Shown: positions 1-64,000 of the stretch, piece by piece | Layout: every line of letters begins with the position of its first letter | How positions within the stretch are numbered: position 1 is the first letter of the stretch | NCBI GenBank assembly: GCA_963924565.1 | Contig: OZ004608.1 | Span: 16,492,001-16,556,000, forward strand | Source: Ascidiella aspersa | Taxonomy: Eukaryota | Direction of reading: 5' to 3' | DNA: 64,000 bases | Made by a program: the position numbers and the translations under genes | The notes under the pieces: model-generated | Told to the model about the DNA's origin: nothing | Seen by the model: only the letters and a program-made list of their open reading frames with translations | The model's database searches: none

Positions 1-1029
1 TCAGTGGTTCTTAACCTCTTTTTTAGTCGAAAAATAGTTCAAAAAAGGTCTTTTTATGGTTTATCTAAGTTAGCAAACTGTAATTAAATATGGTCGTTAT
101 GCCTTCGATGATATGTGTATTACTAATCAACAGAAAAACACCCAATGGCACTTAAAGATACTTTATGCAAAAAAAGTCAACAAAAGGAGAAACATTTTTT
201 TTTTCCGTTTTAATGTTAAAGTTGGCAAAAAAGAGTTTGTACAACTGTTGTAGTGGTGCCTAACCCAAACGAAACCATTAAAATTCACTGCAAAAAATTA
301 AAATATTGAAAAATACGCAAAGACGGTATAATTCGGAAGAAACACAAAAGTGGCATTATTCAAATTGGTTGACAAATGTGAATCGGTACGTTTGAGAGCA
401 GTGATTTCTTTTTTATATTCCTTCTTTATACAAGGCCAAGTAGGTTGTCAATTCATTCCCAGCAAAAACACGATGAATAATGCCACTGTTTTGCCCCGGG
501 GGTCCGTTTTGCCCCGCCTTCCCCTACTTTTTTGTTTACATTTTTCAGACCTTATACGGTCGATCGAAGCGCGAAAAATCTCAAAGAGAGTCACAGTGCA
601 GAGGGCGACTTTTGTCTGTAAAGACGCCAAAAAACGCGTGGAACTAACAAGAAAGACAAAAAAAATCGCGCGAAACGCGAAAACAATTACCATTAATTTT
701 TAGTCTTTAAACAGGCCAAAAATTGAGTTAGCGGGACATAGATCCATCCTTGGAAAGAGTGTAAATATATACGTTACAATCAATCACGTAAAAAGTCGCC
801 TTGTTTTTTTGTATTTCAAGAAAAACAAATCGCGGGTCGGATTAAACTGCTTGGTGATCTGGCCCGCGGGCTTAGCCTATTTTGCCCAGCTCTGCCTTAA
901 GGGGTTCGTTTTGCCCTGCCTTTCTCTACAATTTAACTTAATTATGACACTTAAATAATCGCATTTTGAAATTCCAGGTGCCCCCCCCCCTTCCCTCTCG
1001 TGGGGGCGCCCATGGCTAGGGCTACAGGG

Positions 1030-1340
1030 TTATACAATGTTAGCTTTTAGTGTAGAATCCATAACTAGGCCGAATTCGTCGAGAACATTAAATAATCTGT
1101 CGAAATCCATCTGATCACCCTTAAGGAAAACCAAGGTGTCATCTGCAAGTAGAGATACTTTAAGCTCGTTATTGAAAATCTTAATACCAACAAATTCATC
1201 GGCGCGAAGCGCTGAGGCCAGGCACTCTATGCACAGTATAAAAAGGGTAGGGGAGAGTGGGTCGTCTTGCCTCACACCACGTTCGATTACGATTGCCCGG
1301 GAGAGAAAATTATTGTTTGTGATTTTACATGATGGGTTGT
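1030..1340 (-). mobile_element. Degenerate non-LTR retrotransposon (L1/Tx1-like) reverse transcriptase fragment
   Basis: Minus-strand translation RGVRQDDPLSPTLFILCIECLASALR...VSLLADDTLVFL matches RT motifs GxRQGDPLSP and YADD (here LADD); truncated on both sides. Confidence 0.85.
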
Positions 1341-3000
1341 TGTACGTAAGCGCTTTCTAATTGGCTTCAAACATCGCTCACGAGTGCCGCTAGTTGCGCT
1401 ATCCAGGTTTCATAGACCAAAGGCAAATTGGCAGCTCGAAATTCTTTGCGTAATATCTCCGGAAGTAAACAAGATATCGATTAGAAATTTTTATACATTA
1501 CTCAAAGCAACCTAAGCTAGCCAGCAATCAGACTTTTTTTTGAAAAAAACATAAAAATATTAATATTCATATTTATGAATATTAATATTCAGTAGTATTC
1601 GGCCCTTCAATTAAAATGTGCCCTAAGTGACTTACATAGGGCAAAGAGACTTTCTTTGCATCAACGCCTATCTATATATATATATATATTGCATAGGGTG
1701 ATAGCTACGAGTTTACTCTTCAAAATGAGATATGACTCGACCGTCAATTATTCGGGGATAAGTTATTAATATTTCTTCAAAAATTCATAAACGTCGATAA
1801 TTTCAAATCGAGCAAAAAAGCAAAAGTCCCATAACTCGAGAAATAAAAAAGCTTTTTTCATAGAGCTCAGTGAAAGGGACAGGAAGAAAGCAAAACTGTG
1901 CGCCATGCTTCATTGAACAATACCAGAAAAAGGAAGTTGATTCCTTACGTCAAACATCTTCTTCTTGCTGAACACTGTTTTGCAGCTTCTTCCATTTGGT
2001 TAACTGAGGTTAATTTGTTGCGATTAACCTAGGAATAGTTTAAGTGGCATTTTCAAGTATTTTTGTGATAACATTCAGTTACAGAAACAGAACCGAATAT
2101 ATTAGAAGCCTGCCACATTTTCGTCCGGGGGTTTATATTGCTAACAATATTTGGGTTCGGGTGAGAGTCTGAGATAGCGATTGGGCTTGGGTGGGTCAAG
2201 TATTATTATTATATTTATTCTTACATATTCCTGCCATCCTTGCAATTTTAACTTTCACAACTTGTTTCGTTAGTTTTAAAATAAATGTGATAGGATTCTA
2301 GACCAGCATTTAAACCTGTATTTAAAAACCACCAATTGTGTATTTAAAGTTTAATGGATAGACTTTGAGTGAATTATAGTTAATTACAAAAAATCAAAAA
2401 AGTAAAGATATTAAATTTATAATCCAGAAATGGGATAAATATTAGTGAAAAAATTATAACAACTAAGTTAGTTCCATTTTGAATAGCCGCAAGTTTTGTC
2501 ATGTCATAGAAAAGCAATGACTGTCATGATCGAGCTTCGCTGTCCTGGCAATAAGTTTTCATACAATTCATTACATGTATTTACTAACATATTTCAACCC
2601 GTAATCAAATCAGAAATTTTTAAGAAATATAAAATTTATTTAGTAGTAGGACTAGGACATATTGAGAAAACCTAGAAAAACTTCTCACGATTCTACTCTA
2701 AATAAATTAATTTTCTACAAGTCAAAACCATATTACATGAATGGGATACAACTGGTAAAAATAGACACCTATTTGTTGTTTCATAAATTGCCTTATTGAA
2801 TGGGCATCCATGTTCGTTAGGTAATTGACAGACTAGATTACATTTTAAATTTATACCATATCACCACGGTTTTGTGTTAAAGGCTATCTAAATTATCTAC
2901 ATCATACAGGATATCTAGCAATGTAAATTAACCTTTAATCAAAAGAAGAAATCAATTTGAAAAGTGCCTTCTCAGTCAATCTTTTGCAATATCATTCGTC

Positions 3001-3210
3001 ATGAATTCTAATCCCTACACTTGCTCAGTACAAAGTGTGAAGAAGTTGGTTGATGAACTGCGGTATCACCAGAACATCAGCCGCATCAATGTCTCTGATG
3101 CCTCACATCAACTACTGAACTTCGTTTTGGAAAACCAGGGCCGAGATTTCCTCCTTGTGAAGCCCCCAGATAATCCTTACAAGCCTAAGAGCTCCTGCAT
3201 GTTCCTTTGA
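3001..3210 (+). CDS. Heterotrimeric G-protein gamma subunit (GGL domain, CaaX), intronless CDS
   Basis: 69 aa: KKLVDELRYHQNISRINVSDASHQLLNFV..DFLL..DNPYKPKSSCMFL matches the G-gamma pattern (K.VEQL+.E..+.R++VS.A...L..Y, DPLL, NPF) and ends in CaaX CMFL; paralogue not assignable. Confidence 0.9.
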   Translation: MNSNPYTCSVQSVKKLVDELRYHQNISRINVSDASHQLLNFVLENQGRDFLLVKPPDNPYKPKSSCMFL

Positions 3211-3768
3211 CAAAGCGAACATTGCCAAGTATATATACATGACTGATTTTAACAAGGACTGTAGATATATTAATGTCTGTCATACATGTTGGTGCTTTAT
3301 TCTTATGCATTATGAAATAATTCATTTAAATAATAATACAATTTTTATAAAATGTTTTTAATGCGGTAATCTGGATTTTTAACATTTTGTTTGTTTTGCT
3401 ACAATGTGATTCATACTGATTTTTAATTTATCATGCTGCATTGAACTTGCTCTCTATCTCAAAATGGCAAAAGCTGTAGCAAACTAAAAAAAAAATGGTA
3501 CTATCTGTGGATTCCTGTATAATGTTTAATCTAAAGTTGTAGTTTGGTTTGGTGCTTTTGTAAAACTGAACTGTATTAAATTGCCATGTAGCTATTCGTT
3601 TATAACACTGTTTTCCAAGTTGCATGTTTTTAATCACCAATCTGTTTATATATACTTAGGCATTATCTGTATTATTTGTCTGGGTAATTGACTCTAAAAA
3701 TGTATACCTAATTGCAAGCAAAGTTGGTGGATATATTTTTGGCTTCGGTGTGTAACAAACATTTCACC

Positions 3769-3863
3769 ATGTCTTCAAGTTTCTTGCATATTGGAGATGT
3801 TATATCATTATTTGCGGAAGGATCTGGCTCTGATTCTATCTGCGGATTTATCTCCACTCTTGG
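3769..3863 (+). CDS. ITPR: ITPR coding exon 1
   Basis: [18 protein letters not shown]...GFISTLG; GT donor. Confidence 0.93.
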
Positions 3864-6800
3864 GTACTGCTTTTTGTATTTCATTCTGTTCATTACAATA
3901 ATACAATACAATTGCAATTCTTAAAATGTTGTTGAATATCTTAAGATTAATTTGATTTTTTACCCGCACTTACTATAGTGCCATAAACAATGTACACCTA
4001 ACTATAATTAAGTTTTCATTTATTATCTTTAGTAACATGTTGTTTATTGTTTTAGACTGGTGGATGACAGATGTGTTGTACAACCAGATTCTGGGGGTTT
4101 GCGAACACCGCCCAAAAAGTTCCGAGGTAGCATACCTCTCAAATTTGCTAATATTTTTAAGTTTTTTTTTGTATCTAAGTAATAGTTTATTCAAATATTT
4201 TGGTTGTATATATTTTTCTTTTAATCTGTAAACTGAAGGTTGGCAAAAAATGTATATATATTTTCAAGATGTGTTTTTATTGATTTTAAGAATTATAAGC
4301 CTAATGATAAAAGTTCAAGTTACTTTGATTAATTTTGCAGATTGCTTGTTTAAAATATGTCCCATGAATCGATACAATGCCCAGAAGCAGTTTTGGAAAA
4401 CCCTTAAATCTGGAACAACACGAATTGCAGATGCTGTAATTATGAAACGCCTCCAGGTTTGATTTTACTTTGCAGTCAATGTTTTCACAATACTGCCAGT
4501 TCCTACAATTTTTTTTGTTACATCCAGGAATCAGCTAGTGTTGAAAAAGAACAGAATGAACGTGAAAATCACAAGCTTCTTGGCCAGGTGGTCAAATATG
4601 GCAGTGTCGTTCAACTACTTCATTTGAAATCTAACAAGTATGGCATACACAACACAGTATAATATTATGTACTCATCATATGCATTCTTAGTTTAAATTG
4701 CTATAGTAAATGATTCTTTTCCTATTTATACTTTTTTGTTTTTGTATTACATTATAATACACACTTCTCTTAATGTTTGTTCAGATATTTAACAGTCAAC
4801 AAGCGATTGCCCGCACTTCTAGAAAAAAATGCCATGAGAGTTTCGCTGGATCCAGATGGCAATGAAGGATCGTGGTTTTACATTCAACTGTTCTACAAAC
4901 TTCGCTCAACAGGAGATAATGTTAGACTTTTGTTTTTTTGTCAATGTTTGTTATGTTGATTTCAAACATACATACAAAATAACAATCTTTGTCTGCAATG
5001 ATTTTTAATGCTGAGATTGCATATGGTCATCTAGAGTTCATAAATGCTGTGGTACTGTAAATAATTATTTTATCTCTATTATATCTTAAAACAAGGTATA
5101 CATACTTATTAGGTGGTCATTGGGGACAAGGTCGTAATAATGCCTGTCAATGCTGGGCAGCCGCTTCATGCGAGTAAATGCGAACTGGCAGACAACCCAG
5201 GTTGCAAGGAAGTTAATTCTGTTAACTGCAACACAAGTTGGAAACTGGTTCTCTTTATGTCTTGGAAAGACGACAGGTTGGTTTGTATATACAGTACGGG
5301 GCAATATAAATAAAATATTTTCTAAACTTGCCTTTTACCTAAATATTCTTGAAAAGGATATCCATCAACTTTTCCCAACAGGTTTTCATTTGGTATTGAT
5401 GTAACATGTGTAACATTTATAATATATAATATAAGCATGGTTTAATTTACTTAAAAACGGGGAATAAAAGCAATCCTGAACCTTTAAGCTCTGATTTGTT
5501 TAATTTACTGTATCTTGCATCTCATACTTATAAACATCTAAATGACTGTTTCATTTTTAAACCAAAAAAATTGTGAGATGTATTACTTTTTGAGTAATAT
5601 AGAATGTGATATGATTTATTTTTATTTTTAAATGATTTATGACCTTGTTTCACAGGACTGATGCCCTCAAGGGGGGAGATGTTGTTCGTCTGTTTCACGC
5701 TGAGCAAGAAAAGTTTTTAACTGGGGATGAATACAGAAGAAACCTTCATGTGTTTTTGCGCACAACTGGTCGAATGTCGGCCACTTCTGCCACAAGCTCA
5801 AAAGCACTTTGGGAAATCGAGGTCACTGCACTAATATCACTAAGTTTTTTTTTTTTTATAAAAACCTAAATAAAAGGAATGGGAGATTGCCCTTTATAGG
5901 TTTTTAGAAAGCTGTGTGCAGGGTTGGTTATCATTTGCCAAACAGTTGTTTTGCCAAAGCCTGCATTGGAAGTTATCAAGTTATTTGTAAAGATTTGTCT
6001 GTATTTCCATACTTAAAATCAGGACTGGTTGACTAGTTTTAACTTTGGTCTTGAATCTTGATATAAAGTTTAAACATTTGCTCACGTCCGCTGCAAACTA
6101 CTATGTTAAAGGATTTTTTTAACTTTTTCCTATACATTTGCAAATTTTTAAAAGTTTACTTATTTGCTGTATATCTTTTAGTGAATTGTTCATGTGTAAC
6201 ATACTTCAACACTCCACTAATTAAGAAGTACTGCCCTACATGGTTTAAGTTTAATATCGCTAGTTCTGTTAACATTATTATTTAGTTAACAGACATCTTA
6301 CTTAAATATGTATAAATATTGCATTTAAGGTTGTTCAAAAAGATCCATGCCAAGGTGGTGCTGGTCACTGGAATAATCTTTTTCGCTTCAAACATCTAGC
6401 ATCTGGTAGCTACCTTGCTGCAAAGGTAAAAACAACGAAATTCTTGATTTGTTTTTATTAAACATTATGTTCATGTTGTCACTTACCGTTTTTCACTTTT
6501 TTAAATGATGCTATTTGCTTACAGCATGCATTTTGTAGTGTTTATTTCGAAAACTTTTTGTGTATTGGAATGCTGCAGACTTGAAATACAGCTCTCTTAC
6601 TTAATTAGTATGCTTTTGAAAAATTACTTCGGCTAAATCTATATCTGTGTTGTACATCATCTAATGGCTCAAGGGGATTGTTTACATGAAGCGAAGAGCT
6701 AATTTTCCTCAAATGGCATTTACATTATTGATAAGTTTGATGACAAAAATTATGTCACTTCTCAGCATTATTTAGATGAATTACCAAATAAATAAAGATT

Positions 6801-9800
6801 AATTTCAAGACATATTTTTCGCAGTGTTTTGTTTTCAACAATTGATGTTTAGTTGGAATAAAATCTGTTCATTTTTTTGTTTGCAAAATTATTTTTTAAA
6901 CAAGTGTAATACTTTAGTATCAACCTTGAACCTGTTTTAGACCAGTGGGTTAGCAAACCTTCCTATTAAGGCCTTTTTTATTTTTCTGTCAATGCTTATT
7001 TTTCTATGGTTCAATATAGGACATTACATGTTCAACATACCGTGGCATCCAGTTTTCAATTTTACTTAGAAGTTAATAAGTTATCTACAGAAGTCATCGC
7101 ATCATAATCTTTTTAATGATAATTAGGGCACACTGGTGTGACCCAGTGGCGTATCTAGGGGGAGGGGGTTCGGGGTTCGGACCCACCCTTTTCGTAAGTG
7201 ATATTATCGTTTTTTGTTCGTTTTTGTCAGGGTTTAACTCACCGTCTGAAGCAGCGAGTTTTTTCAGTGTAATTGGGTCACGCGTCTTGCTAATGCGAAA
7301 CCAAAATCAAACGCAAAACGCCTTTTTCGTTTCTCAATTGGTCGACCGTAAACGCAGGAGATTTTTTTCTCTTTCGCCTTTTGTTAATTTAAAAGAATCT
7401 ATCTGTTACTATTTTATGACGTCATTAACTTCAGACGAAAAATAGGGAATTCCCTAAGTTGAAAATTCAGGACCCCCCATTTTGGATTTCTAGATACGCC
7501 CCTGGTGTGACCCACGAAATATTTTGCAGCTTATAACTGATATATATCACACAAAGCACACATTTTTAATGACAATCACCATTGTATTTCAAAATTGGTG
7601 GAATGATTCTAGCATTTTACCCCGTTAACTAGGGTCGGCAACCTATATGCTGTAATGTAAATCATCAGACCTTTTTACAAACTTGGCATGAGGCAATGTC
7701 CATATTTATGGCTTTTTTAACTCTGAAGAAAAAATATATATATCCAAACTATGAGCTAAGTCCATATTAGTGCTCTCAAGCGAAGTATACTGTACAACAG
7801 GTTGGCAACTGTTTTCTAGTCACGGGCCAAAACCAAACTCAGAAAGGTCTCTGCGGTCCAAAAATGTTTAACTGCATGTAGACCAGGGACCAACACGCGG
7901 CACAGCTATTGGGTAAATGGCTTACTTCTCTGTAGGTCATGTCTCTAAATAAAATGTGAAGTAATTTAAACCTGATAAACGCACTCATTTTTTGATAAAC
8001 GCTTTCCCTTCTTCAATTAATATTATACTTGATTTCTTTAGCATGCATGAATTTAACCGAAAACAGCAAGTCTTTAACGTTGCTTGTTTGCCATCACATT
8101 ATAAATTTGTGACGTCAAATATTTTTTCTTGCCTTTGTGCCTTTCTATGTGAGTTACACAACGTTTTTATAACCTTATAAAAGTTAAACAACCGAAAAAA
8201 AGTTTGAGAGCACTGAAGATATGACTTTGCAGTATAAGTCGAAACTTCAAATTTTTAAAATAAAACTTTACAACCGTAATCTATATAATTTTCCTCTTAT
8301 TGCAAACCTGTACCAACAAAACTATAAGCAATATTTGTATATTTTGGTTTGCTCAATACGCAACATCTCCTGAAAAGTTTTGCAACTTTGTATCAACTAC
8401 ATTTTTTTCATGTTGCTTTACTTACTAAGTATAATTTATTATAAAACTTTTCATTGAATAAATATTCTAGGTCTGATTAAGAGTTGTGATTGTAAGAAAT
8501 CTCTTAAAAAAACACACACACAAAATTTGCTGATGGATGTTTTACTTTCGCTGTAAACTTGCACAGTTTGATTTTGCCTACTACTAGGAAACAGTTGCCA
8601 ACCCCTGCCCTAAACTGTCCCTTGACATACATTCACATACATGTATAAAACATAGTAAAACCAGGGGCCTACAAAACTATGGCTCGGACTCGGAATAGCG
8701 ACTGTTAGAAAGGCGATCGTTAGTAGAGCATCTCTCGATAGCGATTCATTTAAAACAGGGACTGTGTATAGAGCAACTACACCATAGCAACTCATTTAAA
8801 ACAGCGACTGCTGCAAAATAGACATCACTCTACTTTTCCTGATGTTCACTTAACAATTTTCTATCCTGAAGGTTAGAACGTTATTTCCACCTTTGGGTGG
8901 TTTACAGAAAATAGAACCAAGGGGAAAAAAAGTTAATCATCTAGCGATGATAGAAATTTCCTCCACTTTTCAACATAAATCTGCGACTTTGTGTGCATAT
9001 CTCATTCTGACCGGCCAGTAAAGTCACTATTGTAACAGTCGCTGTTTTAATGCTGTCACTATTTATACAGTCGCTGTTTTAAATGAATCGCAATCGTAAG
9101 GTCGCTCTACTGACGATTGCTGTTCTAAGTTTCTACCCGGCCCAGATCCCCAAAATTACTATCAAGGCTTTTCCAAAAATTCATTTCATTTGAATAATAC
9201 TGCTTTAATATATTTTGCACATGGCATTGCTCTGCTTAATAGGATGACACTGACTGGGACCCAAAATCCAACATAGAAGTCTACGCTGATTCAATTGGCT
9301 CATTTTCTCCCTCTGGTTGTGGGAGTCCTTCACCAAGGCACTTTATTTCCAGCAGTTCTCGGTCCTTTTCAGGGTCTAGCCAGGTTTGGCCATGGAAATA
9401 AACGAAATCATTTTACACTAATATGCAGTCATCTCTCTGCTGGAGAGAGTGTTAGTTGCATGCAACATTATAAACATTTTTCTTACCATACCTAAACTAG
9501 ACTTACCTTCCCTGTGTTAGAGGTCATTGGGATAAAGGCACTAACCATATACTAAACATATAAACATTAACCAGTATCACATAGGCTTGCTTTTCATAAC
9601 CTTTTATTTCGTAAGACAAAGATATAATGCCTACTGTAATATAATATTGTTATATCTAACTTGCAACTTTGGTGGAACGAGTTTACCAAATTTATACAGC
9701 ATGATTTATTGACTAAATACCCAACATGTTTTAATGTAACTACTTTTTAACCATTTATTATTATATCATTAAATAAAAAAATACTAGGCTCATTAATATA

Positions 9801-12800
9801 TCTTTAGAAAAAATATATGATTTATTGACTTGCACTATGAGTAAAAAAAAACAATTGTTTGGTCTACTGTAAAGTGAGGCCTTACTCGTTACCAGGTTAC
9901 TATTGATGTTAAAGTGTTCCTTATCGAACTAGAAATGGTGGGAATGCTTCATAATATTTTGGCATTTCTTTTCTGGCCAGCCTACATACATGGTGTTGAA
10001 TCACTTTTACCTGCTTCAATACTGCCAACCATCATTCATGCGTTTCAGATTAACCTGAACATGTATGACTCACATCCATATTTACAGGGCACCTATAACA
10101 GTTACAATAGGTCACTGCATAGGAAGTCACACTTGATTTTAATCTGCCGCTCTGCATTGCCTCTTGCTTAAATGAGAAATTACATATATACTTTATACAT
10201 TAAATTGAGTCTTTTGCATGACCAATAACATCATGGTATGGGTGTGTACGTTTTTGTACCTAGCCACTTAACCTAACTTGAATGACATTTTTCAATACCT
10301 TGGTTTATGGTGAAATTTGATTGACTTTTACTATGTTTTTTTCCATAAATTTTGCCTGTTTTTGATTTTGATTTCAACTATTTTAAAAGGGCAGGAAGTT
10401 GTTTTTGTGTTTTAAATAACTATAAATAAATGTTTTTTGAGCTGTTAAAAATATTAAGATTTTTTTGTATATATGTAAGTAGCCATGTTGTTATAATTTC
10501 CTGTTCACGTTATTTGCTTTTACCATATTACATAAAAAATTGCTAGCTTGAATATGAATTACACAAAGTTTAACTATTTTCTTGTTTGTGTTCAACAATG
10601 CTGCAGATGTCAAAGCCGTTTAAACAAATCTGTTGTATGTACCTAGATGGTGGATAGTGAGAATGGTGGCAGTTCTGAGAAGGATTCCTCTCGTGGTGGA
10701 AGGGGCAAAGGGCCTCCTGGTGGGATGTCGAATTGTCTTATTGCCACGCCCGAATCCACCAGTGTTAGGTATGTATCATACATATCGGTATTTACTGCAG
10801 GGAAGGAAATTGAACTTGGATTGAATTGTATGCAAAACACAATTTGTGAATTTGAAATGATCATGGTAAAATTTAAATTCCTTATGAATGCTAATCCTAT
10901 CGTTTGTTATTTGAACATTTCACATTTTTTGAGTAACTAATGTGATGAAGTGCTGGGGAAATTTTTATTTTTTGCACACTTCTGCATTCATTTTTGTAGG
11001 CTGACTTGTTTTTTGTATATTTTCTTTACACGACCTAGGAAAAAGAATATGCTATAGGATACCTCCAAATATTCTTACTTTGTACATTAAGACAAAGTAC
11101 TGGCTCAACCTAATTTACAGTGGTATCTTTTTGCGACATCTAATTCGATGGTGGGTCTATGGTTTTATTGTCTGTTGGGAATGGGGTTAATTTTGTTGCA
11201 AGTCCCAATTCAGGCCGATTCGCAGCGTGCAAGAGGCGGTTTCCATCGTTATGCCGTCGAGTCGCCAGCCATAAATTACGTCACGTCACTTTTCCTTCCT
11301 TGTTTCACATCGATATCGCTCCCAAGTTCTAAAGCGGCAGTACAAGAGTTGAATGTGCATTGTCAGTCGCGTTTAAACTTTAATGGGCCATTCGACTTCT
11401 CCAATTTCCATTTATGTTTTAAAACGCCACTTATGGAACCTGCGGTTCCCCTAATTGCTGTTTTAAATACGTGTGTGGCTTGTCGCTATGCGAGATCGTC
11501 TAACAGTGACGGCTCGGCCGAGTACCGAATTAATTGCGCACGTCTTTTGTTTTGGATGGTCGATGGGTTTGGTTTGTTTTATTGCGATTGTATTTTGTCC
11601 TGTAGGCCGGCTATTGTTTGCCGCGGTTATACCTTTTAGTTTGTTTACACAGCGAACATACTGAGGATTGCTGACCTCTGAAAGGCCAAACACTGGTCTT
11701 TATCGTTGTACACCGATCCCCGAATTCGACATTTACAGCGTATAGCAACATCTACTGCAATTACCCGAGCGAATGTTTTCTTAGCAAAATAATGCACCCA
11801 TCGCATGCTTCAATGTAAACTGAGCTGAGACAACCAAACGCGCTTCGCGCAAATCATAACACTAGAAGTTTTTCGTTGTTTTTTTCGAATAAACAAACTT
11901 TACCCTGTTTTTATTGTTACTAGGCCACATAACAGTAATTGTATCCAGGTAGACCTTAAAACAGTAAAACTGTCGAAAACTCGTGTAAACGTATTAAATC
12001 CACTGATTCGCGTCCTATCTGCAGATCCATTTTCGAACTTGACCCTACTTCACTGACCAAATCCGATGCATTGGTGCCATCCAACTCTTACGTGCGACTC
12101 AAGCACCTGTGCACCGATACCTGGGTCCACTCCACCACCATTCCAATCGACAAAGAGGAAGACCGACCAGTTATGCTTAAGGTATGTTTAGGCTTTCGTT
12201 TTGGCACGTGCGCGACAGGTCACGTGTTTAGTTTTGCATTTAAATTTGCACCCGAGCAATAAATAGTGTCAACGTACACGGTTATTACCTTTCTCAACCT
12301 TCCATCGTACAGTAGTTAAATCATAGATCATTTAATTACGAAAAAACGAACCCTGTTGTTAATGTGGTCGCTGTTTCATATTTTTTAACTGCATGAGAAC
12401 CAACACTTGTAACTTTTAAACGATGAACAATATTTTGGCTACAGTAAAGCGGTGTGTTGACACAGTTGATCGATAATACAGATCTGCTTGTTTTCACGAC
12501 GTGTTTCGATTGTATCTCTAATACAATTTGAACCGACATTTAAAATTTGGGTCGTTTGCCATTGTTCAATTGTTGTGATTTTTAAGGCGACAACCGTGTA
12601 CTGTTTTATACGCCACTGTGGTAAACATTTTTGTACATTCTGCCATCACTGATAAAGTTGCGCAAAACCTATATAATTCATCCCGCTAATGTCGTCAACT
12701 TAAAAAAATATCATTACCTTTCTAATAATTTTGTTACAAATAATTTAAACACAATGCTATTCACTTTATCAAAACTCAAATAAACTTATAGAATGTATCC

Positions 12801-15800
12801 CCATAGCTCTTAAGTTGCGATTAATTTACCGTTTTACATCAAAGCGCTGCATAATTTTTAGGATATTTAGGGAAATTGTGGCTATTAAATGGCACCTTTG
12901 CCATGTTTGTACAAGGTTACAAACGCCATTCTGTGAAAAGTAACGAGAAATCGTGCCAAAAAAGTACAGATCCATCTATTTACACCACATGGCGGACATA
13001 AAGAAAAACATCGTTGTGTGTTTTAACCAGATCGGCACGTGCAAGTACAAGGAGGACAAGGAAGCCTTCGCGATCGTGCACGTGAACGTCGAGGAAGTGC
13101 GCGATCTCGACTTCGCCAACGACGCAAGTAAAGTGCTCGGCGATTGCTCCAAAAACATGGAGGAGAAGAAGATTACCGTCAACGAGCGCAGGTAAAAAAA
13201 CGCACTTAGTTTCCAAGTTAGGCCCCTTTCGTATTTAAAGATGCGAAAGCTTGTCGATTTCAATACAATTTGTCTTTACACAGTGCCACCTGATTCCTCT
13301 ATTTAGAATGAGACAAATACGGCCATATGCAAAGATTCGTATGAAATGAACCCTAAAAAAGTCTGTGACAACCTTTGCGACCCACCGTGTATATTTGTCT
13401 GTTATTACTTTTTTGTTTGTTTATTACTTTTCCTAAATACATGCGTCCCTGCTTATGTCTTGCACAATCTTAACAATAAGATATTGATAGTTCGTTGTTT
13501 AAAGGTGGCTTTTGGGTATTTAACATACTATCCTTTTTTACGTCGGCGAGATCTCTTATTCAGCTTTATCGCATTGTATACAAAGGTTTTAACTTAACAA
13601 AGACTTTATTAACGTTAGTGTGAAGCCCGTGTAAGAAAAAAAAATAACTTTTTTACCTTCTCAAACTCTGCCGACCTGTTAAAGAGGCAAACAAAACGCC
13701 CCCTGATATCATCGTTTTAAGCCTTAAAACCTTTATACAATTTAGTTTGTTCGCAAAGATAAATGTGTGCCAGTATCCGGGATATAATGACAATGTTAGA
13801 TATTTGCTGACGTCGTCACAACTTCACTAAATTAAAACAAATGTTGCAAATTTAAGCAGAACTAAAAAGCGAAGTAATGGAACATGTCAACGTGCTGGTT
13901 CGCCTTAAAGCATTTAGTTTGCAAAAAAGGGTATTGATGTAAGTAATCAAAATAAATCCTTCAAATTGATTCTTCCAAACAAATTCATATCGAAACTGGT
14001 AAAAATGTATGCACATTTAAAAAAAATCATGTTTTTTCTTTTAATTTATGTTGCGGAAACCTCCAGGTTCGTCATCAAGTTGTTGGAAGACCTGATCTTC
14101 TTCGTGGCTCGTCAGCCGAGAGGTGCCATGGATGCCTTGGACGTGATGGTCACCGATCCGGACCGAGAGAGGCAGAAGCTGCTGCGTGAGCAAAACATCC
14201 TCAAACAAGTCTTCAAAATTCTTCAGGTGGGTACTTAAAGTCACACATATGGAGTTTGACTGTGTTTTTGGTCTCAAACAGGCCGCTGTAAATCATTGGG
14301 CCGTGGATTTTGTAACTAGCTATAAAATTTAAAAATTTTATCATTTTCTGCTTACAAGAAAACTTATACGTTAAATTTTTTACCCTTTAGCTTTAATATT
14401 ACAACTGCCTTGGTCTTTTGTAAAATTTCAGACAAAAAAAAGGTGGAGTGCAAGCTAAAAAAATTGTTGAAACTTAGAAGCATTGAGAAGGTCGTGAAGA
14501 ACTCAATAAAAAATATACTGTGTTATATAGAAATAAAATGCAAATAATTTTAACTTTGGTGCCATTTGGGCAAATCAGCCTATATGTTGCAAATTTCAGC
14601 TTCGAATAAAACGCGAATTGGTTTTAGGCACCCTTTAAGGACTGCAAGGACGGTCCGCTGTTGCACCTCGAAGAGCTGAAAGACAAAAAGAACGTCCACT
14701 ACCAACACATGCTCAAGCTCTGCTACCGACTGCTCAGACACTCGACGCAAGACTACAGGAAGAATCAGGTGCTTGGACGGTTGTTTGCCACTTGCTGACA
14801 ATGTTGTTATGTCAATCGTTTTACCAGTATTTCAACCAATAACAATAGCAAAGCATTTTTGCAGATTTGCCTTACTTAAATCAATTATTATTTACAGTGA
14901 CTAAGTTTCTTTTTTTGGCCACGAACGTTTATACTAATTCGATAGTTTAGAATTTATATCACATCTTCTTAGCGACTGCCAACTTCCTTTTGCAAATCTG
15001 TTTTTGCTTTAGACTTGGTTATTACTGTAATACACTAGTCGGCCTTTGATAAGTATTTACAAACCTGAAATTACACTCTTTCAGTCAGTTATATCTTCAG
15101 ATTCGTAAATTAATATGCAATTTTGTGGTTTCGTTTGTCGTGCCATGCAGTCACTTTTTACTAGACGAAATTGAATATTTGTCCTAGAATTAGCGACTAC
15201 AATTTAAGCGTGCTTTGTCGAGTTCTAACTTACTATCTGACAGTATCCCAATTCAGAATAGCCCGACAGTGACCACAGTGCTAACAACTTGTTTATTCGA
15301 CCCAACGTTTTTACCCAGGAATACATCGCCAAGTCGTTCGGCCTGATGCAGCAGCAGATCGGGCATGACATCCTGGCGGAAGACACCATCACCGCGCTTC
15401 TCCACAACAACAGGAAGCTGCTGGAGCAGCACATCACCGGCACCGAGATCGAGACCTTCGTGGCGCTCGTGCGAAAGAACAGGGAACCCAGGTGCCGGTT
15501 ACAAGTTTTTAAATTAATAACAAAGTCAATTTTTTTGAAAGGGCCTCTTATTCCATTTTGACCAAACAACAAAGCAAAATGCTCCGCTGCTTAAGTCCAA
15601 AAAATTGTATGTTACTACGATAGCGAATCAGGGGACATTAGCTTTCTTTAATAGTGCGCCGGGCAAACACGACGAAAGCGATATCGTGTTGTGTGGTCAA
15701 ATAGAAGTATTTGGCGTCATTGATTTTTGTGCCCAAACCAGAACGATTTTTGTGCCCATAACTAGAAAGAGTGTCGGGGCTTTGAACTGCTGTACAGTGC

Positions 15801-18800
15801 TGACTAGAGAAACGCTGTTTTATGCGCATAGTGACTGCGCGACTTCTTGCACGAAACCTTAGTTTAGACAGCTTGATATTTTGTTGTGGGAACACACAAT
15901 AAGACCCCAAAAGCAACAATACCTAAAGCAAAAAATCTATAATACCATAGTATGAAGACCAACGACATATTAAAGTTAAAAACGCAGTAATTTCCACGAC
16001 AGAATAGGAAACGATATTGTCTGATTAAGATAATACACAGACTTGGACAACTAGATTTGTTTTAGCATTTTTTTTTTTGATGCCTTTTAGCATAGCATAT
16101 GCTTTTCAGACGGCGAAAATTACGTTTCAACCAAAGCGTTTGAATTCAAATTCTTTGTTTTGGTTAAGAGACTAAAGACTAAAAATGCCGTTGGACAAAG
16201 TAGCATTTTTGGTAAAATCCGAATTAGATTAGAACTAGAATTAGAGCGCACAAGCAATGCACAAATTAGATTAGAATTAGCTGCAATTTGCTATAATTCA
16301 TTGAATTAGAAAACTAGAATTATCTAGTTGTCCAAGTCTGGGACGATCGCGGACCATCGGTTTGGCATCGACCGTTTTGGTGTCGACGTTTTGGCGCCCT
16401 AGTTTGAACGGCCTCGTTAAGGCACCGCTGTTTTGGCACCGGATTTTTTATGATATTCTTATTTCTGGAGTCGTTTGTTATGTGGTATAAAACTATCCAA
16501 CAATCCTGTAGAATTGCGCCGATATTCGAAAGGTCATACTTCTGTTTAAGCTTCAAACATGTTTCACAGAATTTGGAAGCCTTTGTGTTCTCGTGTTATG
16601 TCCAAAAACAGCTATCACAAACACAAGTATTTTATTTATATGTTTTTAAAGCAGCTCTTTTTTCATATATTTCCATTTGAACACGGAAATCAATATTTGT
16701 ATTTTACATTCAAGGCCCTTTACAACACCAAGGTTCTTTCAATATCCTGGGCTTTATTGTTTATTTTGTTATTTAAACCTTTGAATACATAAAGACAAAT
16801 TTACCTTTATTAAATTTTGACCAGATTTCTCGACTACCTGGCCGATCTGTGCGTCACCAACAAGCAAGCGATACCGAAGACCCAGGAACTGATCTGCCGA
16901 AATATTTTAGCAGAAAAGAACAAAGACATTCTCATCGAGACGAAGTGAGCGACCCGGTGTTTTTTCAGCCCGGCGATAAAATATCGATTGCTTTTTTACA
17001 ACCGAAACCAACATGATTGGCTGTAAAACGTTACATTATATGGCTACGGCTACGCGCAGCGCGGAAAGATGGAATGACACCACGATGTCTGTAATTTTGT
17101 GTAACTGATACATTTCAGAGCAGTGATTCTCAAAAGTTTTTTTTCGAATTCCTCCCTTACAAGCCAAAATACTATTAATTCCTCTCCAGAAAAAACATAA
17201 GGTATTCTAGCTTTTTATTTATTACTTCGATATAATTTGGATGCATTAATCGTCTGAAAGTTCAGTTTGTTTGAACGTATAACGTAGGTATAGACTTAAT
17301 CTCATGTAAAATGCCTGCATTGGTTTATATTTCTTTAATGGCTGTATTTGTGAAGAAACAATAGACTAATATGTAACTATGAACAAATTATGGGCTTGGA
17401 TTATGGGCCTAATAGAGTCTAATAGACGTTTTGCAATACCAATCATTACAGTTAAATAAGCTATTTATTGCATTTAACCGATTAAATAACTTTTTTTGTC
17501 TATTTTTCTCCCCAATTCCTCCCTGGAACAAATTTCCTCCCCCAATTTAAAAATTCCTCCCAAAGTGAGCAACTTGGCACCTCTGTTCTAGAGACTAAGG
17601 AACATGTAAAACCATAAATATAAGTAATATTTGGATTGCGCGGCGTCTTTGCTCATTTCAATACCAGCTCCGGTTGTACTATACTTTTTATTACAATTGC
17701 AGGCAAAACAGTTAAAACGTCATGAACGGTAATACACAGCTGTGGCCTTACAATGCTGTCAACATAAGGCACTTAGTTAGCCGTGCTTGCTTGATACAAC
17801 GAACAGTAACTTTTGCTTGGACGGTAAGAGCGATGAAAGTGAATTTCAACAACCGATTGCCCGTACGTTTTCACGAATAAAAATGCCTTCAAGGCAATAC
17901 GAAACTGTTCAAGCAATACGACTCTCAAACCGTAGTTTTTCGCCTTAAACGCGCCCTGAAAGACGATTTTTTTGCAGAATGTGCAGCGACTTTACGCACG
18001 AGGACACGGTGGTGCTGATGTACGGTGATGGCAAGGCTGTGGAGCGCTGCATCCGCGAGCTCGCCTCTGCCAAAGAGACTGAGGACAAGAAGTGGCTTAA
18101 GTACTACAGGTGATTTTGACGCTTGATAATGAATTGCTAAGCCGAAAAGGTCGAATAAATCGACATCAATGTTGATTAAGACGTTTCGATACGAGCTTGT
18201 ATCATCTTTAGTTGAGGTGACTGACAAGTAATTTAAGCATTATATTACGTGGGACGCGATTGTTATTATTTCGGAGTTATATCGACGGTTTGTTGCAAGC
18301 CGATGATGAAATCCTAAATCTAAAGTCAACCGTGTTTATATCCACCTCCGGGATATTCGGGAACGAAAAATTCTTTTGTGTGTTGGTCACATTCAAATGT
18401 TATGTCACCATGCCTGTGCTTCCATACATTATTGCTTGCTGCTTTTTTGTTCGGGTAATGGACCCTTGGTAGCAGTAAAAGTAGCAGTAAAAATATAAGC
18501 CATAAAGACATATTTTTCTGTAAAGTAAACTACTGAAAAAATGTGTACTTTTAAATATCAGATCAGGTAAAGTAAATAATATCGCGTGCTCATAGTCATA
18601 CGGCTAAAATGTCGAGCATATCTAATCCATAATACAAACACCTTCACCAGTGTTTGTTAGGCCTAGTATGTCTTCCAGCTTACTAAAGCGCGTTTTTCCA
18701 ATTCCCTTTGGAGCGCAGGCATCAACTGGACTTGTTCAGCAAGATGTGCTTGGACCGCCAATACTTGGCCATCAACCCGATCTCGGTCGAACTCACCATC

Positions 18801-21800
18801 CCGATCATACTCAACTGTATGGCTGACGTGCAGCTGCCCTGCGACCTTCGGGCTTCCTTCGTTCAGGTTCGCATCGTTTCGACGCCCACTATAAATAGAC
18901 CAAAGGAGTTCCCATACCCCGTACCAGACTGGTTCGCTATCGGAAAGTGTGATGTCGAACCACTAAATGTGATAATCAATTTGGTATCGCGTTTCCGAAC
19001 TAGCGCAGTTAAAACAGTCGTGAATCATGTTTATTGAGCTACTTGTGTGCCGAATGTTCAGTGATGTGTTGAAACGGAGCCTATACCGCTTGATTCAAAT
19101 AAGATAATCATCCCTAGCGCATCATTTATTTGTCGTTTGGTCTACTAATGCAACGTAAGTGCTCAATTCTAATGCATTTTAAGTGTAAACAAATCTAAAG
19201 CGTACTATGGCACGCACAGTTGTTTACCCTCGTCCGAAGGGGCATTATCTTTGTATCTCCGCTATACGCAAAACTAAAAAGTTGCCAGGACAAAACTTAA
19301 TTACTTAAGAGTTTGCTTATGCTTATGGGCCGGCCTCCGTTTCCCTGAAAATGCGCAGAAACGTTCGCATCGGTGACACTTGCAGCGGACGCACAAGGCC
19401 GAGTTAATTAACAAGTGCCGTGAGGTCCGCTGGGACTTTGTTAAGCTATTGTTTTGCCTTATTACAGCTCATGCTCCACATGCACGTCGACAGGGACCCA
19501 CAGGAGTTGGTCATTCCGGTTCAGTACGCACGGCTCTGGTCCGAGATTTCCAATCAAATCACCATCAGGGAGTAAGTGTTTTTTTATTGTCGTGTTTTTG
19601 TATTTCAGTGCTGTCTTTCATGCTGACAACTTACAAGGTTGGTAGTAGCTTGGCACTTTATTGTCTGCCTAACAATGATACAAGTTATCGATTGAATTCC
19701 TATTGTAAGCTTCATGTAATAAGCCTCAACTAGTAATTGGTTGTTTATACGTGGGCGAGCCTAAGCCTTCCTACACAATTCCGTTTAATATAACAGTCGT
19801 GTAAGTTTATTGGCACGACACTTCCTATGCAAGTTTAACAAGTTACGTGTTAGGCGAGTATATTGCAATATGTTAACTGTCAGGCGGTAAACTGCACACA
19901 GTTATACCCAGCTGCGTTCGATCGTAAAAATAAGCATACACAAACAGCAAATGTACGAGGATGTTTTTTCAAATGCTCTCCCGTCAACCATTCACATCAT
20001 GATTATTTTCCATTTATCCGTGCACGCCGTGCCAGCAATGTGACTGATTGACGTCTGTCATTTGCAGTTCTTACAGAAGATATGTAGTTGGTCGTTTCCT
20101 GCTTGGCGGTTTGTTGCCGATTGCGTTAATGTCACCTATGCAAAGCACTGACTTAATTGCCCCCCTAGGCATGTTACTAGGCGTTGCATTGTCATGGGAG
20201 TTTTCATTGGTTTTTATCTTTCTATTTTTAAAAACAAATCCGTGTAGTGTTTTACTTAAGTGGCCGTGTACTACTGTACACGCATGTTTCACGAGCTAAT
20301 CACTCATAAAAAACTTTTTTTCTTCACTGTTTGGTACAAGTTGTTTTTATGACAGTATATTTGCTTTTTTCGTTAACTTTTTCTCCCTTTTGTGTCGAAA
20401 ACATGTCGCTCATTTACATAACAACGTTGCGTGCTGGACTAGTCTGTTTTTTTGTTTTTAGGCGGTAATAATATTGTGCTGCTGCAACGATGCGCAACTC
20501 TGTTGTCTGCACCCTTAAATTTTATTGACACGCCTGTACCAGTTTTTGTCAAACCAGTTTGAAGTAGGACAGCAATTTTGCCATCCTCTGATATGCTAGA
20601 ACGCTAATTGTACATATTCTAACCATAGCACTTGTCGCTCCGCGCGTTTGTGTTTTTGCTCCGATCTCTCATGTATCATGCATCATGCATTACTTGCTGT
20701 TGTTGCAAACCTTTTCTATCGCAAAATGTAAAATCGGCCTTTAACCACTTCTTTACAAGTAAAATTTGTAAACATCTAAAGTGCTGTTTTCAATTCGCTC
20801 GTTTAGTTCCTTGCTTTGTGGTGGTTTGCTGCAGTTCACTGTAATGTTAACCAATGACTCGTCCGGTCGTTAAGTTGATTGATATCTCTTTTAGTGCTGT
20901 GACTTAGGGTCGTAAGATCGAAAAGTGTCGTTTTAAAATAGTCTCCTGTTTCGTAGCTGCTCAATCCAACTTTGTTTGTACTAGCACAAGGGCAACACAA
21001 AATGTTTTTTTAAAACGTGATGTAACTTTGGGTATTTCGTACATTACATTTTTGCAATCACCTCCTAAACTCTCCTAACACTACTTTTACTTCCAAAGGT
21101 CATTACGAAATAATGGATTGTATGAAAGAGTTTTGTTGTTGTTTTGTTATCACGAAACTGGTAGAACTTGTTTGATCTAACAGAAATCCTCATTTAAATA
21201 TTAAACGTTTGCTACAACCTTTAAGTATTATACACACTTGCAAAACTTTTTTTGTTGGTTTGCAGTTACGATGACCTTGAGAGTCGACGCGACTGCGCCA
21301 AGTTCGTACCCACGATGCAGTTCGTCAGAGGCTATCTTAACGGGTTTGTGACCAACGCGTGGATCTTTAAAAATCGCGAGGAAAACAAACTTACTTACGA
21401 GGTACGGGTGCTAAAGGTTTGGTTTTCAGTGGTATATTTAGTCGTGGTGTGCAATTGTAGTTATGAGAACTTTAAATTTGATTTTAAAAGTTGTATATTT
21501 GCGTTTGTTTTAAACACAGAAGATAATAATTTTTAATTTTGTATTTTTTTGGTCGGCCTGGTTAAACTATTTTTATGAATATTTAACAGCCATAGCTCAT
21601 GTTGTATAAATAAAATGGGATATTTTTAGATTGTAATGGACTTATGCAAGGCTAGTATTCTATTGGGTTGTGTGACGTCGCAATATATAACAAGTTAATT
21701 TTAGCGCATGGGTTTTACTTGCGCCTTTTTGTAATAGCATTAACTTCACAGCAATCAACCTATTATCAAGCTGTTCAAATAAATGACCGCTCTAAGCGAG

Positions 21801-24800
21801 TAAAAACCCAATAAAAATCACTTTTTATCGAATCTTGAGGGTAAGTTTTGTAACTAAGAAATTTTCTAACAGTTTTTATCGTCATTATACTCATGTTTAT
21901 AAAATCTACACCTTTTCAAAAAATGTGCCGAGAATTGTGCAAAACAACCAAAAAGTTTGGTGCGATGTAATTTTAAGGATTTAACATTATTTATTTGCTT
22001 CGCTGTAGTGTTTTTTACTTAATATTTTTTGTTCAGGTGTCTATTTATTTACTTTTAATTGCATGTTAAAACATAAGACGATAGGAGGGAGTTTTTAACG
22101 TCTACCATGAGGTGAATTGAGGAAAAAATATTGGAAAAAACTTGTTTTACCACTTAGCTTTTGTCCAACGTAATAAGCGTTTTGTTAAGTTTACAAAAAG
22201 GCACGATTTAATCTATAATGTGAAATTAAACGGTACAACAGTAATGGCGTCGTTTACAAGTTAAATTTGTATTGCCACTATATTCGGCTATAAACCCTAG
22301 CATATATTCTGCGTGTTATGGTGCTTAAATATCTCTTGTTAAATTTTTTTATTATTTTGCTTGCCTCACAAAGGGGTACGACAGCTCAGAGTTTAGTTAC
22401 CATGTGAGTACTGTAGAATGCCTTGTAATTCGTTTGCACGCTTGTAAGGAAATGATGAGCCACTGTAGCATAAAAACGCTTTGTTGATGTTGCTGTAGCC
22501 TTAAATGTTTCTTACTTTTAAGTCGGTAACACTATGTATACTTCAAAAATCAAGAAAACAACAAAGCAAAATTATTTTCAAATTAAGTCATTAAGTTCAA
22601 TGTATAGGTCTAATGAAACATGGTGGTAATAAAATTGTTTTTTTTTGTATTGAAATTAGCAGCCACACCATCAACGTGAAATCGCAAAACCCACATTAAA
22701 ATGATTTGATGAGCTAGATTTTAGATACTAGATTACTACAATTTTATTTAGCCACATCGGAGTGTACTACGGGTCATTTTTGTTCACTATTTCCTCAATG
22801 GGATTTCGGTACCCACGACATTTTTGTTTTGGTAAATGTGTTTACACCGCTTAAAGTGTGTTGTTGCAAATCGATCACTCACAACTGCAAAGTTTGTTAT
22901 ATGCACAAACATCGATAAAAGTTCCTCAGATTTATAACCATCTACTTGAATCGAAAATGCCAGTTGTAAAAGCGCAAACTAATTTGGCGCTGTTTATTGT
23001 TGTATTTTGCATGCTTGTGAATAACACAACAATGTCGAAGGGATTTACGAACCCGAGTGAGAAACTCGGAGTTATCCTGGTTATCTTGTAGCATCCACCG
23101 CATAGCATGAGATTGCACATTTAATGGAAATAAAACTAGAACGCCATATTTTGTTAAAAGAAAAACAGATCCGGGATGTAATTAACTAACAGTCTTGCCA
23201 ACATTTGATGATGTTCTATTACCTGTTAAAAAGAGTTAAAATAACTCTTACACTCATTGGGTCATTTTATATTTCTGAGGTATTTCTCCAATTTATCCCA
23301 GGCTAACAGCATTACTTGCGAAATTCATTAAATATAATAACTAATAAACAATTTACTCAAAACTTGTTAGATCGTTCGGCAAGTGTTACTCAAGTTAACA
23401 AGAGCGCCTTCCTTTTGACACGAAACAATTCGCTACCCACTTATAATATACGTCCTAATCAAATGCAACGAAAAATTCTCAAATTAGCTTTCTTGTTTAC
23501 GGCTGACCGTGCGTAGGTGGTCAACTTGGCCCGGCACCTCATCTACTTCGGCTTCTACAGCTTCGCCGACCTGCTCAGTCTCACCCGCACCTTGCTGCAG
23601 ATACTTGACTGCGTGAACGGCGTGTCGGCCAACAACCTGCTGTCTCAGGGCCGCTTTCATCAGGGAGGCGGTAGTACGTTGAAGATTTTTTTATTCGTTG
23701 TTTTAAATTGTCTAATTGTGTGTTTCGACCAAGCGCGTCGAATCCTTCAAATACGTTACTGCATTTTACTATTAGGTTGTCATACCATTTCAATTAGGTT
23801 GATAACCGATGTTTGAATTTTCGGTAATTTTAATTCTAAACCAAGCGGAAAAAACTAAAATGCTTTAATTTTAGTTCTAATCTATTTAAAAAAAACTAAA
23901 ATGATCCTTTGTAATTTAATTTTTGCAAATTTGAAATTAATATTGTTTTTTTAAGTCTGTAAATGTATCGATATTTTGACTACCGTTCTCGTCTAGTCAT
24001 CGTTGATAAATTGTAGGACACCTTTCTAGTTCCTGTGAGTAGCATTATATATTTTCTTTTTTGTAGCGTTTGAATTATGTTTTCCATTTGACAGACGTAG
24101 ACGCAATCAGCCGTGGCGTAGGCAACATAGCGGTGATGGTGAGCACCTTGACAATGGGCAGCACCCTCGACCAACAGCCAGGTCGAGCCGGGAATCGAAC
24201 CGATAACCCTGCAGCCGCCGCACCGAGCTCCTCGATCAACGCGCAAGACGAGTACGTGCTGGAGACGAAGTTAAAGATCATCGATATTTTGCACGTGGGT
24301 CTTAAAAAATCATTTTTTTTCGTGGTCGTATACGTATTTAACAAATCTTCGTAGTAATGCCAGTACTGGTGCTAAATAATGCTGTAGCTATACTGAAGGT
24401 GCTAAATGATGCTCTAACTAAGGAAACTTAGACTTGAATCAATTGCGTCCCACCTTTTACAAGTGATGCTTGAATTACTTCTCAGTCTCATTAACTGAAG
24501 ATGATACAAACGTCTTATTCAAGATAATGTCTATCGACCGTTTTGGCTTTGCAATTTATTATCAAGCTACATTACAGATCCGTGCATAGCGTACCAAAAT
24601 ACCAGTAATCTTGTTTAAAAGATACTGAACTAAAATTGTCGATTGTTGCAAAATCTATTTCTTTTTTACTAGTTCATCCTGGACGTCAGGCTCGACTACC
24701 GCATCTCGAGCCTCCTCTCCATTTTCAAGCGAGAGTTCGACGAGAACAGCAAGCGGCAGCAAGTCGAGAGCCAGACCGCTCCCCCTACGGACGCTACCCA

Positions 24801-27800
24801 GGAACGAAACAACAACCTCGCCACTGGAGCGTCGCAAACTCAACGTAAGAAGAAGGGGTCTAGTCGAAGATTTAATGGCTGCCATTCATAGGCGCCGAAT
24901 GTGAATGTGCAGAGTGTTTTTAGACGCCCTGAACTTCTCGTAGGGCGTCAAAACGCGCTGTAATTCGACCAATTTATCAATAGATGTGCAAAAAAATGCA
25001 CAGTCTTAGTTCACCAAAAGTGTTTAAAACTTGCCTGAATTACCATATAGGCACGAGACCATAGTATCCAAAAAACTATGCATTTTTTTAATTATTGTTA
25101 CGTTCATTTCAATAGAATCGTTTTTATCCATATAGTTTTAAACGGCGAAATGGTTGGTTTATTGTCAACATACAACAGCTGGTATCTAAGAGCGTACATA
25201 TTAAATAATAATCAATTTTGCAGTGTCTTGGAAATAACGCCCTGGAACTATCGATATTAGTTGCGTTACGACCAATGTATTTAATCTTACGCAGCAACGA
25301 CGCCGCTCATCAACCTGAGCATCATTTCGGCCAAGGCGGAGGGCATTTTTGACGGTTCCCAGGAGAGCGTGAGCCTAGATCTGGATGGTGACGGAGGAAG
25401 GATGTTCCTTCGTGTGCTCCTCCACCTCGTCATGCACGACTATCCTCCTCTCGTGTCTGGAGCGCTCCAGCTGCTCTTCCGCCATTTCAGCCAAAGGCAG
25501 GAAGTCCTCCAAGCCTTTAAGAACGTAAGTCGATTTACTGTTTTGAGACTGCTTATGCTGGAATTAGTTTTGTGTTGTCTACTTTTAGTTAATATATTTT
25601 TAAAACCCACGTTTACGCCAAGGTGCACCTGCTTAATAGTTAAGATGCAATTGCACCAAGAAAAGTTTTTCAACTGGTTTTGGTTGTTTTGTATATATTT
25701 CTCCAGAGACCAAATTTTCACCAGGTCAGTGGTGACATCGAAAAATTCATTTTAAGTTATGCATGGCGTGGTTCAAACTCACGAAATTCTGTGCAGTCAA
25801 TATAGTTATATTGGTGTTTAATAGAAGTTTTGTCTTACCTTTTATGAAAAACATTATAAACACAGCAACTCTTATCTTTAAGTTTTTTCCAAGACTCGTT
25901 TCAAATTTATTTGAAGTACGATAAGCTGTGTTTACAATGTTTTTGGAGGTGTCAACTGTCAACTAAGTTGAACGTTACGCGCAAATTTCTTAAAACAAAC
26001 ATTTTTGCCTCTTTTGTATAAAAAGTTATTGTGCATGTTGCGCTATGGTGGCGTGTACATGCAGTAAATCCCTTAATCGAGTAAGCTTGGCAAGCAGGCA
26101 TATGCACATTCGAAACACCAATTTTTTTTTGGAAAGAGTTGGAATAAATAGTTTCGTTAATTAAAACATTATGGTATTAAGTTTCCCTAAAAAATCTAAT
26201 CCCGTCGCAAATAAACGTTTTAAAAAACTTGCCTTATTTTCCCCCTTTATTACGTCCAGGTCCAGCTTTTGGTCACCAAGGACGAGCACGAGACGTACAA
26301 GGAGATCAAGACCAACCTGGACCAGCTGCGCCTCCTGGTGGAGAAGAGCGAGCTGTGGGTGATCAAGGGCAAAGCGGCCAGCTCCTCCAAGCCCAGTCGC
26401 GATTCGACGTCACAGGACGTACCGGGCGACGCGCCAGGCGGCATCATGCCCATGGTGAGTTCGAGTTGCGCGTGATTTTCTCCGTGTTCTATTGAAAATA
26501 AATGATGGGTCACCTTGGTCAGCGGTTCAACTCTTTTAAGTCGCTGATTTCTGGTTTAGTGGCGACTTTATACAAGAAAATGCGTATGCCCAAGTTAAGG
26601 CTAGTGAGTAATCTTGCAAAGTTGGTCTGTATGATTCAAGAAATCACGATGCAAAAATTGCTATCTTAATTTGAAACATGCTATATTTGCTTTGTATATA
26701 TTTTTTTAATTAAATAACCACCTTCACCATCTACATCGCGTGTTTTGTGGCCGCAATAATATGTCAACGTCTTAATTCAAAAACAGCAGAGGCGGGCAGA
26801 ATTTGCACCAATATACGTTCCTGTGGCATTTATTTTAATGTCTGTGTTAGCTTGGTGGTAAAAATGTGAAATACAACAATTAAATCACTATGCGACACAG
26901 CTCATAACTACATATTTTGTCTCTTAGCTTTTATTGCCTTTAAATTTTTCACTTTTATTTTTTAACTACGTTATCTATATTAGTTTGTGTTTGGTAAATT
27001 GTGGCCTGATTATTGCCTTATTTGGTGCATGTTTCAAACCTTATTTTGTGAACAGATTTAAATTGTTTACTTTTTAAGTTTTTGTATTTAAGGTCAAAAG
27101 TAGATTTGATTGATTTCTTTATTTAAAAAATAAATTTCTGTTGAAATTAAATCGATAAAAGTTGTCTTGGAACATGAATCTTTCAATGTATGTTTTACGT
27201 TTTCGACCAATCGCGACTCCCCGGCCCTCCATATCCACTTATACACGCAGGGTGACTTTTGCATTTTGCCTCCGAAACACCTGCGTTCGCGACTGGGCAA
27301 CAACAAACCTAGCGTGAGTATTGTACATAGCAGTCGCACTTGCGACACTGACTGCCGTCCCAGCTCACCAATCTACGTTTGCACCTAATTCGCGCCAAAA
27401 ACGATTCCATTTGTGCAGCATATTTTATGCATGAGGGGCTTGAGGGCGCCTACGACCGTAGACCGCGCGTGTGCATCTCGTAATTTTCCAATCAAGGAAT
27501 AAATTGTTCTACGGTTGTTTTGGGATATAACGTAAATAGAGACAATAGAATGTCGTAAATAGTGTTCGGAAGGTCTCTAAATATTTTCAAATTTATTTCA
27601 ATTTGTTTGCTTGAATTTCAATCATGCCTGTCGATTGATGTTTTACTTTTGTGTTCTTCATATGCCTGGGTGTTTTAACGTACTAACCAAGCTGGGGTTA
27701 AGAAAGCAAAACTCTACTTTTTAGAATAATCATTTTCGTAGCGTACTGACGTAAAATTCGATTTTTAATTTGTCTTGATTTTTGTGATTCGGTGGCAAAT

Positions 27801-30800
27801 CAATTGACATGTTGTAGAGGTTTCGTCTCAATTGACATGTTGTAGAGGTTTTCGTCTCTTCGATATATTGAAAACAATTTTACAACTGATTAAAACTGTT
27901 GTGAACTAACTTGACTGATTTACGGATTTAACTGCCCCCATTAAGTTCTATCTAAAAAAAAACTCTTTTTTCGCGTTTATTGCTATACAGAAGACCCATC
28001 CTTAGTTTTAGTTAAATTTTAGAGAACTTTAGACAAACTAACTTAGACTCAACTCTATCTGATTGGTAAAACACGGTGATTGATAAACATGAAAAATATT
28101 ATTAATTGTGGTAAACAACCCTTTTCTTGAAGTATCTTTACAAATAGCGATTTACCAAGCAATTCACTACCGTTGTCAAGTAATTGAACTTTTTAAAAAT
28201 GTAAATACGAACACGTTATAGAAGCAAAGCGAATATGAACTTGTGTGTATTAAAGTTCTCTGGTCGCGAGGAGAGCGTGGACTACACTAACAACTCTGGA
28301 GACCGCCTGTCAATCAACAGCTCGTCCTTCAAGAACTACGACACCATTAAGCGGGTACTTAAAAATACGGCAAAAATCGGTTTGCGTTTCACTCGGTGTG
28401 TTTTTGTGTAAGACCTTTGCTAAGTCTTGTCGTAACAATTCCCTGTAAAATTACAAAGCAAGTGTGGAAAGCCGAAACCTAAGCCACAGTTTAGTTCATA
28501 ACAACGAGAATCCCCGTCAGATTTTTATTTTTGTAACCTGCCAGTTTTAACAAACTTGCTTGTTACTATATTTTATTAACAACTAATATAATGAAAGGCG
28601 GTTTAATAACTGTTTTGCTTGCTGCTGGCTGCTTAGCATAAGCTTCATTTAACTTGCGCCACATTTGCACTATTTCACTAGTTTTGTTATTTGTTTTAAA
28701 AAAAAACTAATGCGATTACGTTTTCATGCTATTAGTTTTTTAATTGCGCTTCTGTCGCTATAAGAAACAAACGTTCAATCCATTAAACGCAGTAAAACGT
28801 ATTAATTTAGGCTATAATAAAGTTTTGCAGTTTTTCCACCTGGCTTAAATTGCTTGAGTTCATATAACTCCGCCTGTGAACATGGAGACTCCTTTATTGC
28901 TCCCGCCTCTCTCTGTTGGTCGATATTTTGTCATCTAACGGGCTTCAATAACAAGCCGCTTGTTTTTAACATCGCGCTTTCGTTTTTGTGTAGGTATCTA
29001 TTTCCCGTTACCTCCTATGTTCGGCTTCTGCAAAAGCCTGAGTGAGACGTATAAATAAAACAAAGCTATTTTACTTAACGAAGTTCGATTTCATTGTTCC
29101 GTTGCTGTCCCAAATAAAAAAAACTAGGTTGAGGTACAAATTATTTTACAGGAAGAGTATTTTTACAGGAAAAATAATCCGACAGCGCAAAGCACGAAAA
29201 TTTAATATCGTTGTAAAACTAATGGTATACACGAACGCAGTTTTTTCCAATATATAATATAGCATAAGGTGTAATGCTAGCTCTCTTTCTCAGATTCTTA
29301 GAAAGCTGACGTCACTGTGTGTTTCCGGGGAAAAGAGTCACCCCTGCAAGGAGCAGCAACGACTTTTAAGGAACATGGACGCCCATAGCGCAGTGCTGGA
29401 TTTGCTGCAGGTAGTACCGTTCGAACTGGACAATAACATAATAAACATTGCCGTCGTTTTTGCTGAGCCTCGCCAGGGTTTATCATTATGAACTTTTTAA
29501 CCCGCACATAGCGTGGTAATCGAATCCAACTAATCGTGAAGTCACTTGAAATACTATCCTTCCTCGCATATGCGGATCGCAAATCTCGTGTTCTTATTCT
29601 TTCTTGCGCATCGCCAGATCTCTTACGATCGCAACACAGACCCGCACATGCAGGGCATCATGCAATTCGCGCACAAGTTTCTGCAGGTCTTCTGCAAGGG
29701 GAACCCCCAGAACCAGGTGCTACTGCACAAGAACCTTCAACTTTTCATGACACCCGGGGTAAGTCGGAGTTGACATATTAACATTCTCCTTTAACCTCAT
29801 GTGAACATCTGAGAGAATTTGGGTTTGTAACAGTAACACGTATCTGAGGGTTATTTTATTCAATGCTACATGGTGTTATGAAATCAGTCCACATCGTGAG
29901 TTGTTCCTAATTGTTTTGTTGTGCTGTCTTTATCAGTTGCTGGAAGCGCAGACAATGCAAGCGATCTTTCAAGACAACGTGTCACTGTGCAACGAAGTTA
30001 CTCACACGGTTATTCAGCACTTCGTCAACTGCATCGGTAAGTTTTCTAAACTGACGTTATTCTGTGTTTTAAGGTAGGTTTGGCTATCCTCTTAACTTCA
30101 AGGGTTTGCTTTGTTAAATTTTCTTTCAAAAAATCCCGGCAGTAATGTATTAACTAAAATGACACATTGTAGTTTTTTGCGATAACATACAGTAACTAGC
30201 TTGATAATAAATTGCAAGGCCAAAAAGGTCAAGTAGATCGACATCATCTTGATTGAGACGTTTCGATACGAGCTTGTATCATCTTCAGTTAATGTGACTG
30301 AGAAGCAATTCAAGCATCACTTATAAGAGATGGGACGCAATTAACGGGGGTCAAAGAACATAGGGTCGATGAAAAATCAGAGGTTTGCAGGCATCTTCTG
30401 CAACATTCCGAGCATAAGGTTGATTTTTGCAAGCCCGAAGTTCTCGGATGGGCTTCAGACGTTTTTAAATTGCGGCTACTCGAGTCGCTATCTATACAAG
30501 ACTGCAGCGCCGAACTAAACGTCGACACCTTATCAACACCGCTGTACCTGTTGAACACCTGAAAGTGCTAAATTATGCTCCTACTTTCGAAACTTACACT
30601 TATAACAATTGCGTCTCATGTCTTATAAGTGATGCTTGAATTGCTTCTCAGTCACATTAATTGAAGATGATACAAGCTCGTATCGAAACGTCTTAATCAA
30701 GATGATGTCGATCTACTCGACCTTTTTGGCCTTGCAATTTATTATCAAGCTACATTACCGATCCGTGCATAGTGTACCACATACAGTAACTAATTAACTT

Positions 30801-33800
30801 CTGAAGGACCTGTATCCCTAAAGCCCTGTGGGGTTTGCGACTAGTGCCTTAAAATGGCTTTGGTAATCAATGTATTTTCGTTATAAGTGGACTGTTAAGG
30901 ATATACTTTTTTATCCTGCCCCTGAATGTAATAAAAAACAATTAGGACCGTCTCTTTGGCTAACTGGTTGTGCAAGTGTGTCTTTGGCAAAGTAAGTACA
31001 TCCTTTGGATTGGGAGATGTTTCTTTTATATTTTAACTCCAAAGCGGTGACAAAAACCGCCTCACTTCGACAGAAGTGTTTACATTTTCTAAAGCCATTA
31101 CAACGTTCCCATTTCCGCAGAGAGCCACGGCCAACGCACGCCATACCTTAAGTTCTTGCAAGCAATCATCAAGTCGGAGGGCAAAGGACACAACCGGAGG
31201 TGCCAGGATCTGGTGATGGCTGAACTTGCACAGGCCGGGGAAGAGGTGAGATGTAATACCTGGGCGTAATTACCTTAATGTCGGTTAAACGGTTTAGGAA
31301 TTCTGCCTCTTTGTTTTACAGTCGTCTTCCATGTTGGTGTCATGGGACTGTTAAAATCAAATCTTTTGTAAACGGCAGTGTAAAGAGCCTTGGGATTTTT
31401 TAGCTACGATAGTTTGTAGAAGCGTTAAAACGACGCCACTTTGAAGATAGGGCAGTCTTGTGTTAATGTATTACATTTTAGGTGCTCTTGTTCTACAACG
31501 ATCGAGCCTCCTTCACAAACCTGGTGGATCTGATGGAGGAGCACGCGCGAAGAAGCAAGTTAAGCGATCAGCTCGACTCCACTTTCCACCAGGAGGAGAC
31601 AGAGAACAAGCTGCTCTATCACATTGAGCTCGTTCAACTCTTGGGTAAGTCTACCCACAAAAGTAATACTGCAACCTACTGGTTTGGTGTTGCTGGAAGC
31701 CTTACACCACCCTTAATCTGGTGTTATTTAAAATTGTCTCCTATTCCTTTAAAACAATTTAATTTGGTCCTCGTAATAAATGTGAGGGTCAATAGTTTTA
31801 CTTAGGGAGCTTGTGCAAGAAAAGGTTTGATTTGTTAGATTCTCGTTAAAAATTCCCGGCAGTAATGTATTGTCTCAAATGACAACTTTCATGACAATTC
31901 AATAAGCATTCAATAAGATCTAATTTGGTCTTTCATCATAAATATGAGGGTTGATAGTTTTACTCGAGAAATTTGTGCAAGAACACCTAATTAGTACATC
32001 CGCGGCCTGACAAAAATTGTTGTGTAACTTTGCAGAGGCCTGAAAACAGCTTGGTAGAACTCTCAATATATACCACTTAAACTGTGTTTGTTACGTACAG
32101 CGTATTGCACAGAAGGAAAGAACGTGTACACGGAAATTAAATGCCACAGTCTTCTTCCACTGGACGACATCGTAAAGGTAAACGCAGTTTCATTATTAAA
32201 CGGGGAACTTTTTTGTTGTACTACTGTTCTCCATATTTTGGTCTGTTTAACGGCCTGCCCTGAGCCCATGTACGCACACAACTGTACAACTGTAAACTTT
32301 ATTATTTAATAGGGCGCTTTCTTGAGCGATTGCAGCTAGCGCGAACGCTAGCTCGCTTGATCCTAAAACAATGATCGTCTCGCATCAACACTAAAACAAG
32401 ACTGCCCTCGTGCTCTAAAACAGTTTTCACTGTAAACGAAGGAATGTCCCCACAGGACTACAACCGAAATGTAAAACAATAAGTGATTACAAGTGAAAAC
32501 GTAGCTACATAATTGTTGACGCCAGGTTTTTTTTTTACTTGTCTACTCTTTAACTTGAGTCTTGAGTGTTTGTCTTTAGTACAACGTGTTTGTTCTGATG
32601 TTAACAAGGTTTTATTCAAAAGCCTAAACTATATGACTTTTACCCCTGTCTAAATGCTACATTCAACCTTTTTTGTTGTTATCTGGTGTGAAATTACACG
32701 TGTTATGTCATTGGCAAATAGTCAACGAAAATGGACTAAAATAAAACGGTGGTATGTAGGTGGTGGCTCACGATTCGTGCATTCCCGAGGTAAAGAACGC
32801 GTACGTGAATTTCCTCAACCACTGTTACGTGGACACCGAGGTGGAGATGAAGGAGATCTACTCGTCCTCACATATCTGGGATCTCTTCGACTACTTTATG
32901 ACCGACATGGAACGCGTAAGTCCCCCAGAACCAACTGTCCAAGTTGACAAGCACTCATCAGTTTAAAATCTCCTCTGGTAGACATAAAATATGACCTTAT
33001 TATTAAATATCAATTTAACTGTTTTCATTCTGGTGACGTGGCTTATTTCAACAGGTCAACGTGAAACACGGAATAGAGATTTGTTTATCAGGGCAAGATA
33101 AATTAACGCCTAATAAAGCCTTGCAACGGTTCACTAAATAATTCCTAGATCTTCAAACCATGTACTCGAAGCCTCGCCGTTTTATAGCGAGAAAGATTCG
33201 GTTATATTTTTTGTGTGACATTGTTCTGTTTTACCCAAAAGCATTGCTTGAATACAGTAAGTTTAAGTAATAAATCTGCGAAAAATTTACGCGCGTTGGC
33301 TGTTACAAGTATATAACTGCGAAAGTTTTGCAATAGAGATTTCTTTGGATAAAAGCAATTCACTCGTTATCGCTGTTTAGGTGCGTTCGGAAACGCCGGA
33401 CACCGAACTGAACCGCAAGACGCAGCAATATCTCGCCACCACCGTCATGGAAATTATCACCATGTTCTTCAACTCGCCTTTCTCAGACGCTACCACTCTC
33501 GTACAGGTTTCAAAACAACCCTTCTAAAACCTATTTGGCCAAGTTTTGCGGTTTACTTCCGATATTTATGTTTGGATAAAATTTTCTGCCAGCCGTTTAC
33601 TCTGGTTTACCTAAACTAAACGATTAAAATACATGTTCTTTTTTTTTTGCTTACTTTTCACTATACTTCGTATTTTTAACACATTGAAAAATATTGATAA
33701 ACCGGATAAAAAGTCAACACGAATTCTCAAACAATATGACCTACAGAATTAATCGCAATTAAACGTGTGAAGCGTCAAGTTTGACGGGAATTTAAATTAC

Positions 33801-36800
33801 ATCGGCTGTTTTTAGGCTTGGAACCCCGAGTTAAATTGTGCGACAACAGTTACTCGCTTTTTACAGCATTGCAGCATTACACGTATATAATATGCTTTTC
33901 GATGCAGATGCGACAAACGACTTACGTGCAGCTTTTGCGCGCCATAGTCGACCTCTACCACAGCCCGAACCTTATCCCACAGTACAAGCCCAGACTGGAG
34001 GAAACGATCAAGAAGATGGGTGAAGTCGGTGAGTGGTCGATGTTCCCCGGTGTTCGTTTTTTGCTTCTAGCGACCTCATTGTTGGTGCTTTTTTATTTGG
34101 TGGTTAAAATCACGCCCCCGATCCTTTTAATCCCATTTAGCGGTGAACTGTTTGACAGACAAGCATGCCGAGTTCATTTGTCACTAATCAATAACAAGCG
34201 GGGTCGGACTACCTAAAATTATTTAGTACCATGAAGAGCTAGTATTTACATTTCTGCCAAGCATACCTTACAAACCTAATTTTCTGATTTAAGCTGGTTG
34301 TAAACCGTAAAAACAAGTTAGAGGGAAAATATAAAAAATCACTTCATTGCTGTAACATTTGTGTATGTTACATTTGAAACACCGACCTTGCTAATAACGT
34401 TTTTTAAGTCGTCTAACACCGTATGTGTTTGTCATGCAAAATCAAATGCTAAATATAAAAATCTAATAAATGAAAACATACTACTTTTCATTTTGTTGTG
34501 TTGTAACCGAATCTGCATGAACCCCCGATCTATATAACACGTGGCAGCGAGCACGCCAAAGCGACACGCTCGCGCCTCCGACTGTTACGTCACGCCCACG
34601 GCACGAATCTAGCCAACGTCATCATCTTTGTGTTCATCCATGTGTTTGCAGCGAAGGCGTGCAACGTCGCGCTGCCGAAAGACATCGTAAACCTCATCCT
34701 GCTTCAGAATAGCGTTAAGATCCTCGGTACACGTTGATGGCTGTCGCCTTTGTTTGTATTTACAGTAACTGGCTCAATTGCATGCCTTGTCGTGTCCCTT
34801 GTTTGCTCCTCTGTTGGTAGGCAACTCCACCTCAAGTGATTTGCATTCTTTCATCGCATGGACGGACTGCTTGTGTAGTGGTTTGCATGGATTGAATCGC
34901 ATTTAACGCCTGCTTAATTCAGCCTGCTTACATGACAAATCTCTTGCACGTGGAAAAGGATAAAACATATTTTCTTTTCACGAAAATTTATTTTAAGTTC
35001 CAACGCAATAGATTGACATTACACTAAATAACAGCGGTTTCGTGCAATTATAATGCTGCCCTTGGAATTACAGGAGCCAACGAGGCAAATATATGGCAAC
35101 GTGCGCCGTGACGTCGTTAACAAAACTCGCGTTTCATCTAGCCACATCTCTTATTTTCATAGCACGTTACACATTCGATTTGCTCGCTATGTGTGGTGAC
35201 CATGGCCTTGTTTGTATGAACGAAAATGTGAATTTCGTCGCTATAACCAATCAGCAAGCTGACACAGTTTACCAACGTAACCTGACTGCAACCAAACCTA
35301 GGTTTTTGTCATATGAACGCACTATAATTGCCCACCTGTATAATAAAAATAAACTCGCTCTTCACCTGATTGCGGAACTATAAACACTCCATCAGCTCGC
35401 GCAAGTTCGCCTTGGTTTTCGCGTTCCAAGCATGGTGTTCTCCCTCTTCCACAGGATGTGTATAAAACCAGATTGCGTGTAATACTTTAAATATAATTCG
35501 ACTGTATTTTCCATTTACTGTCGTGCAATTCCATAACTTTATTTCGACATCTACCACTGTAGGAAATAAACGCCTACGATTAAAAAAAACGTGTAAAAAT
35601 TAATTACCTTGTTTTAACGATCGGAAAACCTGACCTCGTCTTCCACTAATTCCAAGCCACTGTCGTTTTAAAGCCAAAGAACGCCACATCACAATGCCCG
35701 GCAAGCTCGAGACTAGGGTTAACGAGGTGGTAAACAGGCCCAACGTGATGGGCGCCATTCAGCGCTTTCGCGAACTCCGTTCCGCTACTCTGACCAAGCG
35801 AGACTCGGAACAGACGACCGGCCAGGTAATTGGTGGCGCAACAAACCAACTTTGCTTCACCCTCGTTGAAAATGCCATCAGAGTGAATTATTATTGGGGA
35901 GGAAAAAGAAAATGAACAGAAATCCGTCGCCCGCTGTGTGGTAGGCAAGCACAATTCGTCATGCTAAATAATTCTCGTGCTGGTTTAAGGGCTAGACCTC
36001 GTTTGATCATCCATCAAGCAATACATAAACTCGTCAATGCCTCTTGTTTGATTTGTCACAAGGAGGCGCTATTAGGATTTTTTGCAAAAAAACAAACAAA
36101 AAAAAACGCCGTGTAGTTTATATTTGTAGATCGTCAGCAAGCAAACGCCAACACACGATTTGCGCTCTTCTGCTATAATGCGTTATAACTAGTCAACCTG
36201 CTTTTGCTTCGCACCTATGTTGTATTTCTGCACAGCTTTGTAGACGCAAGCCGATTGTTGTTCGGCCTTGTGCGAGTAGAGATAGCTGCATTCACCAGTC
36301 GTTGGAACTTCACCTCGGAGTGACGTTGTTGTCAGCTTTTTGTCTCATTTTGATATTACCCATGTAGATGTTATACATTGGCTCGTTGTTGCTTGAAATT
36401 TCAACTATTGTCCTTGAAGCAGATCTTGTCGGGTGATTACCACCTGTTAAAAGTTGCTTTTGGAACAATAATTATTAAAAAGAGTTCATGAAAACACTTG
36501 ACGAAAAAACACCTGTCGGTTATATTATAAACTATTTAATGTACGAATTTTGCAATAATGCTGGGTTGCTGTCAACAGTAAACAATTCCAAAAAAATTCG
36601 TAAATTTTAGACAATTTTTAATAATTCCAAATAAAAATTACTCTTTTTTATTTTTCAATATTTATATAATTCAAAAACCTTAGCCACACTCAGTTTAGTT
36701 TCTTTCCCATCAATATCGATTTTCATGCATTAATTGGCATATCGGAGATTATTCTTCCATCCATACTTTTTTACGATTTGATCGAAATGTTCCACTGTTT

Positions 36801-39800
36801 TAGTTGTGACAATAGGTTTTATAAATTGCGACGCCAATCAACTTTAATTTAGTGGTCGTCGCGATAATTGTTTTTGTTGGCTCGTTCTTGTTTTTTTTCA
36901 CCTTGATTTTAAATTGATATTCGGTTGTAATTAGCCGACTTGACTTGTGATAACGGTGCAGATTGTGGTTATGCTTTGCGTCCACTAACCGAACGCCCTA
37001 ACAACCTTAACGCAAGTATTTAATTTAGGCTTATGAATTGATTGATAATAATGCGCTGCATTGAGCATGTTTTTTATAACCAACCGATGTGATAAATTTG
37101 TCTCACTAAGTTTTTTTTTTTAATTGTCGTCATTAAAACGAACTTTTGGATTTCTAGACTTTTTAAAAGGCGCCGTTTCGAAATAGTTCACACGTTTATA
37201 TTTTTATAAATCAAAGCAGTTAGCGTTTAACAAAAAAGTAAAACAAAATTACATTAACAAATCTGAAAAATATTTTTTGTGCTTAAGTTTTGCACGCTTT
37301 ACCTCGAAACTATTAATTAATTCTAAATTTAGTGTTGTATTAACATTGTGTAAAAAAATTCCTTACCGACCGTAAATGTTAAAATGTCATAAACTAAGCG
37401 AAACTCAAGTTTATTTTTTTACGTGTGAATATTTTTTTAAACGCCGCCATTTGCAGCTAACCTTTAGTAAAGTGGCAAAATAAATGTGTTTTTATTAAGA
37501 TACAGATGTTCTTAAAATAGCTTTAATGTCCTTAATTCATTAGACCACTGTGAGATGAATTGTACTCAAACTCAAAACTATTTCATTAATTGTCATCCGC
37601 GGTGTCAACCTTTTTTCCCGAATGACACGACTTCTAAGCCGGCTAAGATTTGCGAAATGTTCCTTTAAAAATAGGCAGATTTTTGAGTCGCCCTGCTTTT
37701 TGTAGCCTCCCAAAAGGGCGTGGCCATCACGTCCGAACTGCAAGGGCAAATAGGCAAGTCAAAAATGAGCCAGGTGGAGAAGGCGATGCGGCGCTTCATG
37801 TCACGCCGACACATCTTCCGACCAGGAGCCGAGGCGCAAGACAGCCAGGTTTGAGTTTCTGCCAAAAAATATGTTCCCTGTATTGCGGTTGATTGTGGCT
37901 CAGTCGAGGAACAAAATCGCTGATCTATAAACGAGTTGGCTTTTCAGGGGCGAATCGTTTTGATATTCGCAAGCAGTTGTATTAAAACAAATATCGAATG
38001 GGTAGTTTTTGAATGCGCTGGTGCACAAGTTTACGACTGCGATGGTCTGGTTTAAAAAGTAATCTTGTCATTTGGATTAACCTTAACTTATATTGCAATC
38101 TTAGTGTTCGAAAAATAATCTTGCGGCTTCGGCCAGTCCAATGCTTTTAACAGCACTCGAATGTTTTTTAACAGTTACGGTCATGTGTATGCTGTGGTAG
38201 GCTATTGATTTGCTTTTGATTCTTTAAAGCGGGATCCTAGGAACATGAAATCTTCAAATTGTGCATAAGACATTTTAAAGCAATTGATGAACAATAACAT
38301 TCCAAAGAACTGTTATATTATCCTTTTTGTAATGTTGGGAAAATTCGCGTTTCGTCTGGTCGTGACCTAAGCTGCTTAAAAATATTTTTTATCTTGCAGA
38401 GTAATAAATATTTAGATTAGTCCACTTTTTCCTGTGCGTTTAGTTCTGTACTTTCATATAGCCCTTATGTTTATTCCCTGTCCAATCACTGAATTCGTTA
38501 GTTTTTCCAAGAATGACTGCATATTTGAAAAAATCACCTGTTGTTGCTGTGGGTATATCTTATTGTCATGGATAAAATTAAATGCCGGTTTGTCAGGAAT
38601 TGTGGTAGTTTCGAAATATATTCTTATGTTACATGTTTTAAGACGAATTGTGTTAGGGGATTTCTGGTAGCTTTGTTGCAAGATATGCGCAACTGCTTTG
38701 TTAAATGTCACATGGGAGAGAAATTGTATTCCTGTTTTGGCATTTTCACGAGACAATATGAAATTCGGCACGGGTAGATAACATTCTTAAAGTATAAATT
38801 GTCAACTTACCTAAATAACAAAGTATAACGTGTGGTCAAAAAATAATTTTATTTTGCCTTCGATTTTAGTGATATTATAAACGTTAATTGGCATATGTAT
38901 TTATTGTGTAATACGGAAATAGAATTAAAAACAATTAAACCTTCTTCTGTTTGCCTCTACGTCCTTAATGTGTGTAATATACGCATTTAAATTTATATCC
39001 TATGTTAAAGTTAAACCTTTTGTCATATGTTATCTTATAAATTATATGTTATCTTGAAATCATATGTTATCTTATAAAACCTGGGCGTGCAGAGCTACCG
39101 GGATGTGATAGAAGGTTTGCAGGACATCGTGGCTGTGCTGGAAAGCCAGTTACGGCCTCTGGTTCAGGCCGAGCTCTCGGTGCTGGTCGACATCCTTCAT
39201 CGACCCGAGCTGCTCTTTCCCGTCGACACCGACGCGAGGAAACAGTGTGAGGGCGGAGGATTCATTTCCAAGTAATTTCGCGTGTTTGTTATAGGCATAA
39301 AAATCAGATCGAAGCTACTGAGTATAGGTGTATGTGTGGCTAGTTAGGGATGAAACCAATTCACTCTTTCTGTGCGTTAACTTTAACAAAAGCAGTTGCT
39401 GAATTAAGGCCAACCTCTCCGTCACGCACGAAAACAAGTCGTTGGAAACCATTCTTTAAATATTTTGTCAAAAGTAACTGCTTTGTTTCAACTTATATAC
39501 AAGAACCTCCTAATAGAACAGAGAAACAACAGTGCCTAATGTTACGACAGTACGCAACTATATTGTAGTTTTATTGCTGCGGTTCACATTCAACTTGGTG
39601 ATTCAAAATGAAACACTATATCTGCAGATCGCAATTTGTGATCGTGTTGTTTTTTGTATTTTAGGTTAATCAAACACACAGAGCGTTTGCTGGAAGATCG
39701 CGAGGAAAAACTGTGTGTTAAAGTTTTGCAAACATTGCGCGAAATGATGACCGTCCATATCAACTTCACGAACAAGGTACATTCGAATGCATAAAACGGT

Positions 39801-42800
39801 ATTCAGCTTTCTTGAACAAGGCGAGAGATTATGACCTGGCATGCGATACGAAATGTGCCTAAAATAAAAAAATAAAAACTTTCTATATCGTTATATATAA
39901 ATTCAATGCTAGCTAAATAATTGATGATAATTTGCCTGTCATCCCAGTTGGCTGACTAAAATCTTTTGTCAACAAACGAGTTTCAAATTGTGCAATTGAA
40001 ACGTAATGCCTGCTTCCCTATGATCTTATTGATAATTGCTTTTAGACACTTTCAACACCTGTATAGATATATATTGAACCCATAGGCGCCGAATTTTCAA
40101 AATTCCAGGGCGTTTTTTTTAAATTAGTACAAAACGATAATCAGTAATCACCAACAAAACGTAACAATATTTGGGAAAGCGATTTATCGCTTTAGTATAT
40201 TGTCATTAAAAAAATGCGTTGTGTCTCTCGTAATTTCGTAGTAACAAAATGCAAATGCGCGCTCTAAAATGACAACGACAACATGAAGTGGAGATTTACT
40301 CTCGTTACAAATAAATGACCCATCTGTTAATGAACAATATAATACTTTCGCGATATACGATTAATATAATTATTCGCAATAATCAATTTTAACGGCGTTT
40401 TGGTTATACTTGCAGACAAAGTCAAAGAGGGGGCGTCTAAAAACGCTCTACACACCCACATTCGGCGCCTATGATTGCACCTGTTTAGATATATTATGCT
40501 CGACCAATTCTATTGACTAGCGAAAGCAAGTTACCGGGCGCCTGCCTACTGCTTTCACAAACAATGCCTCATCCCGCTATTTTTACGTTACATAATAATA
40601 ACTCTTGAAATGTCCCTAGATTTGCTTTCGCTGTGCCCGCCTGGTGTAACAGCGGCCGAGTTCGACGCTAACCAATGACTTATGCTATTTTGTTTTAGAG
40701 CAATAACGTGTACAATGACAGCATCTGGGAAGAGGTTAATAAAAACTTGCACTTACTCACTCTCCTTTCCTCTGTTTTGCTCTAATCTATTTATTTTCGT
40801 ATGTCTCTTATGTTGTCGTCCGGGGAACGTCATGATCTTAGCACTCTCTTTCTGCCCCTTGCTAGCGCGTACGCGGCTGTTCATTGTTGGTGTGTTATCT
40901 TTGCCCTCCTTGCTACGAAGCTGGTCTTAATACGGATGCGCGGGGACGTGGCTATAAACTGGCCTTTAAAATTATTTGATGCATTTTTTTAGTATTATAC
41001 GTTTTTGATAACTTAAGTCTTTATGTTTGGACATTTCCTGGATATTAGTAAAATTGGTAAACGTTAAGATTTGAACTATTAAACAGATTTAGCGATAACA
41101 TTTTCCCTTTTTAATGCAGTGGCATATTAAAATAAAAAAAAATGACTCTCTTAAGCAACTTTAGGCCAATTGTCCTCCATGTCACGTCCCTGCTTTATCC
41201 CGACGACGATTTGCCAAGTTCATGCATGCGACTGGACTGCTGAAATCGCGGTCCTAACTCATGGTGATGCCGTCAGCAACGGTTGTTCGATAATCGCAAT
41301 TGATTCCGTAGTTATGTATGGCTGGCTGGCCGATGCATGGATTACACATGATTGCTTCCAGCTGTGGCCCTTTTGACTGCTGCTATTGGTTTGGTGAAAT
41401 GTGACACCATTTAAACTTAAAGGCATGCTAGCGGTGATGCGCGAACCTAATAATACACTGTATGTAGTTACCAGATTTGAGACAAAATACTGGATTTTTT
41501 GTTGTCCTATGAGTTTGTGTTATTGAGTAGCACCGACCACATGCCTAGCGATTTTTTTAGTTACTTTTTAAATTAATAAGGTCATTTCTCATGAAGTCGA
41601 TGTTCGTTGATTGTTCACGATATTCTTTAGACCTATTGGTCTTTCCTGTGTTATCATGGAAAGTTTTGTTACGCTTCATTTCACAACTAACAGCAAGCTA
41701 GCATATATTCGTCATGTTATGTTTAGGAATGTCCATGTTAGGATTTAGTTGTCCGTTGTGCGCTTTAAAAACCTGGTTCGTTGAAATAGACAAAACTCGG
41801 TTATTTTTTTGCAAGACGATAGGCGCAACTTATGCATGTTACCCGAAAATAGACTTATGGCACAAGTTGACGTTTAAATGTAGCAACGGTGATCCACGTG
41901 AAAACATAGCGTTCTCTACATAAAGTTAAGTGTCGGTGCAACTTTCGTGTTTGCTTTTGTTTAACTTGCAACCTGTGGATTCCAGGAAGCTGAGACGCAA
42001 GTGCGTGGAACCAGCGTGGAAGACCGCAGACGGGTAGGTGTAGGTTTAACTTGCGTGGTAGCCAAAGAAAGTTCTATAACATTCTATTGCTTGCCAATGC
42101 ACTGATTTAAACTGTTTTCACTGTCATGTTTGTTCTAAATTTTAAATTTTGAAATGGTTGCATCTTTAAAAAAATAAATTTGTACAAGCTGGTAACTAAC
42201 ACACCATTAGATGCAAAAAACAAGCCAATGCTAAACCTAGCTGCCTAGAGCCCAGATTCTGTAAAAAGCGCCCGTATTACTTTAGGGCGAGGCTCTGCGT
42301 CAAATCTTACTCTCGAGGTACTACGGTGCTAACTATCAACACTTGAGAGATATGGCGCAACGCGAGAGTTCATCCTCTGCCACAACGAACAGCACAAGGT
42401 TTGTAACGTATGTATATTGATCAGAACCCAGGAACGCATCGTTGTGAGAGCAAGTCCTGTTTTTATAGTTCAGCAGAAAACATAATTTAAAACACACCTT
42501 TCTAGTTTTATAATCAATATTAAAATGTTCATGTAAGATAAATAGGACTTTCCGATATTTTTTCTTGTATAATGTTACCATTACCCGATATTTTGCTAAA
42601 AAGAACCACCCTCGGTTTATTGTTATCAAATGACATGATTACTATAGTCGAAAAGGCAAAACTGTTAAATTTGGAACATGAAAGGATTGTTTAAGTTAGT
42701 TGTTAGACCATATTTTACCGTTTGCTGGCAAACCGTAACTACAGGTTCTATCAATATGTCATGGTATTGTTACCTTTCGCTCTAGTATCGGACCAGTGTA

Positions 42801-45800
42801 TATAGCGTCACTTGGTATATGTAGTTACAATATCACCTGCAATCTCGTTGCGGTTCCGATCAGATTATATATGACACCACGAACTACATGTAAACAATTG
42901 GTCAAAGATCACATTATTTAGCAACTAAAAGCTGCCGTGGCTAGATACGCGTCTTTTTTAATAAACACACGATGCATTTTTCAGTCACGGGGTAAAAAAT
43001 TGCCCCTTTCCAAGTCGCAACATTTTTTTCCTTTTCTTTAGAAGTTATCATCATAGCTATAAGAAAGATTAGCAGTTAACCAAAAGGTCGAAATACATGG
43101 GCAGTGTGCTACAACTTTTTTGTGCTCCTTGCAGCATCTTCCGGAGGACTGAGCTTTCGCTGGAGGAAGTCCAATGCCATCTGAAGACCGAGGGTGCCGC
43201 GGATCTCGTGATTAACCTCATCATCGGCAACTACAGCGAGAAGATCTTTCACGAGAGCGTCCTCCTTGGCATCGCGCTGCTGGAGGGCGGAAACCATGAC
43301 AACCAGGTAACCGGCGACATTTTTCGAGATGAACACGCACACACACACACACACACACGCATAAAGCTGCGATTGAAAAGTTGAAACGTTAAAAGTACAA
43401 CGAACACATACTATGAATGTTTTTTTATTACAATAAAAAAATTGCCAGCTAAACTTGATTTGCCAAGTAAACAAGCGTCAAGTGTGTTACAAAAATAAAT
43501 TATGCCTAAAAGACGCTCTTCATGATCAAACGTCTAGAAAATAAAATGTTGTTCACGAATAAAACTCGAAGTTAAAATTATTCTATTCTATTTTGACATT
43601 TCATTTATTTCGAAATCAGCGGATTAACACCCATACATTAGGCTGAAACCTGGGAAACTTCTTTGTATTTAGAAAAGGTAGAATGATTTTTTTTTTAATT
43701 TAACAAGTTGGTAGTATTTTTTTATCATGTTTTTTTTACTTTCAGACAGATTGTAAAATATAATATCTGCTTTTCAGATGGCTTTCTTCAACCAACTAAT
43801 TGGCGAAAAAGGATCCGAGGATTTCTTCCAAGTTTTTCACGAAAAGATGGAATGCGCTCAAGTAGAACTGAAAAACTCCTCCACTGTCAACGCAGGTTCC
43901 TCGTTTTCTTCCTTTATTGTTTGACACCATTGGGGACAATTTTGAAACGATTATAACAATGTCCGATCTAATATCGCGTCTTCTTCCAGTCAGATTTATT
44001 TTCCGAAACGGCAACTTAATAACGTTGTGGTTAGGACTATTCGATACTTAGTATTTTAATGTGGGAACTAAACCTGGTATTTAGGTTAAACTATTTGATT
44101 TGATCTGATACAAATTCTACTTTATGTTTATTACTTATTCCAAATTAGAAAAGTAGTTGGAATTAGGTCAGGTGAAGTTTATTTAAAACTTTTATAGTGG
44201 TATAATTACATTTAACTGCTAGTAATTAATTGCATGAGGTAGTAAACAACTCAACGTATGAATCTATGATTGATATCTTCCCAGGCCAAGGTCTTTGTGA
44301 TGGACCGCGTATAGCTATAAAATGTAACTTGAGTAAAATTTTGGTCGGCGCAGTTTCCAACCTCATGCCAGATTAGTTAAAATGATAGCATCTGTTGATT
44401 TTTCCAGGAGAGCTACTAACTCGCGCCGTTGATCCAAGCTCCAGTATGAGCCAGGACGGCTTCGAAGGCGGAGTCGGCAGTCTACGAAAGGTATTATGAG
44501 TCTCATTTAATGTATATGCTGTTGGCACAGACTGAACCTAAAGAAACTCTTTGCATCTGTAAAAAATGTCACGTAATGTTGCCTTGTCCACGCGGCGCTG
44601 CTTTGCATTAGATCACCTTTTCAGATAGCCATAGTTTTATTCTGACAGCCTTATGTTTTGATTTTAAACTTTTTACTTAATCTATAGTGATTTCATATGT
44701 TTTTGACTTTTTTATGATTTTTATTATTCGTTTGCTATGTATATGTATTTTACTTTACTTATAGGAACTGACGATGCCAGTATAGGCGAAATATATATTC
44801 CTTTAAAAATGTCTGATCCTGGTTAACTTTGAATTTTATTGTTTATTGTTTCCTCTCATATGCTTCAGTTGTCAAGTCAGCTTACCGAGGAGCTTTCGGA
44901 CGCAGCCAGCCAGACACGCAAGGCGATACAGAACGTACAGAAGCCACACGTTGCTGCCAAATCCGCCACCGAAGCGCAGGGTACCAACACTGCCGGTAAC
45001 AAAGGCGCAAAATTCAACTTTTAATGGTATAAAAAAGAAGTTTTCAGTTTCTTAATGCCATTTTTGTCGTGACTAGGTGGCGAGGGCGATCGCAGAGACG
45101 ACGAAAAGGCGATCAGTCCGGTGATCAGCATCATGAAGCCGATTCTACGACTGCTGCAACTGCTCTGCGAGAACCACAACGCTCAGCTGCAGGTCGGTTT
45201 TATTTTTTTCCATATTTTCGTCATACCACACAAAGAAGACTGTAAAGCTTATGCTCTACGTTGTGTCTAGTTAGTCTCGGGCCCATGAAAGCCTAATGTC
45301 CTTTAATCATGGAATAAATGCACTTGCTTTATACAAATTTAACAAATCAGTCTTTAATTTCAATTCACTTAGTCCGTCAAGGTATATTTTGTATTAAATG
45401 TCACTACATTCGTCGAGATAATTTCTCGGTTTTCGTTTTATGAATGCGTTCCTATTACTTGACAAAAATACGCTGGGCATAACCTGGCTAAATATTGGAC
45501 TAAAATTAACCTTGAGTAAACCTGCAAGTGTGCTTTATTCGTTATACGATAGAATGTTTGTTTTTCAACTTAACGCCCTTTAGGGAAATTGCAAAATCTA
45601 TGCACCTGACATATCACATTAGTTACTTGCCTAAAAGTATTTGACAGACACTTGATGAATTTGGCCGCCCATCCAAGAAGAAGCTGACCCCTCGTACATA
45701 TAAAGCAACACAATAATTGCCACAGTGACAGGTTTATCCAATCTTGTCAAAATAGGATAACAAAATGATCCAATATTCTACTTTAAACATCTTCACTGAT

Positions 45801-48800
45801 GAGACAAAGAATCTGTCAGAAAAAAGTTCAAAACGTAAAAGAAAGGTTGCAGTTATAATAAAAAACACAAATGTAGATAAATTGAAAAAAGTAACAGTTT
45901 GGTTTTACAATCTAGCTAAAGAGTTGCCCGTGGTTCCCCAATGACCGCTCCGTGGCCCCCAGGGGGGGCGAGGGCCACGGTTAAGAAACCCTGGCCTAAT
46001 TGAATTTTTAGTAACGTAAATTTTGTATTACACCAAATGGAATTTTATACTTGATTTTTGCTTACCACAGAAATTCCTGCGCTGTCAGCCGAACAAGAAC
46101 AGCTACAACCTGGTGTGCGACACCCTCATGTTCCTCGACTGCATTTGCGGCAGCACCACCGGCGGACTCGGGCTGCTCGGCCTGTACATCAACGAGCATA
46201 ACGTCGAGCTCGTCAATCAGACCCTGGAGAGCTTGACCGAATATTGTCAGGGGCCGTGCCATGAGAATCAGGTGTTTAGCCAAATCATAGCTAGTCTATT
46301 TTTTACATCGAATTGTGCATTATTTGCCGTTTTTTAATTGTTTCGTGTTAAAAGGGTTTTATAACATTTTTGGTTATTTGTTTAATTGACGGAAAACGTT
46401 AAAAAGACTAGGGTACTGTTTTCTGCTTTGATTATTTCGCATAGTAAAAAAAAGTAAAAAAAAAATCTGTCACGACAAAACTTAAAAGAACGGTTTTTGC
46501 CGAGGTTTACACGTGTTTTATTTTTTCGTCTATTGTATAAGTTACTTTGTTATTTAATTTGGAAGTTTTGTTCTTTCGCAGAACGCGATCGCCAGTCACG
46601 AGTCGAACGGCATAGACATTATAATCGCGTTGATTTTGAACGACGTTAACCCGCTGGGAAGGCAGAGGATGGACCTCGTAATGCAACTCAAGGTGGGACA
46701 TTTTTTTAAACTTCTATAGTAAATGACTCCCAAATAGAATGCTGAAAAAAACTTGCTATTAAGTTCTGACGATAAGGTTTTAACCGACTGTAGATATTTT
46801 TTCTATTTAAAAGTTGTATAGATAAGTTGAATGTTTTTACAAACTGCGCCTCTTAATGAACCGAACAACTTTTTATTTGTTGGGTAGCGAGGTGTTTTAA
46901 GTTTTTGTTGGTTATCTATTGCTATGTTTTAACTCACAGAACAACGCGAGCAAGTTGCTACTCGCCATCATGGAGAGCCGACACGATTCGGAGAACGCTG
47001 AACGAATTTTACGCAACATCAACCCAACGCAGCTGGTGTCGGTCATCGAGCAAGCCTACACTAAGGTGTGTGTGGCCCGCTTTACTGCAGTAAAATCGAA
47101 AAGATTCATTTTTCTTGTTCGGTTTGGCTATTATATTCGTTCGTGGGAGGGTCTTTGGGTGTTTTTTCTGCGTCAACTATGTCTGACATGTTTTCTCTAG
47201 AGCAGGGGCAGTTGGGTCCGTAGACCCCCTGAAAGTACGTGGACTAGTTTTGGGGGTTCATTAAGGCCTCCTAGAAACCTTATTGTATAGTGTTTTCCCC
47301 CCATAAAATGGGATTAATTAGAAAACACTTTTTGCCCGATCTTTGAATGTATTTAAACCAGACTTAGTTGTACGTTTGCGTATGAATTTGACCATAAACC
47401 CAATTCTAGAGACTGCCATCTTTATATGAAAAAATACACATGAACTGGTAGTCAACAGAATGATTACTTTCATTGGAATTAAAATATACTATCGATGCCT
47501 TTGTTGGCGAAGTATATATCTTTACGATCTTTTAATAGTGTCTGACCTGAATTGCTAGATTTGCTAGAGTATTCTGCTATTGCTGATCAGTAGGGCGATT
47601 ATTTTTTGACCACAAAATTGGAATTTTTGACAAATTTAGCCGAAAAATAATTAATTGTGACAAAATTTTGACCTATTGAAAATACATTGATTTAAATAAC
47701 CTATGTTGTTTAACGTACTGCATTAGTGTTTTGGCGTCGTCAATCACACGTTTTTGATGTTTTACTGATTACCGGTCGAAGACAAATCAGTTATTTTTCG
47801 GGTTAATGCGAAACTCATGAAAATACTCAATTGATATTTTTGTCATTTTAAAAAGACAAACAACTATAAAAATGCCAAATTAGAAAAATGTACGCACAGT
47901 TTTTGAAATAGGAAATAGGCAATTGCAAATCACAAGCGAAAAAAAGACAGCAAATACTGTTCAATACATTTGTCCAAATCAGAGAGGCCTCGGTGGTTAA
48001 TTCTTCTCGCATATACCATATTTTGCTCTAATGAAGATATAGTACAATTAAAATGTCGTTAACTATAAATCGAAACTACATTTTTTTGATAAAATTGAAC
48101 GACAAATTTCACAAAAACTATGAACGACCATTACAAAAAGCTGACTTATAATTTTTTTTTTCAGTTTATAAAGAATTTATGTACATTTTTATTCGATTCT
48201 GACTTTTTTTAATTTTGACAAACTTTGGCCTAACTTGTAAATTTTAACAAAATTTTTTTTTTTTTTTTTTTTTTTTTATAAGTCAAAAAATAATCGCCCT
48301 ACTGATCAGGAATTAGATCGACATTTATCTTGCCAAAGGGCCAAGGTGATTTCCATTATCACATATTCAGCGCTACATATAACGTGGTGGTATGCGGATT
48401 AACAAAAACACTAACTCATCTGGATAATAAATTGCAAAGCCAAAAAGGTCGAGCAAATCGACAGCATCTTGATTAAGACGTTTCGATACGAGCTTGTATC
48501 ATTTTCAGTTAATGTGACTGAGAAGCAATTCAAGCATCACTTATAAGAGAAGGGACGCAATTGTTATCAGCTAAATTACAGCTCCGTGCATAGTGTACCC
48601 AACTAACTCATCTAATTGCTAAAAATAAAACGATTTTTCGTGAAAAGGGTCAACGAATGGCAGAAGAGGAAGGCCTGGCTGATGGCGAGGGTTTGTCCGG
48701 CCTTGACTCGGACGGCGATGACCCGTCCCAACTGGACATGACCGGGGACGGGTCACCCCGCGCCGTTGGCCACAATATCTATATCCTAGCCCACCAGCTG

Positions 48801-51800
48801 GCCAAGCACAACAAGGCACTGGCCCAGGCTCTACGACCTGACAATTCACTGTCCGGGACCGAGGCCCTCGAGTATTACAAGAAGCACACAGCACAGATCG
48901 AGGTAAGTTATTACGAGGTTCGATAACGTCATCTGTCGCTATTTCCGTTGTAAGCTGAAAAAATTAGCTGGTTCAGCCACGCAGCGTCCTGTTATTTGTT
49001 TGTAGCTTTGTTGGTAATAGTTTTGCACGGGTCAGGGTTTTAGCCGACCAAGACTAAAATCCCCAAACGCCGAATAATTTAAACCTCGATTTATTGAAAG
49101 TCGTCTATCGCTAAAATTCCCAAGTTTTAGTTGTGTCACGTATAGGACATCCACGTCACTCAAAGTAAAAGTTTGTTTTTAAACTATAATGAATGACACA
49201 GTTCCAAACTGAGTTGCGCATAGCTCCAAATGCTTGCACAAGACCACTTTATTTAAACAAATTACTAAAATTATAAATAGGTTGGCGTCAGCTATTTTAT
49301 CCTCCTTTAAACTATTTTGCCGTTTACCAGGTCTAGCAACCACAAAATATCTTCTGGTATCCAACTATTATTGCTATGCGCTCGCCACCTTGCCGAGCCT
49401 GTAGCACTAATACAGCTTTACCCACGCAATAAGTGTAAACCTCTTTGCGCAACAGCAATCCCCTATTTTAACATAAGTGGTCCGCCTTGAAAACTAATGG
49501 ACCCGATCTGATACTGAAGCTTTTTTCAGTGTACAGGAATTTATAAATGACACAAAGTGTTGTGTTTTTTAATCACGTTTGCGCCTTGCTTCTTTACAGA
49601 GTACAAATAAGCACAGTTTGCTTGTTGTAACTTAGGTTGTATTTAGTCGAAATCAGTAAAATGGAATAGTAACGTAGTAAGTGAACAGCCTTTTATAGGC
49701 TCACGAAGTAATTGCAAACGCACCAATTACATTCCTGCAGGTGGTACAAATCAAGCGCGTACACACAAACAACGCGTAGCAATTAAAATAACACAAGAAT
49801 GCCTCGAGCCGCGTGCTCGGGAATAGCGCGGTTGCGTTCCACAACACAAATACCAAGTAATAGAATGCTTACACAATTAAATAGGTCATAAAGCACTTAT
49901 ATCAAAATGCACTTTAGCAAACTCACTGTTAATCTTTACACGCCTCTCGCAGATCGTCCGCTCGGATCGCACGATGGAGCAGATCGTGTTCCCGGTGCCT
50001 CACGTGTGCAGCTACTTGACCCGCGAGACCAGGGACCGCGTGTGGAACACGACCGACCGCGACGACCAGGGCAGCAAGGTCGGCAACTTCTTCGGCCAGG
50101 TCGAGGACATGTACCGCGAGATGGTCTGGCAAAAGAAGCTCAGAGGTGTGTAGACTGTAGGCCTTTTACGACTTTCTTTGGAAGGGTATTTAAGTGTGCT
50201 GTGTTGGCTAAACTAAATTAATTGAAAGTATTTTCTTGCCAGTTTTTGTTGTTTAGGTAGGTTAAACGTATCGAAGTCATTGGTCTCACGCTTTGCTCTT
50301 GTACAAACCGCTAAAATTTCGCCGATATTGTTTTTTCTCCTGCATTTTTTTTGTGAATTTTCCTTGTTTGTAAGTTATCCTAAAGATATTTATTAAATTT
50401 TGAGTAAAAAAACAATCAGTATGATTATCGCTGATTATTATCATCGTCCGTGTTGTGCCGTTGGTATACGATACATTTTTGTTGTTAGTCAATCATATTA
50501 TGTCTCCGGATCGAACAAATTTAACAATTTTAATAATTCAAAAGTTTTTTTATGACAATGACTAGACGCGGACTTTGGCGGTAAATGAATTTTGCTATTT
50601 TGAACAAATGACTGGGTTTGGACTGAAGTCATTTCAAGAGTATTAGACAATGGTTAATAACCACCAGTCCCCGATAAATTTTTGCCGGTCTGGTAAAAAG
50701 TTATGTTTAATTGTGCAGTTGAAAATGATTTTTTTTAAACAAGGTACACCTTTCAAATTCATTTTATTGGTTTTCGCCAGCCTTATGTTGAACGCTGCTT
50801 TTTGTTGAGCAGAGTTCAAGAGCTTGTACTGGTTCAGTCGCCACATTTCCGTGTGGAGTTGCATCTCGACCAACTTCGTCATCATTATCAACCTCTTGGT
50901 GGCGCTCTTCTACCCGTTTAGGGTGGTCGATTACAAAGGTGACGTTTTCACTCAACTTATTTAGTTGATTTCAATCAAGCGATTCGAAGCCTCACTGTTG
51001 AAACTCAATTAAAAAACTCTATAATTGACTCTTATTGCTTCCATTATTGCATTTGTTTGCGGAAAATTATTTAAAAGCAGGGTATAAATTATAAACAAAA
51101 CAGTTATGAGTTGCAAATGTTACGTATCATTTTAGCTAAAGTTTTAAAATATAATATGTCCTGATATACATAGCGCTTAAGTTAAAGACACCACCCGTTT
51201 ATATTCTGTCAGGTCGGACAGTTTTCCCTATCTCGTTTACTTAATAACCAATTAACCATGTTTCATTGTTGCAACAGTATGGAGCGACAAGGTGCATCTC
51301 CTTTTGTGGCCCATCATGCTCGTTTCTCTGGCCGCCATCACCAACCCGTTCGCCGTTCGGTGCCTGGCGCTGTGCGTCATGATCAAGACCATATTCTGGA
51401 TAGGCGTGCAAAATGCTCTACTAATACTCGGCGTCATAAATGTAAGTTAACGCTTTTCGTTTTGTTTTATTAACGCGATAAACCTTTGCCGATGTATATT
51501 CGGAACGCGATTTTTCTGTCTGGAGTGGGTCATAAATTACTTCACTGTTACTTAGTATATACACTGTCATTCGATTAAACACCAAAATTAAACACCTGAA
51601 AGGGGCGAAATGTCAGCACGTTTAAAATTAAACATGTTTAAATTTCAGGTGTTTAGATGTTTTGCCGTTTATTCGGTCAGGTGTTTAGGGCTAGTATTCA
51701 GTGTTTCCAAATCAATTCCACAAAAATTTCATTGGGTAAACCATTTTATTGCGCGAAAAAGGTGAAAAACAACACAAAAAGCTAAACACAGTGAAAGTTT

Positions 51801-54800
51801 CAAAAAATGTAAAACTTGGAAAAGAAAACTATACACTAAAAATTGAAGTGCTTATATTAAAAAGGAAAAGAAGTAGGATAACGGAAAACTTACATAATAC
51901 ACAAAATAACATGTTGGAAATGGATACAATGAAAGTGTTAATGCAAACAAAAATATATATGCAACAAAAAATAAAAAAGTAAATAAAAACAACAAAAAAG
52001 ATATATATTTTTTAATATTTATAATTTCTATACTTGGCAAATTTTCACGGTGGGGTCTTTAGTGGGTTGTTTAAAATCATATTGAGTTATAGTATAAATA
52101 TCGCTTGTTAAATACAATGAAGGTGTTTATGCAAACAAAATTGCGTATGTGATAAAAGTAAAAAACAGATAAAGAACATATTTTACAAAGTTGAACCCTT
52201 TTTTATAAAATTTATAATTGCTATGCTTGGCAAATTTTCAAGGTGGGGCCTTAAGTAGGTGGTTTAAAAACATATAAACACAGAGCAACTTAAAGTTAAT
52301 TGATAACTTAAATCCTGTGCATATTAACGAGCTTGAATATCAATGAAATATAACTTAACAATTTGTTCAAAAGTGTTGTTCTTCCGCTAAGTCTAATTTA
52401 ACAGCCATTCCATCCACTAATATACAAATGCAGAAATGCTGCTGTGATGTACAAAGGTTTGCCCAATAAAGGCCTTGAAGAGCTTTTCTTGACGAGTTGA
52501 GCATGGCTGCCTAGAAAATAAAATTTAGATCAACATAATATACTGCAATAATTAAATTATACACTGTCACTGAACAACTTTTTTTTTATTTGCCTAACAT
52601 AGTAAAATTTTCAAGTTACCATCCAGAACCACTACATGTAATGTCATAAAAACATGTTTTAGTCTGTCACTAATCACCACAAAACATATTATTAAGACAT
52701 GTACTAATTTGTAGCATTAGGAAATGTATAATAATTATTTATGTTACACTGTAACTCAAGGGCGGGCAACTTCTCTGGTTTGCGGGTCAGATATGGAAAA
52801 ATGAAGTACTTGGCGGGCCGGATTATGTACTGCTAAATCTTGCATGTTTTGTTGCATAATGGCGGCTAATGTTGTACTCTTTAAACACGGCCACACTTTC
52901 CTTGTACATTAAACATACTGATTGCTTCCCGAAGAATAAACTAAGTGCAGAACTTAGTAAACCGAAAATCAGTTTGTTTGGATTTTGAAGTTATAAGATA
53001 ACAATATTTCGCTACTAAAATCATCATAAGTATAATGATTTTAGTTGCGAAATGTGGATCATTTAAGGCCGGAAACTGTCTACGGGCCGCGTAAAAATCC
53101 CATATGTTGCTCCCGCCCCTGCTGTAACTGAATGACAGTGCAATGATTGCGAAACAAGTTCATTTTTATTGTAATTGATATCTTCATAACCGACTAAAAT
53201 TTAAAAAAGGTTCACCCTACTTTGAAAACAAATTAAATCATTATTTCATACAAAAAGTTAATATGTGTGCCAGATTATTGTATTGGCCATTATGTGCTAT
53301 TAAAATTTGTGCTTAAACTAGTAATACACAATTTAACCCCCAAAAGTTGCCCATTACTGGGACATTCAGACCAGACACTATACATAACACATAAATTAAA
53401 TGTATTTTCCACAAATTTAAAAAAAATTGAGTTTGTTTACCTTGTGATCCATATTCTTTTGTTGATTTCCACTTGCACTTTGTCACATACTTTTATTTTC
53501 CCATCTTGCACTTTGCAGTTAAAATTGCTGGAAATAAATAACATTATGTAAACTATATAATTTATTAAAGGGCCAGTAGCATTCCAAAAGACTACAGATT
53601 AAATTTTACTGCTGGAACAATATGTAACATATTTTTTTACATATTCTATGATAAAAGGTTCTAAGCAAAAACTTATATATTAGCCAATTGCGAAAGGCAA
53701 TAGTTTTCCTCGCTGGCCGCTACATAGGAAATAAAAGCCAAATGCGAATAAATTATTTTCATGTAAAACATGTAAGTAAAATGTAATTACATTTTAACCT
53801 TAGTGATCGTCCGTGAAGTTGTTTTTGAAGTCGAAAAGGGCAATTTGTTTGCTGTCATTGATTTCCCTGAAACAAAGCAGTGTAATTAAATCTTTAATAA
53901 TAATAAATTGTTAAAAGCATACTTGATTGTTTAACAGAAAAATTAAATTTCTATTTAAAAGCATACAAACCTTAAATGTTTCAGCTAAGTTAATCCTTTA
54001 ATGTGTACAAAGTGTAAAGCCACGAATCATCATGAAATAGTATTTTACAACTTTCATTGCTTTTGGATATATGAATGAAATACCTTAAATTCCGAAACAA
54101 AAACCCCAATTCAGTCACTTCGTTTTCCAAGACAAGGCTTTTGTAACATACATTTTAGATTCTAAACCTGACAGTCTTGCACAGCTAATAAAACATTATT
54201 ACTACACATTTATCAAAAGTATATTAAAGTATATATGTCACCAGTATACACATTAGTATTTGCTTAACATAAATGTTAGTAACTCGAAAGCCAAATATAC
54301 GCAAAACTGGCTTTAAAAGTAATGTATAACTTGTAAAAGTTCTAAGCATTTTCTCTGTTTGAGGTTTCAATATCCCGCGTTCGTCACAGGCCAGTGCGTT
54401 GTTCAGCGGACCGAATCAATTTCAAATTAACTATGACTTTATTTATTGAATGAAATTTATATGTACACATAAAATTGTATTAAAACAAAACATAATTACT
54501 ATTTTTAGTTAAAATATATCGTAAATCAAACACTTAATAAAGAATACTTACTGTTCGTCATATGTCAAACCAGATCTTGAAAAATATATAAGCTTTATTG
54601 CGATACAGCTTTCCCTAGAATAAATCCGTGCCGTAGATTGTTTTCATCGCGCGTTTTTTTTATTGCTGGCGCAATTTAAGTAGGTCATGGCGGCACAAGA
54701 CCGCACAGCCTCGCTTTGTACTTTGGTACAAAGCTATAGGCAAGCTACATTAATGAAATCAAATATTGGATTAAATGACACGTTGAGCACACTAACCCGT

Positions 54801-57800
54801 ATATTTATTATTTCCACATTTACAAAAATAAAATAATGCGAAATAGGCCGAACAGATGTTAAGTTAGGAAACCATGACTTAAGTCAGTTTGTTATTGTGA
54901 TCTGTTGTGATCTGTCACGGTCATACATGCTAACTTGTTAAATATTTGACGAATCGATAGACGCAATCGCACATAAAACAACCGTTCAGTGCTTTAAAAT
55001 AACAATACCTCTCTCAACAACATATCATCACATCAACATAAATGGCTTAAGCTATAACTTTGCAAGAATGCATCGAATTAAACACGTCTAACAATCAACG
55101 TGTTAAAATATCAAGTGTTTAATCGTCAACATGTTTAAAATCGTTAATTGTGCTTAAAATATCCCAATATTCGTTGTTAAACACGTCAAAATATCAGGTG
55201 TTTAGCATAAAATCGTTCAGGTGTTTAGAATTTAAACATCAAAATTCAAATTAAACACAAAGGTGTTTAAATTAGGTGTTTAAGTGTTTAGAATTTAAAC
55301 GTGCTTAGACCGTTTTGGTGTTTAAATTTAAACACCGTTCTGACAGTGTAGCATTATCGAGACTGGCAAACCCGTTTCAGACTTGGCGAGAAAACATGAT
55401 GGAATGCGATCTGGTCATGCTTCTCATACAACTGGTTTGCTAGAATCATGCTTAAACAGAAAACATACGTTTAAATATTATGTGTCATTAATTTCTCGCG
55501 GTTGTTGGATCTACTAGGTTAACAGTTAATAATTTCTATACCAATTAACAAATTAACATTTTTGTTGCCAGAAAATGTCTGCCTCCTACACCAGCGGTCT
55601 CCAACCTATTGGTCGCCTAAACCTTTTATTGGGTCGCCAACACTCACCAATTCCTGTAGCGTTTAGTGATAAACCGCGCAATGAGTGTAATAAAAATGTT
55701 TAAACAAATAAAACCGAATCTAAACTTGTATAATAGTTTAAGCATAGCCAATCGCTTGTTTTATTTAGTTCAAGCATAACTTATCTAAAGCAAACTGGGG
55801 TCTTATTATACAGCTTCTAAATCGCTTCATTTACCTGCTGAGCTACATCGGGAATAAAGGGATGAAGGACAAGGGGATAATTCGGGTGCTCACCGAGACG
55901 CAGTTCATCCTGCACGTCCTCCACATCTTCTTCTGCTTCCTGGGTCTCTTCTGGGATGAGCTGTGCTACAGCATCCTGGTAATTGTTCTTTCGTCTTCGT
56001 TGTGCTACTAAGTCTCGCCTGCTAAGCAATAGGCATAACAATATAACATTCATAAAAACATGGCACAAAAAATGTATTGTTCCTAAACCTCATTGAATGG
56101 ACTTATCATTTTAAAATATTCTATAGTGGTGATTTTTTTAATATGATTTACCAATTACTGATGTATTGCAAGCACATTCAAAACTGTTTAACTATGTGTC
56201 CAATGTTCATTGTTCATGCTGGTTACAATATACATGAAATTCAAGACTTTTCGTTTAAGGTAAAGGACTATGATTTCAACTTTATATCAATTCGCTGTAA
56301 AGTATCCAGTTAAGCCATACACTTTTTTACATTGTTTAGTTGTTTGACCTGATCTACGGCGAAGAAACCTTGCTGAACGTGATTCGAAGCGTCACTCGCA
56401 ATGTGCGATCTCTATTGTTGACGGCAATGCTGGCCATTATACTCGTCTACATGTTCAGGTTGTTTTGCAGTTTCAACTTTATTCTGGTAACCCAAAGGAA
56501 ATTTCAGAACAGTGTTTTTTTCGTTTTAAACTTTTGCCATCTTTAAAAAGGTAAATATTGAACAAAATCATCTTCGATAAAAACAGAGTTTTTCGTTTCT
56601 ATTGTCGGCTTCTGTTTGTTTAACCTAATATGCGAAATTAATAGCTGTAGTTTTGGCGATTATTCAGTCACGTTTTTTTTTGTAAATGCTATTCACTCAG
56701 TTCTGAAATAAGTGTTTTTATTGCTTTAGGTTTGTTCAGGTGTAATTTTACAACCGTAAACGACTCGCAAAGCGTTCATAATAATCATCCAAGTCTGGAC
56801 AAGTCATTCGGCCATGTTTGTTTTCCGCTAACGACGTCCGCCCGTTGTTTTTCGCCGCAGCATCGTGGGCTACCTGTTCCTAAAGCAGGACTTCAAGGTC
56901 AGCGTGAACCCCAAGTGCGTGATCGACGATCCGGAGCGGCTGAGTATGCTGCGAGAGAAGCTGGACACGCAGATGAGAAACTCACAGGTTTGCAACCAGG
57001 ACGACGGAAGCTGCAATAACACGGGTACGAGTTAACTCCGCACATACTGTTACAATCCCTTTAATTCCAAAGCATATTTGTTCGGTACAGTAACAAGTTA
57101 AGCTATGTTAATTAGCGGTGCATTGTACAGTGTAAATTTTGATTAGCTGTTTATTAACTATGTATAATTTTTAGAATGACGTCACAAAGTTACGTAATAA
57201 AACAATTAATGCTAAAAACATCTGACGTGTCAAAGCGATGTCTTTCACAAATATGTATAGATGGAATACATGCTAATCTCGCGTAGCGCGAAAAACATGG
57301 CGTTTATTTGTTTAAATTTGTAAAACTACAACCAAAAGATTACGTGACGTATGAGGCATGGCGCAACATGACATAGTCTGCAAGCGCTTTCGAGCTAAAT
57401 AGATTTTCTTAAATCGTAAAACATAATAAAAACCTTTTTTTGTATTTAACTCAAAGTAGAGTTTATTTGTGTTTTCACTTTGCTTTTTTTGATAAATAAA
57501 GCTCAATTATAGTGATGGTAATTTGATATTTTCTTTTCTTTATGTACTGTAATTAAGATATGTTTTGGAGCATATTGGTTGGAAGTAGCAGTAAGACGTA
57601 GTAAAAATATCAAAGCTCATATAGAAGTAGGTAGCATTTTGAACGTTTCGAACATCTCTATGTTCATTTTAACAAACCTGTTCTCTCGTTAGTACTGCAC
57701 AATTTATCTTTACATTTAAACAATTTCGCAGCTTCCATTTTGCTAATTGCCTGAAAAACTACTTTGTCCTAAACGCGTATTTAAAGCTTATACTCTCTAA

Positions 57801-60800
57801 TAAACAGTGAACAACCTGTGGACGATGCCGGGCAACCACTCGCAGCAGTCCAACTCGCAGCGGGAACTCAACGAGTCGGCGCGAGTCAGCGACGAGATGC
57901 TGCAGCGATTCCTGTGCGACGGAAGCGAGTCGGTGGAGGAGAACCACTGCGAGTCCCTCCTCATGTGCATCATCACAACGCTCAACGAGGGACTGAGGAA
58001 CGGTGGAGGGATCGGTGACATCCTGCGCAAGCCCTCACAGTCGGTACGCGACCCCCAATCGATAAAACATTTGTGGCTTAATTAGGACTGACGCTAAATG
58101 CCGGTGTTGACTGTTGATTTTGGTATTTGTGCAGATCCGCTGGAAGTTCTTGGTGATTTTAGACATGGTTTGCGGTTTATAAATCGGCTTATGTTTCCTT
58201 GAAAGGTTTTTTTTCTGATATTTTATCTTAAAAGGTTGTTTAGTTTTTGGATCTAAAGCGAATTTTGGCTTAACAACGTGCAAAATATTTTGTTTCAAGT
58301 TTATCAGTATTGCTTTTTATCTATAAACGCCATTTAGGTATCGAATGGGACAGACTTAAATCCTAAATATCGTAACAATAGCCTACTGCCCTACACAATT
58401 AACTATCGTTGTCGGAAATTAACCTGAAGTCGGAAAACGGGTGTAGAGTGCGTCACAAAAACAGTTAGGTGCGTCACTAAAGATAGTCAGGTGCGTCACA
58501 ATGCCCTCAAGGGGCGGAAGTGGGGCGACTGAAGGCTTTAAAACAAGACTGATCAAGTGCGGGAAATTTGCGTGAATAAACCCGTTCACGCCTGTAAACC
58601 TGTTACTACTGCGTCGAAGAATGTTTGCAAATAGCAGGAAATGTGTGTGATACTTCGGTCGTTTTTAAACAGTGTTTGTAAGTTAACAAAACACTCGCCA
58701 TTTTATTACGAAAGGTGACCTATTCTGTATTACGTATTTTATAATTTAAAAGCCGGTAATTCGTGGTCTTTGATCACAAAATCATACTGAGTACGCCTTA
58801 CTTGTCTGATTAAAATATAAATGTTTTTTATGAGGACGATTACATCGAAAATTCCACTTTAGATGGGTTAAACAGTACATAAAAAATGTTTGACTGCTTA
58901 ATAGATCACGTATAAATGAAAGCCAACGTTTTTTACAACAATAAACTAAAAAAGAAAAAAGAAAAAAAAAGAGTTTTTTGAGCTGCATCGCACGCACTGA
59001 CGCACGTATATAGACCTAAAAAATATTCTTAATCGTTCATATTATTATTTTCATTATAATACTCATTTGTTAACTATTTTGTTTTACATTTAATTTCTGC
59101 TTTGTTAAGGAAATAGTATACTGAACTCCTCACCAATATAAGGATTTAAATAAATAAATAAAAATACTTGGATACGTTATTCTAGATTTAAAACATACTA
59201 TCTGGAATACCTCAGAATCTTTCTTTAAACATCCCCGACTATAACCCTAGCAGTTATTTAGAGATTGCAACCTATTGGTTTGTTTCGTTGGCAAAAGGTG
59301 TTAATTTGCCGTTTAATGCTGTGTACAAAACGCGTTGTAATACATTTTTTTGTAAACAAAACCTCAAAAATTTTGTACCGCCTACTTGAACAATTTTATA
59401 CTGTTCCAATTGTTCCCACTAAATTTCTGCAAGTTTTTCCACTTGTTTTCATAAGAAAGAAGGGTATTAATAATAAATTGCAAAGCCAAAAAGGTCGAGT
59501 AGATCGACATCATCTTGATTAAGACGTTTCGATACGAGTTTATATCATCTTCAGTTAATGTGACTGAGAAGCAATTCAAGCATTAGTTATAAGAGATGGG
59601 ACGCAATTGTTATCATTGTAAGTTCCGAAAGGAAGAGCATAATCAAGATGATGTCGATCTACTCGACCTTTTTGGCTTTGCAATTTATTATTAAGCTACT
59701 TTACCGATCCGTGCATAGTGTACCCAAGAAGGGTATTGTTTAGCATAAATCGCTGTTAATTCCCCTAGCACAGTAGTTCCCAGCCTTTTTTGTTCTGTGC
59801 ACCCTTTTAGTCGATATTCAAATCTAACTCCTCCCTACAAATTTAGTTTACAAAAATATCGTTTACATTAAAATTTTTTGTAATTTTCAGAAATTTAAAA
59901 CTGTAGTTTTGTTCTTTCTTTCTTTGTACATTCCCTTTCTGCATTTTCGAAATTTCTTTGTACATTCCCTTTCTGCATTGCTGCCTTGAATCGATTTAAT
60001 TATAGGAGAGCTTATTTTTTCTAAGCTCACATATGTCAAACGCAGGAATAACACATAGCACAGACAACCAGTAAGAGAATAATATTGTGACACAAATTCC
60101 CACCTACAAATTACAAAATTCCCCCTAGTGGGGAACCCCCCCCCCCCCTGATTGGGAACCACTGCCCTAGGACACTCTTGTGGTTATCAGACCCGGAAAT
60201 TAAGTTCAAACAAGATCATTTGATTTGTTAGTCAGGACCAGACCGTGCCCAATATCACGCGTCGTGAGGTGAAGCAAATCGTTCGTATGGTTGGCATAAC
60301 ACCTTTTTTCTACACAGGAGGGCTTTCTGTTCGTGGGCCGCGTCGTCTACGACCTGCTCTTCTTCTTCATTCTGATCATCATCGTCCTCAACCTCATTTT
60401 CGGCGTGATCATCGACACCTTCGCCGATCTGAGGTCGGAGAAGCAACAGAAGGACGACATCCTCAAGAACACCTGCTTTATTTGCGGTACGACTTGTCCT
60501 TTGCCACTTTTCTCGACACGGCAAATAACCGGTTATTATCGCCTATCAATAATAATCCTTACGTCATTCAAAATTCCAACCATATTGATTGCACAAAGAC
60601 GAGCAACGATGCCGACTGTGCCTTTGTTGACTGCAGGCCGCTAAATATTGTGACCCTTTTTTGAAGTTGTGTCTTTAGAAGTGGGCAGTATAAACGAATG
60701 TAAACGCCATGTTTATACTGCAATTGTTGTTCTATAATATGCTTGGTAATGACAGTTATACAATTTAAAAAATCGATTTTTAACTTACCAAAATTGGATG

Positions 60801-63239
60801 TTATCAAAGACTCTCTTTAGGTTTCACGGAGTAACCTAGTTTAGATTGTAAATTTCTATTACGCTATATATTTTTGTTAATACAGGGAATCACAAATCCT
60901 ATAAACTACCTCAGACCAAATTATATAGCTTTATTTCAGTAGACAAGGTCAATATTAGGCCTACTTAAGCATAGTACAAATAATGGCCTCGGCGCACCTC
61001 TGGCAAAATTAAACTCCACTTACATCAGTTAGCTTTGCTGACAATTGCTACATTAAAACATCAAAGTCTTTGTTCTCGCCGAAAACAACTCCTGGATTGG
61101 AACAACGAAACGGCCGCGTTACATAACACGGGGAAGGTAGGGCGCAAAAACATAGCGTTTGTCGGAAAATGATCACAGACCTATCACTAATGAGTTAACA
61201 AACTTACTTGGCTTTTTCATAACAGAACTAATTACACTGTTTTTAAACAAAAGAGTCGGTAATTGATGTTCAGCAATTACGCGAACTCTCCACGAATATT
61301 CGCACCGTTGTGCTTTTGTGTCTGGGTCGATTCACACTTAAATTATACAGAAAAGCCATAGCGGATATGTTAGGCTGAAACCCTGCGAGCTGACATAATA
61401 TTTGCATTAATGAGGTTGATTACGGCTTGTCCGAACTTTTTCTGCTTTGCCCATCAGGATTCCTGTATCTCAAATATGTTTATTGTTTACCTTACGTCGC
61501 AGGTTTGGAGCGCAAGTCGTTTGACAATAAAACGGTGTCGTTCGAGACGCACGTGAGCGACGAGCACAACATGTGGCACTACCTCTACTTCATTGTGCTC
61601 GTCAAGGTCAAAGATTCGACCGAGTTCACCGGGCCCGAGAGCTACGTCTACAACCAGGTCAAGGTTGGTGACCCCACACTTTTAAAGCCTTCAGTTTGGT
61701 GCCGTGGAATTTCACACTAGAGTTGTTTTGTATTGGCTTGGTCAACTGGATTTCACTGAGAGTAATAATCTTAAAACATACTTGATTTTTCCAAAAAGCA
61801 CTGCCATTTTATCATGTTTTTTTCGCAAACGGCACCTGTTTTGATTCTATAGCCTTGGTGTTGTGATATCAACCCAGGATCCGGTAGTAAACATGTCCTG
61901 TTGTGTAAACACGAAATTGTGTATTGACTATTGACTATTGTAAAGATACGTCGACGATTGGCGAGTTTTCTTAGCATATATTTGCCTAGAATTATCGACC
62001 CGGTAACGCCGGTTCGAATATCTAATCGCACCATAAATGTCATAGACCGAGGCGACCTTATTTTTGAAGGTCGCACAGCCCAATCACGAACAATAATTGG
62101 TAATTTTAAATGTCAGTTTACCTGGTCTTCATTGTTTTAAATACAAAGCGTGACTTGATGTTTTTGGCAACCTTATTTGATATTTGTTTCTGCATTTCCA
62201 GAAAAATATCCTGTCTTAAATAAAATTATAATTCGGGGATAAACTTATGCGGTTTAAATTATAATTGTTTACTTCTGTTTCGCTAAAACTTCTTATTCGG
62301 GAAAGCGAACTCTCTAATAAAGCTAGACCAATAATATATGTTATACCCTTTTAATCGAGATATTTAGTTCAGTCAACGCCTGTGCGAGTAACTAACGGTA
62401 GCTAAAGGAAATCTAGTAATCAAGCCTGCACAACATGCGGCCCGCGCAACTTTTTATGGTGGCTTTTGGGCGTCCCAAGATGTAATAACATTTTCCCATT
62501 TGTGACACTACTTTTGTTTTAAATCAGTACCTGCTTGTGTGTTAGGCGATCACACATTTTGCTGTAACTGGCTAGAAACCACAAGCGCGTAGTAAAGTCA
62601 TGCGTACAATAGTTAAATCGACTATAAGCGTATATCAATTTATTGATAGAAAATCTGTTCAGCCCAAAAGCGCTATGCACACTATCACTATAGAATGTTA
62701 CACCATGTGACTCATAAACTCAATTTCTGTTAAATTAGACTAGAAATGCGAGCAATGTGCTACTGTCTTTTATGTGTCTTATGTGGCACGTATTGAATTA
62801 AAACCAAATATAAACCATTTTTTGCGCGAATGTAATGAATTTCAGTTTCGTCTTTGCGCACGAGATCGCTCGAGCATATCATATTCGCGGTACAATGGAT
62901 ATATCAACTTTAGTATGGGCCCGCGTTGTTTTTCAAGTTGAACCACACATCTAGTTTAAAGATTATTTCGCACCATAGTTGTAATTTGGGGCACAGTTAT
63001 TCTATAGCAATGGGCATATATAGAGTTAAATGTTTATTTCACTGTTGGTTGATCGAGCAATGTTACCTAATTTTTTTGTCGGAATTAATTAGGAAGGTCA
63101 GCTGGAGTGGTTTCCGCGCATGCAGGCGATGTCGTTGGCGGCCCAGGACGAGGCTGTGGAGAACAACGATATGAGAAGTCTGCTGCTGCAACTCGACAAC
63201 ACTTCCAACCTGGTGGTAACCCTGTCGCGTCAGTTGCAG
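3769..63239 (+). CDS. ITPR: Inositol 1,4,5-trisphosphate receptor, multi-exon gene, 3' end outside window
   Basis: Exons splice in consistent phase from [10 protein letters not shown] through the IP3-binding motifs ([20 protein letters not shown]), RIH domains, GGLGLLG, TM region, GGGIGD filter, CFIC..H..H zinc finger to [10 protein letters not shown]. Confidence 0.98.
4056..4126 (+). CDS. ITPR: ITPR exon 2
   Basis: [23 protein letters not shown]; AG/GT. Confidence 0.93.
4341..4456 (+). CDS. ITPR: ITPR exon 3
   Basis: [20 protein letters not shown]...KRLQ. Confidence 0.93.
4528..4637 (+). CDS. ITPR: ITPR exon 4
   Basis: [19 protein letters not shown]...QLLHLKSNK. Confidence 0.93.
4785..4920 (+). 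CDS. ITPR: ITPR exon 5
   Basis: [19 protein letters not shown]...KLRSTGDN. Confidence 0.93.
5113..5276 (+). CDS. ITPR: ITPR exon 6
   Basis: [21 protein letters not shown]...[10 protein letters not shown]. Confidence 0.92.
5656..5821 (+). CDS. ITPR: ITPR exon 7 (IP3-binding RTTGR)
   Basis: [19 protein letters not shown]...[23 protein letters not shown]. Confidence 0.94.
6330..6425 (+). CDS. ITPR: ITPR exon 8
   Basis: [32 protein letters not shown]. Confidence 0.93.
7144..7504. mobile_element. hAT-type MITE
   Basis: TIRs CAGTGGCGTATCTAG...CTAGATACGCCCCTG; perfect 8-bp TSD GTGTGACC (7136-7143, 7505-7512). Confidence 0.88.
7795..8607. mobile_element. hAT/Charlie-like MITE
   Basis: Inverted ends GGTTGGCAACTGTTTTCTAGT / ACTAGGAAACAGTTGCCAACCCCTG; TSD not clear. 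Confidence 0.6.
8700..9135. repeat. Foldback/MITE-like long imperfect inverted repeat
   Basis: GCGATTCATTTAAAACAGGGACTG (8742) is near reverse-complementary to CAGTCGCTGTTTTAAATGAATCGC (9068); arms about 120 bp with internal repeats. Confidence 0.65.
9243..9383 (+). CDS. ITPR: ITPR candidate cassette exon at SI position (47 aa, Ser-rich)
   Basis: tag|GAT..CAG|gtttgg, phase 0-0, open: [47 protein letters not shown]. Confidence 0.65.
10647..10768 (+). CDS. ITPR: ITPR exon 10
   Basis: MVDSENGG...[13 protein letters not shown]; phase 0-2, joins SIFELDPT. Confidence 0.85.
12025..12181 (+). CDS. ITPR: ITPR exon 11
   Basis: SIFELDPT...[17 protein letters not shown]...PVMLK. Confidence 0.94.
13031..13191 (+). 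CDS. ITPR: ITPR exon 12
   Basis: [16 protein letters not shown]...[15 protein letters not shown]...NERR. Confidence 0.94.
14067..14226 (+). CDS. ITPR: ITPR exon 13 (RERQKLLRE)
   Basis: [13 protein letters not shown]...[23 protein letters not shown]. Confidence 0.94.
14628..14768 (+). CDS. ITPR: ITPR exon 14 (DYRKNQ)
   Basis: [17 protein letters not shown]...[17 protein letters not shown]. Confidence 0.94.
15319..15491 (+). CDS. ITPR: ITPR exon 15
   Basis: [15 protein letters not shown]...[17 protein letters not shown]...REPR. Confidence 0.94.
16825..16944 (+). CDS. ITPR: ITPR exon 16
   Basis: [10 protein letters not shown]...TQELIC...DILIETK. Confidence 0.93.
17121..17585. mobile_element. 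hAT/Charlie-like MITE (degenerate)
   Basis: Ends CAGTGATTCTCAAA...TTGGCACCTCTG; imperfect 8-bp flanks TTTCAGAG/TTCTAGAG. Confidence 0.55.
17978..18109 (+). CDS. ITPR: ITPR exon 17
   Basis: [15 protein letters not shown]...[15 protein letters not shown]. Confidence 0.88.
18121..18261 (-). mobile_element. Penelope-like element pseudo-LTR copy (diverged; hammerhead core CTAAAGA)
   Basis: Similar over ~140 bp to 30199-30342. Confidence 0.8.
18719..18866 (+). CDS. ITPR: ITPR exon 18
   Basis: [18 protein letters not shown]...DLRASFVQ. Confidence 0.93.
19468..19571 (+). CDS. ITPR: ITPR exon 19
   Basis: [27 protein letters not shown]. Confidence 0.93.
21266..21401 (+). CDS. ITPR: ITPR exon 20
   Basis: YDDLESRR...TMQFVRGYL...ENKLTYE. 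Confidence 0.9.
23517..23670 (+). CDS. ITPR: ITPR exon 21
   Basis: [32 protein letters not shown]. Confidence 0.92.
24095..24294 (+). CDS. ITPR: ITPR exon 22
   Basis: [10 protein letters not shown]...[13 protein letters not shown]. Confidence 0.9.
24441..24595 (+). mobile_element. Penelope-like pseudo-LTR copy, sense, hammerhead deleted
   Basis: Matches 30607-30778, but GATACAAGCTCGTATCGAAACGTC is reduced to GATACAAACGTC. Confidence 0.82.
24673..24844 (+). CDS. ITPR: ITPR exon 23
   Basis: [24 protein letters not shown]. Confidence 0.92.
25295..25524 (+). CDS. ITPR: ITPR exon 24
   Basis: [45 protein letters not shown]. Confidence 0.93.
26260..26454 (+). CDS. ITPR: ITPR exon 25
   Basis: VQLLVT...[18 protein letters not shown]. 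Confidence 0.93.
27251..27313 (+). CDS. ITPR: ITPR candidate 63-nt cassette exon
   Basis: cgcag|GGT...AGC|gtgagt, phase 0-0, [21 protein letters not shown]. Confidence 0.6.
28256..28354 (+). CDS. ITPR: ITPR exon 27
   Basis: [10 protein letters not shown]...[12 protein letters not shown] (cf. SSYNYRVVKE); AAG acceptor, start less certain. Confidence 0.8.
29294..29410 (+). CDS. ITPR: ITPR exon 28
   Basis: [10 protein letters not shown]...[19 protein letters not shown]. Confidence 0.93.
29618..29758 (+). CDS. ITPR: ITPR exon 29
   Basis: ISYDR...[30 protein letters not shown]. Confidence 0.93.
29937..30036 (+). CDS. ITPR: ITPR exon 30
   Basis: [30 protein letters not shown]. Confidence 0.93.
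30199..30778 (+). mobile_element. 5'-truncated Penelope-like retroelement: inverted pseudo-LTR + GIY-YIG endonuclease C-terminus + pseudo-LTR
   Basis: 30350-30562 reads [28 protein letters not shown]...[30 protein letters not shown], typical of the PLE endonuclease end; ~140-bp inverted copies at 30199-30342 and 30607-30750; 14-bp TSD ACATACAGTAACTA. Confidence 0.88.
30252..30293 (-). ncRNA. Minimal type I hammerhead ribozyme (intact core)
   Basis: Minus strand ATTAA-CTGAAGA-T-GATAC aagctc GTATC-GAAAC-GTC-TCAAT: CUGANGA and GAAA boxes, stem II, GUC cleavage triplet. Confidence 0.75.
31121..31245 (+). CDS. ITPR: ITPR exon 31
   Basis: [17 protein letters not shown]...[16 protein letters not shown]. 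Confidence 0.92.
31482..31644 (+). CDS. ITPR: ITPR exon 32
   Basis: [11 protein letters not shown]...[10 protein letters not shown]. Confidence 0.93.
32101..32177 (+). CDS. ITPR: ITPR exon 33
   Basis: [26 protein letters not shown]. Confidence 0.94.
32760..32915 (+). CDS. ITPR: ITPR exon 34
   Basis: [34 protein letters not shown]. Confidence 0.93.
33381..33506 (+). CDS. ITPR: ITPR exon 35
   Basis: VRSETPD...[21 protein letters not shown]. Confidence 0.9.
33908..34028 (+). CDS. ITPR: ITPR exon 36 (ends phase 1)
   Basis: [13 protein letters not shown]...[11 protein letters not shown]. Confidence 0.9.
34652..34726 (+). CDS. ITPR: ITPR alternative exon 37a (3' end uncertain)
   Basis: ttgcag| phase 1, [21 protein letters not shown](VKIL), resembles AKSRAIAIPVDL; donor could be after 34713 or 34726. 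Confidence 0.55.
35674..35825 (+). CDS. ITPR: ITPR mutually exclusive exon 37b (KRDS site)
   Basis: Phase 1-0, [20 protein letters not shown]...[12 protein letters not shown], donor gtaatt. Confidence 0.85.
37706..37848 (+). CDS. ITPR: ITPR mutually exclusive exon 37c
   Basis: ttgtag| phase 1-0, [17 protein letters not shown]...[24 protein letters not shown]-rich island, donor gtttga. Confidence 0.75.
39093..39271 (+). CDS. ITPR: ITPR exon 38 (starts phase 0)
   Basis: [13 protein letters not shown]...[24 protein letters not shown]...GGFISK. Confidence 0.94.
39665..39776 (+). CDS. ITPR: ITPR exon 39
   Basis: [28 protein letters not shown]. Confidence 0.94.
40081..40473. mobile_element. hAT-type MITE
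   Basis: TIR CATAGGCGCCGAA...TTCGGCGCCTATG; TSD ATTGAACC/ATTGCACC; a partial copy of one end starts at ~24888. Confidence 0.85.
40699..40734 (+). CDS. ITPR: ITPR candidate 36-nt cassette exon (SII region)
   Basis: ttttag|AGC...GAG|gttaat, phase 0-0, [12 protein letters not shown]. Confidence 0.6.
41986..42033 (+). CDS. ITPR: ITPR 48-nt cassette exon (SIIC-like)
   Basis: tccag|GAA...CGG|gtaggt, [16 protein letters not shown], like vertebrate ..LEDHKR before GEALRQ. Confidence 0.72.
42286..42398 (+). CDS. ITPR: ITPR exon 42
   Basis: [14 protein letters not shown]...AQRESSSS. Confidence 0.9.
43135..43306 (+). CDS. ITPR: ITPR exon 43
   Basis: [18 protein letters not shown]...[16 protein letters not shown]. 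Confidence 0.93.
43338..43358. repeat. (CA)n microsatellite
   Basis: About 10 consecutive CA units. Confidence 0.85.
43778..43895 (+). CDS. ITPR: ITPR exon 44
   Basis: [31 protein letters not shown]. Confidence 0.9.
44408..44490 (+). CDS. ITPR: ITPR exon 45
   Basis: [13 protein letters not shown]...GSLRK; phase 1-0, needed to restore frame. Confidence 0.8.
44765..44779 (+). CDS. ITPR: ITPR 15-nt microexon (ELTMP)
   Basis: ttatag|GAACTGACGATGCCA|gtatag, phase 0-0; gives an ungapped register with vertebrate EPTTQITEEV..TRKAF. Confidence 0.55.
44869..44995 (+). CDS. ITPR: ITPR exon 47 (alternative donor after 44980)
   Basis: [20 protein letters not shown]...; both donors phase 1. Confidence 0.82.
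45077..45192 (+). CDS. ITPR: ITPR exon 48
   Basis: [27 protein letters not shown]. Confidence 0.93.
46071..46271 (+). CDS. ITPR: ITPR exon 49 (GGLGLLG; TEYCQGPC)
   Basis: [35 protein letters not shown]...[13 protein letters not shown]. Confidence 0.95.
46582..46692 (+). CDS. ITPR: ITPR exon 50
   Basis: [35 protein letters not shown]. Confidence 0.94.
46940..47065 (+). CDS. ITPR: ITPR exon 51 (Ca2+-sensor AIMESR)
   Basis: [24 protein letters not shown]. Confidence 0.95.
47591..48301. mobile_element. hAT-type MITE (TAGGG termini)
   Basis: Perfect 20-bp TIR TAGGGCGATTATTTTTTGAC; 8-bp TSD CTGATCAG on both sides. Confidence 0.9.
48422..48601 (-). mobile_element. Penelope-like pseudo-LTR insertion (hammerhead core CTGAAAA)
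   Basis: Same repeat as 30199-30342 plus tail TCCGTGCATAGTGTACC; 12-bp TSD ACTAACTCATCT. Confidence 0.85.
48648..48902 (+). CDS. ITPR: ITPR exon 52
   Basis: [21 protein letters not shown]...[13 protein letters not shown]. Confidence 0.92.
49953..50145 (+). CDS. ITPR: ITPR exon 53
   Basis: [16 protein letters not shown]...DQGSKV..FF...EMVWQKKLR. Confidence 0.94.
50813..50938 (+). CDS. ITPR: ITPR exon 54 (TM1)
   Basis: [32 protein letters not shown]. Confidence 0.9.
51278..51441 (+). CDS. ITPR: ITPR exon 55 (TM region)
   Basis: [14 protein letters not shown]...[14 protein letters not shown]. Confidence 0.88.
51562..55348. mobile_element. Non-autonomous CACTA/EnSpm-like DNA transposon
   Basis: Termini CACTGTCA...TGACAGTG flanked by TA/TA; dense AAACAC/GTGTTT subterminal repeats at both ends; no transposase ORF. 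Confidence 0.72.
52757..53121. mobile_element. hAT/Charlie MITE nested in the CACTA-like element
   Basis: CAAGGGCGGGCAAC...GTTGCTCCCGCCCCTG; perfect TSD CTGTAACT. Confidence 0.85.
55814..55978 (+). CDS. ITPR: ITPR exon 56 (TM region)
   Basis: [16 protein letters not shown]...[25 protein letters not shown]. Confidence 0.9.
56340..56458 (+). CDS. ITPR: ITPR exon 57 (S4-S5 linker, TM5)
   Basis: [40 protein letters not shown]. Confidence 0.94.
56861..57024 (+). CDS. ITPR: ITPR exon 58 (luminal loop)
   Basis: [19 protein letters not shown]... Confidence 0.9.
57808..58043 (+). CDS. ITPR: ITPR exon 59 (pore helix, GGGIGD)
   Basis: [33 protein letters not shown]. Confidence 0.94.
59469..59725. 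mobile_element. Penelope-like pseudo-LTR insertion (inverted copy + truncated sense copy)
   Basis: 59469-59608 antisense copy, 59641-59725 sense copy; 12-bp TSD AAGAAGGGTATT. Confidence 0.85.
59518..59559 (-). ncRNA. Minimal type I hammerhead ribozyme (intact core)
   Basis: Minus strand ATTAA-CTGAAGA-T-GATAT aaactc GTATC-GAAAC-GTC-TTAAT. Confidence 0.75.
59771..60164. mobile_element. hAT/Charlie MITE
   Basis: CAGTAGTTCCCAG...TTGGGAACCACTG; TSD CCCTAGCA/CCCTAGGA. Confidence 0.8.
60318..60486 (+). CDS. ITPR: ITPR exon 60 (TM6, gate)
   Basis: [49 protein letters not shown]. Confidence 0.95.
61503..61663 (+). CDS. ITPR: ITPR exon 61
   Basis: [30 protein letters not shown]...[10 protein letters not shown]. 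Confidence 0.95.
63093..63239 (+). CDS. ITPR: ITPR exon 62 (C-terminal helix; last exon seen)
   Basis: [13 protein letters not shown]...[25 protein letters not shown]|gtaaga. Confidence 0.93.
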
Positions 63240-64000
63240 GTAAGAAGTGTTATAACAACACAAGTATTACCCGAATACCTCTTTGTTTTTACCTGTTTTA
63301 GCGTTGTTTCAATTTACCGAAAAGAGCAAAGAGTAAGGAACCTTTTTTTGGATGTATTTGCATGAGAGCAAAATTTTTTTTTTCAAATATTTTTAGCGTC
63401 TAGTTGTGAGTGGCAAAAATTGTGATTTTAATAGGGGCGTTTATTTTGTTCATGTTTAAAAAGCAGAACATATAAGGCCTGAATAAAAGCAATTGCTAAG
63501 TTAACAAAACTTTTATTTCAGTGCCTTGGTGCGCACAGGAAACCGGGTAAATTATACTAAAAAGAAAAGTTAGATTTGCGCGAAGCTTGAACAAAATTAG
63601 TATTACATGATTCAAATAGAAAAACAGTTGCAGTTTGATTTGTACCAAGTGGTAAAAAAATGATAGCTTAAATTTATCTGAACGCCAGGTTTCATCATCA
63701 AAACAGCCATATACCGACCGCTCGGCAAGAGTAATCCTTTTTTTAAATTTTAACCGACATAACCCGAATATTTGGAGGTATACATGTAAATAAGATTGAG
63801 TTGCCGCCAAGTTATTTTACTTACAGCAACAACGTTTGTTGGGCACGCGAGGGTATTCCCTGGTCACGATTGGCGGTCGTTTGGGGGCGTTTTTCGAGCG
63901 AACATAAACATTCCATATAAAACTTATTCAGTTGATGAAACAATAATATTATTATTATTTTTGTTAATATCGGGATCTAAGCCTACTCCGACATTTCTAG

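Follow-up and report, generated by a model that had tools for sequence, protein, structure and literature searches.

The closest described counterparts of the locus analyzed here are the spliced-leader (SL) operons of Ciona intestinalis/robusta. According to the available portions of two studies, ∼20% of Ciona genes belong to operons, for which the criterion is a gap of <100 bp, and 790 operons (60%) begin with a single-exon gene (PMC2760879); the SL is carried by the downstream cistrons (PMC1488885). Intercistronic DNA is ≤1 bp in 1128 of 1172 operons (PMC7986045), and AATAAA is missing in 16 of the 18 operons considered in the available portion of PMC1488885. A second point of reference is the SL2-type operons of Caenorhabditis elegans, in which, as described in that same portion, the upstream gene carries a conventional poly(A) signal that a short U-rich spacer separates from a trans-splice acceptor, with intercistronic regions of ∼100 nt. 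Ascidians, in contrast, use one leader and lack SL2.

The pair described here, which lies in a window of 64,000 nucleotides (the whole stretch of DNA that was analyzed), consists of a G-protein gamma (G-gamma) gene followed by an IP3-receptor gene (ITPR). The arrangement resembles that of the many two-gene operons described previously in sea squirts. As in Ciona, the genes are on the same strand, a single-exon upstream gene precedes a many-exon downstream gene, the inferred gap is <100 bp, the leader is the same 16-nt sequence, and RNA-derived sequence is found across the junction. In contrast to most Ciona operons, which have no intercistronic DNA or AATAAA, there is an ATTAAA here (3575-3580), read coverage drops at ∼3600, before both candidate acceptor AGs, and the spacer is probably 12-52 nt. 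The pair would therefore fall in the minority class of operons with a spacer, 44 of 1172 in Ciona (PMC7986045). The order of poly(A) signal, U-rich spacer, and acceptor is that of C. elegans, with a shorter spacer. We consider the chance that this is a Ciona-type, SL-resolved dicistronic transcription unit to be about even (∼0.5).

That the host uses an SL, which the initial annotation had given as a property of ascidians, is borne out by the genome. The Ciona-type 16-nt leader has 949 matches, versus 32 for a control, and SL RNA genes form arrays of tandem 584-bp units containing the leader, a GTAAGT donor, a stem, and an Sm-like site. Together with a Ciona protein (H2XP47) as the best homolog of G-gamma, these arrays support an ascidian host. 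Leader-headed retrocopies are numerous in the genome. As for retrocopies of the two genes that preserve a leader-5'UTR junction, segments 2880-3660 and 3600-3862 match only themselves genome-wide.

Two expressed genes, head to tail

The features that define the two genes and their surroundings are as follows.
2001..11000, no strand: CpG-depleted domain that takes in G-gamma and the spacer and reaches 7 kb into ITPR (1-kb CpG o/e windows)
3001..3210, + strand: intronless G-gamma coding sequence, 69 aa, stop codon at 3208-3210, CaaX box CMFL
3660..3768, + strand: ITPR 5'UTR, minimum extent (X3 contig 18)
3769..3863, + strand: coding part of ITPR exon 1, start of the IP3-binding suppressor domain (PF08709, RNA joint)
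4056..5823, + strand: ITPR exons 2-7 and introns (exons 4056-4126, 4341-4456, 4528-4637, 4785-4920, 5113-5276, and 5656-about 5823)

The RNA data are a stranded run (X4), used as reads, and an RNA-like run (X3), used as contigs. All X4 first mates map to the minus strand over both genes, showing that both are transcribed from the + strand. The orientation proposed in the initial annotation, with a G-gamma stop at 3210 and a co-directional ITPR ATG at 3769, is thus correct, as are the identities of the two genes: PF00631 for G-gamma, and PF08709 plus MIR for ITPR, with alignments to solved structures.

The open reading frame at 3001-3210 matches PF00631 with 42.1 bits (cut-off 27.1, E 9.1e-11), its residues 10-67 corresponding to profile positions 4-67 of 69. 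It shares with GNG2 and other PF00631 subunits a GGL domain (residues 10-67), a length of 69 aa, and a CaaX box, the C-terminal prenylation motif, ending in Leu. GNG2 chains are its top solved-structure matches, but the match is weak (E 2e-5). The closest homolog is C. intestinalis H2XP47 (72% identity), followed by two further 69-aa proteins (62-65% identity), and the CaaX box is kept in all three. Apart from H2XP47 and one other protein, a single cluster among 1.84 billion representatives is found below E 1e-10, and judging from these sequences the protein sits in a small divergent group.

At least nine other G-gamma-like loci are present in this genome, and the gene at 3001-3210 is therefore not the sole source of G-gamma. 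The coding sequence lacks an intron that is kept in the same-genome paralog L008. Over 39 codons compared with that paralog, 10 are identical, 21 differ by synonymous changes only, and 8 are non-synonymous. The gene at 3001-3210 is real, expressed, and under purifying selection, and is no pseudogene; it is an old, conserved, intronless gene. An origin by recent retroposition from a different G-gamma gene was rejected, considering that there is no DNA-level match elsewhere in the genome and that synonymous sites are saturated relative to the closest paralog. No fused G-gamma-ITPR gene model was found among 25 matches at E ≤0.001, the sole long match (1964 aa) being a repetitive protein matched by chance.

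For ITPR, pieces of PF08709 are collinear over the exons, with profile positions 2-27 in exon 1 followed by 53-85, 90-112, 114-159, and 161-212 (best 57.6 bits), and MIR comes next (68.6 bits). Exon 1 aligns with residues 5-31 of solved IP3 receptor chains. Six GT..AG joints are listed, five of which are present in both X4 and X3, including that between exons 1 and 2, and one (4637>4785) in X3 only. The end of exon 1 at 3863 corresponds to an RNA joint given as 3862>4055 with a cut at +1, and GT is at 3864-3865. X3 contig 18 matches 3486-3862 collinearly before being spliced to the ITPR exons, and the 5'UTR contains a three-codon upstream open reading frame at 3700-3711. The ATG at 3769 (+ strand) is the true N terminus of an expressed IP3 receptor.

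The existence of a G-gamma transcript was a point on which the initial annotation had made its proposal depend. This transcript exists, with an X4 depth of 59.6 over the coding sequence. X4 depth on the ITPR exons is about 1-5 reads, and the ITPR:G-gamma mRNA ratio in X4 is ∼1:20. The locus comprises two separate expressed protein-coding genes, which follow each other head to tail.

Within the CpG-depleted domain, seven of the nine 1-kb windows have a CpG o/e of 0.39-0.65, and the two at 7-9 kb have 0.87 and 0.72. CpG o/e is mostly 0.8-1.5 in the upstream flank (twenty 1-kb windows to -20 kb, plus 1-2000), with two dips to 0.48-0.57, and 0.84-1.32 in the downstream flank (11-26 kb). An intronless LDLa-repeat 7TM receptor gene is found on the same strand ∼7.8 kb upstream.

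RNA ends and the intergenic junction

The elements that surround the two mRNA ends, several of them putative, are as follows.
2200..2907, + strand: probable outron, transcribed, preceding the 5' end of the G-gamma mRNA (X3 contig 17; its upstream side enters a repeat)
2893..2909, + strand: tract rich in pyrimidines with CAG at its end, putative acceptor for SL trans-splicing of G-gamma, cut 2909/2910
2910..3000, + strand: G-gamma 5'UTR, 91 nt (X4 mean depth ∼41 over 2908-3000, calculated from that of bin 2801-3000)
3211..3607, + strand: G-gamma 3'UTR, 3' limit estimated to roughly ±20 nt from X4 depths
3575..3580, + strand: ATTAAA poly(A) signal of G-gamma, just ahead of the coverage drop
3609..3631, + strand: U-rich stretch, likely a poly(A) downstream element and the pyrimidine tract of the first candidate acceptor (from sequence)
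3646..3659, + strand: second candidate ITPR trans-splice acceptor, AG at 3658-3659, cut 3659/3660

Twelve X4 molecules stop exactly at 2908, where the adjacent depth is 27. Because the leader ends in AG, matching 2908-2909, alignments of leader-bearing reads are expected to stop at this very position. SL trans-splicing at 2909/2910 thus probably makes the G-gamma 5' end, as judged from where the alignments stop rather than from leader letters displayed on the reads. A plain transcription start site (TSS) at 2908 was judged less likely, considering the exact CAG/G context and the presence of RNA-derived sequence upstream. Indeed, X3 contig 17 (1275 nt) is collinear with 2200-3472. RNA from 2200-2907 is rare relative to the mRNA, since X4 depth is 0 in 2401-2800. 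The 5'UTR includes a minimal ATG-TAA upstream open reading frame at 2921-2926.

At the other end of the gene, X4 depth, which is 19.3 in bin 2801-3000, 15.2 in 3201-3400, and 22.8 in 3401-3600, falls to 2.37 in 3601-3800. This tenfold drop after ∼3600 is read from bins of 200 nt, which map neither the G-gamma 3' end nor the ITPR 5' end to the base. Rough arithmetic on X3 contig depths puts the G-gamma 3' end at ∼3607-3615. The ATTAAA at 3575-3580, which is the only AATAAA/ATTAAA in 3211-3768, is 26 nt upstream of a CA at 3606-3607. Coverage thus ends close to the 3590-3660 zone in which polyadenylation of G-gamma had been predicted.

The stop-to-ATG spacer (3211-3768) is 558 bp long, with a GC content of 0.292, four CpG, and a CpG o/e of 0.34. 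No CpG rebound or promoter-like shift in composition was detected in 3001-3768 (CpG o/e 0.34-0.40), in agreement with the initial description of an AT-rich, CpG-poor spacer without an island, and the ATTAAA and the acceptor-like string ending at 3659 are both where they had been placed. The first candidate acceptor has its AG at 3618-3619 (cut 3619/3620), preceded by 13 pyrimidines in 20 nt. The second, at 3659/3660, has the same pyrimidine content and a TAG/G context, and resembles the confirmed acceptor of ITPR intron 5. The gap between the probable G-gamma poly(A) site and the acceptor would be 12 nt for the first candidate and 52 nt for the second, values that combine 200-nt coverage bins with sequence motifs. 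An Rfam search of 1-6000 returned nothing at E ≤0.1.

X3 contigs run from 2200 to the spliced ITPR exons and are interrupted only at a polymorphic A-run (3472/3486), bearing in mind that a contig across two genes is not the same as a single transcript molecule. The acceptor-like 5' end at 2908 and the RNA extending up to 2200 fit a single TSS upstream of 3001. In a dicistronic unit, transcription would start upstream of 2200, and the majority of transcripts would be cleaved and polyadenylated after G-gamma, near 3607, using the ATTAAA. A few per cent would read through this poly(A) site and receive the leader at 3619/3620 or 3659/3660, generating an ITPR mRNA that would start at most ∼160 nt past the G-gamma 3' end. 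With ITPR mRNA at about one-twentieth of the G-gamma level, read-through by a few per cent of transcripts would suffice for the supply of ITPR. Co-transcription, trans-splicing of the leader to ITPR, and the precise position of the poly(A) site are inferred.

The operon with a very short spacer suggested in the initial annotation therefore stands in part: the genes are on the same strand and the inferred 12-52 nt gap is <100 bp, but no SL-bearing ITPR read or 5' pile-up near 3620/3660 is seen among the six loose ends listed per run, at an ITPR depth of only ∼1-5.

Alternatives to the proposed dicistronic unit

Somewhat less probable than the dicistronic unit, and still a serious contender, is a pair of independent units that are packed or overlapping. 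ITPR would have its own promoter, either in 3608-3768, in which case its mRNA would bear no leader, or within the G-gamma gene or its 3'UTR, with a short outron removed by SL trans-splicing, and the bridging RNA would be ITPR outron or harmless read-through. The conventional ATTAAA on G-gamma, the tenfold drop in coverage, and the ∼20-fold difference in mRNA levels all agree with this possibility. So does the start of the X3 ITPR contig at 3486, although this break coincides with the indel-polymorphic A-run. In the available portion of PMC11155486, 9850 of 12397 non-operonic Ciona genes are trans-spliced, and a leader on ITPR would therefore not by itself prove an operon. The median Ciona outron given there (458 bp) would put the ITPR start within G-gamma, and a promoter inside that gene would look identical in these data. 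Monocistronic trans-spliced ascidian genes, as described in the same portion, also resemble ITPR in having an unpaired acceptor shortly before the ATG, AU-rich sequence upstream, and an outron of a few hundred bases, but the would-be outron here holds a complete, highly expressed gene. On the other hand, no CpG rebound or promoter-like composition is found in 3001-3768, and the ≤∼160 bp left for a core promoter is occupied by two good unpaired acceptors. In addition, the <100 bp rule published in PMC2760879, as stated in its available portion, counts such pairs as operons.

Metagenomes and the literature were also searched for the same adjacency. A metagenome scan yielded three overlapping contigs from one organism, on which a related G-gamma is represented by its second coding exon alone (residues 31-69, 74% identity). 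In the 2.6-2.8 kb that follow, exon-by-exon tblastn detected no ITPR exon 1, the best hit on the + strand covering 16 aa at E 0.05. Since this G-gamma keeps an intron, it may be an ortholog of L008, which makes the result uninformative on adjacency. The sequence downstream of it resembles transposon debris. A literature search combining the Ciona IP3 receptor/ITPR with operon, G protein gamma, or trans-splicing found nothing relevant. Within their available portions, PMC1488885 contains neither "inositol" nor "G protein" and PMC2760879 does not contain "inositol", and the supplementary operon lists of these studies may already name the pair.

A more elaborate version of the dicistronic unit is doubtful. 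In this scenario, an ancient, retrogene-like G-gamma without introns would have inserted into the outron of the sole IP3-receptor gene, founding a rare spacer-type operon in which a leaky ATTAAA sets the mRNA ratio, read-through at a level of a few per cent provides all of the IP3-receptor pre-mRNA, and the channel is slaved to the G-gamma promoter, an arrangement kept with Ciona as a signaling coupling.

G-gamma and the IP3 receptor both act in receptor-to-calcium signaling. It is unlikely, and speculative, that this is a selected "pathway operon" in which co-transcription couples the supply of G-beta-gamma to the IP3-gated channel. Apart from the shared role, such selection would agree with the same-strand 7TM receptor gene upstream, and with a G-gamma gene that is old and under purifying selection. 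It is at odds with the ∼20-fold difference between the two mRNAs, with the other G-gamma-like loci in the genome, and with the description of Ciona operon genes as "neither tightly coordinated" in expression in the available portion of Satou 2006 (PMC1488885).

Nesting of G-gamma in an ITPR 5'UTR intron, the second option of the initial annotation, in which an untranslated exon upstream of 2900 would be cis-spliced to 3620 or 3660, is very improbable: the acceptors at 3619 and 3659 would be equally usable for cis-splicing and ITPR depth in X4 is low, but no joint ends at 3620/3660 or skips 2908-3607 among the 15/40 joints listed, no exon-like + strand X4 coverage is found in 1-2800 outside repeats, and the X3 ITPR contig is collinear from 3862 back to 3486, upstream of 3660, with no jump to another exon, which would fit a leader better than a longer upstream exon because 16 nt is too short for its own assembly branch.

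Possible consequences for ITPR expression and ascidian operons

For annotation, G-gamma and ITPR are to be kept as separate models; G-gamma is real and highly expressed, and the 5' end of ITPR is to be sought at 3620 or 3660. If the two genes are co-transcribed, this animal's single IP3-receptor gene would lack a dedicated promoter, and its expression would hinge on how frequently the polymerase reads through the G-gamma poly(A) site. Otherwise, the locus adds one example to a gene arrangement that is already well described, with about one in five Ciona genes located in such pairs. If the dicistronic reading is true, the pair would illustrate in a simple way how a single promoter can drive the genes of an ascidian operon to very unequal levels, and how genes without introns become the founders of operons.

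G-gamma, an ancient intronless gene

Upstream of the IP3-receptor gene (ITPR) lies a short open reading frame (ORF):

3001–3210, plus strand, G-gamma ORF, 69 aa

It scores 42.1 bits against PF00631, the Pfam G-gamma family (cut-off 27.1), best matches GNG2 chains among solved structures (E 2e-5), and ends in a C-M-F-L prenylation box. Judged from these sequence features, it encodes a G-protein gamma subunit. A word-based protein search gave two hits from two candidates, Ciona intestinalis H2XP47 (68 aa, 72% identity) and a 69-aa ENA protein (62% identity), and of 25 hits at E≤0.001 in an exhaustive search against 1.84 billion representatives, only one fell below E 1e-10 (69 aa, 65% identity). 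The scarcity of close homologues in both searches indicates that G-gamma proteins of this type form a small divergent group, accounted for so far by ascidian-like sources. P0004 (1964 aa, E 1.2e-7), a highly repetitive protein of ∼18 near-identical units, was rejected as a false positive, its score built up by a single short motif that matched weakly many times.

Searching the genome (308.6 Mb, 75 contigs) with PF00631 identified 10 loci, 9 of them above the cut-off. The paralog closest to G-gamma, L008 (G000:C2:17432336-17435449), is on the same contig, 0.94 Mb away, with exons as follows:

near 740–814 of L008, first exon
near 1504–1620 of L008, second exon

L008 retains the family's coding intron (phase 0, ∼690 bp, residues 30/31, donor GTAAGA, acceptor TTTAG). 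Its second exon spans 39 codons, of which 10 match G-gamma exactly, 21 show synonymous changes alone and 8 encode another residue, giving 79% protein identity with saturated synonymous sites; the divergence is therefore old and both copies are constrained. Together with the finding that 2880–3660 has no DNA-level copy elsewhere in the genome, this rules out a recent insertion or pseudogene. G-gamma is an ancient intronless gene, possibly born as a retrogene.

Transcription and the spliced leader

Reads of four sequencing runs (X1–X4) were aligned to positions 1–6000. X1 and X2, with unspliced contigs, were taken for DNA, and X3, with spliced contigs, for RNA; X4 is stranded RNA-seq, of which ∼6/100 of the run was used. 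Over both genes the first X4 mate always maps to the minus strand, showing that G-gamma and ITPR alike are represented by plus-strand RNA.

X4 depth per bin
2401–2800: 0
2801–3000: 19.3
3001–3200: 59.6
3201–3400: 15.2
3401–3600: 22.8
3601–3800: 2.37
bins over ITPR exons: 0.4–4

Corrected for intron length, ITPR depth is ∼1–5 per exon base; G-gamma is therefore clearly transcribed, at ∼20 times the abundance of ITPR. All X4 reads differ from the assembly at 2999 (T>A, 54/54), 3436 (14/14) and 3473 (22/22), and in most an A is inserted at 3468 and at 3485. Because the X2 and X3 contigs carry the same differences, these are alleles rather than editing.

At the 5' end of G-gamma, 12 X4 molecules stop precisely at 2908, where the adjacent depth is 27, and a pyrimidine-rich tract ends in CAG/G with its AG at 2908–2909. 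If a leader ending in AG were joined to 2910, the aligner would keep its last two letters and the reads would stop at 2908, as they do. X3 contig 17 is collinear with 2200–3472, including 2401–2800 where X4 has no reads, so some RNA exists upstream of the stop. Rather than a simple transcription start, this end very probably reflects removal of an outron (the 5' part of the pre-mRNA) by trans-splicing of a predicted spliced leader (SL). With contig 17 starting at 2200, the primary transcript would begin further upstream, within a high-copy repeat or beyond it. The sequence ahead of the outron is taken up by a reverse-transcriptase fragment (1030–1275, minus strand, an 81-aa ORF with an ADD motif) and by very-high-copy repeats at 1401–2400, where contig word depth reaches 18,000–32,000 in DNA runs. 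The 5'-UTR contains a minimal uORF (2921–2926), an ATG followed immediately by TAA.

We queried the genome with the 16-nt Ciona leader. It gave 949 matches at ≤1 mismatch, versus 32 for the reversed control. Some lie in an array of 584-bp tandem units, where the leader runs into a GTAAGT donor and, after it, a short stem and an Sm-like U-run; these units are SL RNA genes. That this ascidian trans-splices, as the initial annotation had assumed, is supported by the match counts, the array and a Ciona homologue. Many other copies are followed by ordinary unrelated sequence with no GT donor, and resemble either retroposed mRNAs that carried the leader or pieces of a unit repeated in tandem. At L013–L018 (G000:C1:3.28-3.34 Mb, minus strand) leader copies preceded by an A-rich run recur at intervals of ∼10.8 kb, and donor-less copies are likewise present in L011, L019 and L020.

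The spacer and the start of ITPR

The next same-strand coding start after the G-gamma ORF is the ATG at 3769. ITPR exon 1 matches residues 5–31 of solved IP3 receptors. In separate profile searches with exons 1 and 3–7, pieces 1 and 3–6 fall in order on the Ins145_P3_rec profile (PF08709; 2–27, 53–85, 90–112, 114–159 and 161–212) and exon 7 has a MIR match. ATG 3769 is thus the start of an IP3 receptor. Six joints, all present in X3 and five of them also in X4, define its introns:

3864–4055, 4127–4340, 4457–4527, 4638–4784, 4921–5112 and 5277–5655, plus strand, ITPR introns (GT..AG)

The spacer between the G-gamma stop and this ATG is 558 bp long, with 29% G+C and an observed/expected CpG ratio (CpG o/e) of 0.34. 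Every feature the initial annotation had listed here was confirmed in the sequence, including:

3575–3580, plus strand, sole ATTAAA in the spacer
3658–3659, plus strand, AG of an acceptor-like tract

Depth at single variant sites is 14 (3436), 22–24 (3468–3485) and 1 (3754). For 3401–3600 to average 22.8, depth must hold at ∼27 until 3600, and the next bin holds ∼470 base-depths in total, of which ITPR is expected to contribute 150–400; this arithmetic places the major G-gamma 3' end near 3600–3630. X3 contig 18 (1002 nt, mean depth 276.6) mixes G-gamma 3'-UTR at ∼2000 with ITPR at ∼40 (39.9 in contig 20, ITPR exon 7 alone), which puts the depth change at ∼3607–3615, a rougher estimate that assumes thin coverage of the outron part of contig 17. 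A CA at 3606–3607, 26 nt past the ATTAAA, and a U-rich stretch at 3609–3631 are consistent with this. Coarse bins and motifs thus point to a poly(A) end near 3600–3630.

Candidate unpaired acceptors for ITPR lie ∼12, 52 and 110 nt past that site:

3619/3620, plus strand, 13/20 pyrimidines
3659/3660, plus strand, 13/20 pyrimidines, TAG/G, resembling the confirmed intron-5 acceptor
3718 and 3723, plus strand, weaker candidates

If the ITPR mRNA begins at 3620 or 3660, its 5'-UTR contains a 3-codon uORF (3700–3711) in frame with the ITPR start.

One transcription unit or two

The initial annotation had proposed an operon. X3 contig 18 is collinear with 3486–3862 and then spliced into ITPR exons, and its break with contig 17 falls at an A-run with insertion polymorphisms. 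RNA-derived sequence therefore spans both genes; a contig, however, need not represent a single molecule. CpG composition bears on this indirectly. Of the nine 1-kb windows of 2001–11000, seven have a CpG o/e of 0.39–0.65 (0.72–0.87 at 7–9 kb); values in the flanks are mostly 0.8–1.5 between −20 kb and 2000, where two windows drop to 0.48–0.57, and 0.84–1.32 at 11–26 kb. The depleted domain begins a little before the G-gamma acceptor and continues through the spacer with no rebound. Its edges are sharp, near 2.0–2.4 kb and 11.0 kb, and it takes in G-gamma and the first 7 kb of the ∼60-kb ITPR, the remainder of which is not depleted. CpG depletion in ascidians is generally regarded as a sign of methylated transcription units; if so here, it would hint weakly that both genes share one unit whose spacer lacks an unmethylated promoter.

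Ciona operons are defined as same-strand pairs <100 bp apart (1310 operons, 2909 genes, about one-fifth of genes), with a single-exon 5'-most gene in 790 operons (60%) (PMC2760879). The downstream cistron carries the leader, all 19 precisely mapped cistron pairs abut without a spacer, AATAAA is absent in 16 of 18, and expression of the genes in an operon is not tightly coordinated (PMC1488885). Re-prediction gave 1172 operons, in 1128 of which the genes are separated by ≤1 bp, the other 44 having a spacer (PMC7986045). The G-gamma/ITPR pair would qualify under the <100-bp definition, and its 5' gene, like that of most Ciona operons, has a single exon. Unlike the majority, it has a poly(A) signal and a short spacer. 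An operon is plausible and partly supported, with a probability of about 0.5.

Independent or overlapping promoters for the two genes are a serious, somewhat less likely alternative. In Ciona, 9850/12397 non-operonic genes are trans-spliced, with a median outron of 458 bp (PMC11155486), so an ITPR promoter inside G-gamma would give the same picture. The RNA joints listed include none ending at 3620 or 3660 and none skipping G-gamma, and nesting of G-gamma in an ITPR 5'-UTR intron, also proposed initially, is highly improbable.

Three overlapping metagenome contigs, the only DNA of a relative recovered, contain a G-gamma gene with an intron, which may be the ortholog of L008 and not of the gene described here; ITPR exon 1 was not found within 2.6–2.8 kb downstream of it. 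Upstream of the pair, an intronless 1264-aa ORF (L026:1289-5083, plus strand; G000:C2:16483289-16487083) ends ∼7.8 kb before 2908 and encodes 11 LDL-receptor class A repeats (PF00057, 266 bits) followed by a rhodopsin-type 7TM domain (PF00001, 59 bits), so that receptor, G-gamma and IP3-receptor genes stand in a row on one strand within ∼13 kb. The suggestion of an operon selected to couple two steps of one signaling pathway found no support. The G-gamma/ITPR arrangement likely belongs to an already well-known kind.

Follow-up and report, generated by a model that had tools for sequence, protein, structure and literature searches.

Several introns of an ITPR gene in the window, that is, in the whole stretch of 64,000 nucleotides analysed here, carry repeats with a hammerhead motif. 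The question is what these repeats are copies of, and whether the ribozyme takes part in the copying. Both the motif and the class of element are already known, and the window is mostly ordinary mobile DNA. We consider it probable, taking the explanation as a whole, that the repeats are decaying, 5′-truncated 3′ stubs of a Penelope/Poseidon-type element (family A), that its RT–endonuclease likely produced the insertions by priming at each of the two nicked strands, with capped RNA that had not been cleaved as the template, and that the copies in ITPR are passengers.

Copies in the ITPR gene and their Penelope-like origin

The host gene was traced by tblastn at 3775–63236 as 47 exon blocks, all on the plus strand; named ITPR matches were only about 60–68% identical to it. 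None of the 47 blocks overlaps any repeat, which bears out the intronic location proposed in the first-pass annotation, and all seven repeat arms were recovered at the five sites where it had placed them, with 80–97% identity to the locus at 30199. At this locus an exact 14-bp TSD (30185–30198 and 30779–30792) encloses an inverted pLTR arm with a tail-less end (30199–30342, minus strand), the end of a PLE ORF (30345–30565, plus strand), consisting of the final 72 codons and stop of the C-terminal half of a GIY-YIG endonuclease, and a direct pLTR (30566–30778, plus strand) with a tail at about 30749–30778. The hammerhead of the inverted arm (30252–30293) keeps its core intact but has a single mismatch in stem I. 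The direct pLTR contains, all on the plus strand, a TATA-like box at 30624, a putative RNA start at 30654, a hammerhead with a C3U change (30656–30697, predicted cut before 30693) and an ORF start of 26 codons from the ATG at 30702.

The arm at 18121–18266 (minus strand, hammerhead G5A) is a single pLTR arm with a tail-less end, whose first base lies 11 nt inside the intron; a TSD was searched for at this site and none was found. The sense arm with tail at 24393–24595 (plus strand) has lost the 3′ strand of stem II and the GAAA box to a 17-nt deletion, and is flanked by a probable 10-bp TSD with one mismatch (24356–24365 and 24598–24607). At the fourth site an inverted arm with a G8A hammerhead (48422–48570, minus strand) is partnered by a direct, tail-only arm of 33 nt (48569–48601) within an exact 12-bp TSD (48410–48421 and 48602–48613). 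The last site, likewise with an exact 12-bp TSD (59457–59468 and 59726–59737), combines an inverted arm (59469–59643, minus strand) with a direct arm (59640–59725, plus strand) that begins 3′ of the ribozyme and so has a tail but no hammerhead. The inverted arm holds the window's only fully intact minimal hammerhead of family A (59518–59559, minus strand), antisense to ITPR, with a predicted cut between 59523 and 59522. The clean 12–14-bp duplications claimed earlier are thus exact at three of the five sites, and the hammerhead consensus proposed with them is retained in both core and stem I by the 59469 arm, the others being damaged. The window also contains the decayed remains of a pLTR stub from sister PLE family B (57564–57674, minus strand) and an intact minimal hammerhead of family H (44761–44805, plus strand, sense to ITPR) within a repeat of about 200 bp (44640–44847); the family-H hammerhead had escaped the first-pass annotation.

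The attribution to Penelope-like elements was upheld by RT and GIY-YIG relatives elsewhere in the genome. Family-A copies outside the window (L022, L027 and L028) carry the RT motifs DKG and YVDD, and relatives match RVT_1 of Pfam with E values of 2.5e-9 and 1.2e-7; a PDB sequence search with the RT piece returned nothing significant. Pfam left the EN half unrecognised; among 95 homologs found for the sister ORF, 3 carry PF01541. The GIY-YIG motif, VVY..YIGQT, can be read in genomic relatives of the window arm, two of which (L003 and L012) run on from it into the same tail as the window's, the CCHH endonuclease being C-terminal in the same ORF. Of the GIY-YIG tail announced for the 30199 locus, the window itself holds only the final 72 residues, the motif being read in the genomic relatives. 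Over these 72 codons the identity with the C-terminal end of an 848-aa intact sister ORF is 54% (E 9e-23), and the 26 pLTR codons align with the N-terminus of the sister ORF with a score of 48, which none of 500 shuffles reached. The pLTR overlaps the ORF start, and an optional tail, an inverted 5′-truncated arm and a short TSD are all present. In translations inspected by eye, the zinc-finger linker between RT and EN is absent; according to PMC8557442, this extra linker is absent in Penelope/Poseidon and present in Neptune/Nematis. The assignment to Penelope/Poseidon rests on the protein motifs, the absence of the linker and the pLTR architecture, the nearest homologs bearing no family names.

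A genome search for a complete RT and EN element had been suggested as a check. Relatives of both parts were found, but 5′ walking, protein searches (97 of 433 candidates scored) and the pattern of a tail running into an ORF (20 of 39 loci read) yielded fragments and no full-length family-A copy, whereas intact sister ORFs of 843–848 aa are present. The longest open family-A pieces measure 433 and 419 aa, and one locus (L437) extends about 110 nt into the ORF. The recent activity suggested earlier is less well supported than it was made out to be: the genomic sequences that match the EN-bearing arm best are 83–93% identical to it, the core is intact in 49 of 85 sampled family-A copies and no intact ORF was found. 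At the three sites covered (18121, 24441 and 30199), contigs of two other runs cross into the repeats, and no empty-site allele appeared among the 15 joints listed out of 434. Family A is young yet looks non-autonomous in the present assembly.

The minimal hammerhead and its conservation

Across the 308.6-Mb genome the 42-nt motif of the first-pass annotation is matched exactly 97 times, never within the window (reversed control, 0), and a 26-nt 3′ anchor is matched 326 times. Searches of the window for hammerheads gave a divided answer: a minimal-hammerhead descriptor found two matches, against 0.05 per random 64 kb in 60 Markov sequences, but an Rfam scan produced no hammerhead model at E ≤ 10. 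The claim of a minimal type I hammerhead in the pLTR is nevertheless well founded, since core boxes, stem features and palindrome fit the published min-HHR. The CUGANGA and GAAA boxes, the NUH triplet and the C3–G8 pair together form the majority state in family A, and the extra nucleotide after A9, the G10.1–C11.1 pair and a palindromic, loopless stem III are present as well.

Seven PLE families in the genome retain a minimal hammerhead with compensatory changes, and the catalytic core and the palindrome are conserved in every one. In their alignment 87.8% of 49 cells are paired, six of the seven pairs show double changes, including C3–G8 to U3–A8, and covariation, which supports helices I and II, reaches 0.653 against 0.237 after shuffling, a value drawn from few sequences, inflated by relatedness and obtained with a structure derived from the same sequences. 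Within family A, heritable variation in 85 copies spares the core, stem II and the palindrome, while the outer pairs of stem I vary without compensation. With this caveat on covariation, the pattern of substitutions argues for selection on the hammerhead. The predicted energy of the dimer is weak (−4.1 kcal/mol), and a non-hammerhead dimer is favoured. Cleavage as dimers, listed as known in the first-pass annotation, is a weaker point for these copies. Because paired arms lie on opposite strands, no transcript of the window sites would carry two sense ribozymes, and the ribozyme is predicted to cut solely as a dimer or with the help of protein. Dimer cleavage is reportedly the finding of Lunse et al.

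Ends of the arms and the template RNA

In the genome-wide sample, which comprised the first listed matches, mostly on contigs C1–C4, 57 of 89 insertions are head-to-head, and 50 of these 57 pair a tail-bearing with a tail-less end, one long and one short. The 3′ ends are bimodal: of 99 arms, 45 stop at the tail-less end, whereas 50 reach the end of the tail. TSDs of at least 8 bp (n = 36) range from 8 to 15 bp, with a median of 11, and are 73% AT.

The 5′ ends bear on the template. In family A, 9 of 99 arms begin at a single base, whereas downstream positions average 0.7 each (corrected p 3e-6). This base coincides with a TATA/Inr start just upstream of the ribozyme, where the RNA would be expected to begin; 37 of the 99 arms extend upstream of it. 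An extra G precedes the start in 12 of 31 cases as compared with 5 of 40 controls, a modest difference (p 0.036), and several of these cases could stem from palindromic or partner-arm microhomology. In family B two neighbouring start positions account for 16 of 52 arms, 11 of the 16 having a preceding G (p 6e-4), and its RNA reads and contigs have loose ends at the start base whose last loose letter is G (86 reads, 19 contigs). No clear start pile was seen among 55 arms of family C. Loose ends at 30656, 2 nt inside the putative start, were excluded from this support. Among the papers listed and the passages available, none describes untemplated G residues, piling at the start site or twin priming for PLEs, though subscription papers and supplements may do so.

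At the cut site, by contrast, lie none of the 99 family-A arms and one true arm of family B; no peak appeared there in any of three families, and RNA reads neither begin nor end in a pile at the cut. A pile hinted at by arm 59640 and by the joints did not hold up: about 34 arms remained from 96 after removal of 48 indel copies, 7 upstream starts and 7 copies with indels or judged ambiguous by eye, and 6 of them fell within one base of the cut against 6.4 expected. Loose ends at L099:597, also considered as cleavage products, still have the ribozyme sequence attached and reflect a GUC/GUU variant. Ends are slightly in excess 1–3 nt past the cut, where 11 of 34 fall (p 0.04, uncorrected); the excess is seen at joints too and is ascribed to stem I microhomology, trimmed cleaved RNA being the alternative. 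Since the 5′ ends pile at the start and not at the cut, the template RNA was likely capped and uncleaved.

Insertion might then proceed as follows. The pLTR promoter would start the RNA 2 nt upstream of stem I, so that the ribozyme occupies the 5′ UTR. The protein would nick the two strands about 11 bp apart, and cDNA synthesis would start internally at two points some 30 nt from each other, corresponding to the two observed 3′ ends. Synthesis templated by the RNA's 5′ pLTR would run off at the cap after 95–125 nt, leaving short, promoterless stubs, and the two cDNAs would be joined through microhomology. The ribozyme would likely be dispensable for template production.

The proposal of Cervera and de la Peña, in which the ribozyme, as a dimer, cuts the precursor RNA and the cleaved or re-circularised product then serves as template, appears unlikely here. 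Conservation of the core and palindrome across all families speaks for it, as do the small surplus of ends just past the cut and the tandem array of one sister family, and a religated circle could yield the arms that extend upstream of the start. A linear RNA copied from its 3′ pLTR accounts for those arms equally well, however, and the arms that end at the start retain a whole, uncut ribozyme, quite apart from the missing cut-site peak and read pile. We give still less credence to non-autonomous SINE- or retrozyme-like stubs that a sister PLE protein would amplify from short RNAs of their own. Short copies do occur in hundreds, intact sister ORFs are present and the searches found none of family A; but the window lacks a tandem ribozyme array, same-strand pairs among the 97 exact matches are all at least 4.2 kb apart, 5′ ends pass continuously into EN and RT sequence, and stubs beginning at +1 lack the TATA-like box.

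It is scarcely credible that the copies were co-opted to control ITPR pre-mRNA through self-cleavage or dsRNA formation, even if one gene holds five sites, two of them no more than about 35 nt from splice sites, and head-to-head arms could form hairpins in the pre-mRNA. Two of the seven arms, 59469 and 30199, have an intact core and both are antisense, whereas the three sense arms are all broken; the ITPR copies have decayed like the rest of family A, and repeat reads come evenly from both strands, 90% of them continuing into unrelated sequence.

Double priming from both nicks on capped, uncut RNA might be taken a step further, to a tentative and rather doubtful role for the cap-proximal hammerhead as a pairing device and off-switch instead of a template processor. 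The palindrome would hold two RNAs in the dimeric protein complex (the two arms often copy one and the same 5′ stretch), and cleavage would strip the cap. If so, the thousands of solo min-HHR stubs in animals would be products of run-off over the mRNA's first ~120 nt, and a fossil map of PLE promoters.

Comparison with known systems

Min-HHRs were described in the pLTRs of metazoan PLEs by Cervera and de la Peña in 2014 (PMC4209133), and that paper shows the same type I core, helix III without a loop, extra nucleotide between 9 and 10.1, G10.1–C11.1 pair, palindromic 15.2–16.2 and helix I of 4–5 bp; the U3–A8 core variant recurs here in family B. Their copies, too, are mainly single and dispersed, with opposite-strand pairs 100–700 bp apart. 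Helix II differs, with 5 bp here and 7–8 bp in Schistosoma, and the 5′-end footprint of the stubs argues against their cleaved and circularised template. Run-off copying would account for most min-HHRs being short solo copies. Non-LTR retrozymes (bioRxiv 10.64898/2026.07.22.740005) share the type I hammerhead and an origin from PLE pLTRs, but form tandem arrays. The present copies are scattered, lie head-to-head and merge gradually into coding sequence, and no head-to-tail array of hammerhead-bearing units occurs in the window or among the 97 exact matches.

The inverted 5′-truncated arm, the 30–40-bp tail at a single end, the TSDs of 8–10 bp and the TATA and Inr-like motifs in the pLTR all have counterparts in Adineta vaga and other EN+ PLEs (PMC3846280 and PMC8557442). 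These papers favour self-priming or EN resolution, in contrast to the pairing of long and short ends seen here, which fits two-nick priming; in PMC8557442 the role of PLE hammerheads is still considered open. A biochemical parallel is PAc, the Poseidon element of Anolis carolinensis (Frangieh et al. 2024; PMC11167929), with an RT followed by a C-terminal GIY-YIG, a pLTR overlapping the ORF start, AT-rich targets and two ends about 30 nt apart that match two internal RT starts. Its ORF starts at stem II. The corresponding ATG of family A leads into a frame of 9 codons ending within stem I, and the N-terminal homology sets in 9 nt past the predicted cut; in sister families B and C both ATGs share a frame. 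Intact sister elements in this genome are possible substrates for direct testing. In PAc the template is uncleaved and RNA reads do not end at the cut; reads likewise have no ends there in the present genome, and by the footprint its template would be uncleaved too. The in vitro data agree with an uncleaved template, for which the genomic footprint provides support in vivo.

Family A copies in ITPR introns

All seven arms placed in ITPR introns by the first-pass annotation were found, and the setting itself was borne out: ITPR lies on the plus strand, with Pfam MIR and Ion_trans matches, homologs named ITPR and agreeing stranded RNA reads. The repeats overlap none of its 47 exon blocks, all plus-strand (0/47). 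RNA reads matching the repeats come from both strands, the majority continuing into other sequence, and nothing points to an effect of the inserts on ITPR. Arm 18121(−) begins 11 nt past a 5′ splice site (18110–18121), and at 48422(−) a branch-point-like ACTAAC, lying some 30 nt 5′ of a 3′ splice site, has been doubled by the target site duplication (TSD; 48410–48421/48602–48613).

Only arm 59469(−) keeps the whole hammerhead motif; in 30199(−) the core is intact but stem I carries a mismatch. These two intact cores lie antisense to ITPR. The remaining arms carry C3U (30607(+), 30566–30778), G8A (48422), G5A (18121) or a 17-nt loss (24441(+), 24393–24595), and 59640(+) starts 3′ of the ribozyme. 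Genome-wide (308.6 Mb, 75 contigs), a 42-nt family-A motif has 97 exact matches (reversed control, 0) and the 3′ anchor 326. The clean 12–14 bp TSDs were exact at three sites (14, 12 and 12 bp), but degraded (10 bp) at 24441 and absent at 18121. Since paired arms are 97–100% alike and these TSDs exact, the inserts are young, although family A looks non-autonomous in this assembly. At 18121, 24441 and 30199, contigs from two other runs reach into the repeats. Further inverted-repeat, MITE-like or high-copy repeats lie at 24883–24929 (read depth high)/40431–40477, 8724–9096, 47579–48313 and 7800–8603, and an unrelated non-LTR reverse transcriptase fragment at 1030–1356(−) (RVT_1, E 1e-6).

Element identity and hammerhead motif

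The endonuclease (EN) tail plus pLTR at 30345–30778 is 83–93% identical to genomic copies, and its relatives extend into a GIY-YIG motif and carry an RT with DKG and YVDD (Pfam RVT_1), confirming both the endonuclease call and the link to a PLE RT. No full-length RT+EN element of family A was found among the 97 of 433 candidates scored and 20 of 39 loci read. Sister families have direct pLTRs and intact 815–848 aa ORFs (intact or near-intact in three families, at loci L099, L100, L101–L103 (G000:C9:23.485–23.495 Mb), L094 and L291); one forms a 2671-bp tandem array, and RNA depth inside these ORFs is very low. The window's EN tail is 54% identical to one intact sister ORF, to whose N-terminus 26 codons at the family-A pLTR end align. 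No zinc-finger linker is visible in family A; judged by sequence, this fits Penelope/Poseidon, for which linker absence is a criterion in PMC8557442.

A loopless type I hammerhead descriptor gave two matches in the window versus 0.05 per random 64 kb; an Rfam hammerhead search of the window gave none. Seven PLE families carry the motif directly 3′ of the ORF stop. Each has a single additional base following A9, a G10.1–C11.1 pair and a loopless palindromic stem III, features also listed for min-HHRs in PMC4209133. In the seven-family alignment 87.8% of cells are paired and 6/7 pairs show double changes, including C3–G8 to U3–A8; the covariation score is 0.653 versus 0.237 shuffled and ≤0.252 in slid controls, the set being small and related. 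Shape and covariation together uphold the minimal hammerhead. Among 85 family-A copies, shared variants are confined to the outer part of stem I and to loop II, with none in the core, which is intact in 49.

In family A, a 9-codon frame opens within 30667–30704 at an ATG made up of A9, the additional U and G10.1, and closes in stem I; in two sister families, B and C, this ATG is in frame with the ORF. The family-B core is U3–A8, and a decayed family-B stub lies at 57564–57674(−). A second repeat family, at 44640–44847(+), has an intact minimal hammerhead sense to ITPR (6-nt palindromic stem III, AUA triplet, 5-bp stem I) and stops about 20 nt short of an exon; it has 893 first-look candidates genome-wide, one copy (locus L416) lying upstream of a decayed PLE RT match.

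Start site versus predicted cut

The first 100 of the 326 anchor matches yielded 99 unique arms, whose 5′ ends pile up at the base equivalent to 30654 (9/99 versus 0.7 per base downstream), within an Inr-like motif, 30 nt past a TATA-like box and 2 nt before stem I, both motifs being called from the sequence by their usual consensus. Of 31 family-A start arms, 12 are preceded by a G not present in the reference (p 0.036; control, 5/40). A reverse-transcribed cap is known to leave an additional G at full-length 5′ ends. The pile replicates more strongly in family B (1873 exact genome matches), where 16/52 arms start at two positions 30–32 nt past a TATA box, 11 of these 16 with a preceding G; three further arms, at another position, are identical duplicates. 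Family-B RNA reads and contigs have loose ends at the same start base, with G as last letter. Family C (55 arms) shows a diffuse cluster only.

At the predicted cut no family-A arm begins (0/99), a test on about 34 family-A arms gave 6 versus 6.4 expected, family B has just one true arm, and RNA read ends form no pile. A slight excess of ends 1–3 nt past the cut (11/34) may stem from stem I microhomology. Given the start pile with its extra G and no cut-site peak, the RNA that was copied likely had its cap and had not been cut, and short stubs would be run-off copies of the RNA's first 95–125 nt. Most transcribed family-B copies have GUU, not GUC, as cleavage triplet (L099:596).

Insertion architecture and known systems

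Arm 3′ ends cluster at two positions some 30 nt apart: of the 99 sampled arms, 45 stop at the tail-less end and 50 at the tail-bearing end. Head-to-head layouts make up 57/89 insertions, and 50 of the 57 pair one of each end; TSDs of at least 8 bp flank 36 of the 89 (median 11, 73% AT). As described in PMC11167929, the Poseidon protein of Anolis carolinensis nicks and extends both DNA strands, and its cDNA begins at two internal sites, which define the tail. Priming here probably proceeds likewise from both nicks, each at a different internal site, the two cDNAs then being joined through microhomology. The simplest example of this scheme is site 48422, where an inverted arm faces a direct arm reduced to the tail. 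Because arms overlap in most head-to-head pairs, two RNAs or strand displacement would be needed.

Among the literature listings and passages surveyed on PLEs, we found no report of 5′ ends piling at a start site with an additional G, or of long and short end pairing; the class of element, its motif, the tail and the inverted arrangement have all been published. Predicted folding of the motif yields stem II only and the predicted hammerhead dimer is weak, in agreement with the low min-HHR activity described in PMC4209133.

Follow-up and report, generated by a model that had tools for sequence, protein, structure and literature searches.

Calcium signalling depends centrally on IP3 receptors, and the gene that encodes them in Ascidiella aspersa raises the question of whether one locus may give rise to differently regulated receptors by choosing between copies of an exon. 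We address this question in a stretch of 64,000 nucleotides, referred to here as the window, in which three exons lie between two constitutive exons of an IP3 receptor (IP3R) gene. The initial annotation of this stretch had proposed that one gene makes both cAMP-sensitive and cAMP-insensitive receptors through mutually exclusive exons. A genome search agrees with the first element of this proposal, since it returns a single IP3R locus; the gene in the window is the lone IP3R copy of this invertebrate.

Anatomy and ancestry of the exon cluster

The cluster consists of five exons, of which the three internal ones are designated a, b and c.

33908 to 34028, plus strand: constitutive upstream exon, 121 nt, placed by splice sites and frame; ends in phase 1 (...KKMGEV + g).
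34652 to 34726, plus strand: exon a, 75 nt, 25 codons, phase 1 to 1; acceptor tttgcag, donor gtacac.
35674 to 35825, plus strand: exon b, 152 nt, 51 codons, phase 1 to 0; the canonical-type version.
37706 to 37848, plus strand: exon c, 143 nt, 48 codons, phase 1 to 0; the alternative version.
39093 to 39271, plus strand: constitutive downstream exon, starting in phase 0; exon end AA/GTAATT.

Exons a, b and c are each bounded by AG and GT, and all splice sites of the cluster are of the GT-AG type. The coordinates and phases originally assigned are correct; the first segment had been left without an end, which now lies at 34726. At the acceptor of the upstream exon, seven RNA reads carry loose ends (at 33905) that match the preceding exon. 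The downstream exon is present in one copy in the genome, and exons b and c are likewise each unique. The downstream exon corresponds to ITPR1 residues ~1596-1655, as seen in a PDB alignment to IP3R1 (1596/7-1654/5, E 2e-24). The segment encoded by a, b and c is equivalent to ITPR1 ~1544-1595, that is, the AKSRAIAIP...RRDS(1589) region, and alignment thereby bears out its earlier assignment. This part of the receptor closes the regulatory ARM2 region with its last helix and continues into a loop with the central calmodulin site and the PKA/PKG site S1589.

The three segments had also been described as paralogous. Direct comparison does not carry this description, as a, b and c are no more alike in pairs than expected by chance (shuffle p 0.17, 0.56 and 0.07), but matches to the canonical receptor do. 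For this purpose a profile of the canonical segment, built from 18 other IP3Rs, was compared profile against profile (hhalign). Exon b matches it with P=7e-9 over 36 aligned columns, exon a with P=3e-5 over residues 1-17, and exon c with P=2e-4, the latter two in register from residue 1; none of 60 column shuffles reached the scores of a, b and c. Exons a, b and c are real conserved coding exons that derive from one ancestral exon. Exon a represents a shortened copy of the 5' half of that exon and displays the motif AK..V.LP.D[IV]. The direct likeness between b and c is weak (hhalign P=0.004; pairwise shuffle p=0.07). When a short motif HMM was run over all six frames of this locus and of the corresponding locus of a relative (contig L002, see below), the relative's exon b and exons c and b of the window ranked among the top four, and a was missed.

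Searches with exon b or c alone against the PDB (phmmer) gave no matches, and an Rfam scan of the region returned nothing. One sequence, P0003, resembled an a-type insert from a different species, but a short intron read through as part of a genomic open frame accounts for it better.

Conservation in a diverged relative

One independent relative was available for comparison, represented by the metagenome contigs L002 and L003, which stem from the same organism. Its introns cannot be aligned with those of the window and its silent sites are saturated (pS 0.56-0.94); it is therefore no very close relative. Exons a, b and c are nevertheless all present, with open frames, AG/GT borders, phases and length modulo 3 unchanged, and the order upstream exon, a, b, c, downstream exon is common to the window and L002.

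L002 5873-5947: ortholog of exon a, 75 nt, same phases; 62.5% amino acid identity.
L002 6103-6245: ortholog of exon b, 143 nt, 2 mod 3; 50-53% amino acid identity.
L002 7246-7379: ortholog of exon c, 134 nt, 2 mod 3; the C-terminal 36 codons are 53% identical.

The flanking exons are found at L002 4771-4891 (upstream, 72% amino acid identity) and 8017-8194/6 (downstream, 97%). Length differences between the exons of the two species amount to 9 nt and leave the length class intact. At the protein level, a, b and c evolve at a rate (pN 0.23-0.35) similar to that of the constitutive upstream exon (0.21). Substitutions are biased by codon position when the three exons are taken together (p=1.4e-4), and exon b shows an excess of third-position substitutions (p=9e-4). 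This pattern indicates that a, b and c are under purifying selection in the diverged relative. The initial annotation would have been contradicted if b alone were ever spliced and the other exons were unconserved or disrupted in relatives; all three are intact in L002/L003.

These observations bear on the notion that b is the only exon, and that a and c are either open frames arisen by chance or pseudo-exons in decay, remnants of old duplications. The non-significant pairwise similarity and the lack of RNA reads on c would fit such an origin. Both segments have been kept, however, in the relative, although its introns and silent sites have been randomised (tblastn in L002: a, E 2e-8; c, E 1e-10; for comparison b, E 2e-13), with splice sites, phases and length classes intact, and we regard this explanation as very improbable.

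Frame logic and transcript evidence

Which combinations of exons could be translated was determined by counting frames by script. In both species, only four arrangements remain open: the upstream exon joined to b, to c, to a and b, or to a and c. By their form b and c are interchangeable, as both run from phase 1 to 0 and both are 2 mod 3 in length (152 and 143 nt in the window, 143 and 134 nt in L002). That inclusion of both or of neither breaks the frame had been claimed for this stretch and is true of both species. Since b and c are frame-incompatible when joined and also when both are skipped, a transcript needs exactly one of them, and the two are very probably mutually exclusive. Exclusivity in the strict sense would be suggested by the frame; an AG located 11 nt inside c in principle permits an in-frame b+c' product and counts against it. 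Exon a (75 nt, phase 1 to 1) is not interchangeable with either. It is frame-neutral, and the argument for exclusivity therefore does not bind it: by frame, a is a cassette or extra exon outside the b/c pair and not, as first thought, a third mutually exclusive member.

The introns exceed the length at which steric hindrance between exons would operate. Docking/selector RNA pairing, a search for which had been suggested, was looked for among conserved short intronic words and inverted repeats of the window and L002, and none of the pairings was convincing. As a separate observation, a conserved TGCTTAATTCAG element is a candidate centre for intronic pairings.

The RNA sample comprises one run with 55 reads over the region, in which joints were listed when supported by at least 3 reads. 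The one joint that was listed is a 45-nt intronic indel; no joint between exons, and hence none for a, b or c, reached this threshold. In these reads, exon b is covered about twofold up to its donor, the bin of exon a is covered, and c has zero reads. Protein collections hold no transcript-derived fragments with a, b or c; the open frame of c retrieves no candidates there, and the downstream exon retrieves exclusively genomic open frames with starts inside introns, with no spliced fragments. That both b and c are spliced in vivo is something that we infer.

A different role for c has to be weighed at this point. It could be a conserved poison exon that lowers receptor output via nonsense-mediated decay, so that only b, with or without a, would be productive and no c protein would be made. 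This would agree with the stop codon that in both species appears 15 codons into c when b is joined to it, with the missing coverage of c in the single RNA run, and with a donor that is weak yet conserved (gtttga in the window, gtttgg in L002); the donors of exon a, gtacac and gtcagc respectively, are weak as well. A poison exon, however, requires no open frame, whereas c holds a frame of 44-48 codons in a phase that is useful only when it replaces b. It also stays 2 mod 3 across the 9-nt indel, retains a 14-residue motif with pN 0.35 against pS 0.72, and continues to align in register with the canonical IP3R segment. We consider this role of c unlikely.

It is also conceivable that the choice lies between b alone and a plus c as a unit, in which a would contribute the N-terminal AK..LP.D helix and c the basic C-terminal half, and a would be no free cassette. 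The combination of a and c is in frame, and the AK.R.IAIP.DL-like motif, which exon a retains, has been lost from the N-terminus of c in L002. Against such a unit speak the position of b between a and c, which would be unusual for a unit split in two, the RNA coverage of the a bin with none on c (one run), and the N-terminus of the window's c, which still fits the motif. Such a split unit seems rather improbable to us.

The explanation that we favour, with a probability of roughly 0.6, is a tandem exon duplication in the sole IP3R gene, in which b and c are exclusive, a is optional, and the isoforms differ in a regulatory loop. In this scenario the exon equivalent to ITPR1 ~1544-1595 would have been duplicated in tandem. 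Each transcript would take either b or c, and inclusion of both or neither would lead to a premature stop and nonsense-mediated decay. The truncated 75-nt exon a could be added ahead of b or c. Between two and four receptor isoforms would result, different only in the regulatory loop: a canonical-like b form with a basophilic kinase site (KRDS in this species), and a c form that would carry a strongly basic amphipathic 1-5-8-14 motif, the classical calmodulin-binding pattern, with RFMS instead. The gene thus probably encodes two receptor versions with different regulation.

The regulatory loop and comparable channels

What the exchange of b for c might regulate can be approached through the motifs of the loop. 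In IP3R1, PKA acts at Ser1589 and Ser1755 (PMC8124356). The KRDS of exon b lies exactly in register with RRDS(1589) of ITPR1, both being placed seven residues before YR, which upholds the register originally noted. This correspondence gave rise to the proposal that exon choice specifically yields PKA/cAMP-sensitive (b) and insensitive (c) receptors. The same position reads RRDA in exon b of L002, so that the serine equivalent to S1589 is not conserved in the relative, and the other invertebrate IP3R segments compared also lack RRDS. Exon c had been taken to lack a kinase site; this is right for the KRDS register, but c itself carries a conserved R-x-x-S site, RFMS. Of the proposed cAMP switch, the register of KRDS stands and the rest is weakened by RRDA in the relative and RFMS in c; we view a specific PKA switch as doubtful.

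The RFMS of exon c is included in a basic 1-5-8-14 motif of 14 residues with a net charge of +4, which is conserved in both species; in the alignment it lies opposite the RF motif of b and, in ITPR1, the stretch containing W. No conserved 1-5-8-14 motif is present in exon b. In ITPR1 the calmodulin site spans residues 1564-1585 (PMC7215520). The predicted calmodulin-type pattern in c falls at the position equivalent to this central site. The motifs make it at least as likely that the exon switch would concern calmodulin or other kinases as that it would concern cAMP, and an effect of the b/c swap on calmodulin or kinase regulation is inferred from them only. The central calmodulin site is absent from IP3R3, and it reportedly underlies the regulation of IP3R activity neither by Ca2+ nor by calmodulin (PMC3685217). 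We tentatively suggest, as one possible reading, that exon substitution switches the central calmodulin/kinase loop between a calmodulin-type helix (c) and a kinase-site loop (b), which would reproduce the difference between IP3R1/2 and IP3R3 that vertebrates owe to gene duplication, with exon a raising the number of isoforms to as many as four.

Comparable arrangements exist in other channel genes. The duplicated exon pairs of insect and nematode RyR (19a/19b, unc-68), Nav (5a/5b), Cav and PMCA resemble the present cluster in having adjacent homologous exons at one intron position. In those systems the RyR/unc-68, Nav, Cav and PMCA pairs are of similar length and the same phase, have frame-enforced exclusivity, are conserved and swap a short regulatory segment (PMC9741552, PMC4204029). 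The IP3R copies differ in being far more diverged from one another than is typical, and in the presence of a third, truncated, frame-neutral copy; their alternative splicing is, moreover, a prediction. Mutually exclusive exons in an IP3R were not found in the literature searched.

Within the receptor family, the vertebrate ITPR1 segment 1544-1595 occupies the same protein position and has its 5' boundary at the same place (phase 1 ahead of AK; P0038), although the vertebrate exon extends by another 10 codons in the 3' direction. Vertebrates have one exon at this segment and achieve diversity via three paralogues, whereas here exon copies are found in one gene. Splicing also tunes the regulatory domain of IP3R through the SI, SII and SIII cassettes of ITPR1 and through insect and nematode cassettes, to which exon a is formally similar as an in-frame cassette. 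Those of ITPR1 (318-332, ~917 and 1692-1731), however, are included or skipped elsewhere in the protein, and neither they nor the Tribolium cassette at 922-929 substitute homologous exons.

A natural, conserved exon pair confined to the loop with the central calmodulin site and S1589 would hint, on evolutionary grounds, that this loop matters. If the favoured explanation is true, it offers two natural loop variants that could be compared in IP3R-null cells. IP3R would then join RyR, Nav, Cav and PMCA as large channels with independently evolved exon-substitution splicing, and gene duplication and exon duplication would be seen to solve the same regulatory problem.

Exon layout and reading frame

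The IP3-receptor gene lies on the forward strand, with its N-terminus near 3760, and extends beyond 63000 of the window; its product shares about 59% identity with vertebrate ITPR1 across about 2500 residues. In the window, as in a diverged relative represented by the metagenome contig L002, three segments, here exons a, b and c, all sit between the same two constitutive exons. The initial annotation had placed these five exon-like segments as we find them, and the end of exon a, missing there, is now supplied.

Exons of the variable region (window coordinates, forward strand, followed by those in L002)
33908-34028, +: upstream constitutive exon, 121 nt, ending in phase 1; L002 4771-4891, 121 nt
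34652-34726, +: exon a, 75 nt, acceptor tttgcag, donor gtacac, phase 1 to 1; L002 5873-5947, 75 nt
35674-35825, +: exon b, 152 nt, phase 1 to 0; L002 6103-6245, 143 nt
37706-37848, +: exon c, 143 nt, phase 1 to 0; L002 7246-7379, 134 nt
39093-39271, +: downstream constitutive exon, starting in phase 0, donor AA|GTAATT; L002 from 8017

Computed frame bookkeeping leaves only four combinations open in both species, namely b or c alone between the constitutive exons, or either of them preceded by a. When b and c are joined, translation meets a stop some 9-15 codons into c; when neither is used, it meets one in the downstream exon. The earlier statement that including both or neither breaks the frame thus holds in the window and in L002. 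On this bookkeeping, b and c act as a pair whose mutual exclusion is enforced by the frame, and nonsense-mediated decay would clear the wrong exon combinations. That both exons are productive and mutually exclusive we consider probable (roughly 0.6). Exon a, which is frame-neutral when cut at its only usable donor, stands outside this constraint: its 25 codons may be included optionally as a cassette or constitutively as an extra exon, or it may partner c. Both species have weak donors at a (gtacac in the window, gtcagc in L002) and at c (gtttga and gtttgg); the constitutive upstream exon ends at the consensus gtgagt. This pattern fits regulated exons.

Two mechanisms of exclusivity can be set aside: steric hindrance, because the introns are long, and U2/U12 incompatibility, because all splice sites are GT-AG. 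The search for docking and selector sequences that the initial annotation had called for gave no convincing pairing among inverted repeats and short words shared by the introns; in the a-b intron only a 12-nt word, TGCTTAATTCAG, is kept colinearly (34911-34922; L002 6022-6033). A second word, CATTCTTTCATCGCA, follows a in the window (34844-34858) and c in L002 (7435-7449). The c-downstream intron of both species contains TGTTATCTTATA (window 39028-39076, L002 7799-7810), present 2-3 times immediately upstream of the window's downstream exon. These exact words, individually near chance level (E 0.015-0.9), may be splicing-regulator sites.

Conservation and descent of the three exons

The relative came from a scan of metagenome contigs for which the query was P0001, a genomic open frame that shares 90% identity with the downstream exon. 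The two contigs recovered, L002 and L003, are 99.8% identical and so stand for one organism sampled twice; since the A. aspersa genome holds one copy each of the downstream exon, b and c, L002 is another species rather than a paralogue. Exon nucleotide identity to the window is 55-78%, silent sites are saturated (pS 0.56-0.94) and no intron alignment was obtained between the window and L002/L003. All five exons in L002 retain the order of the window, AG/GT bounds and identical phases; b and c each differ by 9 nt in length between the species, and both stay 2 modulo 3. The matches are significant for a, b and c (tblastn E 2e-8, 2e-13 and 1e-10), their non-synonymous divergence (pN 0.23-0.35) lies near the 0.21 of the constitutive upstream exon and is much lower than that of silent sites, and third codon positions hold an excess of substitutions (p=9e-4 for b, 0.05 for c and 1.4e-4 for a+b+c). 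Intact survival despite saturated silent sites makes chance open frames or decaying pseudo-exons very unlikely. Conservation in relatives had been proposed as a check, and in L002 none of the three exons is unconserved or disrupted. Elsewhere in the alignment, a 59-nt block (window 40680-40738, L002 10335-10393) is 93% identical, clearly more than the 75-78% of coding exons nearby.

The segments had been described as paralogous, yet their direct pairwise resemblance is no more than chance (local alignment against shuffles, a-b p=0.17, a-c p=0.56, b-c p=0.07); what stands is the likeness of each to the corresponding IP3R family segment. With the downstream exon as query, 18 other IP3Rs were retrieved; in these, the segment preceding that exon follows the pattern AK.R.IAIP.DL..QV..LF.K, then about 10 residues, then one aromatic residue and, after it, basic ones. 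In profile-profile comparisons this family was matched by b over 36 columns (P 7e-9), by c from residues 1-19 to 1-19 (P 2e-4) and by a from residues 1-17 to 1-17 (P 3e-5), and c matched b around the RF motif common to both (P 0.004); 0 of 60 column shuffles matched any of the four scores. All three thus descend, with divergence, from a single ancestral exon, and a is a truncated copy of its 5' half.

In P0005 and P0003, matches from two other organisms, a b-type exon is continuous with the downstream exon in one genomic open frame. With no intron between them, these lineages have no place for a c-type exon at this position, and the exon array seems to be lineage-restricted.

Regulatory content of the variable segment

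The downstream exon aligns in solved structures to IP3R1 residues 1596/7-1654/5, which makes the variable exon equivalent to about 1544-1595 of ITPR1; its 5' boundary, phase 1 before AK, is common to vertebrates (P0038, a vertebrate IP3R) and the window. ITPR1 binds calmodulin at 1564-1585 (PMC7215520), a central site that IP3R3 is without and that is reported to carry neither the Ca2+ nor the calmodulin control of receptor activity (PMC3685217), and Ser1589 and Ser1755 are the route by which PKA enhances IP3R1 (PMC8124356).

As the initial annotation had read it, KRDS of exon b lies exactly in register with ITPR1 RRDS(1589), followed by seven residues and YR. L002 has RRDA here, and RRDS is missing from the other invertebrate IP3R segments compared, so that the serine is not a conserved property of exon b. 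The proposed choice between cAMP-sensitive and -insensitive receptors is possible in this species, given KRDS, but RRDA in the relative lends it no support, and a switch specifically about PKA is unlikely.

Exon c carries a basic stretch of 14 residues (net charge +4), kept in the window and L002, with a conserved R-x-x-S site (RFMS) inside it; the stretch fits the classical 1-5-8-14 calmodulin-binding pattern, and it lines up both with b at its RF motif and with ITPR1 at the tryptophan-containing core of the calmodulin site. The most defensible reading is that exon choice would swap a calmodulin/kinase regulatory loop.

Transcription, gene number and related systems

One RNA run of the species, about 6% of it read, placed 55 reads on the 5.6-kb stretch, all sense. 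Seven confirm the upstream exon's acceptor; among the five exons, no joint of the kind sought for exon choice reached the reporting threshold of three reads. Depth was about 5 on bins of the flanking constitutive exons, 2.8 on the bin with a, where reads continue into the next intron, 1.7 on the bin with b, ending before the following bin, and zero over c, which is rare at best in the RNA sampled by this low-depth run. Protein collections yielded no spliced fragment containing a, b or c.

Two intronic regions, both single-copy in the genome, also carry RNA:
36700-37540, +: discrete sense block in the b-c intron, depth up to 4.8, equal to exons
34170-34360, +: seven reads in the intron after the upstream exon, 5/7 starting at 34239

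Read-free stretches of about 750 and 930 nt border the former, which lacks a long open frame and whose coverage stops just past AATAAA (37479-37484); the individual sampled has a deletion allele of 45 nt (36769-36813 replaced by C). Intronic polyadenylation could make the block an alternative terminal exon, in which case the receptor would be cut short behind b; alternatively, the block could be a non-coding transcript in its own right. At 34170-34360, all seven reads show A>T at 34225 and G>A at 34226, and an Rfam search gave no match; since the region is single-copy, the reads are nascent or intronic RNA from another allele and not a repeat.

Exon choice had been envisaged in place of vertebrate paralogues, and a single IP3R gene is consistent with this: the downstream exon is single-copy, and RIH_assoc and Ins145_P3_rec searches of the 308.6-Mb assembly, whose counts are lower bounds, gave at least this locus and one other. 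The latter (contig 6, about 6081000-6154000, +), where the two domains extend over 70 kb or more, is presumably the single ryanodine-receptor gene. In the same assembly, mitochondrial COX1 lies on contig 75 (23317-24654, -), more than 23 kb into the contig, with two in-frame TGA codons, TGA being read as Trp; its best database matches reach 72-77% identity, which points to a poorly sampled lineage.

Substitution splicing of tandem duplicate exons is established in large channels, including insect and nematode RyR (PMC4204029; PMC9741552), and this is the kind of system that the window's IP3R exons would join. For IP3R itself, the literature searched held no report of exon-substitution splicing, ITPR genes are absent from human catalogues of such exons, and an insect review gives cassette sites only; in the Tribolium receptor, a single optional exon encodes the 8 residues 922-929 (PMC4204029). 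Altogether, the observation of three exon-like, conserved segments is confirmed and the initial interpretation partly supported, and the array offers, for a key channel, a case that is clean, conserved and open to test, as inferred from genomic sequence.
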